Origin: a virus
Taxonomy: Duplodnaviria > Heunggongvirae > Uroviricota > Caudoviricetes
Direction: 5' to 3' (one strand)
Length of the DNA: 37,868 bases
IMG/VR virus record: IMGVR_UViG_3300021256_000061
Numbering within the stretch: the stretch's first letter is position 1; each line of letters starts with the position of its first letter. The position numbers were made by a program, and so were the translations under genes. The notes under the pieces were generated by a model. The model ran no database searches and was not told the origin of the DNA. It was given only the letters and a program-made list of their open reading frames with translations. Shown here piece by piece: positions 1-37,868 of this stretch.

Positions 1-675
1 CTTTGCATCAATTTCTTCAAGAAGTCTCTTCTGCGCATATTCCCTCTCTCGCTTTTCCTTCTTGAACTTATTGCGCCAATTAACCATGTTATAATAAAAT
101 TTTTCACCAAGGTTCAATTCTGCATCATCTATTTTCTCCTTGTGGAGACATGGCGCTTTTTTCACAATAGATATCCCTCCCCATTGATTCACGTAAACCA
201 ATCCTGCATATTCAGGAATATCTTCTTCCTTGATTAAGTCAGGTGGAGTTGCATAGTAAAAGTAGTTTGGGCGTTTATGACCTTCCGCGAGATACATTTT
301 GGAGTTATCAGCCCAACGATGAAAATATTCCTCGGCGCGGCCCCCGCTTTTACGACTCTCCTCAAGCCTCTCATAATACTTTGGGAGATATTTATCGGGA
401 TATTTTTCGGCGCCCTCAAGTATGATATGTTTTTCCTTCTTGTGCTTGAAATCATTCTTGAAGTCGGCTTTTGATATTTTTATTTCGAATTCATATATGT
501 ACCCTGAACGCGTTTCGAGAAGTTTGTCGCTTTCCCAGTCAAACACATATAACCCATCAATGTCATATTTCACTGAATTGGGGGTAAAGAAGTGACTTAG
601 GGAGTCCTGTAAAAACCCCTCGGAAAACTTAAAATTATCATCTTCTTTGCGTGTTGTTTTTCTTAAATAACCCAT
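1..675 (-). CDS. MmcB-like PD-(D/E)XK nuclease (3' end runs off the window; absent from the ORF track)
   Basis: Translated by hand: ATG at 675 (MGYLRKTTRKEDDNF...), open to position 1. Motif WESDKLLETRSGYIYEFEIKISKADFKND, then RPNYFYYATPPDLI...AGLVYV. A Bacteroidota promoter lies directly upstream. Confidence 0.7.
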   Translation of the reverse strand, partial: MGYLRKTTRKEDDNFKFSEGFLQDSLSHFFTPNSVKYDIDGLYVFDWESDKLLETRSGYIYEFEIKISKADFKNDFKHKKEKHIILEGAEKYPDKYLPKYYERLEESRKSGGRAEEYFHRWADNSKMYLAEGHKRPNYFYYATPPDLIKEEDIPEYAGLVYVNQWGGISIVKKAPCLHKEKIDDAELNLGEKFYYNMVNWRNKFKKEKREREYAQKRLLEEIDAK

Positions 676-679
676 AATG

Positions 680-710
680 CAAATATACACATTTTATATT
701 GAAAATCAAA
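680..710 (-). promoter_or_regulatory. Bacteroidota sigma70-type promoter (TTTG-N19-TATATTTG)
   Basis: Minus strand TTTG at 710-707 and TATATTTG at 687-680, 4 nt before the ATG at 675. Confidence 0.75.
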
Positions 711-719
711 ATTTCCCAA

Positions 720-727
720 CTATTTAT
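720..727 (+). promoter_or_regulatory. Putative phage late promoter motif CTATTTAT
   Basis: Recurrent motif upstream of the ATG at 743. Confidence 0.6.
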
Positions 728-742
728 TAAAAAAGTATTTAT

Positions 743-1378
743 ATGGAAAAATATTATGTAGTTGATGACGGAAGTTTCCTCCAGGTAATTTCGGAATCGG
801 AAATGGATAATTATGATTTTGAAGATGACCAGATAGTTAAAGTGTTTAATAATAGCGATGCAGCCTTTGCTTTTGTAGAAAAAGAGAATCGTAAACGCGA
901 GGAACAGCAACCTAATTTTCAACCTTCACAGGGATACTATAATTTACAAGAATCTCAATTAAAGAAAATCGTTTTAGAATCAACAAAAAGAGCTTTAAAA
1001 GAGATTTCATATGGCATGGCGCGTGACGCTTTCAAGAAGGCTGGGGAAGACCTTGATAATGGAAGAAATTGGCTTGATAAGAAGAAAATAGACCGTTACG
1101 ACAATCTTTATCAACATTTTGTAGATAGGAGTCGCGAAAATTTTGACCCAAACATGAATGTTATCATTTGTTTTGATGATGGTTGTAAATATTTCAAGGC
1201 AGGAGAATTAGAGAAAAAATTTGAGGTTACTGGATATGTTGAACCAAGTCACAATCATATATATGCAAACCAGAAGATGATTGGTTATCCGAGGTTAAAA
1301 GGTCTTATCGGACCTATGTGGGATGGTGATAGGCTGCGCTACGAGACACAGGCAGTTTATGATGCTTTATCAATATAA
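743..1378 (+). CDS. Hypothetical protein with shared head-cargo helix (putative virion protein)
   Basis: 211 aa. Internal LQESQLKKIVLESTKRALKE. Has a CTATTTAT motif upstream and a terminator downstream. Confidence 0.75.
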   Translation: MEKYYVVDDGSFLQVISESEMDNYDFEDDQIVKVFNNSDAAFAFVEKENRKREEQQPNFQPSQGYYNLQESQLKKIVLESTKRALKEISYGMARDAFKKAGEDLDNGRNWLDKKKIDRYDNLYQHFVDRSRENFDPNMNVIICFDDGCKYFKAGELEKKFEVTGYVEPSHNHIYANQKMIGYPRLKGLIGPMWDGDRLRYETQAVYDALSI

Positions 1379-1380
1379 TA

Positions 1381-1411
1381 AAAAGGCCATTAGGGTTTCC
1401 TAATGGCTTTT
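1381..1411. terminator. Bidirectional intrinsic terminator
   Basis: aaaa-ggccattagg-gttt-cctaatggct-ttt between convergent genes. Confidence 0.75.
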
Positions 1412-1655
1412 AAACTAAATGTTCTAGTTCATCGAGAATTTCAAGGGCTGTATCTAACCCTTCAATTTTTCCTTTTTCTTTTACGCACTCTTCTTTTAAT
1501 TTGCCCCCGATGCGTTCATAGTGTTCTGAAAGCACGTGGCGCTTATCTTCAAAGGCGGCACGTATTTTATGAAGTTCATGAACCTCGGCGGTTTTGTAGG
1601 TTATGGCGCAAGCGGCCACTAAAATAAGTAAAACTATGAATCCGATTAATACCAT
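1410..1655 (-). CDS. Small membrane-anchored hypothetical protein
   Basis: 81 aa, with an N-terminal hydrophobic segment (VLIGFIVLLILVAACAI) followed by a charged helix. Confidence 0.65.
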   Translation of the reverse strand: MVLIGFIVLLILVAACAITYKTAEVHELHKIRAAFEDKRHVLSEHYERIGGKLKEECVKEKGKIEGLDTALEILDELEHLV

Positions 1656-1674
1656 ATTATTCCCTTTTTAAAAA

Positions 1675-2142
1675 TTAAGTTTTAACAATCCAGTCTGCAA
1701 AAGTAGTAACAAGTGGCCCAAGCCTTTTGAAGCGCACCTCATACCCCATACCCTCGGCCCAGCCTTTCGCTGAAGAATAAACTTCGTTGGACTTATATTT
1801 GGGGTTAGGATTAATATCAATGTCTATGTATTTTGGTCTTGGACAACCAAATTTAACGAGTTTCTCTGCAGTCTCAATGCTCGCGGCCACTTCATTCATA
1901 AGTCTGGTATTTCTTACGCGCTCTCTATCTGTTCTCCAGCGTTTGAATATGCAGTGTGCGCCGTGTCCTGGGTTATACATAGCAATGACTGTAGAATAGA
2001 CGGTTTTACCCCCCTTGTTCTGGGAGTCGGTACCTATCATGATTTCCGTGCCCTTATGTTCGTCACAATAGGTTTTAACATAGCTCTCGACTTCGTCAAG
2101 AACTTCACCTGAAATTTTTTTAAACGTAAATGTTCCAACCAT
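1675..2142 (-). CDS. YkuK/DUF458 RNase H-like protein
   Basis: Motifs IMIGTDSQ...VYSTVIAMY, RLMNEVAASI and IDIDINP. Start re-called to the ATG at 2142 because the track's TTG start (2163) lies inside the promoter -7 box. Confidence 0.8.
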   Translation of the reverse strand: MVGTFTFKKISGEVLDEVESYVKTYCDEHKGTEIMIGTDSQNKGGKTVYSTVIAMYNPGHGAHCIFKRWRTDRERVRNTRLMNEVAASIETAEKLVKFGCPRPKYIDIDINPNPKYKSNEVYSSAKGWAEGMGYEVRFKRLGPLVTTFADWIVKT

Positions 2143-2160
2143 CTTCAAATCTTTTGAGTA

Positions 2161-2191
2161 CAAAAATATAAATTATTTATTGCTTTTCAAA
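2161..2191 (-). promoter_or_regulatory. Bacteroidota sigma70-type promoter (TTTG-N19-TATTTTTG)
   Basis: TTTG at 2191-2188 and TATTTTTG at 2168-2161. Confidence 0.7.
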
Positions 2192-2195
2192 CAAA

Positions 2196-2456
2196 TTAAT
2201 CAATTTTTTTAATCCATTCCTCGAGTGTCATTTTCGATTTCCTGTTCTCGCGATTCCTGTTGCAATAATCAGGGCAGTAATCTCTGCCGACTACATTCGT
2301 GTAGTCATTGCCGTATTCATCTTTTTCCCCCGAATTATGCATATAGCACCTGCCGTGCCCCCAATTTTCTTTAAGGCCATAATTGGGAATGAAAACAATA
2401 TGTTTTGCCTCCATTACCTTGTACCACCAGCAGTTAGTGCAATATCCGTGATTCAT
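2196..2456 (-). CDS. Cys-rich hypothetical protein (possible Zn-binding)
   Basis: 86 aa, with CTNC...RCYMH...CPDYC. Part of a tightly packed minus-strand operon. Confidence 0.65.
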   Translation of the reverse strand: MNHGYCTNCWWYKVMEAKHIVFIPNYGLKENWGHGRCYMHNSGEKDEYGNDYTNVVGRDYCPDYCNRNRENRKSKMTLEEWIKKID

Positions 2457-2755
2457 TAATTCCTAATAATTCTAACAAAAAATCGCTTTTCTTCAGTGGA
2501 GTATCCGTTGGCCGTGTGCTTGGAAAGTATTGTAATATTATCCATCTGCATCGTCTTATTGAAGTACTCCATGATTTCTTTATCTGACATTTTGTCCATG
2601 TCATTTGCGTAATGCTTCAAGTGGTATACACCTGGGGTACCAGTAATAAGCTTTTCAACTTCACTGTCTGAAATCTCCAATACTTTATTTGGGCACTTAA
2701 AATACGGATAATTTTTATCCGCAGGTTTTGTCGGTAAAACTATAATTGTAATCAT
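2456..2755 (-). CDS. Hypothetical protein
   Basis: 99 aa, stop/start overlap with the next gene. Confidence 0.65.
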   Translation of the reverse strand: MITIIVLPTKPADKNYPYFKCPNKVLEISDSEVEKLITGTPGVYHLKHYANDMDKMSDKEIMEYFNKTMQMDNITILSKHTANGYSTEEKRFFVRIIRN

Positions 2756-2788
2756 ACCATTTTGACATGCAAGAATCGTGCCAAAAAT

Positions 2789-3532
2789 TTAGTTTCCTAA
2801 AATTTTAGTTATTCTTTCCTTAATTACTGGGAGGACTTGTGAATAGTCAATTAGCTTTAAATTATTAAGGTTAATGATTTCTTTATCCATGTCAACACCA
2901 ACGGGTATTTTATGAATATTTTCAAAAACCAGGTTTGCGTGTCTGTTCACTTGTTTGTCCTCATATTCTCTTTGGCCTTCGTTTGTTAACCTGTATTGCT
3001 GCAATCCGAAACCAATGGCTTTCTTGGGCCAGTATAAAACAATGTCGATTTGTGCATTATAATCAATTTTGGAGTTATATGTAACTTCTAGTGAAGGCAG
3101 GAGTGTTTTGAGCTGAGCGGCACCTGCAATGTCCCTAACAAGAGATGGGTAAAAATTGTTATATATTCTCTTTTTCATTGCAGTGTCAAAAACAAACCTA
3201 TCTTCAGGACTTTCGTCACAATTAGCTATTTTTGCTTGTTCCTTGTAGATGTTATTTAATTTGGCAGCATATGCAATCATGTAAGCTACTAAACATGCTT
3301 CTTGGGATGGGATAGTATGTAGCCTTTCTATTAGTCTACAAAATACACGATTGAATGAGGGTATTTGATTATCTTTATACCAAAAAGCGTCGTAGGGCTC
3401 ATTCTCTTTGTCCCATTTAAAGCAAGCATACTTGGGGTTGGCTGTAATTTGTGATGTAATTTTATCAAACGTCAAATCTGAAATTGCAATTAAATCTATG
3501 TAATCTTCTGGCTTATAAATTAAATTTGACAT
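2789..3532 (-). CDS. Hypothetical protein, possibly a restriction-endonuclease-like (PD-(D/E)XK) fold
   Basis: 247 aa. RIYNNFYPSLVRD...VTYNSKIDYNAQIDIVL resembles TaqI-like phage proteins from memory only. The ORF is solid; the function is weak. Confidence 0.45.
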   Translation of the reverse strand: MSNLIYKPEDYIDLIAISDLTFDKITSQITANPKYACFKWDKENEPYDAFWYKDNQIPSFNRVFCRLIERLHTIPSQEACLVAYMIAYAAKLNNIYKEQAKIANCDESPEDRFVFDTAMKKRIYNNFYPSLVRDIAGAAQLKTLLPSLEVTYNSKIDYNAQIDIVLYWPKKAIGFGLQQYRLTNEGQREYEDKQVNRHANLVFENIHKIPVGVDMDKEIINLNNLKLIDYSQVLPVIKERITKILGN

Positions 3533-3960
3533 TTTAAAAATGGTGTTTTCTCAATTATTTCTTTCTCAATGGCTTTGATTGAGCTCTTTAGGGCAGCAAA
3601 ATATTCTTCTTCTGTAATATCTGTTATATTCCCATTGTTTACGTCTTCCCAATAGCAGCGTATAACTTTAATATGTGAAATATTATCTGCTGTTTTAGAA
3701 AAACCATGACCACACAAATTAAATCCTCGCGGAATAACTTCTATGCTTTCCACGTTAAGGTAATATGTATAGCTGTTGTGGTGTGAAATGTTACCCCCAA
3801 GCCACTTGTATTTTACGTATTTTCCAATGTGGAGTTCTGCCAAACTCACGTCAGTTGTCAGGGCGTCCATCTCGTATGCATATCTTTCTGATTCACGCCG
3901 ATGGAAATCTCTTTGTTCACGCAATTCCTGTAACTTTTTGTTGTATTCCTCTGTAGTCAT
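3520..3960 (-). CDS. Hypothetical protein
   Basis: Start re-called to MTTEEYNKK (3960) to avoid an 80-nt overlap with recD2. N-terminal coiled coil. Confidence 0.65.
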   Translation of the reverse strand: MTTEEYNKKLQELREQRDFHRRESERYAYEMDALTTDVSLAELHIGKYVKYKWLGGNISHHNSYTYYLNVESIEVIPRGFNLCGHGFSKTADNISHIKVIRCYWEDVNNGNITDITEEEYFAALKSSIKAIEKEIIEKTPFLKCQI

Positions 3961-3976
3961 AGTAATGTTATAAAAA

Positions 3977-6118
3977 TTAGTTTTGATTTGCAAGGTTTTG
4001 TAGCCTTTGTTTGAGTGTTGTATTACGTTTGGCAATTCTAATATTTTTAATGCCAAATAAAAGGGCTTGTTTGGAGCCGATTAGGATGCATATTTTACGC
4101 GCCCTAGTTATGCCAGTGTACAATAAATTCTTGCTTAGCATGTGGTAATGCGATTGAGTTACGGGCATTACAACAATTGGATATTCAGAACCCTGGGATT
4201 TATGTATTGTGAGTGCGTATGCATGGAGGAGCTCTTCCATATCAGTTGAGTCGTAGAATACAATTTCATCACCAAAATCAACTTCAAGTGTTTTGTCTTC
4301 TACGTTTACGCCACAAATTATACCCGTGTCACCGTTGAATATGTTTTTTTCGTAATTGTTTTTAGTTTGTATCACTTTGTCCCCTACGCGGAAAACAATG
4401 TCTCCACGAGCAATTTCATCCCCTGATGGGTTTATTGCCTGCTGCAGACGCTTATTTAACTCTACGGTGCCAGCTTTATATTTTTTCATTGGCGTGAGTA
4501 CCTGTATTTCTTTAGGCTCCACGCCATATGTTTTAGGAAGGCGATTGCATACCAAGTCGGTTATGTAATCTTGTAGATTTTCTTCATTGTCCTCCCTGAG
4601 GAAGAAAAAGTCTGAATCTTTACTATTGTTTATGATTGGGTATTCTCCCCTATTGATTGCGTGTGCATTTGTTATAATGCGACTATTTTCTGCCTGGCGA
4701 AAAATTTTAGTTAACTTAATCGTAGGCAGAACATTGGACTCTATTAAATCCTTAAGAATATTTCCTGGACCAATACATGGCAACTGGTCCATATCCCCAA
4801 TCAAAATAACTTTCATGTTGTCGGGGACAGCTTTTAGAAGGGAGTTCATTAGATATGTGTTAACCATTGAAACCTCGTCAACGATTAGTATATCACCCTT
4901 TAATTTGTTATCTTCATTAAAATCATACGACCCTCCTGGTTTGGCACCTAATAACCTGTGAATTGTTTTTGCCTCAAAACCAGTCGCTTCGCTAAGTCTA
5001 TCAGCTGCTTTTCCTGTTGGTGCAGCCATTAGAATTTTCATTCCCATCCCGTGGAATGCATTAACAATACCATGGGTTATTGTTGTTTTTCCCGTACCTG
5101 GACCGCCAGTTATAATTGTTACATTGTTTATGACAGCCTTTCTTATTGCGTTTTTCTGGTCTTCGTCGTATTTTACGTTTGAGAACATTTCGGTTTGCTC
5201 AATGTTAACAAAGCTCTCATCGAATTGTAGTGGAGATGGCGTGATTGCTTTGATGTATAATGTTCTTGCAATGTTAATTTCGCTATGATATAGCGTCGGA
5301 AGGAAGAGGAGGTCATCCTCTTCTATGAGTTCTTCGTCTTCAATAAGCGTTTTAACTGAATCGGTTATAAGAGCGCCGTTAATTTGGAGTAGGGTTGCAG
5401 CCTTATTCAATAAACTATTTAAAGTAACACACGTATCTCCCTCATCACAATGTACTTGCATTGTATAAATGATGCCGCTTTTTATGCGAAGGGGGTGGTC
5501 CAGTCCAAACCCCAACTTTCTCGCAATCGAATCGGCGATTAAAAACCCAATTCCATCGACATCGTATATCAACTGGTATGGATTATTAGATAGGATTTCA
5601 ATTGAGTCCTCCCCGTATTCGGCGTAGATTTTGGTTGCATAGCCATCGCTTATATCGTGAGCCTTTAAGAATATCATTATATCACGTATGCCCTTGTGTC
5701 TGTCGTATGACGCCCAAATTTGCTCAGCCTTTTTGGGGCCTACTTTGGGAATTTTGAGCAATTCTTCAGAGTGGCTTTCGATGACATCCAGAGTTGCAAC
5801 GCCAAACGCTTCAACAATTGTTCTGGCCAAAACGGGGCCAATACCCTTGATGAAACCAGAGGACAAATATTTTTCTATGCCATATGTGTCCGTGGGCTTA
5901 ATTTCTTCCCATGAAGAAACTTTGAATTGTTTACCATATCGTTTATTTGTTACCCACTCTCCTTCAACTCTGATGGTCATACCAACATTAACCTCCACCA
6001 TGTTTATCAGTATAATGGCGTTTTCTTGAGGTTTTTCTCTGGACACGTGAAGAATTGAGAAACCTTGTTCCTCACTGTGGTAAATAACGGATTCTATGGT
6101 GCAATCAAAAACTTCCAT
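3977..6118 (-). CDS. recD2: ATP-dependent RecD2-like SF1B DNA helicase
   Basis: 713 aa. N-terminal OB/HhH region (KGIGPVLA), Walker A TGGPGTGKTT, APTGKAA, DEVSMV, GDMDQLP, IFRQ, and YALTIHKSQGSEY. Confidence 0.93.
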   Translation of the reverse strand: MEVFDCTIESVIYHSEEQGFSILHVSREKPQENAIILINMVEVNVGMTIRVEGEWVTNKRYGKQFKVSSWEEIKPTDTYGIEKYLSSGFIKGIGPVLARTIVEAFGVATLDVIESHSEELLKIPKVGPKKAEQIWASYDRHKGIRDIMIFLKAHDISDGYATKIYAEYGEDSIEILSNNPYQLIYDVDGIGFLIADSIARKLGFGLDHPLRIKSGIIYTMQVHCDEGDTCVTLNSLLNKAATLLQINGALITDSVKTLIEDEELIEEDDLLFLPTLYHSEINIARTLYIKAITPSPLQFDESFVNIEQTEMFSNVKYDEDQKNAIRKAVINNVTIITGGPGTGKTTITHGIVNAFHGMGMKILMAAPTGKAADRLSEATGFEAKTIHRLLGAKPGGSYDFNEDNKLKGDILIVDEVSMVNTYLMNSLLKAVPDNMKVILIGDMDQLPCIGPGNILKDLIESNVLPTIKLTKIFRQAENSRIITNAHAINRGEYPIINNSKDSDFFFLREDNEENLQDYITDLVCNRLPKTYGVEPKEIQVLTPMKKYKAGTVELNKRLQQAINPSGDEIARGDIVFRVGDKVIQTKNNYEKNIFNGDTGIICGVNVEDKTLEVDFGDEIVFYDSTDMEELLHAYALTIHKSQGSEYPIVVMPVTQSHYHMLSKNLLYTGITRARKICILIGSKQALLFGIKNIRIAKRNTTLKQRLQNLANQN

Positions 6119-6125
6119 GATTGCA

Positions 6126-6156
6126 CAAAGATACTAAAATTTTCTTTTAAAACAAA
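6126..6156 (-). promoter_or_regulatory. Bacteroidota sigma70-type promoter (TTTG-N19-TATCTTTG)
   Basis: TTTG at 6156-6153 and TATCTTTG at 6133-6126, 7 nt before the recD2 ATG. Confidence 0.8.
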
Positions 6157-6183
6157 AAAACCGCAGAAAATCTGCGGCTTTTC
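6154..6183. terminator. Intrinsic terminator
   Basis: A-tract, ccgcag-aaaat-ctgcgg, T-tract, directly after the stop at 6184. Confidence 0.7.
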
Positions 6184-6744
6184 TTAAATTTCAATTTCCA
6201 GAAAATGAGTACCAGTTTTGGGGTTTGCTTCATTTTTCAACCCTCGCGGCATAACGCGTTTCCCTAGTGCGTCGGATGCGGCGCTGGCTAAAAGTGCAAT
6301 TTCAGCAACTCTTCTTCCTTCTTCGTTTGGTGAAACTACAAGCGTAAATGTTGAGGGACTGCTTTTATACATATCAACAATATCCCAACCGCAGCGGCTG
6401 GCTGTTCCTTCCAACTTTGTTTTTAAGTCCGCAAAACGACCTCTGTCCTCTTTTCTTTTTTCAACATCGGTTTCCCAGTTCTCAAGAACTTCGTTAACGC
6501 AGGAACGCACCATGCGTCTAATATCACTTTCGGTGATTTGTATCTTGTTTTCGTCCATTTTCTTTTTATGTTTTACTTTTTCAGGCAACCCCTTATGTTT
6601 TGTTTCAGCAAATTCTTTGGCGTCTTTTTTAGAGATTGAATCTGCAATATCTTTAATTTTTTCGGGAGCATCTTTGCATTCGCCTTTTTGAACCGCATGA
6701 ACCCACCCGAAAAGTCGCTGTTGCTCTTTACTTTTTGCAGGCAT
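6184..6744 (-). CDS. DUF3008-like N-terminus fused to shared head-cargo helix and an unknown domain
   Basis: Start re-called to MPAKSKEQQRLFGWVHAVQKG (6744), a DUF3008-type start. Internal ITESDIRRMVRSCVNEVLE. Confidence 0.7.
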   Translation of the reverse strand: MPAKSKEQQRLFGWVHAVQKGECKDAPEKIKDIADSISKKDAKEFAETKHKGLPEKVKHKKKMDENKIQITESDIRRMVRSCVNEVLENWETDVEKRKEDRGRFADLKTKLEGTASRCGWDIVDMYKSSPSTFTLVVSPNEEGRRVAEIALLASAASDALGKRVMPRGLKNEANPKTGTHFLEIEI

Positions 6745-6745
6745 A

Positions 6746-7117
6746 TTAGTTTTGTGTTGCTCTATACTTATATTTATTGCAGCATTCTTGCATGTCATCA
6801 AGAATGTTAAACAACCCACCGTTCTCGGGCCCATCAAGCTTCTTTTTCATGTTAAGAATATCTTCTTCGAGCTCCTTTAACATACCCTTGAGGTCTTCAG
6901 CGTTAGGAAGCATTGGCATTAAGTCGCCAATTGCGAAATGCTTATCTTCCATACCCATTGCACACTCGGCAAATCTATCTTCGCATTCATGAATACTATC
7001 CTCAATTTCATCACAAAGTTTATGCTCTGCGTTGTTGTTTGTGTTCCAGTGAATTTCTTTTACACGAATAAGATATCCATGTAAAGCACATACAAAATCT
7101 ATATATTCTTTTTTCAT
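6746..7117 (-). CDS. Ferritin/Dps-like four-helix protein (DUF5856-like)
   Basis: 123 aa. KEIHWNT...EHKLCDE...EDRFAECAMG acidic/His metal-ligand pattern. Confidence 0.7.
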   Translation of the reverse strand: MKKEYIDFVCALHGYLIRVKEIHWNTNNNAEHKLCDEIEDSIHECEDRFAECAMGMEDKHFAIGDLMPMLPNAEDLKGMLKELEEDILNMKKKLDGPENGGLFNILDDMQECCNKYKYRATQN

Positions 7118-7133
7118 AATAAAGACTTTTTAT

Positions 7134-7141
7134 GTAAATAG
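7134..7141 (-). promoter_or_regulatory. Putative late promoter motif (CTATTTAC variant)
   Basis: Located 16 nt upstream of the start at 7117. Confidence 0.55.
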
Positions 7142-7294
7142 TTGGTTATTATTGATTATCTCATAATTTTGCACTATTTTTACAAAAATGATTATAAAAT
7201 ACCTGGTATTTGCGCATTGCGTCACTGTACGTTTAGTTGGTTTAAATAATTCGGAATTATCCCTTTTAGTGTTGTAAGAATTCTAGACTTTTAA

Positions 7295-8274
7295 GGTATA
7301 TAGTCATAGATTTAGGTTAAAAGACTTGAACTATGACTATTTTTGATTTTCATAAGAGGTTTCCCACGGAGAAGTCTGCCATTGACTTCATTATCAAGAC
7401 AAAGTACAACGGTACTTATGTATGTCCGTTCTGCGGTTGTGTTCACAATATCTATCGTGATACCGCCAATGATGGAAAGGACTTGTACTGCAATAACTGC
7501 AAATCCCATTTCTCCGTATTGAAGGGAACCATCTTTGAGAATACCCATCTTGATATCCGTATGTGGCTTTATGCCATGAACCTCGTTATGGTGGCAAAGA
7601 AAGGCATCTCCGCATGTCAGTTGCAGAGGGAACTTGGTATGAAATCATACAAGGGTGCGTGGCGTATGCTTCACCTTATCCGTGAGATTATGGGTAAGGA
7701 GGAATACAAGGATTGCTTTGAAGCCATCGTGGAGGTTGATGAAACCTATGTAGGTGGCAAACCTCGCAAGGAGAATGTTCACTTTGAGAGGGAAACTAAT
7801 GAGAAGTTCAACAAGAGGGGCAGGGGTTCATCATCCAAAACGCCTGTTATCGGTGTCAAGGAAAGAAATAGTGGCAGGGTTCATTGCGTTGTGGCTACTG
7901 CTAATGCCGACGGCCAGAAACTAACGGGCAAGCAGTTGCTGAAGGTGCTGAACGATGCTTGCAAGGAAGGCACCACGGTTATGACTGACCAATACAGTGG
8001 CTACAATGTCATTGACGAGGGAAGGGTTGAGAACACAAAGAATTTCATTCGTATCATGGTGAACCATGAAGTTGAGTTCTCCAAGGGTGACGGAAGGCAT
8101 ACCAACGGCATTGAATCCTTTTGGGCAATCGTGAAACGTGGCGTATATGGTATCTATCACCATGTGTCAGTGAAGCACATGCAGACATATATGGATGAAT
8201 TTTGCTTCCGCATGAACCATAGGGAAGTAGAAGATGGTTTTGAAAGCCTTGTAAAACTTTCAATTGCAGCGTAG
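7295..8274 (+). mobile_element. IS1595-family insertion sequence (ends not resolved)
   Basis: Intact transposase between two divergent late-motif sites. Candidate left end ggtatatagtcatag at 7295; I found no matching right inverted repeat. Confidence 0.55.
7333..8274 (+). CDS. IS1595-family (ISXO2-like) DDE transposase
   Basis: N-terminal Zn ribbon CPFCG...CNNC. Catalytic motifs VEVDETYVGG, VMTDQYSGY and HTNGIESFW; C-terminal YMDEFCFRMN. Confidence 0.92.
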   Translation: MTIFDFHKRFPTEKSAIDFIIKTKYNGTYVCPFCGCVHNIYRDTANDGKDLYCNNCKSHFSVLKGTIFENTHLDIRMWLYAMNLVMVAKKGISACQLQRELGMKSYKGAWRMLHLIREIMGKEEYKDCFEAIVEVDETYVGGKPRKENVHFERETNEKFNKRGRGSSSKTPVIGVKERNSGRVHCVVATANADGQKLTGKQLLKVLNDACKEGTTVMTDQYSGYNVIDEGRVENTKNFIRIMVNHEVEFSKGDGRHTNGIESFWAIVKRGVYGIYHHVSVKHMQTYMDEFCFRMNHREVEDGFESLVKLSIAA

Positions 8275-8290
8275 ATTTCTGGTTTTCAAT

Positions 8291-8298
8291 CTATTTAT
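8291..8298 (+). promoter_or_regulatory. Putative late promoter motif CTATTTAT
   Basis: Upstream of the ATG at 8332. Confidence 0.6.
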
Positions 8299-8331
8299 AA
8301 ATAAAATAAGAAATTGTAAATAGATTGAAAT

Positions 8332-8880
8332 ATGGGCAATAGAATAATAGATTTGCGCGACCCTGATGATTATATTCCGTTTGATGAATATGAGAAGCAT
8401 GAACAGGCATATAAAATGAGATTGCAAGCAAAAGCAAATGAATTACAAAAATATGTAGATGATACCCTTGCAGAAAAAAGCCCCATAAGTGTACGCTACA
8501 AGGAAACAATACATTTAGGAGTGGTTCAACCTCATATATTGGTTAACAACAATGGACAATTTTATTATTTTACAGATTGCGACAAGGCTGAAAATAAAGT
8601 GAAAGAATTCGTAGATGGCATTATGAATACAAATACAAGCAATACAGTTAAACTCAACGAAGCGCAGTTAAGGAAAATAGTCGCTGAGAGCATAAAGATG
8701 GCATTATCCGAAAATGAAAGTAGATTATTTCAAGAGTTGGATTTGCTATTATATAATGCTATGGGGGACGGACTATATTGTGGAAAATACGAGGGAGATG
8801 GCAACTGGGATTTTTATGAATGCTATAATAAATGGGGCGAAGAACTGAAAGGCATTCTAACGAAATATAACTTGATTTAA
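8332..8880 (+). CDS. Hypothetical protein with shared head-cargo helix
   Basis: 182 aa. Internal NTVKLNEAQLRKIVAESIKMALSENE. Confidence 0.75.
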   Translation: MGNRIIDLRDPDDYIPFDEYEKHEQAYKMRLQAKANELQKYVDDTLAEKSPISVRYKETIHLGVVQPHILVNNNGQFYYFTDCDKAENKVKEFVDGIMNTNTSNTVKLNEAQLRKIVAESIKMALSENESRLFQELDLLLYNAMGDGLYCGKYEGDGNWDFYECYNKWGEELKGILTKYNLI

Positions 8881-8932
8881 CAGGATAGAATATGAAAAAG
8901 AATACAGTTAAACTCAACGAAGCACAGTTAAG
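8641..8932 (+). repeat. 32-bp direct repeat (8641-8672 and 8901-8932) encoding NTVKLNEAQL
   Basis: aatacagttaaactcaacgaagc[g/a]cagttaag, one mismatch. Confidence 0.9.
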
Positions 8933-9252
8933 AAAAAATTGTTGCTGAATCGGTGAAGAAGGTTCTGAAAGAAAGTGACTTCAATAATACGGATTATGAC
9001 ATGTCTCCAGAAGCCGTGTCGATACGTAATCGTAATCGTGGTATTGGGGACGACGGTTTGAATGATGCTAAACGTAAATTTAGGCACATTCTTAATTGGG
9101 TTGCTCAGAGTATTGCAGCAATGAGTTCGGTACACTACGGAAACGTAAACTTTCAGCATACTTCATTTGAACGCGAGGAAGAAAGGGCTAGGCAGGCTCT
9201 TGAAGAATTTCATAAGCTCCTCGATAAAGTTTCAATTGAGTATCTTGATTAA
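8892..9252 (+). pseudogene. Head-cargo-helix protein with an apparent 1-nt insertion in an A run (pseudogene, slippage site or assembly error)
   Basis: ATG at 8892 gives MKKNTVKLNEAQLRK, then a stop. Removing one A from the A6 run (8933-8938) restores KIVAESVKKVLKESD and joins the track ORF 8953-9252. Confidence 0.65.
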
Positions 9253-9296
9253 CCCCTTCAAACTTGTTAATCTCAGATATTTTTAGTATTTTTGAT

Positions 9297-9328
9297 AAAA
9301 GCCGTAGGATTTCTCCTGCGGCTTTTTT
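9297..9328. terminator. Bidirectional intrinsic terminator
   Basis: aaaa-gccgtagga-tttc-tcctgcggc-tttttt between convergent genes. Confidence 0.75.
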
Positions 9329-9371
9329 CTATGAAAATAGACAATTTACTCCACAGTGGCAATGTGAAATG

Positions 9372-10010
9372 TTATATTTCTAGTTCTGGGTCTTTGCTAC
9401 CATCAATGGTATTCGGATTGAATGGTAAGTCTTTTTCATAATCAAGCAACCCATTTATAAAGTCTTTCCCTTTCATCTTTACATAGTCTGACACCATTAC
9501 CAACACAGACGCATCAAAGTCAATGTCAGTGAGCCTTTGAAAAGTATCAATGGTTACTGCAATATCACCTGATGATATGTTCCCTAAAAGAAGTTCAATG
9601 ACTCGCTTATTGCAACCATTGTTGATTGTCAGAAACTCGTAAATCTTGTTCTGTCGGTAGGTTTTCTGTTTTAGTTTCGGGTTTGTCTCCCTTACCGCTG
9701 TGAACAAATCTGCCCATGATAGGTTAAGAAGTGGCCATAATATCTCTTCTGGTAGAATGACTCTTGACAATCTTTTCTTTGTCGTTAAGCATTGCCGTAC
9801 AATCGGGAATGAAAATACTGAACATGCTTTTATTTCAGCAAGCCTTTCAGTGGTACATCCCTTATAAGACATATACTCCATAACGGCAATTGCCATGTAG
9901 TTGAACGAATATGCAAGCCTCCATTCGAGGACACTTCCTTCTTTAACGCCATTCATAAACTGCGTATTTCTCCATCTTTCTATGATTTCTTTCTTTTGTT
10001 TTTTGTTCAT
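9372..10010 (-). CDS. Hypothetical protein (late-motif associated)
   Basis: 212-aa ORF with CTATTTAT on the minus strand at 10037-10030. Confidence 0.7.
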   Translation of the reverse strand: MNKKQKKEIIERWRNTQFMNGVKEGSVLEWRLAYSFNYMAIAVMEYMSYKGCTTERLAEIKACSVFSFPIVRQCLTTKKRLSRVILPEEILWPLLNLSWADLFTAVRETNPKLKQKTYRQNKIYEFLTINNGCNKRVIELLLGNISSGDIAVTIDTFQRLTDIDFDASVLVMVSDYVKMKGKDFINGLLDYEKDLPFNPNTIDGSKDPELEI

Positions 10011-10029
10011 AACTATTATCTTTTTGTAT

Positions 10030-10037
10030 ATAAATAG
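10030..10037 (-). promoter_or_regulatory. Putative late promoter motif CTATTTAT
   Basis: Located 19 nt upstream of the start at 10010. Confidence 0.6.
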
Positions 10038-10107
10038 TGCATAGGTTCAAAAAGAATGAAAAATTATGAAACATTTTTTCAAAAAAGTTGTTCACCCATT
10101 ATAAAAC

Positions 10108-10134
10108 AAAAAAACCGTAGAGCATCTACGGTTT
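10108..10134 (-). terminator. Intrinsic terminator with no annotated gene upstream
   Basis: aaaccgtag-agcat-ctacggttt with a minus-strand U-tract. Confidence 0.6.
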
Positions 10135-10312
10135 AAATGGACAAATCAGCCACGATTAAGCGCCCAAGAGATTAACATCTCTTTTATAAATATAATGCAT
10201 TATTATAAATTGTCAAGATAATTTACAACACTCAAAGGGATAATTCCGAAATAATTTATAGAGAAATCGGGCCTTGGTGATGAGTTTGCTGTAATAGAAT
10301 AGACTTTTCGAA

Positions 10313-10320
10313 CTATTTAT
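10313..10320 (+). promoter_or_regulatory. Putative late promoter motif CTATTTAT
   Basis: Upstream of the ATG at 10338. Confidence 0.6.
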
Positions 10321-10337
10321 AAAGAAAGCTTTAAATC

Positions 10338-10637
10338 ATGAAACTTAATATTACAGAAAATGATATACGCAAAATGGTTAATGCCAGCGTAAGGCGAATC
10401 TTGAGGGAGGAAATTACCCGCGAAATGATAAGTGGTGCGATGACGCATGATATCGCAGATGCGTACGAGGCTGCCTTTAATGAAAAGGCTCCGCTGTTTG
10501 AGCCTAATGCTATCGACCTTGTTCTACAAAAGTATGCAAATGCGACGCCAGAGGAAAAGCGTGTATTCGAAAAAAAACTAAATCATGAATATGATGGTGA
10601 GCCAATTGAATTGCTTGATTTAGACGATGAATTTTAA
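10338..10637 (+). CDS. Small protein with N-terminal head-cargo helix
   Basis: 99 aa, MKLNITENDIRKMVNASVRRILREE. Has its own promoter motif and terminator. Confidence 0.75.
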   Translation: MKLNITENDIRKMVNASVRRILREEITREMISGAMTHDIADAYEAAFNEKAPLFEPNAIDLVLQKYANATPEEKRVFEKKLNHEYDGEPIELLDLDDEF

Positions 10638-10672
10638 AAAAACCCCAGGTTAAAACCTGGGGCTCTTTTTTT
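10636..10672. terminator. Bidirectional intrinsic terminator
   Basis: A-tract, ccccagg-ttaaaa-cctgggg, T-tract, between convergent genes. Confidence 0.75.
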
Positions 10673-10673
10673 A

Positions 10674-11087
10674 TTATTCCTTTGGTTTAGTAACTTTAAC
10701 TGGAATGTTGGCTACCTTTTTGGGTTCCTCTTCTTTAGGAGGGAGTAGTTTTACGGTAACAGTCAGACCAGTCCCATCGGTACTAGCCTCAAATGTTTCA
10801 ACATCAGCATCCTCTGGTAGGGTTCTAGATGTTGCATAATGAAATTCTTCCCCGTCCTTCACTTTGTCATACTTGACATTTAGTTGTCCATTTTCTACTG
10901 TGATTTCTACACTGTTTGGGTCAATGTCGATACCTGGAAGAAAATTGAATGAGTAGCCGTTCTCATTACGAGAGAGGGAATCGTTAAGATTTGCGTTTAC
11001 TTTCAAATCATCTTTACCAAAGAAGTCATCGTTAAAAAACGAAAACGCGCCGAAAAGCGATGGCCAGAATAACAAATCTTGTTTCAT
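10674..11087 (-). CDS. Small heat-shock protein (Hsp20/alpha-crystallin domain)
   Basis: 137 aa. LPGIDIDPNSVEITVENGQLNV...SRTLPEDADVETFEASTDGTGLTVTV. Confidence 0.8.
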   Translation of the reverse strand: MKQDLLFWPSLFGAFSFFNDDFFGKDDLKVNANLNDSLSRNENGYSFNFLPGIDIDPNSVEITVENGQLNVKYDKVKDGEEFHYATSRTLPEDADVETFEASTDGTGLTVTVKLLPPKEEEPKKVANIPVKVTKPKE

Positions 11088-11107
11088 TTTTTAAAACATT
11101 TAAAATA

Positions 11108-11326
11108 TTATAATCTGCTTACAATCCTACCTCTGGTAAGGTCGTAAGGACTCATTTCAATTTTTACTCTATCGCCCGCAATAACTTTAATATAATTTTT
11201 CCGCATCTTTCCGCAGGCGTGGCATAATATAACAGCGTCGTTGCAATCAAGACGCACCCTGAACATTACATTTGGGAGTGTCTCGATTACTTCGCCGATT
11301 ACTTCTATTGCCTTTTCTTTTGCCAT
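11108..11326 (-). CDS. infA: Translation initiation factor IF-1
   Basis: 72 aa, [24 protein letters not shown]...[30 protein letters not shown]. Confidence 0.95.
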
Positions 11327-11349
11327 ATCTTTAATATATAGTCTCTTCT

Positions 11350-12486
11350 TTAAATAATTTTCTTTCTTTCGTTAGTATAACTTTCGTCATCTATGTTGTA
11401 AATGTCAGCTAATGTCATTGGTTTGTTTGTCGTTGGCAGTGGGTCCCTATCTTTGTATAGGGAAGCAAGAAGTTTATTCGCTTTCTCGGTTTCCAGCTCT
11501 TTAAATTCGTATTTGCAAGCCAACCTGCCTTTCCTCAATAGTGCGTCATCAATATTGGATATATTTTCATTGAACGTACAAATGAACTTGAGATTAAGCT
11601 CATCACTTAATAACCCGTCACCCATATTGAGGAGTAGGCTTACCGCACTACTGGAAGACATAGAGGATTTCCTGGTACGAATTACATCTTCGCAATCTTC
11701 GAGTATTATGATGCTATCTTTCATACTCATTAGGAAATTACCAAAAGACGGCTCGCCGAGTAGCCGTATCATATTTGCGGGTACGAACACGAATTTACAT
11801 GTAGGGTTGTTTGAAATGATGTTTCTTATGTACGTGGTCTTTCCTGTACCCTTTTCTCCGTGGAGAATTATTAAACCACTTTTTTCTTTATTCTTAATGA
11901 ATGCATCGATTATCGCGTTGGCCCCTACAAAATCATCATTATATTGTTTTTCAATGTCGAAATTTTCGGGCGGATTAATTGTATATTTATTTAGGAGGAA
12001 TCCGTTCTGGTCTTGCGCAACAAGGAATAGGTTGTCCTTTTCTGGTTCTGGCTTTTTATATGATTTTTTAACCAGGTCTATTAATTTGTTTAATTCCTCA
12101 ATATTATTGTTCGTATATAGTATGTAAGATTCGGTTACGGATTCTTCTATCCTTGCAAAAAGATTCTCTTTTTTCAGATATATATTTATGCCAACGCTTT
12201 CTTTGTTTTTCCCAAATTCAAGCGTCTTATAAATCACGTATTCCAAGTTTCTTTTTCCTGTCAGTTTTTGCCACCAACTTCTTTTGTCATACGCTTCAAT
12301 AATCTGAGGTAAAAGACTGGGGGTGTCGAAAAAATTTTCGATATCTGTCTTGGGATTCGCGAACATGTAACAATTGGGAAAACATTTGTTCCTCAAATAA
12401 AACATGTTCTGAAGTGACAGGCCACTCATTTTTGAGTAGCAATCTACATTGTTTTTCGCTAGACGTATATTGGTGAAATTTCTCAT
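11350..12486 (-). CDS. AAA+ family ATPase (single C-terminal AAA domain)
   Basis: 378 aa. Walker [10 protein letters not shown], Walker [16 protein letters not shown], and SRH TFN...ALLRKGRL. Confidence 0.85.
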
Positions 12487-13622
12487 TATACAGCTTCTTT
12501 ATATTTACCTTTTTTGGATAGTTTTTCCTGTACGTCTTCTTCTGTGATTGTCAATGTCTTGGTATTATTAATGGGGACTTCATACATGTAGTCAATCATG
12601 ACGGTTTCCATTATATTGCGTAGTCCTCTTGCGCCTGTTTTGAGGGATAGCGCGGTTTTAGCTATCCTCGACAAAGCATCCTTAGAAAAACTTAATGAAC
12701 ACCCATCAATTTCCATTAACGTCTTGTATTGTCCTACAAGTGAATCTTTTGGCTCGGTAAGTATTCTTACCATCTGCTCCTCGTTTAGCTTGGTGACATT
12801 GGTTATGACGGGGAAGCGTCCAACGAATTCTGGTATAAACCCAAAATCCTTAATGTCCTGGGGGGTTACATAATCAATGGGCTCTTTTCCGTTATCAATC
12901 TTTTGAGTCTCGGCATTGTTAAAGCCGATTCTGCCAGAACCAAGGCGCTTTTTGACTATATCTTCAATACCAACAAAAGCACCTGAGCCAATGAAGAGGA
13001 TATTGGTTGTATCTATATACAATAGTGGCTGTTCTGGATGTTTACGTCCACCAAACGGGGGTACGCCAATTACATTGCCTTCAACTATTTTGAGGAGTCC
13101 CTGTTGTACCCCTTCGCCTGAAACATCTCTGGTTATCGATGTACTAGCCCCCTTCTTTGCAATTTTGTCTATTTCATCAATAAAAACAATGCCGCGTTCT
13201 GCTGCCTCGATATCATAATCGCATTCTCTGAGGAGACCAACAAGCAAAGATTCAATGTCATCACCGACGTACCCAGCCTCGGTAATAGAAGTTGCGCTAC
13301 CGATATAGCAGGGCACATTAAGTAGTTTGGCAATTGTTTTAACCAGTAGAGTTTTTCCGCTGCCAGTTTCACCTAAAACAAGAATATTGGATTTGCCGAG
13401 TTTCTCTTCGTGCGTTTCATTATATGCAATCATCTTATAGTGATTATATATTGCAACTGAAAGCACCTTTTTCGCCTCTTCTTGCCCAATCACATATTCA
13501 TCAAGATACTCCTTTATTTCATTGGGCTTCAGAAGTGTTATTTCGTTATTTACTACGTTCTGATTCTGTTCAGGGTTATTCATTCTCTTTCCTTTTTTAT
13601 TAATAGCCTTTTCTTTCTCCAT
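12486..13622 (-). CDS. clpX: ClpX-like unfoldase lacking the N-terminal Zn-binding domain
   Basis: VIGQEEAKKVLSVAIYNHYK, KSNIL.LGETGSGKT, EAGYVGDD, FIDEIDKI, RDVSGEGVQQGLLK, RKHP, IGF loop, GARGLR. Confidence 0.93.
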   Translation of the reverse strand: MEKEKAINKKGKRMNNPEQNQNVVNNEITLLKPNEIKEYLDEYVIGQEEAKKVLSVAIYNHYKMIAYNETHEEKLGKSNILVLGETGSGKTLLVKTIAKLLNVPCYIGSATSITEAGYVGDDIESLLVGLLRECDYDIEAAERGIVFIDEIDKIAKKGASTSITRDVSGEGVQQGLLKIVEGNVIGVPPFGGRKHPEQPLLYIDTTNILFIGSGAFVGIEDIVKKRLGSGRIGFNNAETQKIDNGKEPIDYVTPQDIKDFGFIPEFVGRFPVITNVTKLNEEQMVRILTEPKDSLVGQYKTLMEIDGCSLSFSKDALSRIAKTALSLKTGARGLRNIMETVMIDYMYEVPINNTKTLTITEEDVQEKLSKKGKYKEAV

Positions 13623-13638
13623 TAAATGAATGTTTGCA

Positions 13639-13669
13639 CAAAGGTATGCAATTTTTTTATTTTTTCAAA
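13639..13669 (-). promoter_or_regulatory. Bacteroidota sigma70-type promoter (TTTG-N19-TACCTTTG)
   Basis: TTTG at 13669-13666 and TACCTTTG at 13646-13639. Drives the clpX-AAA-infA-hsp20 run. Confidence 0.75.
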
Positions 13670-15390
13670 AAACTTTTGAATTTATTTACGCCGATTTTTT
13701 TCTTTGGCTGCTGAGAGTTATTAGTATTTATTGCTTTACTACTATTAGTTTTTTTTGCAAAAATATTGTCTACCATAACATTTTTAAAGTTTAAGTAGTC
13801 TTTATGGTAGAGATTTCTTAGCTTCTCTGCGGCGTCAAGTATTTCGTTTTTTACGGAACCAAGGTCCATATAACATCTCTGGGGAGAGAAAATTTTTTCA
13901 TCAACGAAGTTCAATGTCTTCTTCGCTCTAGACCAGGCAACATATTGTATGTGTTGTTCTGCTTCTATCTCCCACGGCTTTGTCGCCAAAGGGCTAGGCA
14001 TTAATGAGGGGCAGACAATAAAAATATTATCAGCTTCTAATCCTTTGGCTTTGTGTACTGTACTTAGACAGATACCTTGTCCGTTGCTGTCGGTATAAAT
14101 TTTATTAATGCGACTTTTAAGATACATTAAATCGGTTGTCCCATTTCCTAAAATTTCAATAGTTTTTATGGAATCGTAGAGTTTCATAAATTTCTCGGTT
14201 TGGATTGCATCTTCAAAGGCTAGTCCTTCTGTTTCTACGCTTTTCCTTAATGATTTCAAGAGACTTTTATATAGTCTGGGTATTACTCCGTCTACAGAGA
14301 AATCAAAACTGAGTGTTGTTGAATTTGTGCTGTCCATTAAGGCGTTGAGATTATTACCAATATCACCGCCTTTTATGTATGCATTAATATTTTTTTTAAT
14401 GTAGTCCGCATAAAGGACTGAGAGTGGAGCTGAGTTCCTGCACAACACCATATCCCCAGGCTTTGCGTCAAAAATGCTTACATCGTAATTAACTTTACCT
14501 TCAATTGCATTTGGTGCAGCCTGAATGTCTGGTACTAATGTCTGTAATTTTTTTATGATAGCAATTGGACAACGGTAACATATAGGCAAATCAAGTTGAA
14601 TAGTATTGCTCTCTTTAAGAAAGTTTTCAAATGCCGATTCATCGGAACCGCACCACGCATTGATTGTTTGGTCTTTGTCCCCAATGGCCACAAACCTAGT
14701 GCCCCTTCTTAGGCATTTCCTAAAAAGTTCTTGGCGAATTGGTGATGTGTCTTGAGCCTCGTCTATTATTATCCAGTCAAACTTAAATTTTTTTGTTCCC
14801 AGCCCAAGCTCGTATGGGAGCCACTCCATATCAGTATAATCTATTGTCGAAATATTTTGCTTGCCCCAGGCTAAAATTTTTTCCACCGTGGACACTTCGT
14901 TATCAACGCATAATATTCCATATTTTTCTGCGACGCGCCCAATTTCCGCCTCGCTTTGGCATTTATTGTATCTAGATAAGTCCGTTAGTTCTTCGCAATT
15001 CTTCTTGTAGCGTTCGTAATCTTCTGGCGAAAGGTAATCTTTGTTATCCCTAAGTTTGGGAAGATTTTTGTTGATAAAGGTTTTATATTTGAACGCATCA
15101 AGTGTTATGTTGGGATATTTTTCTCTAATAATTCTATAACCAAGGGCATGGAAAGTCCATGCGTAAACATTGGGTTTATCTTGTATCCTCTCTGCGAGTT
15201 CGTTTGCTATGCTCTTATTAAAGGCAAGGAAGAGAACTTTTTTTTCAGAGGGAATATAGTCAAGGGCTTTAACTGCTGTGGTTGTTTTGCTGGACCCAGC
15301 TTTTGCATTTATGACAGCGTTTCCTACGCCTGTTGCAAAAAAATCGAATATTTTTTGCTGGTATATGCTCGGTATAAAATTAAATTCCAT
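13657..15390 (-). CDS. UvrD/Rep-like SF1 helicase
   Basis: 577 aa. NAKAGSSKTT, LAFNKSIA, TFHALG, IIDEAQD, GDKDQTI, CYRCP, STVHKAKGLEAD, YVAWSRAK. Confidence 0.88.
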   Translation of the reverse strand: MEFNFIPSIYQQKIFDFFATGVGNAVINAKAGSSKTTTAVKALDYIPSEKKVLFLAFNKSIANELAERIQDKPNVYAWTFHALGYRIIREKYPNITLDAFKYKTFINKNLPKLRDNKDYLSPEDYERYKKNCEELTDLSRYNKCQSEAEIGRVAEKYGILCVDNEVSTVEKILAWGKQNISTIDYTDMEWLPYELGLGTKKFKFDWIIIDEAQDTSPIRQELFRKCLRRGTRFVAIGDKDQTINAWCGSDESAFENFLKESNTIQLDLPICYRCPIAIIKKLQTLVPDIQAAPNAIEGKVNYDVSIFDAKPGDMVLCRNSAPLSVLYADYIKKNINAYIKGGDIGNNLNALMDSTNSTTLSFDFSVDGVIPRLYKSLLKSLRKSVETEGLAFEDAIQTEKFMKLYDSIKTIEILGNGTTDLMYLKSRINKIYTDSNGQGICLSTVHKAKGLEADNIFIVCPSLMPSPLATKPWEIEAEQHIQYVAWSRAKKTLNFVDEKIFSPQRCYMDLGSVKNEILDAAEKLRNLYHKDYLNFKNVMVDNIFAKKTNSSKAINTNNSQQPKKKIGVNKFKSFLKK

Positions 15391-15394
15391 GTTG

Positions 15395-15426
15395 CAAAGA
15401 TAATGTTTAAAAAATAAAAAAACAAA
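15395..15426 (-). promoter_or_regulatory. Bacteroidota sigma70-type promoter (TTTG-N20-TATCTTTG)
   Basis: TTTG at 15426-15423 and TATCTTTG at 15402-15395, 4 nt before the ATG at 15390. Confidence 0.78.
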
Positions 15427-15461
15427 AATTAAATATATTTTTCTTTTAGCACCTTCACCAT

Positions 15462-15469
15462 CTATTTAT
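15462..15469 (+). promoter_or_regulatory. Putative late promoter motif CTATTTAT with no ATG-initiated ORF downstream
   Basis: Followed by a GC-rich structured stretch and a terminator. Confidence 0.5.
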
Positions 15470-15471
15470 TA

Positions 15472-15564
15472 TTGGAGAGCGGTCTAAGAGGGGCAGCATA
15501 ATTCAAAGAGACGGACGCGCCATCTTTGTGCCAATCTCTAAGCGGAGTGCAGGCTCCGCTTTTT
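15472..15564 (+). ncRNA. Candidate small structured RNA (family unknown)
   Basis: Lies between a CTATTTAT motif and the terminator aagcggag-tgcagg-ctccgctt-ttt (15540-15564). Internal stems ggca/tgcc and caaaga/tctttg. No ATG. Confidence 0.3.
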
Positions 15565-15656
15565 CATATTATTATGAGTATGATAGTCAAAAGCCCAATA
15601 TCTCAGTCGATGCTTCGACCAAGAAGATTTCTGACGATATTCTATATGATTTTTTT

Positions 15657-16556
15657 TTAAAGGGGGTTGTAATAATGAAATTTAAACCCCTGGGCTTTTA
15701 GCTCGGTCATGGCTCTATCAATAGCTTTTTTCACAAAGCTGGGGCCCTTTGTTTCCACTGCATTCGTGCAATTTCTACAATAATCAAATACTTTACTAGT
15801 ATCCCATCTATACCCCACTCTATCTCGTGGGGTTATTTTGCCCCTGTCAATACTTTTTGTCCATGAGTTCAATGTGCCTTCTGAGGGACATTCAAAATAA
15901 TTTTGTATTCTCTCTTTTATGTACTCAACATACGACTTAAATTCTTCATATTTTTGTTGGTCATATATTTTATTATCTTCGTTGAGTTCCTTTTTTTGGA
16001 TTTCTACATAATCAGCAAATGGCTGACGCTGTTTTCTTCCTCGATAAAGCCATTTTTTAAATGTTTCCAGGGAGACACCCGTGATTTCTCTAAATCCCTT
16101 CCAGTTCGGACTATAATTTGCAAAATAGGCGTCCTTTGCTTCGTCCTTTGACAAAAAGCCAAGCATTACCTTTGTTTCATCAAATTCACCTTTTTTGTTA
16201 TTTTGGTCTACGCAATACACGTTTTCAAAATCATCAAGGTTTGGCCCAAGAAAAACATCCACAGCATCTCCGTCTTTACCCTTAGTAATATTGAAGTATC
16301 CGTAGTGATTTTTCATCACATTATACTGTAGCTCCCCCTTGTCGTTTTTGTAATACCTTTTACTTCCCTTGGGGTTTTCAATAGCAATTTTCATACCCCT
16401 AACAGAAATGTGGGCCATTCTATAGTTACCCGCTTCTTTTTGTTTTTCAGTAGGCGAGGTATCAACTTCGTTTGTGCGTATGTCAATTTCAGACGAAGCA
16501 ATCTCAGATAACATTCGTCTTAATTGTGTTTCATTTATGAGAATTTTTTTTGCCAT
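15657..16556 (-). CDS. InPase (polyvalent-protein inorganic pyrophosphatase-like) domain protein with N-terminal head-cargo helix
   Basis: KEAGNYRMAHISVRGMKIAIENPKGS...HYGYF...KDGDAVDVFLG...DQ...FDETKVMLGF...AYFANY. N-terminus ILINETQLRRMLSE. Confidence 0.8.
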   Translation of the reverse strand: MAKKILINETQLRRMLSEIASSEIDIRTNEVDTSPTEKQKEAGNYRMAHISVRGMKIAIENPKGSKRYYKNDKGELQYNVMKNHYGYFNITKGKDGDAVDVFLGPNLDDFENVYCVDQNNKKGEFDETKVMLGFLSKDEAKDAYFANYSPNWKGFREITGVSLETFKKWLYRGRKQRQPFADYVEIQKKELNEDNKIYDQQKYEEFKSYVEYIKERIQNYFECPSEGTLNSWTKSIDRGKITPRDRVGYRWDTSKVFDYCRNCTNAVETKGPSFVKKAIDRAMTELKAQGFKFHYYNPL

Positions 16557-16954
16557 TAAACATGATTTTTACTTAAATTGCCATAAGTACCAATCTTATC
16601 ATCATACCAATCGGAAACGACTTGTTTTAAGAATTTTACTCTTTGTTCTTCGTTAGAAAACATGGCTTTATATTTTTCGTTAAGTAAATCTTCTAGGTCT
16701 TGTCTGAACATTTTTTTTAACTCCTGGCCAGATGGTGCCTTCATGATTGCTATCTGGATTTGGCATGGCATTCCTGAATTGTCGAGACTGTCCATCAGTC
16801 CGCGTTCAAACGTATTATCTAAAAATTCTTTGACAATAAGCACTTGTTGGGGGTTTATGGGATATCGCTTTTCTTCTTTGACAAGCACATCTTCCGCCAT
16901 TTTATTCAAAATGGTAGACAATTGCGCTTCATTTAATATAACTTTTTTCCCCAT
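16556..16954 (-). CDS. Hypothetical protein with N-terminal head-cargo helix
   Basis: 132 aa, MGKKVILNEAQLSTILNKM. CTATTTAT at 16978-16971. Confidence 0.75.
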   Translation of the reverse strand: MGKKVILNEAQLSTILNKMAEDVLVKEEKRYPINPQQVLIVKEFLDNTFERGLMDSLDNSGMPCQIQIAIMKAPSGQELKKMFRQDLEDLLNEKYKAMFSNEEQRVKFLKQVVSDWYDDKIGTYGNLSKNHV

Positions 16955-16970
16955 GGCAAATTATTTTAAA

Positions 16971-16978
16971 ATAAATAG
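16971..16978 (-). promoter_or_regulatory. Putative late promoter motif CTATTTAT
   Basis: Located 16 nt upstream of the start at 16954. Confidence 0.6.
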
Positions 16979-16990
16979 TTTCTTTTCAAG

Positions 16991-17020
16991 AAAAAAGCCC
17001 AGGAAGTAGCCCTGGGCTTT
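16991..17020 (-). terminator. Intrinsic terminator after clpC-like gene
   Basis: aaagcccagg-aagtagc-cctgggcttt with a minus-strand U-tract. Confidence 0.7.
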
Positions 17021-17022
17021 AA

Positions 17023-19596
17023 TTAGGCAATAGTTACATCGCCATTAGAAGAACAAGATATAGAGAAGGTGTGTTTAGTTTCATAATCGTTTGATAGTAG
17101 AAGGTCGGTTATTCGATTCTCATATTCGTTTTCAATTGCCCTAATGACTGGCCTTGCCCCGTATTCTGATTCATCTTTAATTTTTTCCAGTATATGGTCA
17201 ACGGCGCTGTCGTCATAGGATATTTCATAACCAATATCTTCTACTCGTTTTCCAAACTTATTGAGTTCGAGTTTCACAATTTCTCTCATATTTTCATCCG
17301 AGAGTTTGTTAAAATAAATTATATCATCAAGTCTATTAAGAAATTCTGGAGGGAAGCGGTTCTTGAGTTTCTTTGTCAATATTCGCTTTGTGTTTTGGTT
17401 TTCATTTTCTTCAAAGCCGATACCCTTACCAAAATCATTTGCAGCTTTAGCACCAGCGTTTGATGTAAGTATGATGACTGTATTCTTGAAGTCTATCTTT
17501 TGTCCAGTGTTATCAGTCAAAAATCCTTCATCAAAAACCTGGAGAAATAGATTATATACTTCGGGGTCAGCTTTCTCTATTTCATCTAGCAAAATAACAC
17601 AGTGCTTTTTGTTTTTAACCTGTTCTGTTATGAGCCCGCCTTCTTCGTAACCAACGTATCCAGGATTTGCCCCGATGAGTTTGTTCACGGATGTTTTATC
17701 CATATACTCAGACATATCAAACCGTAGCAAATTATTCTCGTCGCCAAAAAGTTCTTTAGCAACCTTTTTTGCTAGAAGGCTCTTGCCTCGACCTGTGCCA
17801 CCAAGGAAGAGGAAGGCGCCATATGTCCTACCATTTTTGAGACCAATTCGATTTCTCTTGAGGGCTTTGCAAACCGAATCAACTGCTTCGTCTTGCCCAA
17901 TAACCTCTTTCTTGATTCTTTCGTCCATCGTTGCGATTCGTGTTTTGTCATCAGCGTTTAAACGGTTAATTGGGATGCCAGTCTTTATTGATATAAGCCC
18001 AAGAATGTCATCTGAAGTGATTTTTTGTGGTACGGTGTGCTCGTCGTATTCTTTTAATTTCTCTTCAAACTCTTTTTTTGTTGCCTCCATTTCTTCGTTA
18101 AGTTGCTTCTCCTCGACTTCTCTGTCGCGCTTATCGTTCAATTCGGATATTTTGGCTTCAATTTCTTTTAGTCTGTTGATTAGATTTTCTAGCTCTTCGC
18201 TTTTTCTGTTATTGGGACTTAGGCTTGAGCCTATTTCATCTAATATATCTATGGCTGAATCTGGGAGGCGACGCTCTGTGATGTATTTATCCGCAAGATT
18301 CATGCATGCCTTTATTGCGTCGTCGTCGTAAATCACTTTGTGGAAATCCTCGTAGTATCCCTTTATATTAAGAAGAATATTCAGGGTCTCTTCTTTCGTC
18401 GGGGCTTCGACTACAATTTTCTGGAATTTACGCGCAAGGCTTGGGTCTTTATCGAAGGTGTTGCGATATCCCTTAAAATCTGCAGTTCCAATAACCTGGA
18501 TGTCTCCATTATCAAGGGCGTGGCTTAGCATTGAGGCTAAACCAAACTCTTCCTGCCCGTTTTTTGCGCTTAAGGTTGAGTCGATGTTATCTATAACCAG
18601 AATACACTGTGGCTGTTTTGAAAGCTCATTGATTAGGTTATCAACACGCTCCTCGAATTGTCCTCGGAGTGTCGTTCCTGCCATCAGTGCCGTCATGTTT
18701 AGTGATAGAAGCTGCCTTCCGTAAAGTACGGGAGGTACGGAACCCTTTTCAATTAAATATGCAATACCCTCAACTATCGCCGTTTTGCCGACGCCGCCAT
18801 CACCCACAAGGATAACATTACTCTTTTTTCTTTTTCCAAGAACTCTACAAATTGCTTCAATCTCTTTTTCTCTTCCTACGATTTTGTCAATCTTCCCTTC
18901 GTTGACCTGCTCGTTAAGGTTGGTACAGTAAGATTTAATGGAGCCACCCATGGGTTTTAGACGTGAATTTGAGCCCCCCATATTACCGAAACCGTTCATA
19001 ATGGCAGTAACTAAATCGTTCGGATTGTCGCCGCTAGCTCTAACTTCGATAACCGTGGGGCGTATTCCGTTATGATTGGTTTTCTCGGAACCCTTCTTTT
19101 CTTCATGTTTATTAACTGGAGTTTCGCCATCCTCAATCTCTTTCTTGCTCTTAATTTTTTCGAAAAGAATATCATAACTAATTGCTGCCTTTTCAAAAAC
19201 CTTACGAATTTTATTGTCTTCGCTTTCGTCTGCAAGAATAGCAAGAAAAACGTGTTCTGAGGTAATTTTTTCCGCACCCAACTTTTCTCTTTCCTTATCG
19301 GCGTCTTCTAATGCCTTTTGAAATTTTGAGTCATACTTCAATTCTCGGTTGGGGCGTAGGGCACTCAGCGCCTTTTGTGAAACAAGGTGATAATACGCTT
19401 CGTATAGGGCATCTAGCGCTGAGGATAGCATACTATCATAAAAAATTTTATAGACATAAGATTCTTTTTGGTCAAAAACCCCCAAGACAAAATACTCCAA
19501 GTTAATAACTGCTGTGGGATAATCTAAGACTAATTTTTGCTTAATGAAATCTAGCAAACTGGTGAGTTCGCTCGAAAACTTTTCGTTATTTATCAT
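17023..19596 (-). CDS. ClpC/ClpA/ClpB-type Hsp100 ATPase
   Basis: 857 aa. Clp-N repeat region, D1 Walker A VGDGGVGKT, LRGQFEER, DKYITERRLPDSAID, coiled-coil M domain, VIGQDEA, D2 GGTGRGKS, FDMSEY, PGYVGYEEGG, LLDEIEKA, IGF loop, YGARP. Confidence 0.9.
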   Translation of the reverse strand: MINNEKFSSELTSLLDFIKQKLVLDYPTAVINLEYFVLGVFDQKESYVYKIFYDSMLSSALDALYEAYYHLVSQKALSALRPNRELKYDSKFQKALEDADKEREKLGAEKITSEHVFLAILADESEDNKIRKVFEKAAISYDILFEKIKSKKEIEDGETPVNKHEEKKGSEKTNHNGIRPTVIEVRASGDNPNDLVTAIMNGFGNMGGSNSRLKPMGGSIKSYCTNLNEQVNEGKIDKIVGREKEIEAICRVLGKRKKSNVILVGDGGVGKTAIVEGIAYLIEKGSVPPVLYGRQLLSLNMTALMAGTTLRGQFEERVDNLINELSKQPQCILVIDNIDSTLSAKNGQEEFGLASMLSHALDNGDIQVIGTADFKGYRNTFDKDPSLARKFQKIVVEAPTKEETLNILLNIKGYYEDFHKVIYDDDAIKACMNLADKYITERRLPDSAIDILDEIGSSLSPNNRKSEELENLINRLKEIEAKISELNDKRDREVEEKQLNEEMEATKKEFEEKLKEYDEHTVPQKITSDDILGLISIKTGIPINRLNADDKTRIATMDERIKKEVIGQDEAVDSVCKALKRNRIGLKNGRTYGAFLFLGGTGRGKSLLAKKVAKELFGDENNLLRFDMSEYMDKTSVNKLIGANPGYVGYEEGGLITEQVKNKKHCVILLDEIEKADPEVYNLFLQVFDEGFLTDNTGQKIDFKNTVIILTSNAGAKAANDFGKGIGFEENENQNTKRILTKKLKNRFPPEFLNRLDDIIYFNKLSDENMREIVKLELNKFGKRVEDIGYEISYDDSAVDHILEKIKDESEYGARPVIRAIENEYENRITDLLLSNDYETKHTFSISCSSNGDVTIA

Positions 19597-19656
19597 TCTT
19601 ATCTTGTTTTTCTATTTAAAAATAGTTACATTTAAATGTAAAATCAATGTTAAGAT

Positions 19657-20409
19657 ATGGCAATTATAGGAAAATTTTATGATGAGACAAGTCACACCGA
19701 TAAGGTATGGTACGAATCTAGTAATGTTGTGTACTCAAAGTTTGTTGAAAACGACAACGATAATTCTGGTCAACTTTATGTAACCTTTAAAAACGGCGCA
19801 ACATATCATTATAAAGATGTTGATATGCCGACCGATTACCTTCTCTTTAAAAGCGGTGGAATTGATAATTCTCAGGGTAAAACATTAAACAAACAAATAA
19901 AAGGTAAATACGAGTATGAACGTGTCGCCGATGAAAATATTAGTCTGCTAATGGAAGAGCTTGAACGCGTTAAAAACGGTGATTTTAGTGATGGCGCAGC
20001 AGATAGTACGTTTACATACTTTGTTTCGGGGCATAGGGAGGTCACTCAGGAAGAATTTGATACAATTTATGTACCTGTTATAAACACGGTGCTCCAAAAT
20101 ACACCCGACTGTCGTTTTGTTGTTGGTGACTATTGGGGCGTCGATGAAATGGCTCAAAATTATCTTCTGGATACGTTGGAGATTAGTCCTGAAAGAGTTA
20201 CTGTTTATCATATGTTTGATAAACCGCGTTATTATAATAATAAGGTGGTGAATTTTAGAGGGGGATTCTCCGATGACGATAGTCGCGATGAGGCGATGAC
20301 TAGGGACTCCGATGAAGATATTGCATTTGTTCGCGACCCCAATAAATTAAGCGGAACAGCAAAAAATATTTTACGAAGATATAAGTTTCCAGATTTTAAA
20401 AATGACTAA
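19657..20409 (+). CDS. KTSC-like domain fused to a SLOG/YspA-like domain
   Basis: N-terminal SSNV...LYVTFKNGATYHYKDV...SQGKTLNKQIKGKY. C-terminal FVSGHR...FVVGDYWGVDEMAQNYL...RDEAM...SGTAKNILRR. Confidence 0.65.
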   Translation: MAIIGKFYDETSHTDKVWYESSNVVYSKFVENDNDNSGQLYVTFKNGATYHYKDVDMPTDYLLFKSGGIDNSQGKTLNKQIKGKYEYERVADENISLLMEELERVKNGDFSDGAADSTFTYFVSGHREVTQEEFDTIYVPVINTVLQNTPDCRFVVGDYWGVDEMAQNYLLDTLEISPERVTVYHMFDKPRYYNNKVVNFRGGFSDDDSRDEAMTRDSDEDIAFVRDPNKLSGTAKNILRRYKFPDFKND

Positions 20410-20426
20410 CTTTTTGGGTGTTCCTA

Positions 20427-20434
20427 CTATTTAT
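20427..20434 (+). promoter_or_regulatory. Putative late promoter motif CTATTTAT
   Basis: Upstream of the small ORF at 20466. Confidence 0.55.
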
Positions 20435-20465
20435 TGTTGAATAACGTTATTAAATTATTTGTACA

Positions 20466-20612
20466 ATGGAACAGAAAAATGCAATTCAGCGCCCTGACCT
20501 TATGCCAGAGGACCCAATGTTTGAGGGACTTCTCCCCAAGGCGGCAGAAAAAATAGGTGAAATTGGTGATGAACTCATTGTAGCCGACATCTCAAAACTC
20601 AACGAGGAGTAA
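20466..20612 (+). CDS. 48-aa acidic small protein (below the ORF-track cutoff)
   Basis: MEQKNAIQRPDLMPEDPMFEGLLPKAAEKIGEIGDELIVADISKLNEE*. Has its own promoter motif and terminator. Confidence 0.6.
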   Translation: MEQKNAIQRPDLMPEDPMFEGLLPKAAEKIGEIGDELIVADISKLNEE

Positions 20613-20624
20613 TTTACCTAACAT

Positions 20625-20651
20625 GGAGTCACTGTGCGTGGCTCCTTTTTT
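20625..20651 (+). terminator. Intrinsic terminator
   Basis: ggagtcac-tgtgc-gtggctcc followed by a T-tract. Confidence 0.7.
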
Positions 20652-20704
20652 GTGGAATATAACTGTAGTCGCCGTTTTTTAGGGAATTTCGCGATGACTC
20701 GGTG

Positions 20705-20738
20705 GGCCCATGGGATGAAACATGGGCCTTTTTTTTTT
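20705..20738 (+). terminator. Second intrinsic terminator
   Basis: ggcccatg-ggatgaaa-catgggcc followed by T10. Confidence 0.65.
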
Positions 20739-20759
20739 CTGTCAAAGCTAAAACCACAA

Positions 20760-20767
20760 CTATTTAT
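20760..20767 (+). promoter_or_regulatory. Putative late promoter motif CTATTTAT
   Basis: Upstream of the ATG at 20786. Confidence 0.6.
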
Positions 20768-20785
20768 CTGTAAAATATAAGAAAT

Positions 20786-22309
20786 ATGATACCATTTGAA
20801 AATTACTCACTTTCTGACGAACGCAGGGGTCGTATAGAAAATAAAAAGGGAGAAACCTTTTCTAATGAATACTATAAGGAGCATGGATATTATCCGACGG
20901 TAGAAGAAGTCGCTTCCGCTAAGACTTTAACACAGGAAGAGGTAAATCTCTATACTGGACTTTTTTACTCCAATTATGTGGCGGATACAGCAGAAAAATC
21001 TGAAATCGTGAAGCCTGAAATGACCGAAAATACTTTAGAGCAAGACGCAGCTGCAGACTATATTGCTGAAACACTTCTTTCGGGTACCAAAAACGTTGAG
21101 GTTTTCAACACTACAATTAATAATGTCGTAATACCTTCAGGGGTTACGGTAATTGGAAATATTACTGGCGTTTTTCAAAGTGGTGCAACAATTAAGTCCT
21201 TGTCATCAAAAGCTTTTATCATAACACATACGGGCGACAGCCCTATTGACGTTGTTGTCGAAGGACCTTCTACAATTTATGTAAGAGGTAAATTTAGAAA
21301 TGTTTATACAAGTGCCAAATCCCTGTCTGTTTCTAGTAGTATATATCCCGAGATTTCTGGAGAGGTAGTTTTTGACCCAGAGGTTCATGGTAATGTAAGC
21401 GTAACCGCGAAGTTTGTTGGTGATGATGCTTCAATTAAGTATGTCCAGGATAGTGCTTTGACTATAAGCAACAATGGAGCAGATGCTTCGATAAAGGTTT
21501 ATGCCCCGAATGCGGTTGTTAATTTCAGTGGAAAATATCAATATGTTGTAGCTAGCGTTTCACAAGCGAACTCGGTACTCAAACAGAGCTTTCATGCAAA
21601 GAGCTTAAAAATCAAAGAGGGTAACGTAATATATTACGGCATAGATATTAAGGATTTCGTCGATAGAGATGTTGTGACAGAAGGAGTGATTGAACCATAT
21701 TCCCTTGATATAACGAGCGCAAACGTTTCTAAGATGTCAGCAAATGCTGGTATATATAATCTAATAGAAGACGTTACTTATTCTGGCGCAATTTCTTTTG
21801 GCCTTCTTGCTGGAGGAAAATATCGTTATAATTTAAATGGTCACACATTGTCTTGCGGAAACAAAACTTCTGGCTCAATATATGTGAGAGGGACCGCACA
21901 AATCGATATTTACGGTAACGGTAAAGTAGTTAATACTGCCAACAGTTACGGTATTTGGACTAACTCAAAGGACAACGTAGTTAATATTTATGGCGGGAAT
22001 TTTGAGGCTTATACACATGTTCTTTATGCACATGAGGGACAATTCAATATCTATGGCGGTAGCTTCAAACTGTTGGGAACGCCTGAACTTGATGACCGTG
22101 GACACGCTAAATTCCTGCTTAACTGCTATGACGCAAACTTCTTAAAAGGTACAGCCAAGATTGTCGTTTATGGTGGTAAATTCTATAATTTTGACCCATC
22201 ACGTGCAATGGGTGAGCCTGGCGCACCAATAAACCTCGTCGCAGAGGGGTATCATGTAATTGAAAGTGAAGAAGCTGGAGTTCCAGTCTTTGAGGTTGTA
22301 AAAGACTAA
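20786..22309 (+). CDS. Beta-strand-rich (beta-helix-like) putative virion surface/adhesin protein
   Basis: 507 aa, rich in V/I/S/T/G/N. Repeated 'IYGG.F' turns, YNLNGHTLS, FYNFDPS. Late motif upstream. Confidence 0.55.
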   Translation: MIPFENYSLSDERRGRIENKKGETFSNEYYKEHGYYPTVEEVASAKTLTQEEVNLYTGLFYSNYVADTAEKSEIVKPEMTENTLEQDAAADYIAETLLSGTKNVEVFNTTINNVVIPSGVTVIGNITGVFQSGATIKSLSSKAFIITHTGDSPIDVVVEGPSTIYVRGKFRNVYTSAKSLSVSSSIYPEISGEVVFDPEVHGNVSVTAKFVGDDASIKYVQDSALTISNNGADASIKVYAPNAVVNFSGKYQYVVASVSQANSVLKQSFHAKSLKIKEGNVIYYGIDIKDFVDRDVVTEGVIEPYSLDITSANVSKMSANAGIYNLIEDVTYSGAISFGLLAGGKYRYNLNGHTLSCGNKTSGSIYVRGTAQIDIYGNGKVVNTANSYGIWTNSKDNVVNIYGGNFEAYTHVLYAHEGQFNIYGGSFKLLGTPELDDRGHAKFLLNCYDANFLKGTAKIVVYGGKFYNFDPSRAMGEPGAPINLVAEGYHVIESEEAGVPVFEVVKD

Positions 22310-22329
22310 TTTTTTCATATTGTGTTATG

Positions 22330-22367
22330 AATGGGCGGTATTGGTTGACAGTGTCGCCCATTCTTTT
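22330..22367 (+). terminator. Intrinsic terminator
   Basis: aatgggcggtat...gtgtcgcccatt followed by ctttt. Confidence 0.6.
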
Positions 22368-22386
22368 ATATTTTAATTTGTAAAAA

Positions 22387-22394
22387 CTATTTAT
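22387..22394 (+). promoter_or_regulatory. Putative late promoter motif CTATTTAT
   Basis: Upstream of the ATG at 22414. Confidence 0.6.
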
Positions 22395-22413
22395 TTTAGA
22401 ATTACCCTGCTGA

Positions 22414-25400
22414 ATGAAAACATTGTATATAAACGAGGCACAAAAGAAAAAAATAAAAAAAGTGATAGCTGCTCAAGACCAGGTTGGCGGTAAGGTTAAT
22501 GCTGGTGTCATGGAGCCTGTCGCCCATATCACCGAAAACACTGAAGAAACAATCACTCTTTATCATGGGGTGAAATTTGATGGAATGGAGTTTGCCCTCG
22601 CCAATAATAGGTTGGAGCCTAGAGTTTGCTCGGAGGGTGGTCCTAAAGCAATATGGCTCTCAGAAAAACAATATCACTACCCATTTACATTTGAGCTACA
22701 CATTCCTAGACGTATGGTAGAACAAATGACCAACGTGGATTACATTTACACAAAACCAATCTCTCTGAATGAGTTCGGGTGTAAGTTAATCAAAACATCT
22801 TTTTATGTCCACGTGTCGGGGTTTATGGCTACTGTTAACCTTTTGGATAAAAGCTTATTTGAGAGACAATGTAAAATATTGGGTGAGGATTTTCTGACGA
22901 GTTTGTTGTCAACCTTTGAGAAATATCCCGAAATAACTAGCCGTATTGTTGAGCCCGCGCTTGAGGCCGCCGTTCCGCTTGTCCTAAAAGAATCGACGAA
23001 GAAAAAGAAGATTATTAAGAACGACGAGGGAAAAATCGTTCCTGAAATTTGCCCTGATTGCGGTGGAAAGGTTGGTGTTTATATTCAGGGCGAGCCTGTT
23101 TATCTTTGTAGTAAATGCAAAAAATATTTCGGTACAATGCCTTTCCAAAAAAATCTGAAAGAATCCGTACATGGTCTAATGCTTTTGGAAAACGAGGGTA
23201 CGAACATGAAGCGTGCTCGCAAGTACCTTGAAACAATGGGGTATTCTCCTGAAGAAAGGCAAAAAATTCTCGATGCGATTCGTACCGATATACCTAGCAG
23301 CCGTTTGCAACAATGCAAATTCCTCCTTGGCGTCACGAGAATGTATATGGATGGACAGTTGCAGGATGGGCGCTCCATTGCCGAATTGAACAAGGTCCTT
23401 AAATACGTTGCCTCTGACGCGCACGTTAATGAGTACGATTGCGACCTTAACGGCGAAAACCTTGATACATTAGTGCGGAGGTTTAGCGGTGTTGCAAAAG
23501 CCGATTTGGAACAATCCAAAGCAGCGTCTAGCGCGAGACAACTTACAGCCAATAACGACTATACGGTTGTGCCAATTGATAATTATGAGGAGGCGCGAAA
23601 ATACGGAAAGTACACATCGTGGTGTGTAACACATAATGAGGATATGTATAACACGTACACTAATGAAGGTATGGGAAGGTTTTACTTCTGCCTTAGGCGG
23701 GGATTTGAAAATGAGCCTAAAGCAACAGGTAAAAACTGTCCTTTGGATGATTACGGTTTAAGTATGGTGGCTGTCAGTGTCACGATGGAGGGTGAACTCA
23801 ACACTGTCACCTGCCGTTGGAACCACGATAATGGCGGTAGCGATAGCATAATGACACTTGAACAGTTGGAAAATTTGCTCGGGCGAAACTTCTATCAAAC
23901 TTTCATGCCGTACTCGCGGGAAGAACTCCATGCAAAAGGCATCATACTCTTTGACGAAGTTCAGGGGTTACTCGACTCTGGTAAAAGCCCAGAAGAAATA
24001 TTTGAATGGGTTGACAAATTTTATAATGGGGTTGCGGTGGTGGAATTAAATGGTAAAGGCAATTTCATTAATACCGACGGTAAACTCCTTTCAAAGCAAT
24101 GGTTTGATTGGACGGATGACTTTTCCAAGGGGAGGGTTGCACGGGTAGGATTAAACAATAAATGGAATTTCATCAACACCGAGGGACAATTCCCTTTAAA
24201 TCAATGGTTTGATGGCGCGGGGGGATTTCACGAAGGGGTTGCAGGAGTAAGATTAAAAGGTAAATATAATTTCATTAATACCGACGGTAAGCTTCTTACA
24301 AATCAATGGCTTGATTGGGCGAATGATTTTTACAAGGGGGTTGCACAAGTACGATTAAAAGGTAAATACTATCTCATTGACACAAAGGGTAATCTTTATC
24401 CTTGGACCCCCCAAAACTCAATCCCGAAAAACCTGAGGGAATCCAAGGAGGTTGATAGGTGGCGCGACGAATTCGATTACAAACCATATATCAAGTCCAT
24501 AATGAACTTCCTTGCGGAGAAGGGGCTTGAGGTAAAACCGTTCCCTAAGGTGATAATCCACAGGGAGCCTCAGGAGGGTCTATATGTCAAGACTGGGTAT
24601 TATGACCCCGAAACCAGTTGTGTACACCTATTCATTGATTCAAGACACCCCAAGGACGTACTTAGAAGTCTGGTACACGAACTCATTCACCACACGCAGA
24701 ATGTCAGGGGTATACTCGTGGGCTATAACGGCACGACATTGGAGGGCGATGAAGTACTGCAGAGACTGGAATCGGAGGCGTACCTTAAGGGTAACATCTA
24801 TTTCAGGAAATGGACTGAGGAATTGCATCCGACAATTCTGAATACCAAGAAGAATCTCAATGAATCAATCGAAGATGTCTACAATATCGCTGAGGACCTT
24901 GATTGTATTGGCGTTGCGGATACACTTCATGAATTTTTAGTTGATAAAAGAAATGGCATTAAGAAAAAACATTGGAACTTGATTCCTGCGGAACAATATA
25001 AGAACCTTCTAACAAGGTACATGCAAGGCCCATTAACTGCGCGTATCCCAGAAAATATTGTATATGATTGGTTTACTAATATTTTAATACCTAATGCCTT
25101 CGCTATAGACAACATAACAACGCTTGCTGGTCATAACCAGGGCTTTCCAGCGGAAGAAGTTTCTGAGGAATTGGAGTATGAATTCGGTGACCGTTTTGAT
25201 GTAACTGATTACGGTAGTGGATATAAAGCTCTTAACGAGCTCGGCTTTTATGAATGGTGTTCACTTCCTGATGGAAGTGATGGTTGGAGTGACTATGGCA
25301 TAGGGCCCATTTTTGATGAGCTTGCCCAGTATAGACCAAACATGGATGCAGGAGAACTTCTCATATTGATAAACCGCGTGCTCCACATCGGCCACTGTCG

Positions 25401-27495
25401 CGGTGATTTAGCTTCCGCTTTTATTCAGGGTGGCAGTAGGTCTTGTTCCGACATAAGTGGTATTTTGCGTGAGTCAATTGAAAATCCTGGCTTTGCTGCT
25501 TGGTTTGGAAACTCTAAAGTCGTGGATAAGGAAGGTAATCCGCTTCCCATGTACCATGGCACTAATTCAGAATTTACTGCATTCTCAAAGGACTATTTCT
25601 CACATGGAAGCGATGCATATCTCGGCATTGGCTTTAATTTCACTAGTAGCAAATATGAGGCCAGTGGATATGGTGAGAATGTACATGAAGTGTATTTGCG
25701 TGCGGAGCATCCAATGACAAATAAAAGTAAAACAATCTCATTGGGGGCCGTGATGAATGCAATAAAAGAAGTTGATTACGGTGAAGACCCCGATGGCAGC
25801 ATCTGTACAGCGTTGCTAAGTAAAAGGGTTGTAAATCCAACAACTACTGATTTTTATAATGCCGCAAGAGCAATATATGATTATGCGGAAAGTGATGGTG
25901 ATATCTATTCTGCTTTCGGCCTTGCATATAGTGGTTCAAACGATGCGAAAATCACTGAGGTCTTCAAATCAATGGGGTTCGACTCCTGTATCGATTATGA
26001 TAATTATAGCGGAAACATTACTTATGTCGTGGTCTTTGACCCTAATCAAATAAAATCCATCAACGCCCAGAACTTTAACCTAGAAAGTGACGAGACAATT
26101 GACGAAGATATTGATATGTTGGAGGATACAAATCCAGAGGATGTTGACCTTTCGTCATTCGAACCTAAAAAGCAACTTAATCCCCGTTTCTGGAAAAACG
26201 GAAGGCTTGATTCTCGTGTTAGAGTAAGACTTCTTGATATTGCTGACGACTTTATTGAAACACTCAATGTTCCTTGGGTGAACCCTTCCGATATTATTAT
26301 GACTGGTTCACTTGCCAATTTCAACTGGTCAAAAGAACATTCGGATATTGACCTCCACGTTGTCATGGATTTTGATGATGTGGATAAAAATGTTTTACTT
26401 GTTAAAGATTACTTTGATAGCAAGAAGAAGATTTGGAATGATGAGCACCAGAATCTCACCATTGGGGGATTCCCTGTTGAAGTCTATGTTCAAGATATTT
26501 CTGAAGAGCACGCATCCAGTGGAGTGTACTCACTTGAAAAAGACAAATGGATAGTAAAGCCGTCATTGAAGAATTTTGAAGGTGAAATTGATAGCGAGGC
26601 TATTAAAACCAGGGCTGCGGAATACATGAATGAGATTGATGACCTCGAAAATGAATATGAGGACAAAATTGCTGAAACTGACTTGAGTGAACTCCACGAA
26701 AAGGCGGTCGAGTTATTCAAAAGAATTAAGGCCGAGAGGAAAAACGGTTTTGAAAATGGTGGGGGAGAATTTAATACAGGTAATTTAATTTTTAAAACAT
26801 TGAGAAGAAATGGTTATATCGGAAAATTGAGCAGGCTGAAATTAGACACTTATGATGCATCACAATCTCTTTTAAATGAAAATGTAACCGAAGGTGTCTA
26901 TTACCATTACATACGTCTTAGATTTTTAAATGAAATAATAAAGAATAATCGCATCAAACTCAACACAGGCGCTGAAGATGCCCCTGGTGGCGGCTTAGGG
27001 TACCTTTCTTTAACCAGAAACCGTTCGAACGCATATGGTTTTGCTACGTCATATAAAAATCCCGACTATAGGGGTATGGAAAATTATGCACGAATTGAAT
27101 TTGATAAGTCTGCATTTAAAAACATAAGAAATTCAAGTATTAAGCCATATGACTTTTTTGCCTCACAATTCCCCGAGGATGGTCTAAATGGGAAAACATA
27201 TCATTTGAGAAATCTCGAAAGCGGGGAAGATTATGGTAATCAGGATAAAGAACAATTCTGGGCTCAAGCGGAAGATAGACTTATTGCTCCTGGAGATGCC
27301 CATGAGGAAGGTTGTAAATGGTTCATAACAAATGCATTTAAGTATATTAATCGAATAGATATTATGATTCGAGATACTGGATTGTCAGATTATGAGGAGT
27401 TAGTAAGTATACTTAATCAACCAAACTATTCTGCTTGGAAAGAAAAATGTCACATTTACAACAATAATAACAGCAAGTTTAATAGACAATTGTAA
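22414..27495 (+). CDS. Large polyvalent multidomain protein (ART-like, Zn ribbon, WG repeats, HExxH metallopeptidase, ART-PolyVal, Pol-beta-type nucleotidyltransferase, C-terminal ART-like domain)
   Basis: 1693 aa. LYHG...IWLS; CPDC...CSKC; 4-5 WG-type repeats; LVHELIHH; WFGNSKVVD...MYHGT...GIGFNFT...FDPNQIKS; MTGSLANFNW...SDIDLH...VEVYVQD; YYHY...SLTR...QAEDR. Confidence 0.85.
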   Translation: MKTLYINEAQKKKIKKVIAAQDQVGGKVNAGVMEPVAHITENTEETITLYHGVKFDGMEFALANNRLEPRVCSEGGPKAIWLSEKQYHYPFTFELHIPRRMVEQMTNVDYIYTKPISLNEFGCKLIKTSFYVHVSGFMATVNLLDKSLFERQCKILGEDFLTSLLSTFEKYPEITSRIVEPALEAAVPLVLKESTKKKKIIKNDEGKIVPEICPDCGGKVGVYIQGEPVYLCSKCKKYFGTMPFQKNLKESVHGLMLLENEGTNMKRARKYLETMGYSPEERQKILDAIRTDIPSSRLQQCKFLLGVTRMYMDGQLQDGRSIAELNKVLKYVASDAHVNEYDCDLNGENLDTLVRRFSGVAKADLEQSKAASSARQLTANNDYTVVPIDNYEEARKYGKYTSWCVTHNEDMYNTYTNEGMGRFYFCLRRGFENEPKATGKNCPLDDYGLSMVAVSVTMEGELNTVTCRWNHDNGGSDSIMTLEQLENLLGRNFYQTFMPYSREELHAKGIILFDEVQGLLDSGKSPEEIFEWVDKFYNGVAVVELNGKGNFINTDGKLLSKQWFDWTDDFSKGRVARVGLNNKWNFINTEGQFPLNQWFDGAGGFHEGVAGVRLKGKYNFINTDGKLLTNQWLDWANDFYKGVAQVRLKGKYYLIDTKGNLYPWTPQNSIPKNLRESKEVDRWRDEFDYKPYIKSIMNFLAEKGLEVKPFPKVIIHREPQEGLYVKTGYYDPETSCVHLFIDSRHPKDVLRSLVHELIHHTQNVRGILVGYNGTTLEGDEVLQRLESEAYLKGNIYFRKWTEELHPTILNTKKNLNESIEDVYNIAEDLDCIGVADTLHEFLVDKRNGIKKKHWNLIPAEQYKNLLTRYMQGPLTARIPENIVYDWFTNILIPNAFAIDNITTLAGHNQGFPAEEVSEELEYEFGDRFDVTDYGSGYKALNELGFYEWCSLPDGSDGWSDYGIGPIFDELAQYRPNMDAGELLILINRVLHIGHCRGDLASAFIQGGSRSCSDISGILRESIENPGFAAWFGNSKVVDKEGNPLPMYHGTNSEFTAFSKDYFSHGSDAYLGIGFNFTSSKYEASGYGENVHEVYLRAEHPMTNKSKTISLGAVMNAIKEVDYGEDPDGSICTALLSKRVVNPTTTDFYNAARAIYDYAESDGDIYSAFGLAYSGSNDAKITEVFKSMGFDSCIDYDNYSGNITYVVVFDPNQIKSINAQNFNLESDETIDEDIDMLEDTNPEDVDLSSFEPKKQLNPRFWKNGRLDSRVRVRLLDIADDFIETLNVPWVNPSDIIMTGSLANFNWSKEHSDIDLHVVMDFDDVDKNVLLVKDYFDSKKKIWNDEHQNLTIGGFPVEVYVQDISEEHASSGVYSLEKDKWIVKPSLKNFEGEIDSEAIKTRAAEYMNEIDDLENEYEDKIAETDLSELHEKAVELFKRIKAERKNGFENGGGEFNTGNLIFKTLRRNGYIGKLSRLKLDTYDASQSLLNENVTEGVYYHYIRLRFLNEIIKNNRIKLNTGAEDAPGGGLGYLSLTRNRSNAYGFATSYKNPDYRGMENYARIEFDKSAFKNIRNSSIKPYDFFASQFPEDGLNGKTYHLRNLESGEDYGNQDKEQFWAQAEDRLIAPGDAHEEGCKWFITNAFKYINRIDIMIRDTGLSDYEELVSILNQPNYSAWKEKCHIYNNNNSKFNRQL
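23998..24405 (+). repeat. WG (KWG-type) beta-repeat region within the polyvalent protein
   Basis: About 23-aa units (F..GVA.V.L.GK.NFINT.G.....QW.D). Near-identical DNA 'aatttcattaataccgacggtaa' at 24061 and about 24268. Confidence 0.85.
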
Positions 27496-27527
27496 GTTAA
27501 AAAAATCTAATTTTTTGACTTTGAGTA

Positions 27528-27535
27528 CTATTTAT
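27528..27535 (+). promoter_or_regulatory. Putative late promoter motif CTATTTAT
   Basis: Upstream of the ATG at 27569. Confidence 0.6.
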
Positions 27536-27568
27536 TTACAAAAATAAAGTTTTTTAACATTTCGAACA

Positions 27569-29209
27569 ATGAGAAATTTCGAGAATCAGCTTTCAAGAAT
27601 GCAGTCATTAATGACCTATGGCATGCTTACAACTGAAAGTACCGATAAGAGCAGAGCAATTGAATATCATAAGATTGCGAGCGATGGTAAGGCTTATGGT
27701 ATCTTTAAGGAATGCTCTAAGTATTATATTAAGACCGCCCCTGCAGACAAAGAATTGGTAGCAGAGGCATACGATTACATTGGTGGATGGAATAATAGGA
27801 AGAATTATGAATATGAGAGTTTTGCAAACGCTCAGAAGCAGTTTGACCTTAAGATGATGTCTATCAATGAGGCTTGCGGCTCAAAGGCAAATGCCGTGTC
27901 TCTTGACCCTTCAAAGAAACAGGAGTATGTTATTGAGGGTACTGAAAAGATGAAGAACGAGCTTGCTCGTCAGCGCCAGATTATGGCCAACACTGCCACT
28001 ATTATCAATGAAGGTAGCTTTATTGGTGTTGGTGACCCCGAAAAGGTTGCTGGTAACAACGATGAAGATAAACCTTTCACTGAAAAGGCTGAGGCTAAGC
28101 TCGATAAGGACATGTCAGAATCAAAGGGAGAACCCGAGGATATGAGCAATCCTTATGGTGAAGGCGGAGCTGCCGAGAAGGGTAAAGATGTTAAGGATAG
28201 CGATGTTCTCTCCGACGGAGAGGCTGTTGCTGCTCAACATCCTTCAGGCGGAAAAGTCGCCCGTGTAAACGAAAACTGTGAGGATGGCGCATGCTCTTGC
28301 GATGGTTGCAAGGACTGGGGCTCTGAAGGTATTGGCAAGGGCAACGGTGACCCTAAGTCTAATGGCTGGGAAATGGAAGGCCAGCAAAACGTAAACGAAG
28401 GCGAAATTAATGACGCTAAGAGCTGGGATGAAGGACTTCCTGGCGAAGCTGGTACTGGCGAAGCTGATACTGACCACAATAACGACCCATTCAAGGAGGC
28501 CGTTAATGAATCCGAGGATGATGATATTGAAATTCAGGACCCCGAGGCTGGTGAAGATGACGAACCTGTCGAAGATGAAGCGCCTGTAAAGGATGAACTT
28601 CCTGCTGACGCAAATGCAGACGATGCAGAAGAAGATTTGGACCTCGATAATCTTGATGATTTTGAGGATGACGAAATCGCATCACTAGAAAAGGACATCG
28701 AAGCTCTTAGGGCTGAGCTTGAAGCTTTGAAGGATGAGGTTGGCGCCGAAGATGCTCCAGCCGAAGACGAGACGCCTGCCGAAGAAACCCCTGCTGAGGA
28801 CGAGGTACCCGTAGAGGACGAAGCGCCAGCAGAGGAAGAGGTACCTGTAGAGGATGAGCCTGAACTCGGTGGTGAGGAAGACGTTGTCGACGATGACATG
28901 GATGAATGTGATTTGTTTGAAGCAAAACAGAGGTTCATGAATGGCATTGTCGAGAGTGTCGTTAAGTCTATCCTTAACGAAGAAAAAACAATTCTTCATG
29001 ACTTTGGTAAGCATCCTGGTTATCGCAAGAAACCTATGGAGCTTCCTGCAACTGGTTCCGATAACGAAAACGGTATGAGAGACTGGAACGATGATAGCGT
29101 TCATAGCGAAGCACCTTTTGGACAAGGAAAGGGTGATAGCAAGCCATATGAAAAGCTCGTTCAGATGATTACTGACAGCGTTATGGAATCATTTAAAAAA
29201 AAAGATTAA
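27569..29209 (+). CDS. Acidic putative prohead core/internal head protein
   Basis: 546 aa, very D/E-rich, with many INE/VNE sites, a coiled-coil segment and a WDEGLP motif shared with the scaffold. Ends in FKKKD at an A9 run. Confidence 0.7.
   Translation: MRNFENQLSRMQSLMTYGMLTTESTDKSRAIEYHKIASDGKAYGIFKECSKYYIKTAPADKELVAEAYDYIGGWNNRKNYEYESFANAQKQFDLKMMSINEACGSKANAVSLDPSKKQEYVIEGTEKMKNELARQRQIMANTATIINEGSFIGVGDPEKVAGNNDEDKPFTEKAEAKLDKDMSESKGEPEDMSNPYGEGGAAEKGKDVKDSDVLSDGEAVAAQHPSGGKVARVNENCEDGACSCDGCKDWGSEGIGKGNGDPKSNGWEMEGQQNVNEGEINDAKSWDEGLPGEAGTGEADTDHNNDPFKEAVNESEDDDIEIQDPEAGEDDEPVEDEAPVKDELPADANADDAEEDLDLDNLDDFEDDEIASLEKDIEALRAELEALKDEVGAEDAPAEDETPAEETPAEDEVPVEDEAPAEEEVPVEDEPELGGEEDVVDDDMDECDLFEAKQRFMNGIVESVVKSILNEEKTILHDFGKHPGYRKKPMELPATGSDNENGMRDWNDDSVHSEAPFGQGKGDSKPYEKLVQMITDSVMESFKKKD
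28747..28862 (+). repeat. Low-complexity P-A/V-E-D/E tandem repeat linker
   Basis: APAEDETPAEETPAEDEVPVEDEAPAEEEVPVEDEP. Confidence 0.8.
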
Positions 29210-29243
29210 TTAGTCTTGACGAAAAGAAAGTAATCAAGATTAA
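29195..29243 (+). other. Candidate programmed -1 frameshift signal (A9 slippery run plus downstream hairpin)
   Basis: A AAA AAA heptamer at 29197-29203, 6-nt spacer, then a 10-bp stem ttagtcttga (29210-29219) / tcaagattaa (29234-29243). Confidence 0.6.
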
Positions 29244-29739
29244 AAAACATAACAATGAAGCACCGTCCCAGGCACCTATGCCAATGGGCGATGCTTCATC
29301 TGCGTTACCAGACCAAGGGGCACCAGCACCGATGAATCAAGAACCAGTACCACCTGTAAACGACCCAGCACTAGAGGGGGATTCGCCTATAGATGATGCC
29401 GCTCCAGAAATGTCGGGGAAAGTTAAGGAAATAGCAGACATCGCTGGGGAGATAAGTGAGAAGGACCAGGAAACGGCTCTTGCATATCTTCGTTCACTCA
29501 AAGATGCTAGTGAGGAAAACGCCCAACAAGCTGGCGGAGCAGTAGCACAAGATGCTAACATGCCTGATGCCCCCATACAAGAATCTGTAATTTTTACGAA
29601 AAAACAAATTAAAAAAATAAATGAAGCACTCGGGGACGAAAGTCTACAGGCAGAGCTTGATAAGAAAGAACCCGTTGGCCGCTCAACAAAAACCAATAAT
29701 AAACTTACGAGTCCATTTGACCCACCTAAAAACAACTAA
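29203..29739 (+). CDS. Probable -1-frame extension of the 27569 protein (track ORF 29278-29739 is its 3' part)
   Basis: Frame is open from 29197 (RLISLDEKKVIKIKKHNNEAPSQAP) before the first ATG at 29278. Contains IQESVIFTKKQIKKINE. Confidence 0.6.
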   Translation, partial: RLISLDEKKVIKIKKHNNEAPSQAPMPMGDASSALPDQGAPAPMNQEPVPPVNDPALEGDSPIDDAAPEMSGKVKEIADIAGEISEKDQETALAYLRSLKDASEENAQQAGGAVAQDANMPDAPIQESVIFTKKQIKKINEALGDESLQAELDKKEPVGRSTKTNNKLTSPFDPPKNN

Positions 29740-29744
29740 GTAAT

Positions 29745-30356
29745 ATGAAAGTACGTATAACCGAAAGTAAATTAAGAGACCTTATTTCTGAGGTAGTAAA
29801 AGAAGAACTTGCAGGAACTTATGGGGTTTCTGACCACATGGATTGTGGTGAAGAAAAGCTTGAAGAGGTTGATGGCTATGGTGTGTCTGATGAGCTTGAG
29901 CAGCCAGGGGATATGAGAGAGGTTGGTTCTGGTATATATACTGATAAGCTGCAGGCTCTTGTTGACCAAGCAAACCAGGCATATGAAAACGCAAAAAAAC
30001 TAACGGAGGATGACACATGTCTAATTGGCACAATGGGTGGATATTCTGATGTATCTACGATGTATGGCCTATTAAGTCCAATCGTTATATCTAGGGGTTG
30101 TCTTATAATTTCAACGGTTGAGGCATATAATAGCACACCAGATGTTCAAAGAATCAGGTGTTTCAAAACTGTTAATGGTAAAACTATAAAATTTACTGAC
30201 GATATGGCTTATCCTGAAGGTGGATATCAATATGCAGTTAAGTGTTTAAAAGGTATAATTAGGGACGCGCAGAAGGGAATTGAATACAATGGTGCGATTG
30301 ACCCAAATATGGATGATGCAACACAGGAAAAAATCGGAAAACGATATGGTATTTAA
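29745..30356 (+). CDS. Hypothetical protein with N-terminal head-cargo helix
   Basis: 203 aa, MKVRITESKLRDLISEVVKEEL. Short internal duplication GTYGVSD/DGYGVSD. Confidence 0.75.
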   Translation: MKVRITESKLRDLISEVVKEELAGTYGVSDHMDCGEEKLEEVDGYGVSDELEQPGDMREVGSGIYTDKLQALVDQANQAYENAKKLTEDDTCLIGTMGGYSDVSTMYGLLSPIVISRGCLIISTVEAYNSTPDVQRIRCFKTVNGKTIKFTDDMAYPEGGYQYAVKCLKGIIRDAQKGIEYNGAIDPNMDDATQEKIGKRYGI

Positions 30357-30360
30357 CGCA

Positions 30361-30390
30361 AGGCCCCGAAGGTAACACTTCGGGGTTTTT
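30361..30390 (+). terminator. Intrinsic terminator
   Basis: ccccgaag-gtaaca-cttcgggg-ttttt. Confidence 0.75.
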
Positions 30391-30402
30391 CTTATTTATA
30401 AA

Positions 30403-30410
30403 CTATTTAT
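30403..30410 (+). promoter_or_regulatory. Putative late promoter motif CTATTTAT
   Basis: Upstream of the ATG at 30429. Confidence 0.6.
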
Positions 30411-30428
30411 TCATATAAGTTTTTTATT

Positions 30429-31169
30429 ATGGATAAGAAAAAACTCATCATATCACAAAAACAATTTAATCATATTAATGAGGTTGAACAGGCCAATGTT
30501 AATTTAACCGCTAATATTGGAACTGGTGGTGTACCAAAAATGAATCAAATATTGGATGCACCTGAAATGAGAACTGCTGTTCAAAAAACTGGCATGGACC
30601 CGATGTTTATACCACAAACTTATAAGGGCCCACAGGCAAGCCCCACTGTTCAAATTCAAGCTGACGGGGCTGGAAATGTTACATCGGTGCCCGCTGGTAC
30701 GCCGCCAGATGCTGCTCTTGTTGTTAAAAACACCAGTGGCTCAAGTAGCGCAGATGGTACTATACAAGAGTCCTATACAAAGCGAGCCGTAGAAAAAATG
30801 CGTATTGCTAAAATTATGGAGAATGGGACTCGTTTCACGAAAAAACAAATCAACGAAGATATTAATAACGGAAAAGTGTTAAGCGAAGAGGATAGGGATG
30901 CTGTGATTGAATTTTGTAAAAAAAATGATTTTATTGCTAGGATAATTAAACCTGAGTCCCTATTTGGTAGAGATACTGTTTGTGCTAATGTTTCCAGACT
31001 TAGAAATCTCTTCTTAAGTGATTTATATAACCCCAATACAAAAATGTCTCTTGACAAGGGTGCTAGCTTGCCTCATAATGTTGATGAAGGTGCGCTGCCG
31101 ATTCATGTTTGGGTATATGACGAAAACAATTTACTTAAAGAAGAATATATAATTTTCTTGGAACGATAG
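30429..31169 (+). CDS. Hypothetical putative virion protein
   Basis: 246 aa. N-terminal LIISQKQFNHINE, and internal IQES and FTKKQINE motifs shared with the 29203-29739 frame. Confidence 0.7.
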   Translation: MDKKKLIISQKQFNHINEVEQANVNLTANIGTGGVPKMNQILDAPEMRTAVQKTGMDPMFIPQTYKGPQASPTVQIQADGAGNVTSVPAGTPPDAALVVKNTSGSSSADGTIQESYTKRAVEKMRIAKIMENGTRFTKKQINEDINNGKVLSEEDRDAVIEFCKKNDFIARIIKPESLFGRDTVCANVSRLRNLFLSDLYNPNTKMSLDKGASLPHNVDEGALPIHVWVYDENNLLKEEYIIFLER

Positions 31170-31170
31170 A

Positions 31171-33033
31171 ATGTCTAAAACAATCATAATAAGCGAAGAT
31201 GTTTTAAAGAGTGGTGTCCTGGATGAGATTGTAGAAACGAATCAGCTCCCCGATGCCATCCTTCAAGATGTTTTAGTCAATAAAACACCTCTTTCAAACA
31301 ATCCTGCAATTCCTGATGATGTCGGGCTTGAAAAACTTGTTTTACTTTCTTACAAACATTCCTTACAAAAAGATATACCTAACGGTAAAATAGAAAAAGC
31401 AAAGGATGCGATTTCTAAGATTGTTAAGGAAACCCAAGAAATCGAGCGGCCCATCAGAAACAACCTTGAACAATTGATTTGTGAGAAGGTTGTAAATCTT
31501 CTTAATGTCCCCATCGAAGCGGTGGATTTTTCGTTAACGCTTGAAGATGAAATTCCTCAAAGTGAAACGATAATACCTTTTGGGCCAAATGAGACGGTTG
31601 CTAATCCTTATTACTATACAGATATTGCACAGCAAAAAATACTTGTAGGCGAAGCGTCAAAAAGGAAAATGATAAACGTTCTTGTCGCTGGGGCAGCACA
31701 GTATTATACTAAGAGAATTTTGGATGAGAGTGCAGCAGAATTAGACGAGTTTAATGGGCGTTTGTATGATTTGTATTGCGATTATTTGGCAATAAACGAA
31801 CATTTACTTTTTTGCGATAAAGAAATTAACATTACCGAGGAGAATAAAGGTTTGGTTGGTACCTCAATCGTTGACCTTGGCAATGACGACACTAAAAATC
31901 GTCTCGTAGCGAAAGGGACAACGTTCCCAATTTTAGTTTATGAAACAATAAAAGGCTTTTTGGAAATGTGTGCTGCACACGGCTTGCCTGAAGATAGAAA
32001 ATTGGCTGATGAGGTTCTTTCAATATCTGACTATCTTTCTGCAGAACCATGGAATATGCGTTTGGGTACTGCGGTTTGGTCTTATTTTAATCGGGCAACA
32101 AACAACGCTCCAGCGAATACTTTACCATATGTTTTAATGAAAATTTCAAAGCTGGATACTGAAAAATTTAGTAACCTCATGAAGGGCGTTTTCCAAGAAA
32201 CGCCGCAAGCTTCCAGGGTATTGGAGCGCGTGGTTAAATATGCTATTAAGAAGAACGAACACGCGGAGTTTAATAAAAAAATGAATGCCTTCTCGAACTC
32301 CCTCGTAGTGATTAATGATGATGAAAAACTGTTAAACGAGAATGTCTCGGATATAGTTTATCATTTTACTTGCTCTTGGCCAGGAATTGTTCATAATGAC
32401 TGTTTTTATTTTAGGTGCAATGACTCTCCTTTTGCTGGAAAATCCAATCCTGTTGGCTACCCATATTACATGTCAGTCACAAGAAGCAAAAACAGCAGAG
32501 TTGGTTATGCGCTAAAATTTGAAGGCACCTCGCAACCGTTGGCAAGGCTTACAATAGACGGTAGAATGATAAACCAGAGCAATCTCTTTAAGGGCTCTCC
32601 GTTTAATTTTTTCTATGATGTTGAATGGAATGGTTCGGAATCACCTTCTGCAAAACAACATTATCATAATTTTTTAAATGGTAACAAAAGAGATAACTAC
32701 CCAACCGCTGGATATGATATTTTTTCACACGATAGGATTGAACGCGATAATAAAAAATATTCTTCACCAGACAGGGATGAATTAGACGCTTCCTTTAGAG
32801 TTCAGTCGGAAGATAGAATCTATACTAAAGTCCAACGCCTTGATGATTTTCATAAGTATGTATTGAGAATGGATATTCTTCTGAATGGACGTAGCAGGCT
32901 GGCAATTTTAACGGCTTTAAAATCAATGCCTGGTATTGATGTGTGGAAAGATAAAATCTATTTTTATGAGGAGGCCCGTGATTTTGATATGCAAAACGAT
33001 AGGGGAGTGCCTTGTGCAAGATTAATAAACTAA
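31171..33033 (+). CDS. Two-domain putative virion protein: unknown N-terminal domain plus C-terminal ART-like domain
   Basis: 620 aa. LLNENV junction at about aa 388, then IVYHF...SVTR...RLTIDG...QSEDR, paralogous to the last domain of the 1693-aa protein. Confidence 0.7.
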   Translation: MSKTIIISEDVLKSGVLDEIVETNQLPDAILQDVLVNKTPLSNNPAIPDDVGLEKLVLLSYKHSLQKDIPNGKIEKAKDAISKIVKETQEIERPIRNNLEQLICEKVVNLLNVPIEAVDFSLTLEDEIPQSETIIPFGPNETVANPYYYTDIAQQKILVGEASKRKMINVLVAGAAQYYTKRILDESAAELDEFNGRLYDLYCDYLAINEHLLFCDKEINITEENKGLVGTSIVDLGNDDTKNRLVAKGTTFPILVYETIKGFLEMCAAHGLPEDRKLADEVLSISDYLSAEPWNMRLGTAVWSYFNRATNNAPANTLPYVLMKISKLDTEKFSNLMKGVFQETPQASRVLERVVKYAIKKNEHAEFNKKMNAFSNSLVVINDDEKLLNENVSDIVYHFTCSWPGIVHNDCFYFRCNDSPFAGKSNPVGYPYYMSVTRSKNSRVGYALKFEGTSQPLARLTIDGRMINQSNLFKGSPFNFFYDVEWNGSESPSAKQHYHNFLNGNKRDNYPTAGYDIFSHDRIERDNKKYSSPDRDELDASFRVQSEDRIYTKVQRLDDFHKYVLRMDILLNGRSRLAILTALKSMPGIDVWKDKIYFYEEARDFDMQNDRGVPCARLIN

Positions 33034-33065
33034 AAACGACCACAACTGTGGCCGTTTTTTTTTTT
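33032..33065. terminator. Bidirectional intrinsic terminator
   Basis: aaaaacgaccaca-ac-tgtggccgtttttt. Confidence 0.7.
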
Positions 33066-33222
33066 ATGCTAAAGCGTGATAAGTCTCATTTAACGTCATA
33101 AGATATAAGGAAGCCTCTGAGGGTTGTATTAAAAACGAGGCAATGCAGACACCAATTCCAACCAGAATTGAAATATATCTAGTATATCTTTTTAGCCAAT
33201 TCTCAAAAATAAAGCGTTTCAT
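33064..33222 (-). CDS. 52-aa single-transmembrane protein (below the ORF-track cutoff)
   Basis: MKRFIFENWLKRYTRYISILVGIGVCIASFLIQPSEASLYLMTLNETYHALA*. TATATTTG promoter at 33262-33255. Confidence 0.5.
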   Translation of the reverse strand: MKRFIFENWLKRYTRYISILVGIGVCIASFLIQPSEASLYLMTLNETYHALA

Positions 33223-33254
33223 AATTTGTCTTTATTATAAATACTTCCTTTATA

Positions 33255-33286
33255 CAAATATAGTACAAACATTTTAAAAAAACAAC
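33255..33286 (-). promoter_or_regulatory. Bacteroidota sigma70-type promoter (GTTG-N20-TATATTTG, imperfect -33 box)
   Basis: TATATTTG at 33262-33255 upstream of the small TM ORF. Confidence 0.5.
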
Positions 33287-33294
33287 CTATTTAT
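33287..33294 (+). promoter_or_regulatory. Putative late promoter motif CTATTTAT
   Basis: Upstream of the prohead protease gene. Confidence 0.65.
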
Positions 33295-33316
33295 ATAGTA
33301 CTAACTGAAGATTTTA

Positions 33317-34036
33317 ATGGAAAAGAAAAATACATTAACCGAAATAAAAAGAGGACAAACTGGACGTGGCCTTCTCATTGAACAGGATGGCTATATGTGC
33401 TTGGAGGAATCTGATAGGAAATTCCTTAAAGAGGGCGTCCTTGAAAGCGGCGAAGCGGGGGGTTGGCATTGTCCCAATCCATTTATTGTTTCTGCTGTTT
33501 TCCAGAAATTCGGTATTGAAAACCATAATGGGCGAATATACCCAGAAGACGTTCTTAAACGTGAAGTTGAAAAATATCAAGTTAAAATACAGGAAAAGAG
33601 GGCATACGGGGAATGTAACCACCCGAGTGAGTCCGTAATTGACCTCGGTCGTGTTTGTATGAATATTGTAGAACTTCATTGGGAACAGCACACTCTGGTT
33701 GGCAAAATTGAAATCATAACCTCTGAGGCGTTTAGGCGTTCTGGCATTATTTGTTGCCTTGGCGATACTGTGGCAAATTTGCTTCTTAGTGGCCTTAAGA
33801 TTGGTGTTTCTTCTCGTGCGGTTGGTTCTGTTGAGCAGCGTTTCGGTAAAATGATTGTTGGTGATGACTTGGAACTTATTTGCTGGGATGTGGTTAGTGA
33901 CCCTAGTACGCCAAATGCTTGGATTACAGATACACCAGAAAAAGCTCAACTTTATGTTGAAAATACCCCTAAAAATGGCGAAAAAATATTCGAAAGCCTC
34001 TCAAAATTTGATGAATGGCTTGGCTTGAATAATTAA
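33317..34036 (+). CDS. Prohead core protease (T4 gp21-like)
   Basis: NHNGRIYP, catalytic-His motif GECNHP, catalytic-Ser motif IGVSSRAVGS, and DVVSDPS. Upstream of scaffold and capsid genes. Confidence 0.92.
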   Translation: MEKKNTLTEIKRGQTGRGLLIEQDGYMCLEESDRKFLKEGVLESGEAGGWHCPNPFIVSAVFQKFGIENHNGRIYPEDVLKREVEKYQVKIQEKRAYGECNHPSESVIDLGRVCMNIVELHWEQHTLVGKIEIITSEAFRRSGIICCLGDTVANLLLSGLKIGVSSRAVGSVEQRFGKMIVGDDLELICWDVVSDPSTPNAWITDTPEKAQLYVENTPKNGEKIFESLSKFDEWLGLNN

Positions 34037-34093
34037 AAATTTAACAAAATAATCATAAAATGTTGGCTGATTGCGATTTTTCGCATTTAACCA

Positions 34094-34101
34094 CTATTTA
34101 T
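34094..34101 (+). promoter_or_regulatory. Putative late promoter motif CTATTTAT
   Basis: Upstream of the scaffold-capsid operon. Confidence 0.65.
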
Positions 34102-34139
34102 TATAAAAAAATAAGGTTTTTTTAAATGCTGATTATCAA

Positions 34140-35606
34140 ATGAGCGCTAAAGATAAAAAAAATATTGCTGCTGAAGCACTAGTTACTGCCGATAATATTA
34201 AGGCCGCAATTAAGGAAGAAAGCAAAAGCACAATACAAAATCTTCTTCAAGAAGCCGTTAAAGATTACATGAGAGATGCTATTGACGGTGATGAGGACGA
34301 TTTTGAAATACAAGACGACAACGAAAAGGATGCTGCCGAAGATAATTTGAATAACGATGCAGAATCATCCACCGACGACGCTAAGGATGGTGAGTTCCCA
34401 GAAGGTGAAGACTTTAAAGAGGTACCCGATGACGAACCAGCAGCCAAAGACGGTGAAGAGGCTAAGGATGACGCCGAAGATTCATCTGAGGATGAAACCC
34501 CAGAGGAAGGTGGCGAAGATGAATGGTCTGAGTTTGACAAATTTAAGGTAGATGATGATACATATGACCTTACGGGCGAGAAAGACTACGATTCTGTAGT
34601 GAAAGTTTACAAACTCCTTAAAGATGAGGATAATATCGTCGTTAAAAAAGACGGTGACAAACTCACCTTGAAGGATGGTGCAAATGACGCTGAGTATGTG
34701 ATTGACCTTGGTGCTGACGATGAGAGTGATTCAGAGCCTGCAGAGGAACTCAAGGAAAACAACATCGCTGGTATCCCTGAAAATTTAAAAGAAAACAAAA
34801 AAAATCGTAAGACAATGAAAGAAAACAAGGAAAGAATATTCGAGGTTGACCTTGGATATACAGACAACTACCAAAAGAAAGACCCTATTGAAGGTCTATC
34901 CAACAACGAACCTGGCAAGGGTAAGGATTGGGACGAGGGACTTCCTAAAGGAACTGAAAAGCCTTGGGTTGGTGATAAAGTAAAGTCCGCAGGTGAACCT
35001 TATGAGAAGGCTGTTAATGAGACTGAAGAGCCCGCTCTTACGGATATTACTGAACCTGAAAAACCCGAAGAGGCTCCAGTGGAAGAGGCTACCAATGTTG
35101 GTGGTGCTGTCCAGGAAAGGGGTGCAGGCATAAGCCACATTCCTGCAGGACGCGAAGAGTACGTACCAGACGGAAGTCGTCACCTCTCAGCAGGCGGTGA
35201 TTACAAAGAAGTCAAACTCGCTGAATCCATTTTAGCCAAGTCCGAGGCTATTCTTAAGGAAAACAAAGAACTTAAGGCAACCCTTAACAAAGTTACCGCT
35301 CTCCTTCAGGAAGCACGCGTTGTTAACGTAAGCCTTGGAAAAGTTACTAAACTCTTCCTTGAGAACACCACCACGAAAAACGAAAAGGTGGACATTATTA
35401 ATCGCTTCAATGAAGCAAAAACAATTGAGGAATCTAATGCTCTTTATGAGTCAATTAAGAGAGAACTCAACAACACTAAGCAGAGTGTTATGCTTGAAGG
35501 AGCTTCTGCAACCGCTAAGGGTTCAGAGATTAACGAGAACAAAATCTATGAATCTAAGGACCTTCTCGATATCAGAAGTTTCATGAAAAGAATGGATAAC
35601 TGCTAA
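34140..35606 (+). CDS. Prohead core/scaffolding protein (T4 gp22-like position)
   Basis: 488 aa, acidic, with a C-terminal coiled coil and many L-x-E sites. Located between protease and major capsid genes. Confidence 0.78.
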   Translation: MSAKDKKNIAAEALVTADNIKAAIKEESKSTIQNLLQEAVKDYMRDAIDGDEDDFEIQDDNEKDAAEDNLNNDAESSTDDAKDGEFPEGEDFKEVPDDEPAAKDGEEAKDDAEDSSEDETPEEGGEDEWSEFDKFKVDDDTYDLTGEKDYDSVVKVYKLLKDEDNIVVKKDGDKLTLKDGANDAEYVIDLGADDESDSEPAEELKENNIAGIPENLKENKKNRKTMKENKERIFEVDLGYTDNYQKKDPIEGLSNNEPGKGKDWDEGLPKGTEKPWVGDKVKSAGEPYEKAVNETEEPALTDITEPEKPEEAPVEEATNVGGAVQERGAGISHIPAGREEYVPDGSRHLSAGGDYKEVKLAESILAKSEAILKENKELKATLNKVTALLQEARVVNVSLGKVTKLFLENTTTKNEKVDIINRFNEAKTIEESNALYESIKRELNNTKQSVMLEGASATAKGSEINENKIYESKDLLDIRSFMKRMDNC

Positions 35607-35650
35607 AAAACAAACGAAAAATAACAAGAAATTATAAAAGCTAAATTATT

Positions 35651-37573
35651 ATGCGCGAATTTTTAACAAGCGGTCAGGTCGGAACCATCGAACTGAACGA
35701 ACAAAGAAAAATCAGACAACAGATTACTGAGCGTTGGGACAAACTCGGAATGACCGAGGGTCTCAAGGGACTCGTAAAGGAAAATATCGCAACTCTTTAT
35801 GAGAACGAGGCAAAGCAGCTTCTTTCAGAGGCTACCGACGCTAACAACAGCGGTTCTTTCGAGACTGTGGTATTCCCTATCATCCGCCGTGTCTTCAGCA
35901 AGCTTCTTGCTAATGACATTGTCTCTGTACAGGCCATGAACCTTCCTGTAGGAAGACTTTTCTTCATGCTCCCTGTTACATCCGAGCGTAATTGGTCAAG
36001 CGACGCTATCGAAGATGGTGTTACCGCTTCTCACAATGGTCTCCAGGGCTATGAGAGGACTGACCGCCGCAACGGAAACAAATACAACCGCTTCTATCTT
36101 CCTGACGAAGTAGTTAACGGTATGGAATTCACCTACACCATGGCCGACGGTACCACTGGTACTAGCGAGACCTATGACGCAGCCGTTGAGGCCGCTGGTA
36201 AGGGTGGACATGTAGAGCAGACTAACCCTGAGGTTACTCGCTACATGAAGAAGAGCCTTTATGACCTCTTCTACAACGACTTCCTCTATGACAATTCTAA
36301 GGGTAAAATCCACATCAAGGTTGGTGACGTTACTCCTATGGGATTTGTTAAGGGTGAACTCGTAGAACTTACTGACGCTAGCCAGATTAAGCTCTATGGT
36401 GACGGTACTGTACGTAACATCATCGTTAAAGTTGGTGGTTTCTCATCATTCAACGCTGGCAAACTTACTGGTCCTGACGGAAACGAAATGGACACCGAAG
36501 CTTTCTTAGCTTCTCTCAAAGTTGTTGCTGCTAAGGCTATTGGTTCAGCTACCGCTGATACTGCTTCCTTCGCAGAGGGCGACAACATTAATTTCCGTGT
36601 TGTTACACAGAAATATGGCAAGGGTATTGTAGAGTATGCATCAGCATGCGACGCAGAAGGCTGCATCTACATTGACCTCGACCTTAGCAAGCCTGTTAAG
36701 AAGCAGGGTGCATCTATCGACGGTTACGTTGGTGTTGCTCTCGAGGACGTCGAAGACGTTATCTCTGACGCCGCTTCTCTCTTCAAGGCTGCTTGGTGCC
36801 AGTATGACTCACTTGAGCTCGAAACCGAGATGGGTGAAGTTTCCTTCAAACTTGACAGTGTAACTGTTTCAGTTGAAGAGCGTAAGCTTCGTGCAACTTG
36901 GTCTCCTGAACTCGCCCAGGACGTAAACGCATTCCACAACATCGACGCTGAAGCTGAGCTCACCGCTCTTCTCTCAGAACAGATTGCTGCTGAAATCGAC
37001 CGTGAAATTCTCCGTGACCTTCGTAAGGCTGCCCCTTGGCAGGCACGTTGGGACTACAACGGATGGCGTCGTGCAGCTGGTTTCTCAACCAACTACACCC
37101 AGAAAGACTGGAACCAGATGCTTGTTACCAAGGTTAACCAGATTTCTGCTCAGATTCACAAGTCTACCCTTCGTGGTGGTGCAAACTACATTGTAGTTTC
37201 TTCTGAAATCTCTGCAATCTTCAATGACCTTGAGTACTTCCACGTAAGTGATGCATCTGCTGAGTCAGACCAGTACAACATGGGTATTGAGCGTATCGGT
37301 TCACTCGCTGGCCGTTACCAGGTCTACATGGACCCTTATTCACCTGTTAACTCACTCATCATGGGTCACAAGGGTAAGAGCCTTCTTGACACTGGTTACA
37401 TCTATGCTCCATACATCCCTATGCAGCTTACTCCTACCATCTACAACCCTGCAAACTTCGCACCTGTTAAGGGTATCCTTACCCGTTATGCAAAGAAATG
37501 CGTTAACAACCGTTTCTATGGTGCAGTTCGCGTTGACGGCGTTGTATCTTGGGACCCTGCAGAACTTCGCTAA
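35651..37573 (+). CDS. Major capsid protein (T4 gp23-like)
   Basis: 640 aa. PIIRRVF...VQAMNLP.G..F, RKLRATWSPELAQD..AFHNIDAEAELTALLSEQIAAEIDREI, GYIYAPYIP, PVKGILTRY. Highly biased codon usage. Confidence 0.95.
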   Translation: MREFLTSGQVGTIELNEQRKIRQQITERWDKLGMTEGLKGLVKENIATLYENEAKQLLSEATDANNSGSFETVVFPIIRRVFSKLLANDIVSVQAMNLPVGRLFFMLPVTSERNWSSDAIEDGVTASHNGLQGYERTDRRNGNKYNRFYLPDEVVNGMEFTYTMADGTTGTSETYDAAVEAAGKGGHVEQTNPEVTRYMKKSLYDLFYNDFLYDNSKGKIHIKVGDVTPMGFVKGELVELTDASQIKLYGDGTVRNIIVKVGGFSSFNAGKLTGPDGNEMDTEAFLASLKVVAAKAIGSATADTASFAEGDNINFRVVTQKYGKGIVEYASACDAEGCIYIDLDLSKPVKKQGASIDGYVGVALEDVEDVISDAASLFKAAWCQYDSLELETEMGEVSFKLDSVTVSVEERKLRATWSPELAQDVNAFHNIDAEAELTALLSEQIAAEIDREILRDLRKAAPWQARWDYNGWRRAAGFSTNYTQKDWNQMLVTKVNQISAQIHKSTLRGGANYIVVSSEISAIFNDLEYFHVSDASAESDQYNMGIERIGSLAGRYQVYMDPYSPVNSLIMGHKGKSLLDTGYIYAPYIPMQLTPTIYNPANFAPVKGILTRYAKKCVNNRFYGAVRVDGVVSWDPAELR

Positions 37574-37634
37574 GCTTCGGCTTATCAGTAGTCACAAAAA
37601 ATCAACCCTCGCTTTTGGCGGGGGTTATTTTTTT
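37571..37634 (+). terminator. C(UUCG)G hairpin at the capsid stop followed by an intrinsic terminator
   Basis: taagc-ttcg-gctta (37571-37584), then aaccctcgc-ttttg-gcgggggtt with a T-tract. Confidence 0.7.
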
Positions 37635-37713
37635 ATATTTACAATACCATTACAAAGGCTTTCATTATTAATGATTGCCAAAATTTTGTCAGTTATTCGG
37701 GAAGGAATAAATT

Positions 37714-37752
37714 AAAAACGCGAGGTTAACCCCTCGCGTTTATTTTTTTTTT
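37714..37752. terminator. Bidirectional intrinsic terminator
   Basis: aaacgcgagg...cctcgcgttt flanked by A- and T-tracts. Confidence 0.7.
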
Positions 37753-37764
37753 GAAACTCTCAAA

Positions 37765-37868
37765 TTATTCTCCAACTTCGGGATACTCGTCTTCGAATTC
37801 CCCAAGGTCATTATCGACCTTTTGTGTTTCAACTTGATATTTTTGTTTAGCAATATTAACAAACTCTT
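37765..37868 (-). CDS. 3' end of a gene that begins outside the window
   Basis: ...EFVNIAKQKYQVETQKVDNDLGEFEDEYPEVGE* followed by a terminator. Confidence 0.6.
   Translation of the reverse strand, partial: EFVNIAKQKYQVETQKVDNDLGEFEDEYPEVGE

Follow-up and report, generated by a model that had tools for sequence, protein, structure and literature searches.

A helix framed by two prohead-protease-type motifs on unrelated proteins of a cattle-gut jumbo phage: a candidate capsid-targeting tag

Introduction

The internal (Ip) proteins of phage T4, whose sole common part is an N-terminal leader, are cut after a Glu by gp21 and act as injected anti-restriction proteins (PMC9026906; PMC12373910). This leader, the capsid-targeting sequence (CTS), is carried by IPI-III and Alt and is removed by the prohead protease gp21 (Mullaney and Black 1996, reviewed in PMC9026906; PMC12373910). 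Alt is processed at both ends (PMC9026906), and the T4 propeptides are 10-19 residues long. In phage P1, the first 30 residues of DarB constitute an N-terminal packaging signal (PMC9024508), and in phiKZ, 201phi2-1 and SPN3US the propeptides of head and ejection proteins are cut at (S/A/G)-x-E (PMC5694885). The polyvalent proteins of phages and conjugative elements, as described in the searched parts of Iyer et al. 2017 (PMC5512222), join 2-15 effector domains in one polypeptide.

The DNA analysed here comes from an uncultured giant phage of cattle gut, and the window designates this whole stretch of 37,868 nucleotides. The tag that we describe in it resembles the DarB signal in its N-terminal position, and DarB's signal is itself sufficient for a myovirus head to take up an anti-restriction protein, or a reporter; unlike the tag, it belongs to one protein within the stepwise Dar assembly and is not family-wide, it has no flanking protease motif, and its sequence is unrelated. 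The likeness to phiKZ, 201phi2-1 and SPN3US lies in their being jumbo phages whose gp21-related protease cuts numerous inner-head proteins after Glu, and in propeptides thought to be CTS-like, but these propeptides are long (often >100 residues) and protein-specific, their P3 residue is small and not L/I, and they have no common portable helix. The cargo-loading peptides of encapsulins are likewise short and portable and direct enzymes of diverse kinds into an HK97-fold shell; unlike the tag, they are C-terminal and uncleaved, bind the shell protein directly, and involve no phage, protease or injection.

Results

An earlier note on this DNA had claimed about ten instances of one helix on proteins with nothing else in common. 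The helix motif is present in nine genes of the window, intact in eight and broken in one by an extra A: a six-frame regular-expression scan of the window gives eight copies, including the short 22414-22437, and the frameshift-split 8892-8973 is the ninth. The non-tag sequences of these nine genes are mutually unrelated, with no BLAST match among the non-helix parts, which upholds the claim of unrelatedness. The instances at 743, 6184, 8332, 8892, 10338, 15657, 16556 and 29745 stand. Those at 22414 (-1.6 bits), which the note had counted as full, and at 30429 and 31171 (no score), which it had listed as degenerate, do not stand as full copies, all three being below significance. These numbers, as used in the earlier note, are gene starts and not motif positions. 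With the leave-one-out HMM, for which the best background score among 20 shuffled six-frame sets is 6.0 bits, five copies reach 12.0-20.8 bits.

Internal copies are found at 935..1018 on the plus strand (12.0 bits), as residues 65-92 of gene 743-1378 with the sites L-Q-E|S ... L-K-E|I; at 6463..6549 on the minus strand (15.8 bits), between the DUF3008 and C-terminal domains of gene 6184-6744, whose orthologue in a relative likewise combines a DUF3008 domain with an internal tag; and at 8641..8724 on the plus strand (20.8 bits), as residues 104-131 of gene 8332-8880. The N-terminal copy at 8892..8973 (plus strand) is in the frameshifted gene, whose remainder runs to 9252 and whose extra A lies in the A6 run 8933-8938; one base is absent at 8933 in contigs of two independent bovine-gut runs (X2 and X3), so that the gene is in frame and intact in related strains. 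The other N-terminal copies are those at 10338..10424 (plus strand, 17.3 bits), in a 99-aa protein (10338-10637) with the sites M-K-L-N-I-T-E|N ... I-L-R-E|E; at 16461..16556 (minus strand, 14.6 bits), in an InPase-domain protein (15657-16556; PF18823, E = 1.4e-47); at 16862..16954 (minus strand), a weaker copy in a 132-aa protein (16556-16954), marginal alone at 6.9 bits versus 26.3 bits with clade model A1, which includes that copy; and at 29745..29828 (plus strand), in a 203-aa protein of the head-core operon (29745-30356), with 9.6 bits by leave-one-out and 33 bits with the clade model.

Across relatives, the tag has the consensus K-x-I-R-L-T-E-S-D-L-H-R-I-V-K-E-S-V-x-R-I-L-K-E (~24 residues), and the module is laid out as M-(x)1-4-K-x-I-R-[L/I]-[T/N]-E | S-D-L-H-R-I-V-K-E-S-V-x-R-[V/I]-[L/I]-x-E | cargo. 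In the logo of 95 unique proteins, the first site has L/I in 99% at position 5 and E in 97% at position 7, followed at position 8 by small residues (S/N/A/G/T); the second has L/I in 95% at position 22 and E in 84% at position 24, and no conservation is seen past its Glu. What is new is this pair of near-invariant (L/I)-x-E sites framing the helix, with conservation ending after the second, closing site, which the earlier note had missed; because the motif stands at both ends and conservation stops there, two protease-type sites delimit the module exactly. Three copies of the window (15657, 16556 and 29745) have a weak second site. The logo and the AF2 model agree on an amphipathic helix whose hydrophobic residues have a heptad-like spacing; in the model of the 10338 protein, residues 1-6 are extended and the helix starts at residue 7, with a mean pLDDT >90 over residues 1-20.

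The tag is N-terminal (at most 12 residues from a Met) in 84 of the 95 unique tagged proteins, and internal and C-terminal copies occur too. Of 124 N-terminal copies, 97 have the Glu of the first site at residue 8 or 9, versus residue 10 in T4. Just upstream of the internal copies, an extra hydrophobic-x-E-S-(K/R) site is found in 34% of cases versus 2% of control windows, and a relic M-N-K-K commonly precedes these copies; both traits fit with fused tagged genes whose products would be re-separated by cleavage.

The window also holds the head module. The prohead protease of the T4 gp21 family (Peptidase_S77; PF03420, E = 5e-21) is encoded at 33317..34036 on the plus strand, and its own N-terminus contains N-T-L-T-E|I and L-L-I-E; like T4 gp21, it has (L/I)-(T/V)-E and L-L-I-E there. 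It is followed on the same strand by an acidic, helical, scaffold-like protein that occupies the place of T4 gp22 (34140..35606), assigned from its position and homologues, and by a gp23-type major capsid protein (35651..37573; PF07068, E = 2e-73). For the latter, maturation is predicted at L-L-S-E|A-T (residues 57-60, nt 35819-35830); the alignment places this site on L-T-E65|A, the cleavage site of T4 gp23 as given in the T4 record, and it is conserved in 79 relatives. The scaffold-like protein would be a candidate docking partner of the tag; its residues ~30-50 bear only a weak likeness to the second half of the tag. Five tag contigs with a completeness rating of 90% or more were found without use of the capsid gene, and four of them encode the S77 protease (PF03420); in one tag-bearing contig rated 95% complete, the S77 protease was not found and the gp23 match is just a fragment.

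The near-invariant L/I and E of the tag have the exact P3/P1 spacing of the capsid protein's own predicted site, which argues against a reading that we consider unlikely, namely that the proteins are packaged and keep the helix as a permanent anchor, fixed to the DNA, to an inner body or to the capsid's inner surface, the (L/I)-x-E residues being helix-capping or contact residues and not cleavage sites. This reading would account for the strongest conservation following the first Glu, for an AF2 model that is one continuous helix from residue 7 and, equally well, for a late co-expression with the head genes. It agrees poorly with the sharp drop of conservation past the second L-x-E and with internal joints that have an additional upstream E-S site, and an ArdA protein held by an anchor could do little in the next host.

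The non-tag parts of the 95 tagged proteins fall into 78 BLAST clusters, and a profile search of public metagenomes yields 7,218 protein clusters (50% identity) at E <= 0.001. A genome has 9-20 tag copies, and a protein may have 2-4. The tag can also split an orthologue pair, since it is absent in window gene 6746 and present in G001 51447 (G001 and G005 are complete relatives). In the window proteins, the tag is not covered by any Pfam or PHROG match, and in two sets from relatives, of 67 and 150 tagged proteins, the same family never matches more than six members. A tblastn search of the tag against 50,697 phage records gives one uncultured relative as the sole match, the cultured relatives being without the tag; it is also absent from the related T4-type jumbo phages G006 and Flavobacterium phage immuto, so the protease does not require the tag.

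Most tagged proteins consist of one small domain that bears its own tag (median cargo 105 aa), and the domains include ArdA, DUF3293/SAM-lyase-like, NUDIX, InPase, DUF3008, YodL, RelB-like and WG repeats. As judged from these domain assignments, the cargo (ArdA, InPase, NUDIX, SAM-lyase-like, YodL) would be of the injected-effector type. In G001, an ArdA protein with an N-terminal tag is encoded two genes upstream of the protease, inside the head gene module. The repertoire overlaps with that of the polyvalent proteins (InPase, ArdA, YodL and ART-PolyVal, on tagged or neighbouring proteins, and NUDIX neighbours), and packaging and injection are predicted for both (PMC5512222). Polyvalent proteins as described there have many effector domains in one chain, whereas the tagged domains are mostly single; the multi-domain form is found only in the window's 1693-aa protein (ART-PolyVal, WG repeat, NTase). 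The searched parts of the polyvalent-protein work contain no tag of such kind (PMC5512222).

The tagged genes are clustered in hotspots, for instance seven within 12 kb (44.7-56 kb) of G005, and the adjacent window copies of 8332 and 8892 are nearly identical, as would be expected if the tag had no targeting role and were the constant end of a fast-evolving cassette (promoter and leader) homogenised by recombination, or what is left of a single paralogous family. Such an origin appears very improbable. In the window copies, identical residues share their codon in 47% of cases versus 39% expected from codon usage; this near-random agreement places the conservation on the protein and not on the DNA, and implies that selection acts on the peptide. 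Moreover, the cargo spans unrelated known folds (ArdA, NUDIX, the InPase OB fold, WG repeats), and copies of the tag lie within proteins and at C-termini too. The tag exists, is conserved as protein on many unrelated proteins, and is framed by two gp21-type (L/I)-x-E motifs.

The late-type promoter motif ACTATTTAT occurs at 719..727 on the plus strand, with further copies at 10030-10038 (minus), 10312-10320, 16971-16979 (minus), 20426, 20759, 22386, 27527, 30402 and 34093, which makes 10 in the window versus 0.78 expected. CTATTTAT is found at 8291 and 33287, and the one-mismatch variant ACTATTTAC, ~26 nt upstream of the ATG at 7117, serves the 6746-6184 operon. The association of the helix with this motif, already remarked in the earlier note, holds when counted: units of the ACTATTTAT type contain 8/8 supported tag genes of the window versus 11/27 other genes (Fisher p = 0.004), and TATTTAT-type units contain 16/17 tagged versus 91/439 other genes in G005 (p = 5e-10) and 10/15 versus 85/419 in G001 (p = 2e-4). 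The protease, scaffold and major capsid genes have the same promoter class as the tag genes in the window, G001 and G005. Judged by the promoter motif alone, the tag genes would be expressed late together with the head genes.

This common promoter class is left unexplained if the helix binds a shared partner outside the capsid, be it a hub protein of phage or host, one of the chaperones or unfoldases (the window encodes ClpB-like and ClpX-like ATPases), or a late membrane or compartment address. An amphipathic helix with heptad-like hydrophobic spacing would suit such a partner, and the window does contain an AAA+ Clp-type gene (17023-19596) and a ClpX-like gene (12486-13622, read from its N-terminal sequence only). 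These Clp genes lie outside the late units, however, and the two protease-type sites, the tagged ArdA within the head module and the effector-type cargo are not explained either, which makes this possibility a rather remote one.

Discussion

The model we propose, which we regard as probable from the analysis of these sequences, is that the tag would target proteins to the capsid and be removable, as a variant of the T4 CTS that is longer and has two sites. The earlier note had supposed a portable head-targeting and processing tag, and the indirect tests all fit this idea (the protease, the promoter class, ~78 unrelated proteins, Glu at 97%, the cargo type). The T4 facts on which that note drew agree with PMC9026906. 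Late in infection, the short extended start and the amphipathic helix would dock the protein onto the scaffold or core of the assembling prohead; the Peptidase_S77 protease would then cut after the first and/or the second Glu, setting the cargo free inside the head. The cargo would exit with the DNA and act before any phage gene expression, for example as ArdA anti-restriction protein, SAM-lyase-like enzyme, or nucleotide and pyrophosphate hydrolases. Indeed, if an anti-restriction protein is made at no other time than late, it must be carried into the next cell to be useful. The internal tag copies would serve as cleavable joints splitting fused cargoes. Packaging, cleavage and the docking partner of the tagged proteins are what we infer here.

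The tag and the T4 CTS are both short N-terminal leaders with an (L/I)-x-E end on otherwise unrelated late proteins; a gp21-family protease, a scaffold and a gp23 capsid protein are present in both phages, and both have cargo of the anti-restriction or host-modifying kind. The likeness is nevertheless one of pattern only, the tag having no detectable sequence similarity to M-K-T-Y-Q-E-F-I-A-E. Unlike the CTS, the module has ~24-26 residues, with a strongly conserved helix past the first site, and is closed by a second one. Targeting information precedes the cleaved Glu in T4, whereas here the best conserved stretch follows the first site, so this site may stay uncut. The tag is also found in 2-4 copies per protein, internally and at C-termini; we count the latter two placements, which differ from those in the T4 Ip proteins, against our model, although T4 Alt is processed at both ends. 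Finally, a genome carries 9-20 copies and the cargo families run into the thousands, versus ~10 Ip types in T-even phages, the tag being known from sequence alone.

In a broader version of the model, to which we give an even chance, the tag would act in a very large clade of cattle-gut jumbo phages both as a universal, cleavable address label and as a polyprotein joint, and would define their entire injected proteome, 9-20 cargoes per genome from >7,000 families, almost all without known function. If so, the arsenal that such a phage uses for anti-defence and takeover in the first minute could be read directly from its sequence, and the 24-residue helix would offer a general handle for loading foreign proteins into such capsids.

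Some window proteins show less than a full tag. The N-terminus at 30429 has Gln where Glu is expected, and neither it nor 31171 matches the tag HMM in the window scan. The 1693-aa ART-PolyVal protein has a short CTS-like start only, M-K-T-L-Y-I-N-E (22414..22437, plus strand), whose leave-one-out score excludes a full helix copy; this N-terminal start is kept in the G001 homologue. The protein 31171-33033 begins with a degenerate short form, M-S-K-T-I-I-I-S-E ... L-D-E (31171..31236, plus strand; HMM score not significant). Both proteins keep just the short M-x-K-x-I-x-(I/L)-x-E start, and the closer homologues of 31171 retain M-x-K-x-I-x-(I/L)-(T/N)-E at this position.

Proposed role of the tag

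The model that we propose for the tag, a helix module of about 24 residues found on otherwise unrelated late proteins, is that of a removable capsid-targeting signal. Its extended start and its helix would dock the tagged protein onto the scaffold or core, the S77 protease (T4 gp21 family) would then cut at the sites that frame the helix, and the released cargo would leave the head together with the DNA. The earlier note had already read the helix as a head-targeting and processing tag. Anatomy, portability, promoter class and kind of cargo fit this reading, which is thereby partly supported, and the circumstantial case for head targeting is strong as far as sequence can tell, while we infer the docking, cleavage and ejection of the cargo.

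The closest known system is the capsid targeting sequence (CTS) of phage T4, whose internal proteins carry propeptides of 10-19 residues that gp21 cleaves after Glu (PMC9026906). The tag resembles the CTS on every criterion testable from sequence, but the two share no sequence homology, and the tag is about twice as long, possesses a second closing site, is used much more extensively and serves also as an internal joint. No description of it was found in the literature searched.

Phage proteins injected with the DNA are active ahead of phage gene expression and constitute a main route against restriction and other defences; their recognition from sequence is limited to T4, P1 and a few phiKZ-like phages. 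If the model is true, a conserved tag with thousands of cargoes would mark the injected proteins of uncultured gut and rumen phages and yield directly a set of anti-defence candidates, in which ArdA and a SAM-lyase-like domain already figure. It would also suggest that T4-type heads recruit cargo by a docking helix flanked by protease sites, and it would offer a portable handle for the packaging of proteins.

Copies of the tag in the window

The claim that one helix is common to unrelated late proteins was confirmed by a six-frame regular-expression scan, which returned eight copies and a ninth, in gene 8892, broken by a frameshift in the A6 run at 8933-8938. In two independent bovine-gut runs, contigs with about 97% identity to the window have one A fewer at 8933, which restores the frame; gene 8892 is therefore intact in the population and not a dead member of its family, and the frameshift in 8892-9252 is due either to a mutation of this strain or to an error in the homopolymer. 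One of these contigs additionally lacks 12 bases at 9050.

In a leave-one-out HMM analysis, five copies scored 12-21 bits, that of gene 29745 9.6 bits and that of gene 16556 6.9 bits; 20 shuffled six-frame sets reached at most 6.0. Three of the instances listed in the earlier note do not stand as full copies: 22414 scored -1.6 bits in the leave-one-out test and less than 9 bits against the clade model, and the HMM gives no score for either 30429 or 31171. In three cases (743, 6184 and 8332) the copy lies inside the protein and not at its N-terminus. No Pfam or PHROG match covers the tag in the window proteins for which match positions were printed. A DNA-level element, either a recombination box or a translational signal, is ruled out by the near-random codon choice at identical residues, where codons agree in 47% of the pairs versus 39% expected; conservation therefore acts on the peptide and not on the DNA.

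Anatomy and spread in relatives

The capsid protein, used as query, gathered 80 related loci, which hold 51 tag matches of at least 10 bits, almost all of them a few residues after a Met; five complete relatives of 295-413 kb carry 9-20 copies per genome. The logo of 95 unique tagged proteins reads K-x-I-(R/K)-(L/I, 99%)-(T/N)-E(97%)-(S/N/A)-(D/Q)-L-(H/R/K) in its first half and x-(I/L/M)-(V/I)-x-E-S-(V/I)-x-x-(V/I)-(L/I, 95%)-(K/N/R)-E(84%) in the rest, with no conservation beyond. Because both ends show this pattern, the helix is bracketed by two (L/I)-x-E motifs, of which the earlier note had seen the first and overlooked the closing one. In an AF2 model of the tag alignment, residues 1-6 are predicted to be extended and the helix to begin at Glu 7, with a mean pLDDT above 90 over residues 1-20.

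The tag is N-terminal in 84 of these 95 copies, and the remaining, non-tag parts of the proteins fall into 78 BLAST clusters; in the sets of tagged proteins from relatives, no single family was matched by more than six members. When 1.84 billion representative proteins were searched with a profile, 7,218 clusters matched at E <= 0.001, including 253 at E <= 1e-10, and among the best 150 matches many proteins have 2-4 copies each, with a median spacing of 117 residues. A relic M-N-K-K often stands just before internal copies, as expected if neighbouring tagged genes had fused, and a further E-(S/N)-(K/R/N) motif, mostly preceded by a hydrophobic residue in the examples shown, lies at most 14 residues upstream of 34% of the internal copies versus 2% of control windows. 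The arrays of tagged genes look as if they fused and split freely. A stretch of less than 12 kb in G005, one of the complete relatives (44.7-56 kb), holds seven small tagged genes, the majority of which have a TATTTAT motif of their own, a hotspot that resembles the T-even ip loci.

No cultured phage was found to carry the tag; Microcystis phage Mel-JY01 has a single weak match, beside its protease. A second, shorter leader, M-x-K-x-I-I-I-T-E-E-Q-F ... L-N-E, is present on untagged late proteins near the head module of the complete relative G001 (242357, 258791, 264157, 275361 and 296686). This leader as a class showed no significant enrichment, and neither did, after removal of the HMM-tagged genes, the wider group of untagged late proteins that have (I/L)-x-E in their first 12 residues (odds ratio about 1.7-1.8, p about 0.12).

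Expression class

In the window, ACTATTTAT occurs 10 times versus 0.78 expected, and late units were counted from the copies of ACTATTTAT and CTATTTAT and from a single ACTATTTAC variant ahead of operon 6746-6184. The earlier note's association of the helix with the late motif held: all eight supported tag genes belong to such units versus 11 of 27 other genes (p = 0.004). Genome-wide statistics were obtained on G001 and G005, each taken in full. The upstream motif of G005 is (A/C)TATTTAT(A/T), which precedes the ATG by about 20-45 nt. With operons counted, tagged genes lie in motif units in 16/17 cases versus 91/439 for the others in G005 (p = 5e-10), and in 10/15 versus 85/419 in G001 (p = 2e-4). 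The same promoter class includes, in both genomes, the capsid, scaffold and protease genes, and the homologues of 27569, of 31171 and of the 22414 domain. As judged from the promoter motif alone, the tagged genes would be expressed late.

Cargo proteins

The majority of the cargoes have no assigned family. In the window, protein 15657 carries an InPase domain (E = 1.4e-47) and protein 6184 a DUF3008 domain, and the 1693-residue protein 22414-27495, which has a short start only and not the full tag, an ART-PolyVal domain. The relatives add ArdA (E = 3e-30), NUDIX, DUF3293/S-AdoMet-lyase-like, DUF4258, DUF5856, WG repeats, YodL and a RelB-like antitoxin, the last in 6 of the top 150 proteins of the profile search. 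In G001 the tagged ArdA gene lies two genes upstream of the protease and shares a late operon with the 31171 homologue. A late-made anti-restriction protein is useful to the phage only if it is brought into the next cell. T4 Ip1-3 (PMC9026906; PMC12373910) and the P1 Dar proteins act in this manner.

One orthologue pair differs by the tag, absent from window gene 6746 and present in G001 51447. An unusual acidity of the cargo, like that of DNA mimics, is a trend only (strongly acidic, 34% vs 21%; Mann-Whitney p = 0.08). A domain of about 200 residues starting (N/G)-(V/I)-x-x-(I/G)-V-Y-(H/Y) follows L-x-E in three architectures (pairwise E 1e-6 to 2e-9): after the tag in G001 246147, at residue 390 of protein 31171, and at the C-terminal end of the 1693-residue protein. 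The latter contains 14 L-x-E|S-type motifs versus 7.6 expected (p = 0.02), several of them at N-L-(K/R/N)-E|S junctions. The 620-residue protein 31171-33033 is a fusion of two parts encoded by separate genes in G001 (264157 and 246147), its residues 1-385 matching a 390-residue protein and its residues 385-599 an N-terminally tagged one.

Head genes, protease and scaffold

The window contains a T4-type head gene module, with the prohead protease (Peptidase_S77, T4 gp21; PF03420, E = 5e-21) at 33317-34036, the Gp23-type major capsid protein (PF07068, E = 2e-73) at 35651-37573 and, between them at 34140-35606, in the place of scaffold gp22, a scaffold-like acidic helical protein of 488 residues. 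The T4 gp23 site L-T-E65|A, taken from the T4 record, aligns with L-L-S-E|A-T at residues 57-60 of the window capsid protein, and this predicted site, which the framing motifs of the tag match, is kept in 79 relatives as L-(L/I)-x-E with A or S as the next residue. The N-terminus of the protease has (L/I)-(T/V)-E and L-L-I-E throughout the clade, in parallel with the gp21 own site L-I-E-9 of T4 (PMC9026906).

Contigs with the tag were also gathered by a DNA pattern independent of the capsid gene. Among those rated at least 90% complete, 4/5 encode the S77 protease and the fifth has a gp23 fragment only; 3/5 incomplete tag contigs encode the protease as well. The association is not reciprocal: Flavobacterium phage immuto and a complete 345-kb relative have the protease and no tag.

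A complex prediction, in a single run, for the protease and residues 1-40 of protein 10338 gave a score of 0.00 and a partner pLDDT of 40-45, which speaks neither for nor against binding. The best tag matches of the scaffold homologues fall at residues 30-50 in 36/68, with two at 8-10 bits and a median of -0.7 bits, against a shuffled 95th percentile of 1.2; with scores so low, a copy of the tag at the scaffold N-terminus is suggestive only. At residues ~30-50, the window scaffold shows an amphipathic helix and then an acidic run, weakly like the second half of the tag.

The closest records to the window are uncultured phages of 270-480 kb, its cultured relatives (immuto, Mel-JY01 and T4-like phages) being distant, and its DNA is found in bovine-gut metagenomes. 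As for the host, the relatives point to rumen Bacteroidota. Outside the late-type units, the window encodes a ClpB/ClpA-type double AAA+ protein at 17023-19596 (Pfam and PHROGs matches) and, read from the sequence only, a candidate ClpX-like ATPase at 12486-13622 and an IF-1-like protein of 72 residues at 11108-11326. The protease frame is much longer in two relatives, 607 residues in G005 (265809) and 402 residues in the further relative G017 (30848-31858), with the S77 match split or moved to the C-terminal end, which suggests a segment inserted within the gene, either an additional domain or an element resembling an intein.

Follow-up and report, generated by a model that had tools for sequence, protein, structure and literature searches.

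A polyvalent protein gene (22414..27495, + strand) in a 37,868-nucleotide phage sequence, here referred to as the window, encodes a multidomain chain whose flexible joints carry the cleavage motif of the phage's own T4-type head protease. Since the joints carry this motif, the chain is probably loaded whole into the head, cut in the capsid by the prohead protease into separate enzymes and injected together with the DNA. Each of these steps is predicted, from loading and cutting to retention and ejection, and so are the activities of the pieces. The source is a giant gut or rumen phage, with relatives among 360-400 kb gut and rumen phages.

Domain organization of the polyvalent protein

The gene is an open frame of 1693 aa (193 kDa), in which at least 8 domains were told apart by AlphaFold (AF2) models and Pfam. 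Several unrelated effector domains, hallmark domains and a head/packaging gene context were found together, as in other polyvalent proteins, for which Iyer et al. (2017) give 2-15 effector domains per chain in phages or conjugative elements. All features described in this section are on the + strand. The chain begins with the leader MKTLYINE (aa 1-8; 22414..22437), which ends in INE|A (the bar marks the predicted cut), has a T4 CTS-like form and is a candidate capsid-targeting or processing peptide. It is followed by a basic helix (8-23) and a disordered stretch up to ITE|N (aa 9-41; 22438..22536; pLDDT <50 for 22-42 in the AF2 model), and a KKAIAAQDQVGGKVNAG block in this region is kept among homologues.

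The LYHG domain (aa 42-193; 22537..22992; 17.5 kDa; pLDDT about 90) has an ART-like fold, with Tpt1/KptA, the TreTu ART toxin and CC0527 as its best fold matches (probability 0.90-0.97, with weak E values of 0.06-0.1), and extends up to LKE|S. L191 and E193 of this site are at least 90% conserved in homologues, with unrelated sequence downstream of the site. A C4 zinc ribbon of 6.4 kDa, read from the sequence as CxxC...CxxC, comes next and runs up to a second LKE|S (aa 194-250; 22993..23163); its model shows beta strands at 219-241, and the flanking linkers (189-199 and 244-264) are at pLDDT <50. The following stretch (aa 251-676; 23164..24441) comprises a short spacer to LLE|N (259), a conserved SWCVT module, WG beta-repeats (Pfam WG_beta_rep, E=1.3e-11) and an LRE|S end. 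The SWCVT/WG module is the most widely common module among the homologues, and a PcfJ-like lead for this stretch came from a language model only.

A minimal zincin metallopeptidase with HELIH (aa 677-817; 24442..24864; 16.7 kDa) extends up to LNE|S, its linker (806-817) being at pLDDT <50. Its Pfam matches (DUF6782 and DUF6647) were weak and below cut-off, and its fold matches were selecase, IrrE/PprI, SprT and ArdC (probability 0.96-0.99). The acidic all-helical domain that follows (aa 818-1020; 24865..25473; 22.8 kDa; pI 4.5; pLDDT about 85-95), with no family match in Pfam or PHROG, ends at LRE|S. It precedes an ART-PolyVal ADP-ribosyltransferase domain (aa 1021-1231; 25474..26106; Pfam PF18760 over residues 1038-1221, E=4.5e-20, cut-off 31.2 bits), which runs up to IDE|D and has a linker (1209-1237) at pLDDT <50. 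The last two parts are a Pol-beta-type nucleotidyltransferase (NTase) with a helical domain, up to LNE|N (aa 1232-1489; 26107..26880; phrog_36119, E=5e-44; weak PF01909; fold matches to CD-NTase, ANT and MNT), and a C-terminal YH...SLTR domain (aa 1490-1693; 26881..27492). The latter is poorly modelled, partly at low pLDDT, and possibly ART/DarT-like, as a language model only gave a DarT/PARP cluster lead at 0.92. The Pfam search of the 1693-aa protein gave no match for the LYHG or the YH...SLTR domain. In the domain list of the earlier note, ART-PolyVal, the WG repeats, the C4 zinc ribbon and the NTase stood, and so did the zincin through its folds, with Pfam weak; the N-terminal ART assignment is now tied to weak fold matches and the C-terminal one to a language-model lead only.

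A junction motif located in predicted flexible linkers

The eight (I/L)xE motifs reported in the earlier note were all found at the residues it gave, namely ITE|N (39-41), LKE|S (191-193), LKE|S (248-250), LRE|S (674-676), LNE|S (815-817), LRE|S (1018-1020), IDE|D (1229-1231) and LNE|N (1487-1489). Two further sites, absent from its list, are INE|A (6-8) and LLE|N (257-259). Within the 1693-aa protein, [IL]xE[SN] was observed 9 times vs 2.7 expected from composition (Poisson p=0.002) and [IL]xE overall 29 times vs 20 expected; thus the plain tripeptide is not rare, and what stands out is where it occurs and which residue is at P1'.

With linkers defined as pLDDT <50, 8 of the 9 [IL]xE[SN] sites, as well as IDE|D, lie inside linkers that make up 25% of the residues modelled by AlphaFold (p=1e-4), where alignment rows ending at junctions partly favour low pLDDT. 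The modelled parts contain 27 [IL]xE, nine of which are in pLDDT <50 segments (the eight sites listed above and LLE|N 257-259); S or N is found at P1' in 8 of these 9 and in 1 of the 18 elsewhere (Fisher p=3.5e-5). Residues 301-659 are outside the AlphaFold models, and two MAFFT alignments (A1 and A3), in which N-terminal fragments were misplaced, were discarded. The models were also searched for sites inside folded domains, which would speak against cleavage, and placed the sites in predicted flexible linkers instead.

The statement that the motif occupies essentially every junction was only partly borne out: the motif is present at many junctions, but at about 50-74% of the strong ones, and the homology breakpoints at about 300 and 505-535 are without an [IL]xE-type site. 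The motif was also considered as an N-glycosylation-type sequon (N-E-S), and this reading was rejected because Asn is at P2 in only a third of the sites.

Conservation of the motif in shuffled homologues

We identified 215 homologues with shuffled architectures, on contigs of up to about 400 kb. The comparison of motif frequency at breakpoints and elsewhere, made across 120 homologues with shuffled domains, found the motif about 4-fold richer at breakpoints and the controls at about 1. In 121 proteins, [LI]xE[SN] was enriched 4.3x and 3.8x at homology breakpoints, VxE[SN] 2.0x, and the control motifs (LxD[SN], LxK[SN], the reversed motif, [AGS]xE[SN], and LxE followed by neither S nor N) 0.3-1.5x, counts that are not independent events since the homologues share ancestry. 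The strict motif was found at 51% of the strongest junctions and the relaxed one at 74%, vs 9% and 21% of random positions; under loose breakpoint-peak calling only 25-43% of junctions had the motif, as against 51-74% with stricter peaks.

The P1 Glu is 87-100% conserved at 193, 676, 817, 1020, 1231 and 1489, whereas the flanks are 14-38% identical, and the conservation of P3 and P1 far exceeds that of the linker flanks across 40-60% sequence divergence. Unrelated domains come after the same motif in different homologues; loss of the sites upon domain shuffling, named in the earlier note as a refutation, was looked for, and the sites stay conserved. At the motif, Leu is encoded by all six of its codons and Ser by both of its codon families, which indicates that the motif is maintained at the protein level and not at the DNA level, and a DNA-level junction was rejected on this ground. 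Several homologues terminate exactly at the motif at the nucleotidyltransferase end. As some finish with ...LLNE(N) and would lose one to three residues upon a cut, some motifs may be fusion scars.

The presence of a HELIH zincin module with fold matches to SprT, ArdC and IrrE could suggest that the chain cuts itself, in the head or after injection, and Iyer et al. (2017) argued that the embedded metallopeptidase (MPTase) domain processes polyvalent proteins, naming the prohead protease in the reference list only (PMC5512222). We consider this improbable, as 57 of the 120 homologues are without the module, any HExxH string is found in only one of these 57, and the motif is as dense without the module (3.6 per 1000 aa) as with it (3.4 per 1000 aa). 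Furthermore, the motif agrees with the specificity published for gp21, and scaffolds and the leaders of peptidase-free proteins are enriched in it. Judged by these sequence comparisons, the motif is independent of the protein's own metallopeptidase and does not reflect self-processing.

A megablast search of the gene against GenBank phages gave no match, and tblastn against phages gave single-module matches only, mainly of the NTase in Lak, Synechococcus and Maribacter phages. Maribacter phage Molly was rejected as a cultured model, its match being a stand-alone 265-aa NTase gene and not a polyvalent protein. All relatives of this phage are uncultured; the nearest cultured capsid relatives (Flavobacterium immuto, Microcystis Mel-JY01 and RM378) show about 35-41% identity over half the protein.

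Prohead protease, scaffold and capsid genes

The genes for an S77 protease, a scaffold and a gp23-type capsid protein are located 6-8 kb downstream of the polyvalent gene. This head-gene synteny is kept in the 360-400 kb relatives L001, L004 and L006; L002 and L005 have TerL and a T4-type portal nearby. The prohead protease (33317..34036, +) is a Peptidase_S77 of the T4 gp21 type (Pfam PF03420, E=5e-21; phrog_207, E=3e-40). It aligns to T4 gp21 5JBL (E=5e-12) and has His and Ser where the 5JBL chain has Ala, and we infer these to be its catalytic residues. An LTE ends at its residue 9, as LIE does in T4 gp21 (PMC9026906). Published work gives L/I-x-E as the cut motif of gp21 and reports that gp21 takes the targeting peptide off Alt, a packaged ADP-ribosyltransferase (PMC9026906, PMC5694885).

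Between the protease and capsid genes, an acidic scaffold/core protein (34140..35606, +) contains 9 [LI]xE[SN] vs 0.99 expected (p=1e-6). Its gene ranks first for motif enrichment among 133 ORFs, with its orthologues 2nd and 6th, and the P1' residue after [LI]xE in four scaffolds is S in 13, N in 10 and A in 9 of 51 cases. In T4, the gp22 scaffold gene likewise sits between the protease and capsid genes, and the scaffold, the canonical prohead-protease substrate, is cut. The major capsid protein (35651..37573, +; gp23 family; Pfam Gp23, E=2e-73) has LYE|N (49-51) and LSE|A (58-60), conserved in 4 relatives, near the expected propeptide boundary; residues 29-65 of mature T4 gp23* align to its residues 73-109. 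The same motif is used by the predicted canonical substrates of the 33317 protease, which are the scaffold, the capsid protein and the protease itself (LTE-9).

The S77 homologue, the published gp21 motif, the motif-saturated scaffold and the independence from the chain's own metallopeptidase together link the junction motif to the prohead protease. In a complex prediction, protease residues 40-215 and linker 798-837 gave a score of 0.02; from this tool such a value is no answer, and it counts neither way.

Leader peptides and other predicted cargo genes

The T4 CTS is MKTYQEFIAE. The leader pattern MK-x-h-x-h-[TSN]-E was detected in 19 of 131 ORFs vs 0.9 expected, 6 of these being in the window, and full leader copies are also present at internal junctions of homologous polyproteins. 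The N-terminal helix had been proposed earlier as the packaging signal; the helix (8-23) is present, but the signal is better described as a short leader of this pattern plus the helix, found internally as well.

Two leader-bearing genes at 15657..16954 (-) encode a 132-aa protein (MGKKVILNE|A) and a stand-alone InPase (MAKKILINE|T; PF18823, E=1.4e-47), and the InPase module is also found inside polyproteins, after an internal leader, in P0084, L001 and L004. A second carrier, at 31171..33033 (+), is a leader-bearing head-module protein (MSKTIIISE|D) with an ART-like module after LLNE|NV. Its C-terminal domain is a paralogue of the polyvalent C-terminal domain, both being after LLNE|NV (E=1e-6; residues 385-599 match 1484-1682 of P0001), and its residues 1-371 are 42% identical to a 387-aa L004 orthologue that is itself without the extension. 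This ORF was also considered as a large terminase and rejected, as it has no Pfam match and its 385-387-aa orthologues are distinct from the TerL of L002 and L005.

The complete leaders at internal junctions, and the homologues that stop precisely with the motif, where a cut would serve no purpose, would suit a protein that is packaged but stays mostly full-length. Only the leader would then be removed, and the junction motifs would be fusion scars of leader-bearing cargo genes, kept as handy flexible linkers. Likewise, all prohead-protease cuts identified in SPN3US, self-cleavage aside, remove N-terminal propeptides of other proteins (PMC10052503), and polyvalent proteins of the N4 vRNAP type are packaged unprocessed (PMC5512222). 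This outcome is rather unlikely, given that P3 and P1 are kept much better than their flanks through the divergence described above and that S/N at P1' is a feature specific to sites in linkers. In addition, an exposed L/I-x-E in a disordered linker would be hard to shield from an active gp21-type protease in the prohead, and the scaffold, a protein that is cut in T4, bears the same extended motif.

A promoter-like motif, ACTATTTAT, was identified at 22386..22394 (+), upstream of the polyvalent gene's start codon by about 20 bp. It has 10 exact copies in the window vs 0.78 expected, and is also found upstream of the scaffold gene (34093) and of the leader-bearing genes at 743, 10338, 16954(-) (the copy at 16971), 27569 and 30429. 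Extensive domain shuffling might also be expected of a cytoplasmic multi-enzyme that is no virion component and in which the motif is a favoured linker or a cassette-exchange junction. It is very improbable that the protein is of this kind: the codons of the motif vary freely, the gene lies in the head module and shares its promoter-like motif with the scaffold gene, the leader is common to other head-module proteins, and ART-PolyVal and InPase are domain types characteristic of proteins packaged into heads (PMC5512222, PMC9503650).

The internal leaders, the presence of InPase as a separate gene as well as within chains, and an ART-like module common to two carriers suggest that genes fuse and split at the joints. 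It may even be, although we are slightly more inclined to doubt this than to hold it, that the leader (KK-x-I-Y-I-T-E|x-Q) and the joint ([I/L]-x-E|S/N) form a general plug-in cargo system read by the prohead protease and the scaffold. Any enzyme could then be loaded as its own gene or as a polyprotein bead, and the head protease would be a true polyprotein protease that sets the repertoire of injected enzymes.

Comparison with known systems

The internal proteins of phage T4, along with Alt, resemble the system proposed here in the S77 protease family with L/I-x-E followed by a small residue (the cuts here being predicted), in a short leader that ends in the motif (MKTLYINE|A here, MKTYQEFIAE|A in T4), in an ADP-ribosyltransferase among the cargo and in a gene located with head genes. 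However, T4 cargo is single-domain and comes from separate genes, and gp21 trims its ends only, whereas here at least 8 enzymes are in one 193-kDa chain with internal cut motifs, and the leader is also found inside chains. Sequence homology of the polyvalent protein to Alt or the internal proteins was not found.

With the polyvalent proteins of Iyer, Burroughs, Anand, de Souza and Aravind (2017), the chain shares ART-PolyVal, zincin MPTase, NTase and InPase-family relatives in a multidomain chain, the phage head context, wide domain shuffling and predicted delivery to the host (PMC5512222). It differs from their proposal in that the junction motif fits the prohead protease and is MPTase-independent.

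The diverged gp21-like proteases of giant phages (phiKZ gp175, SPN3US gp245 and that of 201phi2-1) cut many internal head proteins after the Glu of a three-residue motif, S/A-x-E in phiKZ, with several cuts possible per substrate and long propeptides acting as targeting signals (PMC5694885, PMC9026906, PMC10052503). In contrast, the motif here keeps a T4-like L/I at P3, and the cuts identified in SPN3US do not part a string of catalytic domains. Viral polyproteins, as in picorna-like viruses and retroviral Gag-Pol, are alike by analogy only, in that a single translation product enters the particle during assembly and is then split at short linker motifs to give distinct functional proteins in equal amounts; here the virus is a dsDNA tailed phage, the protease has an unrelated, herpesvirus-assemblin-like S77 fold, and the products would be accessory effectors instead of replication or structural proteins.

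Proposed mechanism and implications

If the chain is indeed head-loaded cargo, the polyvalent gene would be expressed together with the head genes, and the short leader and helix would bring the chain into the core of the assembling prohead, as the T4 capsid-targeting sequence does. The gp21-type (S77) serine protease, active in the closed shell, would then cut after the Glu of [I/L]-x-E, before S/N, in the flexible linkers. About nine pieces of 6-48 kDa would be retained: the ART-like domain, the zinc ribbon, the SWCVT and WG module, the zincin, the acidic helical domain, ART-PolyVal, the nucleotidyltransferase and the second ART-like domain are the predicted ones. Too large to escape the shell, they would be ejected with the DNA and may each work on their own in the next host.

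Polyvalent proteins are regarded as a multi-tool that many phages inject first; for the route from chain to working enzymes, this locus offers a concrete, testable alternative to the published proposal of metallopeptidase self-cleavage. If the proposed route is true, one targeting signal would load eight enzymes in equal amounts, and the exact ends of each injected enzyme would be predictable from sequence, which would help expression and assays. The leader and joint motifs would make it possible to catalogue which proteins uncultured 360-400 kb gut/rumen phages inject, and proteins of choice could be loaded into capsids with the system, a use that the T4 CTS already has. The plug-in system, if true, would represent a widespread undescribed principle of effector delivery and would supersede the metallopeptidase self-processing model for head-packaged polyvalent proteins.

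Protease-type sites in the linkers of the polyvalent protein

The ORF at 22414-27495 (+) of the window (37.9 kb, 39% G+C) was uninterrupted and encoded the polyvalent protein of 1693 aa (193 kDa) described in the earlier note. All eight junction motifs which that note had claimed were present: ITE↓N (39-41), LKE↓S (191-193 and 248-250), LRE↓S (674-676 and 1018-1020), LNE↓S (815-817), IDE↓D (1229-1231) and LNE↓N (1487-1489), with the arrow marking the presumed cut. Two further sites, INE↓A (6-8) and LLE↓N (257-259), had been overlooked. Plain [IL]xE was not rare (29 observed, 20 expected); [IL]xE[SN] occurred 9 times against an expected 2.7 (p=0.002).

AlphaFold models, built from alignments of homologous fragments, covered aa 1-300 and 660-1693 and resolved compact domains. 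We took segments with pLDDT<50 as linkers (25% of the modelled residues), a score that is lowered at junctions partly by alignment rows ending there; junctions 817, 1020 and 1231 were spanned by at least nine colinear homologues. The first model had linkers at 22-42, 189-199 and 244-264; those of the second included, in protein numbering, 660-679, 806-817, 1015-1023, 1209-1237 and 1486-1494. These segments contained each of the eight listed sites as well as LLE↓N 259. Of the 9 [IL]xE[SN], 8 were in linkers (binomial p=1e-4), which agrees with the claim that the sites lie at domain junctions and outside folded domains. The only structured one was IPE↓N (878-880), with Pro at P2. Ser or Asn was found at P1' in 8/9 linker [IL]xE vs 1/18 elsewhere (27 modelled; Fisher p=3.5e-5).

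Pfam identified an ART-PolyVal domain (aa 1038-1221, E=4.5e-20) and WG beta-repeats (E=1.3e-11), with weak matches for the zincin (HELIH module) and the nucleotidyltransferase (NTase) module, the latter also matched in PHROGs (5e-44). By Foldseek, the HELIH module resembled the minimal zincins selecase, IrrE/PprI, SprT and ArdC (probability 0.96-0.99), and module 1232-1489 resembled CD-NTase, aminoglycoside NTase and MNT. The best fold matches of the N-terminal LYHG domain were the ART-fold proteins Tpt1/KptA, TreTu and CC0527, but at E ~0.06-0.1. For the poorly modelled C-terminal domain there was only a lead from a language model, to DarT/PARP-like clusters, and for the 260-520 module only a PcfJ-like one.

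Conservation of the sites in shuffled homologues

A word-indexed search retrieved 215 homologues of 930-2460 aa, with varied module orders, on contigs of up to ~400 kb. In an all-against-all BLASTP of 121 proteins, at which a breakpoint was an HSP end where both proteins run on, breakpoints in the window protein clustered at 195, 253, 667, 810, 1023 and 1234, and weakly at ~1489; other clusters, at ~297, 503-533 and 635, had no site. Within 12 residues of the motif, breakpoint density was 4.3-fold (Leu at P3) or 3.8-fold (Ile at P3) the protein's own mean, vs 1.2 for LxD[SN], 0.27 for LxK[SN], 1.2 for the reversed motif, 1.06 for [AGS]xE[SN], 1.5 for LxE not followed by S/N and 2.0 for VxE[SN]. 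Conversely, 51% of the strongest junctions had a strict motif within 15 residues, vs 9% of random positions (74% vs 21% for the relaxed [LIVM]xE[SNGAD]). Tested both ways, the motif thus marks most junctions, not all, and the claim that it stands at essentially every one has to be narrowed accordingly.

L191 and E193, which close the LYHG domain, were at least 90% conserved. What lies beyond them differed among the homologues: zinc ribbon, ART module or unrelated sequence. The P1 Glu was 87-100% conserved at sites 676, 817, 1020, 1231 and 1489, with S/N/G/A/D at P1' in 77-100% of the rows, vs linker flanks that were 25-38% identical; the sites are therefore kept when domains are shuffled. Since all six Leu codons, both Glu codons and both Ser codon families were in use, selection acts on the peptide and not on a DNA recombination signal. 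On the reading that the protein is packaged full-length, these same motifs would be scars of fusion, which we consider unlikely. Several homologous polyproteins (P0018, P0005, P0024, P0020, P0027 and P0022) had C-termini exactly of the form ...SL(L/F)NE(N) with no module after it; here the joint motif may be what was left when a module was lost, or may serve for docking.

A self-processing model has been proposed for polyvalent proteins (PMC5512222), in a paper where a prohead protease is named nowhere but among the references. The zincin module was missing from 57/120 homologues, only 1 of which had any HExxH string, and motif density was the same without the module as with it (3.6 vs 3.4 per 1000 aa). 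These figures favour an enzyme that acts in trans and speak against self-processing; it is quite improbable that the protein's own metallopeptidase does the cutting.

The head protease and its likely substrates

The protease ORF at 33317-34036 (+) belongs to Peptidase_S77 (Pfam 5e-21; phrog_207 3e-40) and aligned to T4 gp21 (PDB 5JBL, E=5e-12), with His and Ser where the 5JBL chain has Ala; we infer that these two positions are catalytic and carry mutations in the T4 protein that was crystallised. It is followed by an acidic 488-aa protein (34140-35606, +), here called the scaffold, and a gp23-type capsid protein (35651-37573, +), the order of T4 genes 21-22-23. T4 gp21 cuts after the Glu of L/I-x-E, chops core proteins to fragments, and takes N-terminal peptides of 7-65 residues off gp23, gp24, the IPs and the packaged ADP-ribosyltransferase Alt, the C-terminus of which is likewise trimmed (PMC9026906, PMC5694885).

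In a ranking by motif enrichment that took in every ORF of the window and of five related loci (133), without prior selection, the window scaffold came first (9 vs 0.99 expected, p=1e-6), its orthologues second and sixth, and polyvalent proteins third, fourth and eighth. S/N/A followed [LI]xE in 32/51 cases in four scaffolds vs 9/44 in five non-virion window enzymes. Residues 49-60 of the capsid protein retain LYE↓N and LSE↓A, near the projected T4 propeptide boundary. The LTE of the protease ends at residue 9, as does LIE-9 in T4 gp21 (PMC9026906); together with its LEE↓S (29-31), LKE↓G (37-39) and IFE↓S (224-226), it provides candidate self-cleavage sites at both ends.

Directly after the polyvalent gene, the ORF at 27569-29209 (+) encodes a conserved protein of 546-689 aa with no family match, whose orthologues are at 14338-16377, 14078-16147 and 14034-15851 in the related loci L001, L004 and L006. 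As it keeps MMSINE↓ACG and IINE↓GS and has A/G/S after [LI]xE in 29/46 cases, it is likely a further protease substrate of the head core.

Leaders and cargo cassettes

The polyvalent protein opens with MKTLYINE↓A and then forms a basic helix (8-23); the T4 capsid-targeting sequence has been given as MKTYQEFIAE. The pattern h-x-h-[TSN]-E was found within the first 14 residues of 19/131 ORFs of the window and related loci, vs 0.9 expected from the internal rate, a count which includes orthologues between loci and so is not one of independent cases. Six of these leader-bearing ORFs are in the window (10338, 15657(-), 16556(-), 22414, 29745 and 31171). It is very unlikely, in our judgement, that the polyvalent protein is absent from the virion. 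Complete leaders were also present inside homologues, directly after a minimal site, as with ...IIE↓SKSKKTIYITE↓TQEKKIKKAIAAQDQVGG in P0015. Over all proteins, 82 internal and 58 N-terminal copies were counted.

The window carries a stand-alone, leader-bearing InPase (PF18823) gene at 15657-16556 (-), and in L001, L004 and the homologue P0084 this domain lies within longer proteins behind an internal leader. The InPase-protein loci are 15657-16954 (-) in the window, 4343-5824 (-) in L001, 3167-4744 (-) in L004 and 3057-4583 (-) in L006. The InPase protein of the window has 299 aa and an N-terminal leader, vs 493-525 aa in its relatives; in L001 and L004 an additional domain at the N-terminus makes the leader internal, after ...AE↓S or ...EE↓G.

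The 620-aa product of the head-module ORF at 31171-33033 (+) consists of an orthologue of a 387-aa L004 protein (42% identity, residues 1-371), LLNE↓NV and a part paralogous to the polyvalent C-terminal domain (E=1e-6), which also starts after LLNE↓NV. The base is a 385-387-aa protein conserved in related phages, and the attached ART-like domain has ~230 aa. Judged from its sequence, this product gives the polyvalent C-terminal cargo module a second carrier, of smaller size. The internal leaders, the InPase and the ORF 31171 cases together indicate that the chains are strings of cargo cassettes, which, as far as the sequences tell, fuse and split at protease-type joints.

Genome context and proposed processing

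The gene order ClpB-like, KTSC protein, ~510-aa protein, polyvalent protein, ~550-690-aa protein, small proteins, S77 protease, scaffold and gp23 was conserved in L001, L004 and L006 (contigs of 364-397 kb from gut metagenomes), and TerL and a T4-type portal adjoin the head-module genes in L002 and L005. The related contigs may belong to the Jug phages (360-402 kb) of Bacteroides/Phocaeicola, the paper on which makes no mention of polyvalent proteins (PMC12880540). A promoter-like motif, ACTATTTAT, had 10 exact copies in the window vs 0.78 expected (719, 10030(-), 10312, 16971(-), 20426, 20759, 22386, 27527, 30402 and 34093), every one of them shortly before a gene start. One is 20 bp ahead of the polyvalent gene, one precedes the scaffold gene, and others precede several leader-bearing genes. 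It is probably a phage late promoter element.

Adjoining the head module, 11350-13622 and 17023-19596 (-) encode a double-AAA+ protein of ClpB/ClpC-like type (857 aa) and two proteins of 378 aa each, one ClpX-like and the other a further AAA+ protein; the window showed no ClpP. An IS1595-type DDE transposase with a zinc ribbon (PF12762, E=4e-30) lies inside the phage genome at 7333-8274 (+), and an OrfB_IS605/TnpB gene occupies 2969-4195 of L001. The large terminase of L005 (20590-23658), with its 1022 aa and weak match to LAGLIDADG_3, is suggestive of an insertion, either an intein or a homing endonuclease.

Polyvalent proteins, with head packaging predicted for them, are already known, and so are multi-site processing in giant phages and the gp21-type trimming of cargo in the head, an ART among it. 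We found no published link in the literature between polyvalent-protein junctions and the prohead protease. In SPN3US all identified cuts make N-terminal propeptides, protease self-cleavage excepted (PMC10052503), whereas in the window protein the motifs are at internal domain junctions, where cleavage is predicted.

We consider it probable that the whole chain of events runs as follows, with each step after the first inferred from the T4 precedent. The polyvalent protein would be co-expressed late with the head genes and loaded into the core by its leader, and the S77 protease would cut exposed [I/L]xE↓S/N sites in the closed prohead. The predicted fragments of 6.4, 17.5, 47.7, 16.7, 22.8, 23.2, 29.8 and 23.8 kDa would be retained, while small peptides would be lost, and the fragments would then be ejected into the host.

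Follow-up and report, generated by a model that had tools for sequence, protein, structure and literature searches.

The question raised by this locus is whether two adjacent open reading frames, ORF1 and ORF2, are expressed as separate genes or are joined in part of the product by a change of reading frame at a run of nine adenines (A9). The window, as we denote the whole stretch of DNA analyzed (37,868 nucleotides of a Caudoviricetes genome, IMG/VR record IMGVR_UViG_3300021256_000061), contains an ORF1 with the 3' end TTT AAA AAA AAA GAT TAA, with the -1 frame open from 29197 up to a stop codon at 29737-29739 (Table 1). Gene callers begin ORF2 at the ATG at 29278, which yields a protein of 153 aa, and ahead of this ATG the -1 frame reads KKRLISLDEKKVIKIKKHNNEAPSQAP. 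A preliminary description of the locus had pointed to this ORF1 ending, to the heptamer A_AAA_AAA and to the open -1 frame, all of which are present in the window, and had predicted products of 546 aa and about 723 aa; the recomputed sizes are the same, with the predicted fusion comprising 545 + 178 = 723 aa (78.9 kDa). Its central claim, a programmed -1 shift that fuses ORF1 to the next ORF, is supported by a comparison of 58 loci, and on that comparison we consider it very probable that the A9 tract is a programmed -1 recoding site yielding an ORF1-ORF2 fusion.

Table 1. Features of the ORF1-ORF2 locus and of its neighborhood in the window
Feature	Position	Strand	Remarks
Polyvalent protein, 1693 aa, ART-PolyVal domain	22414..27495	+	directly upstream of ORF1
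ORF1	27569..29209	+	546 aa, 60 kDa, pI 4.15, acidic; zero-frame product
-1-frame TAA	29194..29196	+	immediately 5' of the A run, shuts the -1 frame
A9 slippage tract (putative)	29195..29203	+	frame 0 reads AAA AAA AAA
Slippery heptamer A_AAA_AAA (putative)	29197-29203	+	zero-frame phase, X_XXY_YYZ type
ORF2	29203..29739	+	-1 frame, 178 codons plus stop
Trans-frame junction segment (predicted) RLISLDEKKVIKIKKHNNEAPSQAP	29203..29277	+	-1 frame, 5' of any ATG/GTG/TTG
Zero-frame stop TAA	29207..29209	+	one codon past the heptamer
Hairpin, candidate frameshift stimulator	29210..29243	+	stem 29210-29219 / 29234-29243, in the minimum-free-energy structure
+1-frame TAG	29211..29213	+	two codons past the heptamer, shuts the +1 frame
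L-D-E, candidate T4-type prohead-protease site ([LIV]-x-E)	29215..29223	+	seven residues past the shift
ORF2 helical core, conserved	29419-29505	+	
ORF2 cargo-helix-like SVIFTKKQIKKINEAL	29575-29631	+	after I-Q-E
ORF2 C-terminal SPFDPP	29710-29727	+	
Prohead core serine protease, Peptidase_S77, T4 gp21-like	33317..34036	+	E 5e-21
Major capsid protein, T4 Gp23-type	35651..37573	+	E 2e-73

Because the -1 frame is shut by the TAA that immediately precedes the run, the conserved start of ORF2 can be entered only within the A run. This run is the only homopolymer of at least nine nucleotides in the coding regions of the window, and A8 runs are present inside other genes. The junction of the predicted fusion is K-rich and would be cut by trypsin; the expected junction-spanning GluC peptide is SFKKKRLISLDE. 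Stop-codon reassignment or readthrough was rejected: frame 0 meets another stop seven codons further on, and genetic code 11 gives long ORFs throughout. The count of nine, which the preliminary description had marked for verification, is backed, in contigs rather than raw reads, by a contig of the separately made Logan assembly of the probable source run, which spans the site free of indels at a depth of 20, and by a near-identical RNA-library contig, neither of which is fully independent support; contigs drop minor variants. The RNA-library contigs X6 and X7, which are identical and probably represent one data set filed twice, end at 29209, and the contigs of run X2 leave 29105-29254 uncovered.

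The comparison set consisted of 58 non-redundant orthologous loci from independent assemblies, with 30-86% protein identity; the loci share kinship, so that the counts given here are not counts of independent events. An in-phase heptamer of the X_XXY_YYZ type was found in 58/58 loci, namely A_AAA_AAA in 51, A_AAT_TTT in three, A_AAT_TTC in one, A_AAA_AAG in two and A_AAA_AAT in one. The run is exactly A9 in 47 of the 55 A-run loci and A10-A11 in six more (A9-A11 in 53/55); runs short of A9 include the A7 of one locus (L051) and the A8 of the two A_AAA_AAG loci. The zero-frame stop lies 0, 1 or 2 codons beyond the heptamer in 8, 25 and 25 loci, respectively (n = 58), and directly follows the heptamer in all A_AAT_TTY and A_AAA_AAG loci. 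In the relatives, the open stretch of the -1 frame measures 460-880 nt and, in most loci, a TAA of this frame immediately precedes the run; the +1 frame is shut within at most four codons in 95% of the loci vs 17% at control positions. The base before the A run is T in 52/55 loci although the codon that ends in this T varies.

Lysine codons elsewhere in the same ORFs are divided between 1305 AAA and 1290 AAG (50% AAG), and all five internal KKK triplets are of mixed codons, whereas the slip-site triplet is all-AAA amid freely variable neighboring residues, so that in the homologues the site is held against synonymous change. Given this codon ratio, the conservation of A9 in 47/55 A-run loci is, as gauged from coding sequences, far beyond chance. 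By the same comparison, the putative slip site and its frame relation are both kept in essentially all frameshift-type homologues. The preliminary description had named homologues that consist of one in-frame gene or lack the A run as evidence to the contrary; 118 of the 120 best ORF1 homologues end in KKK plus 0-2 residues and are not fused. A C-terminal fusion in the long ORF1 homologues (670-775 aa) was considered and rejected, the extra length being an internal insert and the C-terminus KKK plus one residue. These observations bear on the notion that a miscounted homopolymer or a recent mutation split a single 723-aa gene. Homopolymers are error-prone, and one relative with an extra A (L052) is in frame, but dozens of assemblies, made in different studies and on different platforms, share the same A9 and frame offset, the Logan assembly of the source run has A9 as well, and the KKK ending is that of 118/120 homologues; an error or recent mutation of this kind is extremely improbable.

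The codons between the shift and the first ATG carry further evidence. Across the relatives, the first -1-frame ATG is found 3-51 codons beyond the shift, at a drifting position, and conserved [LIV]xE-[KR]KV[LI]K[VI] and GDAS motifs sit upstream of it. Differences among the relatives in these pre-ATG codons fall on codon positions 1/2/3 in the numbers 211/161/610 in the -1 frame and comprise 428 synonymous vs 313 non-synonymous changes. Judging from these motifs and the excess at the third position, the stretch, earlier said to look protein-like, is coding in the -1 frame. This pattern argues against two ordinary genes, with ORF2 starting from the ATG at 29278 and the A run merely supplying lysine-rich C-terminal tail codons of ORF1. 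The gene callers annotate the pair as two genes in all assemblies, 68-nt intergenic gaps are seen elsewhere in the window, and one lineage (L024) truly has ORF2 as a separate gene. That lineage, however, gained an N-terminal helix of its own on ORF2 and a terminator-like hairpin after ORF1; in the window, a scan found no promoter-like site before 29278, and separate genes would account neither for the all-AAA codons at the slip site nor for the other canonical heptamers that replace A_AAA_AAA in the same phase. We therefore regard two ordinary genes as very unlikely. Still less probable is termination-reinitiation, in which ribosomes resume translation from a non-canonical codon close to the ORF1 stop and make a separate ORF2 protein that includes the junction peptide. 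The ORF1 stop overlaps the beginning of the open -1 frame, and the junction peptide would be translated in this way without a fusion, but a start-like codon after the run is not conserved in the relatives, and reinitiation leaves unexplained why the run is conserved as all-AAA, why other heptamers take its place in the same phase and why genes in three lineages (L031, L040 and L041) join the ORF1 C-domain to ORF2 in frame.

In these three lineages, a duplicated ORF1 C-domain is joined in frame to the ORF2 domain in a separate gene. The in-frame relative mentioned above, L052, has A10, stands next to A9 sisters in the tree and reads ...SKKKRLNENTFLSLGNN in frame, identical to the junction that a -1 shift is predicted to give in its A9 relatives. 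Thus, as deduced by comparison of the genes, some lineages encode the same ORF1-ORF2 junction without a frameshift. Another A10 locus, L042, has ORF2 in the +1 frame, an arrangement at odds with a -1 ribosomal shift. Homopolymers are prone to mutation, and the two A10 loci, one of them beside A9 sisters, are what would be expected if the length of the A tract shifted in replication, with sub-populations of A9 (two proteins) and A10 (fusion only) setting the ratio of the products. Such DNA-level phase variation seems very improbable: the tract is exactly A9 in 47/55 independent assemblies, the source-run contig is free of indels (at the level of contigs), and the process is impossible in the clades with non-homopolymer heptamers.

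Programmed recoding at the A run thus remains the preferred reading, and, given recoding, the choice between the ribosome and RNA polymerase as the main source of the fusion is close to even. On the ribosome, the majority of translation events would end ORF1 one codon past the run and release the 546-aa acidic protein, and a minority of ribosomes would move one base back in the run (A_AAA_AAA), read AGA TTA ATT... and produce the 723-aa fusion. Tandem tRNA-Lys slippage would be the conserved core mechanism, possibly aided by the nearby zero-frame stop and, in the clade of the window, by the hairpin 6 nt downstream. Alternatively, (host) RNA polymerase would add one A in some mRNAs (A9 to A10), and normal translation would then give the same fusion. 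Polymerase slippage very likely contributes and could even dominate here; that it is the main source is a substantial possibility, somewhat short of even.

The preliminary description had allowed that A9 may also cause transcriptional slippage, and because exactly nine A's prevail among the loci, slippage of RNA polymerase has to be taken as a serious alternative or co-mechanism. Bacterial RNA polymerase slips efficiently at a run length of nine; such slippage occurs in vivo at runs of nine A or T and is used in Thermus dnaX, and A_AAA_AAA shifts Escherichia coli ribosomes more weakly than A_AAA_AAG (PMC5009743). A heptamer would be enough for the ribosome, and yet the runs are mostly of nine or more, with the one in the window being its sole coding homopolymer of this length. 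The fast closure of the +1 frame would be expected if several frames arise by slippage, and it would limit the products of transcripts with one nucleotide lost or two gained. The arrangements in L052 and L042 can be viewed as results of one-base changes of the run, and RNA structure is not family-wide. On the other hand, the A_AAT_TTT/C clade (four unique loci), whose homopolymers are too short for polymerase slippage and which is nested in the tree beside A9/A10 rows, and the A7 locus keep the -1 architecture without a slippable run; the two A_AAA_AAG loci carry A8 only, and the run is always in the proper X_XXY_YYZ phase, which a polymerase does not need. The A_AAT_TTY clade, together with the stop directly after the A_AAT_TTY and A_AAA_AAG heptamers, supports a ribosomal component, as far as it can be read from the genomes.

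In canonical -1 sites, a slippery heptamer is accompanied by a stimulatory RNA structure 5-9 nt downstream. The hairpin described earlier (a 10-bp stem with one G-U pair, separated from the heptamer by a 6-nt spacer; the loop is of 14 nt) was confirmed as the minimum-free-energy structure in a fold of a 96-nt stretch (z = -3.8; 0/200 shuffles fold as well). Compensatory changes in the stem were among the checks named in the preliminary description. The stem core CTTGA/TCAAG is kept in 7/8 close relatives, and stem pairing in the close clade extends to 77% of the cells vs at most 44% when the stem is slid, but covariation in this clade is not significant (128/500 shuffles as high) and the conservation is limited to it: family-wide, the mean energy after the heptamer is -7.3 vs -6.8 kcal/mol at control positions (median percentile 0.38), indicating no common structure. 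Accordingly, the hairpin may help the shift in the clade of the window. An intrinsic terminator at this stem was rejected, with no T run following it on the plus strand and none listed there by a terminator scan.

ORF1 consists of a conserved N-domain, an acidic low-complexity/coiled-coil middle region and a conserved C-domain (HDFGKHPGYRKKPM...), and has 735 metagenomic homologues. No Pfam, PHROG or PDB family matched ORF1, PHROGs and Pfam gave nothing for ORF2 or the three genes after it either, and the PDB profile search returned coiled-coil noise only. In the ESM Atlas, only unnamed phage clusters matched, and the Atlas model had a pLDDT of 0.43. AlphaFold2 modeling of the N-domain was confident only for a core spanning residues 30-102, for which Foldseek found nothing in the PDB at E 0.001 or better and only uncharacterised phage proteins in BFVD. 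As modeled, ORF1 is an acidic, mostly disordered protein. Megablast of the region and tblastn of ORF1 found no match among GenBank phages, and therefore there is no cultured relative to compare. Besides the conserved elements listed in Table 1, ORF2 contains a P/M/D-rich linker; no paralogues of ORF2 or of the ORF1 C-domain were found elsewhere in the window.

The genes around the pair agree with the head-core setting proposed in the preliminary description. A homologue of the ART-PolyVal protein is encoded upstream of ORF1 in 73 loci, and ORF1-ORF2 is followed downstream by the Peptidase_S77 gene in 20 related loci, so that the neighborhood, which in the window also includes the Gp23 gene, is conserved. 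The other neighbors are cargo-like proteins and a scaffold-position gene, and neighboring genes begin with helix-plus-[LI]xE motifs. By this gene context, the ORF1-ORF2 pair belongs to a T4-type head module. The L-D-E previously noted in the pre-ATG stretch is present, and [LIVMF]xE occurs 3-11 residues past the shift in 58/58 loci, at a background density of 0.034 per residue. We infer from this motif that the S77 protease would cut at L-D-E after the junction. Tentatively, and with rather less than even confidence, we propose that the frameshift serves to load cargo: ORF1, as a cleavable carrier, would bring the ORF2 part into the prohead core at a fixed, low, sub-stoichiometric ratio, and the gp21-like protease would then cut the [LIV]xE seven residues past the junction, so that the ORF2 polypeptide is set free inside the capsid. 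If so, recoding takes the place of the customary N-terminal capsid-targeting tag, and the other lineages have come to the same end by three routes, namely in-frame duplication of the C-domain, a targeting helix of ORF2's own and gene fusion.

A literature search found no description of the ORF1-ORF2 slip site, which is apparently an undescribed example of a well-known recoding trick. With it, the few frameshifts listed for phage morphogenesis are joined by an extensive recoding family of deep conservation, which has members in dozens of uncultured rumen and gut phages of 200-390 kb (the phage of the window is itself an uncultured jumbo phage); its shift belongs to the head-core module and not to a tail chaperone or the capsid shell. 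In every member, annotation pipelines currently start ORF2 wrongly, at an internal ATG of drifting position, and overlook the product of 723 aa. The A9, A10, A7, A_AAA_AAG-plus-stop and A_AAT_TTY-plus-stop sites, along with the three frameshift-free solutions, make the family naturally suited to comparisons of the circumstances in which slippage of the polymerase or of the ribosome is used.

The tail assembly chaperone G/GT is reportedly produced by a -1 frameshift in lambda and most tailed phages, as Xu, Hendrix and Duda are said to have found in 2004. ORF1-ORF2 resembles it in the conserved -1 shift near the end of a morphogenesis gene, in the minor, C-terminally extended form that would result and in the retention of position and frame relation while the sequence diverges. 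Unlike G/GT, which is flanked by the genes for the tail tube and the tape measure, the pair is found between the polyvalent cargo protein and the prohead protease, and ORF1 and ORF2 showed no sequence or profile similarity to G/GT and no PHROG or Pfam chaperone match. With an ART protein, cargo-like proteins, the prohead protease, a scaffold-position gene and Gp23 for neighbors, we rejected the assignment of ORF1-ORF2 as a tail assembly chaperone.

Capsid-gene -1 frameshifts, with T7/T3 10A/10B and the major head protein of Lactobacillus phage A2 as cited cases (PMC5009743), are similar in that a minor extended head component results from a -1 shift where a head gene ends. In T7/T3 and A2, the major capsid protein is extended on the shell, whereas here the carrier would be ORF1, apart from the Gp23 gene, and a protease motif follows the ORF1-ORF2 junction. 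In dnaX, two products are made in a set ratio from one gene start by a shift at a lysine-codon A run, as proposed here; E. coli uses a -1 ribosomal frameshift at A_AAA_AAG and Thermus thermophilus uses transcriptional slippage at a run of nine, and the A9, A_AAA_AAG and A7 sites of the phage family mirror both solutions (PMC5009743). In E. coli dnaX, however, the shift truncates the protein, whereas the phage shift would add 178 residues from the next ORF; an upstream Shine-Dalgarno-like element and a strong conserved stem-loop, as in dnaX, were not found at the phage loci, and the gene family and biology are unrelated.

The T4 internal proteins and Alt carry an N-terminal capsid-targeting sequence that the gp21 protease cuts off at L/I-x-E. 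The phages analyzed here likewise encode an S77 protease and Gp23, with [LIV]xE after the junction in 58/58 loci. In T4, a short N-terminal tag is part of a separately translated protein, whereas the carrier proposed here is an entire upstream protein attached through recoding; should the idea of a carrier and its cleavage prove right, this would be a new way for phages to meter proteins into the capsid.

The features of the slip site proposed in the preliminary description were borne out when the sequence was re-read: ORF1, the acidic product of the head module (546 aa), ends TTT AAA AAA AAA GAT TAA, with an A_AAA_AAA heptamer in zero-frame phase inside nine A's, and the -1 frame is open past this point to the end of ORF2, encoding KKRLISLDEKKVIKIKKHNNEAPSQAP upstream of an ATG that is the earliest start codon of any kind in that frame. 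A shift at the heptamer is predicted to yield a product of 545 + 178 = 723 aa, the length given there. Its computed mass is 78.9 kDa vs 60.0 kDa for ORF1; both are acidic. This A9 tract is the sole coding homopolymer run of at least nine in the window, the others (15650, 20729, 33055, and 37743) all being intergenic. A8 (or T8) runs lie within several other coding regions (30918-30925, 34155-34162, and 34797-34804, and minus-strand genes at 13749, 14390, 15238, 16544, and 16711). The A9 count was confirmed at the level of contigs, which are blind to minor A10 transcripts: the probable source run and a single contig from an RNA library both show it. An identical 250-nt contig over window positions 28960-29209, with two mismatches and A9 intact, is present in two runs labeled as bovine-gut metatranscriptomes, probably duplicate deposits of a single data set; it stops exactly at the ORF1 stop codon, which may reflect an assembly-graph break at the homopolymer.

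Features of the ORF1-ORF2 junction and its neighborhood in the window
Feature	Position	Strand	Remark
Polyvalent protein, 1693 aa			ART-PolyVal domain; upstream of ORF1
ORF1	27569-29209	+	546 aa
TAA in -1 frame	29194-29196	+	just 5' of the open stretch, at the A run
A9 run	29195-29203
A_AAA_AAA heptamer	29197-29203		zero-frame phase
Predicted stem	29210-29219 / 29234-29243		10 bp, 6 nt past the heptamer
TAG closing +1 frame	29211-29213	+
L-D-E	29215-29223		[LIVMF]xE instance after the shift
First -1-frame ATG	29278
I-Q-E and SVIFTKKQIKKINEAL	29575-29631		inside ORF2
ORF2 stop codon	29737-29739
Peptidase_S77 prohead protease	33317-34036		downstream of ORF1-ORF2
Gene in scaffold position			downstream
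Gp23 capsid protein	35651-37573		downstream

Programmed recoding at this site is, in our assessment, highly likely. We fetched 83 related loci, from which 58 non-redundant orthologues with sufficient downstream sequence (33-86% C-domain identity) were retained for comparison. An in-phase X_XXY_YYZ heptamer is present at the extreme end of ORF1 in 58/58 orthologues (A_AAA_AAA in 51, A_AAT_TTT in 3, A_AAT_TTC in 1, A_AAA_AAG in 2, and A_AAA_AAT in 1), and the open -1 frame extends 460-880 nt past it. The zero-frame stop follows 0, 1, or 2 codons beyond the heptamer in 8, 25, and 25 loci, respectively, and in 95% of loci the +1 frame is shut after at most four codons, vs 17% at control positions. 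Among the 55 loci with an A run, its length is exactly nine in 47, and the preceding base is T in 52, creating a TAA in the -1 frame; the codon that supplies this T encodes many different residues. All three frames are tightly managed across the 58 loci, with stops in the -1 frame before the site (in the window, at 29194) and in the zero and +1 frames after it (in the window, the +1 stop is at 29211-29213), the latter two being made from codons of the -1-frame [LIV]-x-E motif, for example, CTG ACT GAG. The terminus consists of KKK plus 0-2 residues in 118 of the best 120 protein homologues. Because lysine codons elsewhere in these ORFs are evenly divided (1305 AAA vs 1290 AAG), internal KKK triplets are all of mixed codons (5/5), and the residues flanking the terminal KKK vary freely, the constraint acts on nucleotides.

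Judged by the pattern of sequence conservation, ORF2 is very probably translated from the shift site rather than from its own ATG, and the part downstream of the first ATG is a real conserved protein. The position of that ATG varies among relatives from codon 3 to codon 51 past the shift, and the best-conserved N-terminal features of ORF2, [LIV]xE-[KR]KV[LI]K[VI] and often GDAS, precede it. In related pairs, pre-ATG differences at -1-frame codon positions 1/2/3 number 211/161/610, with 428 synonymous and 313 non-synonymous codon changes. Conservation extends through a P/M/D-rich linker, a helical core, and an [IM]QE-SVIFTKKQLxKINE element as far as the terminal SPFxxPxF.

The ORF2 domain was located in loci without the frameshift by a profile built from the ORF2 products. 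In one clade of these (L031, L040, and L041), the main gene terminates without an A run, followed in L031 and L041 by a terminator-like hairpin, and a second gene (L031:6719-7717, L040:6198-7106, and L041:1462-2439) consists of a duplicated ORF1 C-domain (FGKHPGYRKKPM...) that continues in frame into the ORF2 domain. The junction of this gene, ...VKKVISEDVDEKTFLRLP, agrees with the predicted trans-frame junction. Gene duplication here takes the place of the frameshift. In locus L024 (L024:5594-6416), ORF1 terminates AAG AAG AAC TAA before a GC-rich terminator-like hairpin and a T run, and ORF2 is a separate gene that starts MSEKIQIKEGQILSIIDKVLRENRKVIKV, having gained an N-terminal helix of cargo type ahead of the conserved junction motif. 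In locus L052, an A10 tract joins both ORFs to read ...SKKKRLNENTFLSLGNN, the exact -1-shift product expected for its A9 sisters (L037, L039, L021, L053, and L054); because only a single A sets it apart, this could be an assembly or population variant. In the tree, L052 is sister to A9 loci, and the frameshift-free forms lie inside the family, adjoining A_AAA_AAG and A7 loci. Together, the in-frame equivalents show, at the level of gene architecture, that the ORF2 domain can work when covalently joined to the ORF1 C-domain.

Given recoding, slippage of the ribosome and of RNA polymerase have about equal claims as the main source of the fusion at A9 sites, and probably both contribute. A stop codon directly after a slippery heptamer favors ribosomal shifting, and the zero-frame stop stands there in every A_AAT_TTY and A_AAA_AAG locus. 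The heptamer is, moreover, always in the correct phase, and the A_AAT_TTY clade, which neighbors A9/A10 rows in the tree, has the same architecture without a run on which polymerase could slip. Polymerase slippage accords with a conserved run length of nine A's, not seven: runs of nine are efficient slippage sites for bacterial RNA polymerase, as exploited in Thermus dnaX, and A_AAA_AAA shifts ribosomes less well than A_AAA_AAG in Escherichia coli (PMC5009743). The tolerance of A8 within other genes of the window, where this A9 is the only longer coding run, the unusually fast closure of the +1 frame, and the A10 run with ORF2 in +1 in a distant relative (L042:4255-4800) point the same way. 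That locus, where the zero frame continues for six more codons, is the sole one with an ORF2-like frame in +1 rather than -1; either its homopolymer is miscounted, or the site requires that one A be lost (or a +1/-2 shift).

The downstream stem described previously is real and is the predicted minimum-energy fold; it is a candidate stimulator of frameshifting. The 96-nt stretch containing it folds better than 200/200 shuffles (z = -3.8); its core, CTTGA/TCAAG (the -1-frame L-D and I-K codons), is kept in 7/8 closest relatives, in which 77% of cells pair vs at most 44% with the partner slid. Covariation in the eight closest relatives was no better than in shuffles (128/500), so coding constraint explains the stem core equally well. 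Family-wide, folding of the 50 nt past the site does not exceed that of control windows (median percentile 0.38), although hairpins particular to several clades occur 5-20 nt downstream.

An [LIVMF]xE motif of the type cleaved by T4 gp21 is found 3-11 residues past the shift in 58/58 loci, compared with a density of 0.034 per residue in ORF1, and neighboring genes have helix-plus-[LI]xE motifs at their starts. From these two features we propose a carrier-and-release role: ORF1 would deliver ORF2 to the prohead in a fixed, minor proportion, and the prohead protease would then free it. Within ORF2, I-Q-E followed by SVIFTKKQIKKINEAL, kept family-wide as [IM]QE-SVxFTKKQLxKINE, is similar to the helix-plus-[LI]xE motifs at the N termini of the neighboring genes at 22414, 29745, 30429, and 31171 and may be a second protease site with an internal targeting helix.

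The window belongs to an uncultured jumbo phage whose head module is of the T4 type. Metagenomes contain 735 homologues of ORF1, the longest contigs reaching 390 kb; nucleotide searches with the region and translated searches found no relative among GenBank phages, and profile searches found no Pfam, PHROG, or PDB family match. The protein is predicted to be mostly disordered save for a small N-terminal core, for which structure searches returned no informative neighbor. Of the fetched loci, 73 have a polyvalent-protein homologue upstream of ORF1 and 20 have the prohead protease within a few kb downstream; given this conserved head-module context, "head-core protein" is a reasonable, putative reading of ORF1. 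In a subset of the homologues (670-775 aa, P0008-P0032), the acidic region is separated from the C-domain by an insert of 120-200 residues, and some of them contain a second insert, marked by a GNPFNEKEMDK motif. All the same, these homologues terminate in KKK plus one residue, and C-terminal fusion was ruled out as the source of their length, the extra sequence being internal.

A description of this frameshift was not found in the literature searched, and identity with the G/GT tail chaperones was rejected on gene position. The signal at the A9 site is of the same type as in dnaX and IS elements, and its logic matches the frameshifts of the G/GT tail chaperones and of the 10A/10B and phage A2 capsid genes (PMC5009743). 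ORF1-ORF2 differs from the latter three in the gene pair, in its location within the head-core module, and in having a protease motif at the junction; the recoding principle is already known, and this is an additional example with its own gene pair and module.
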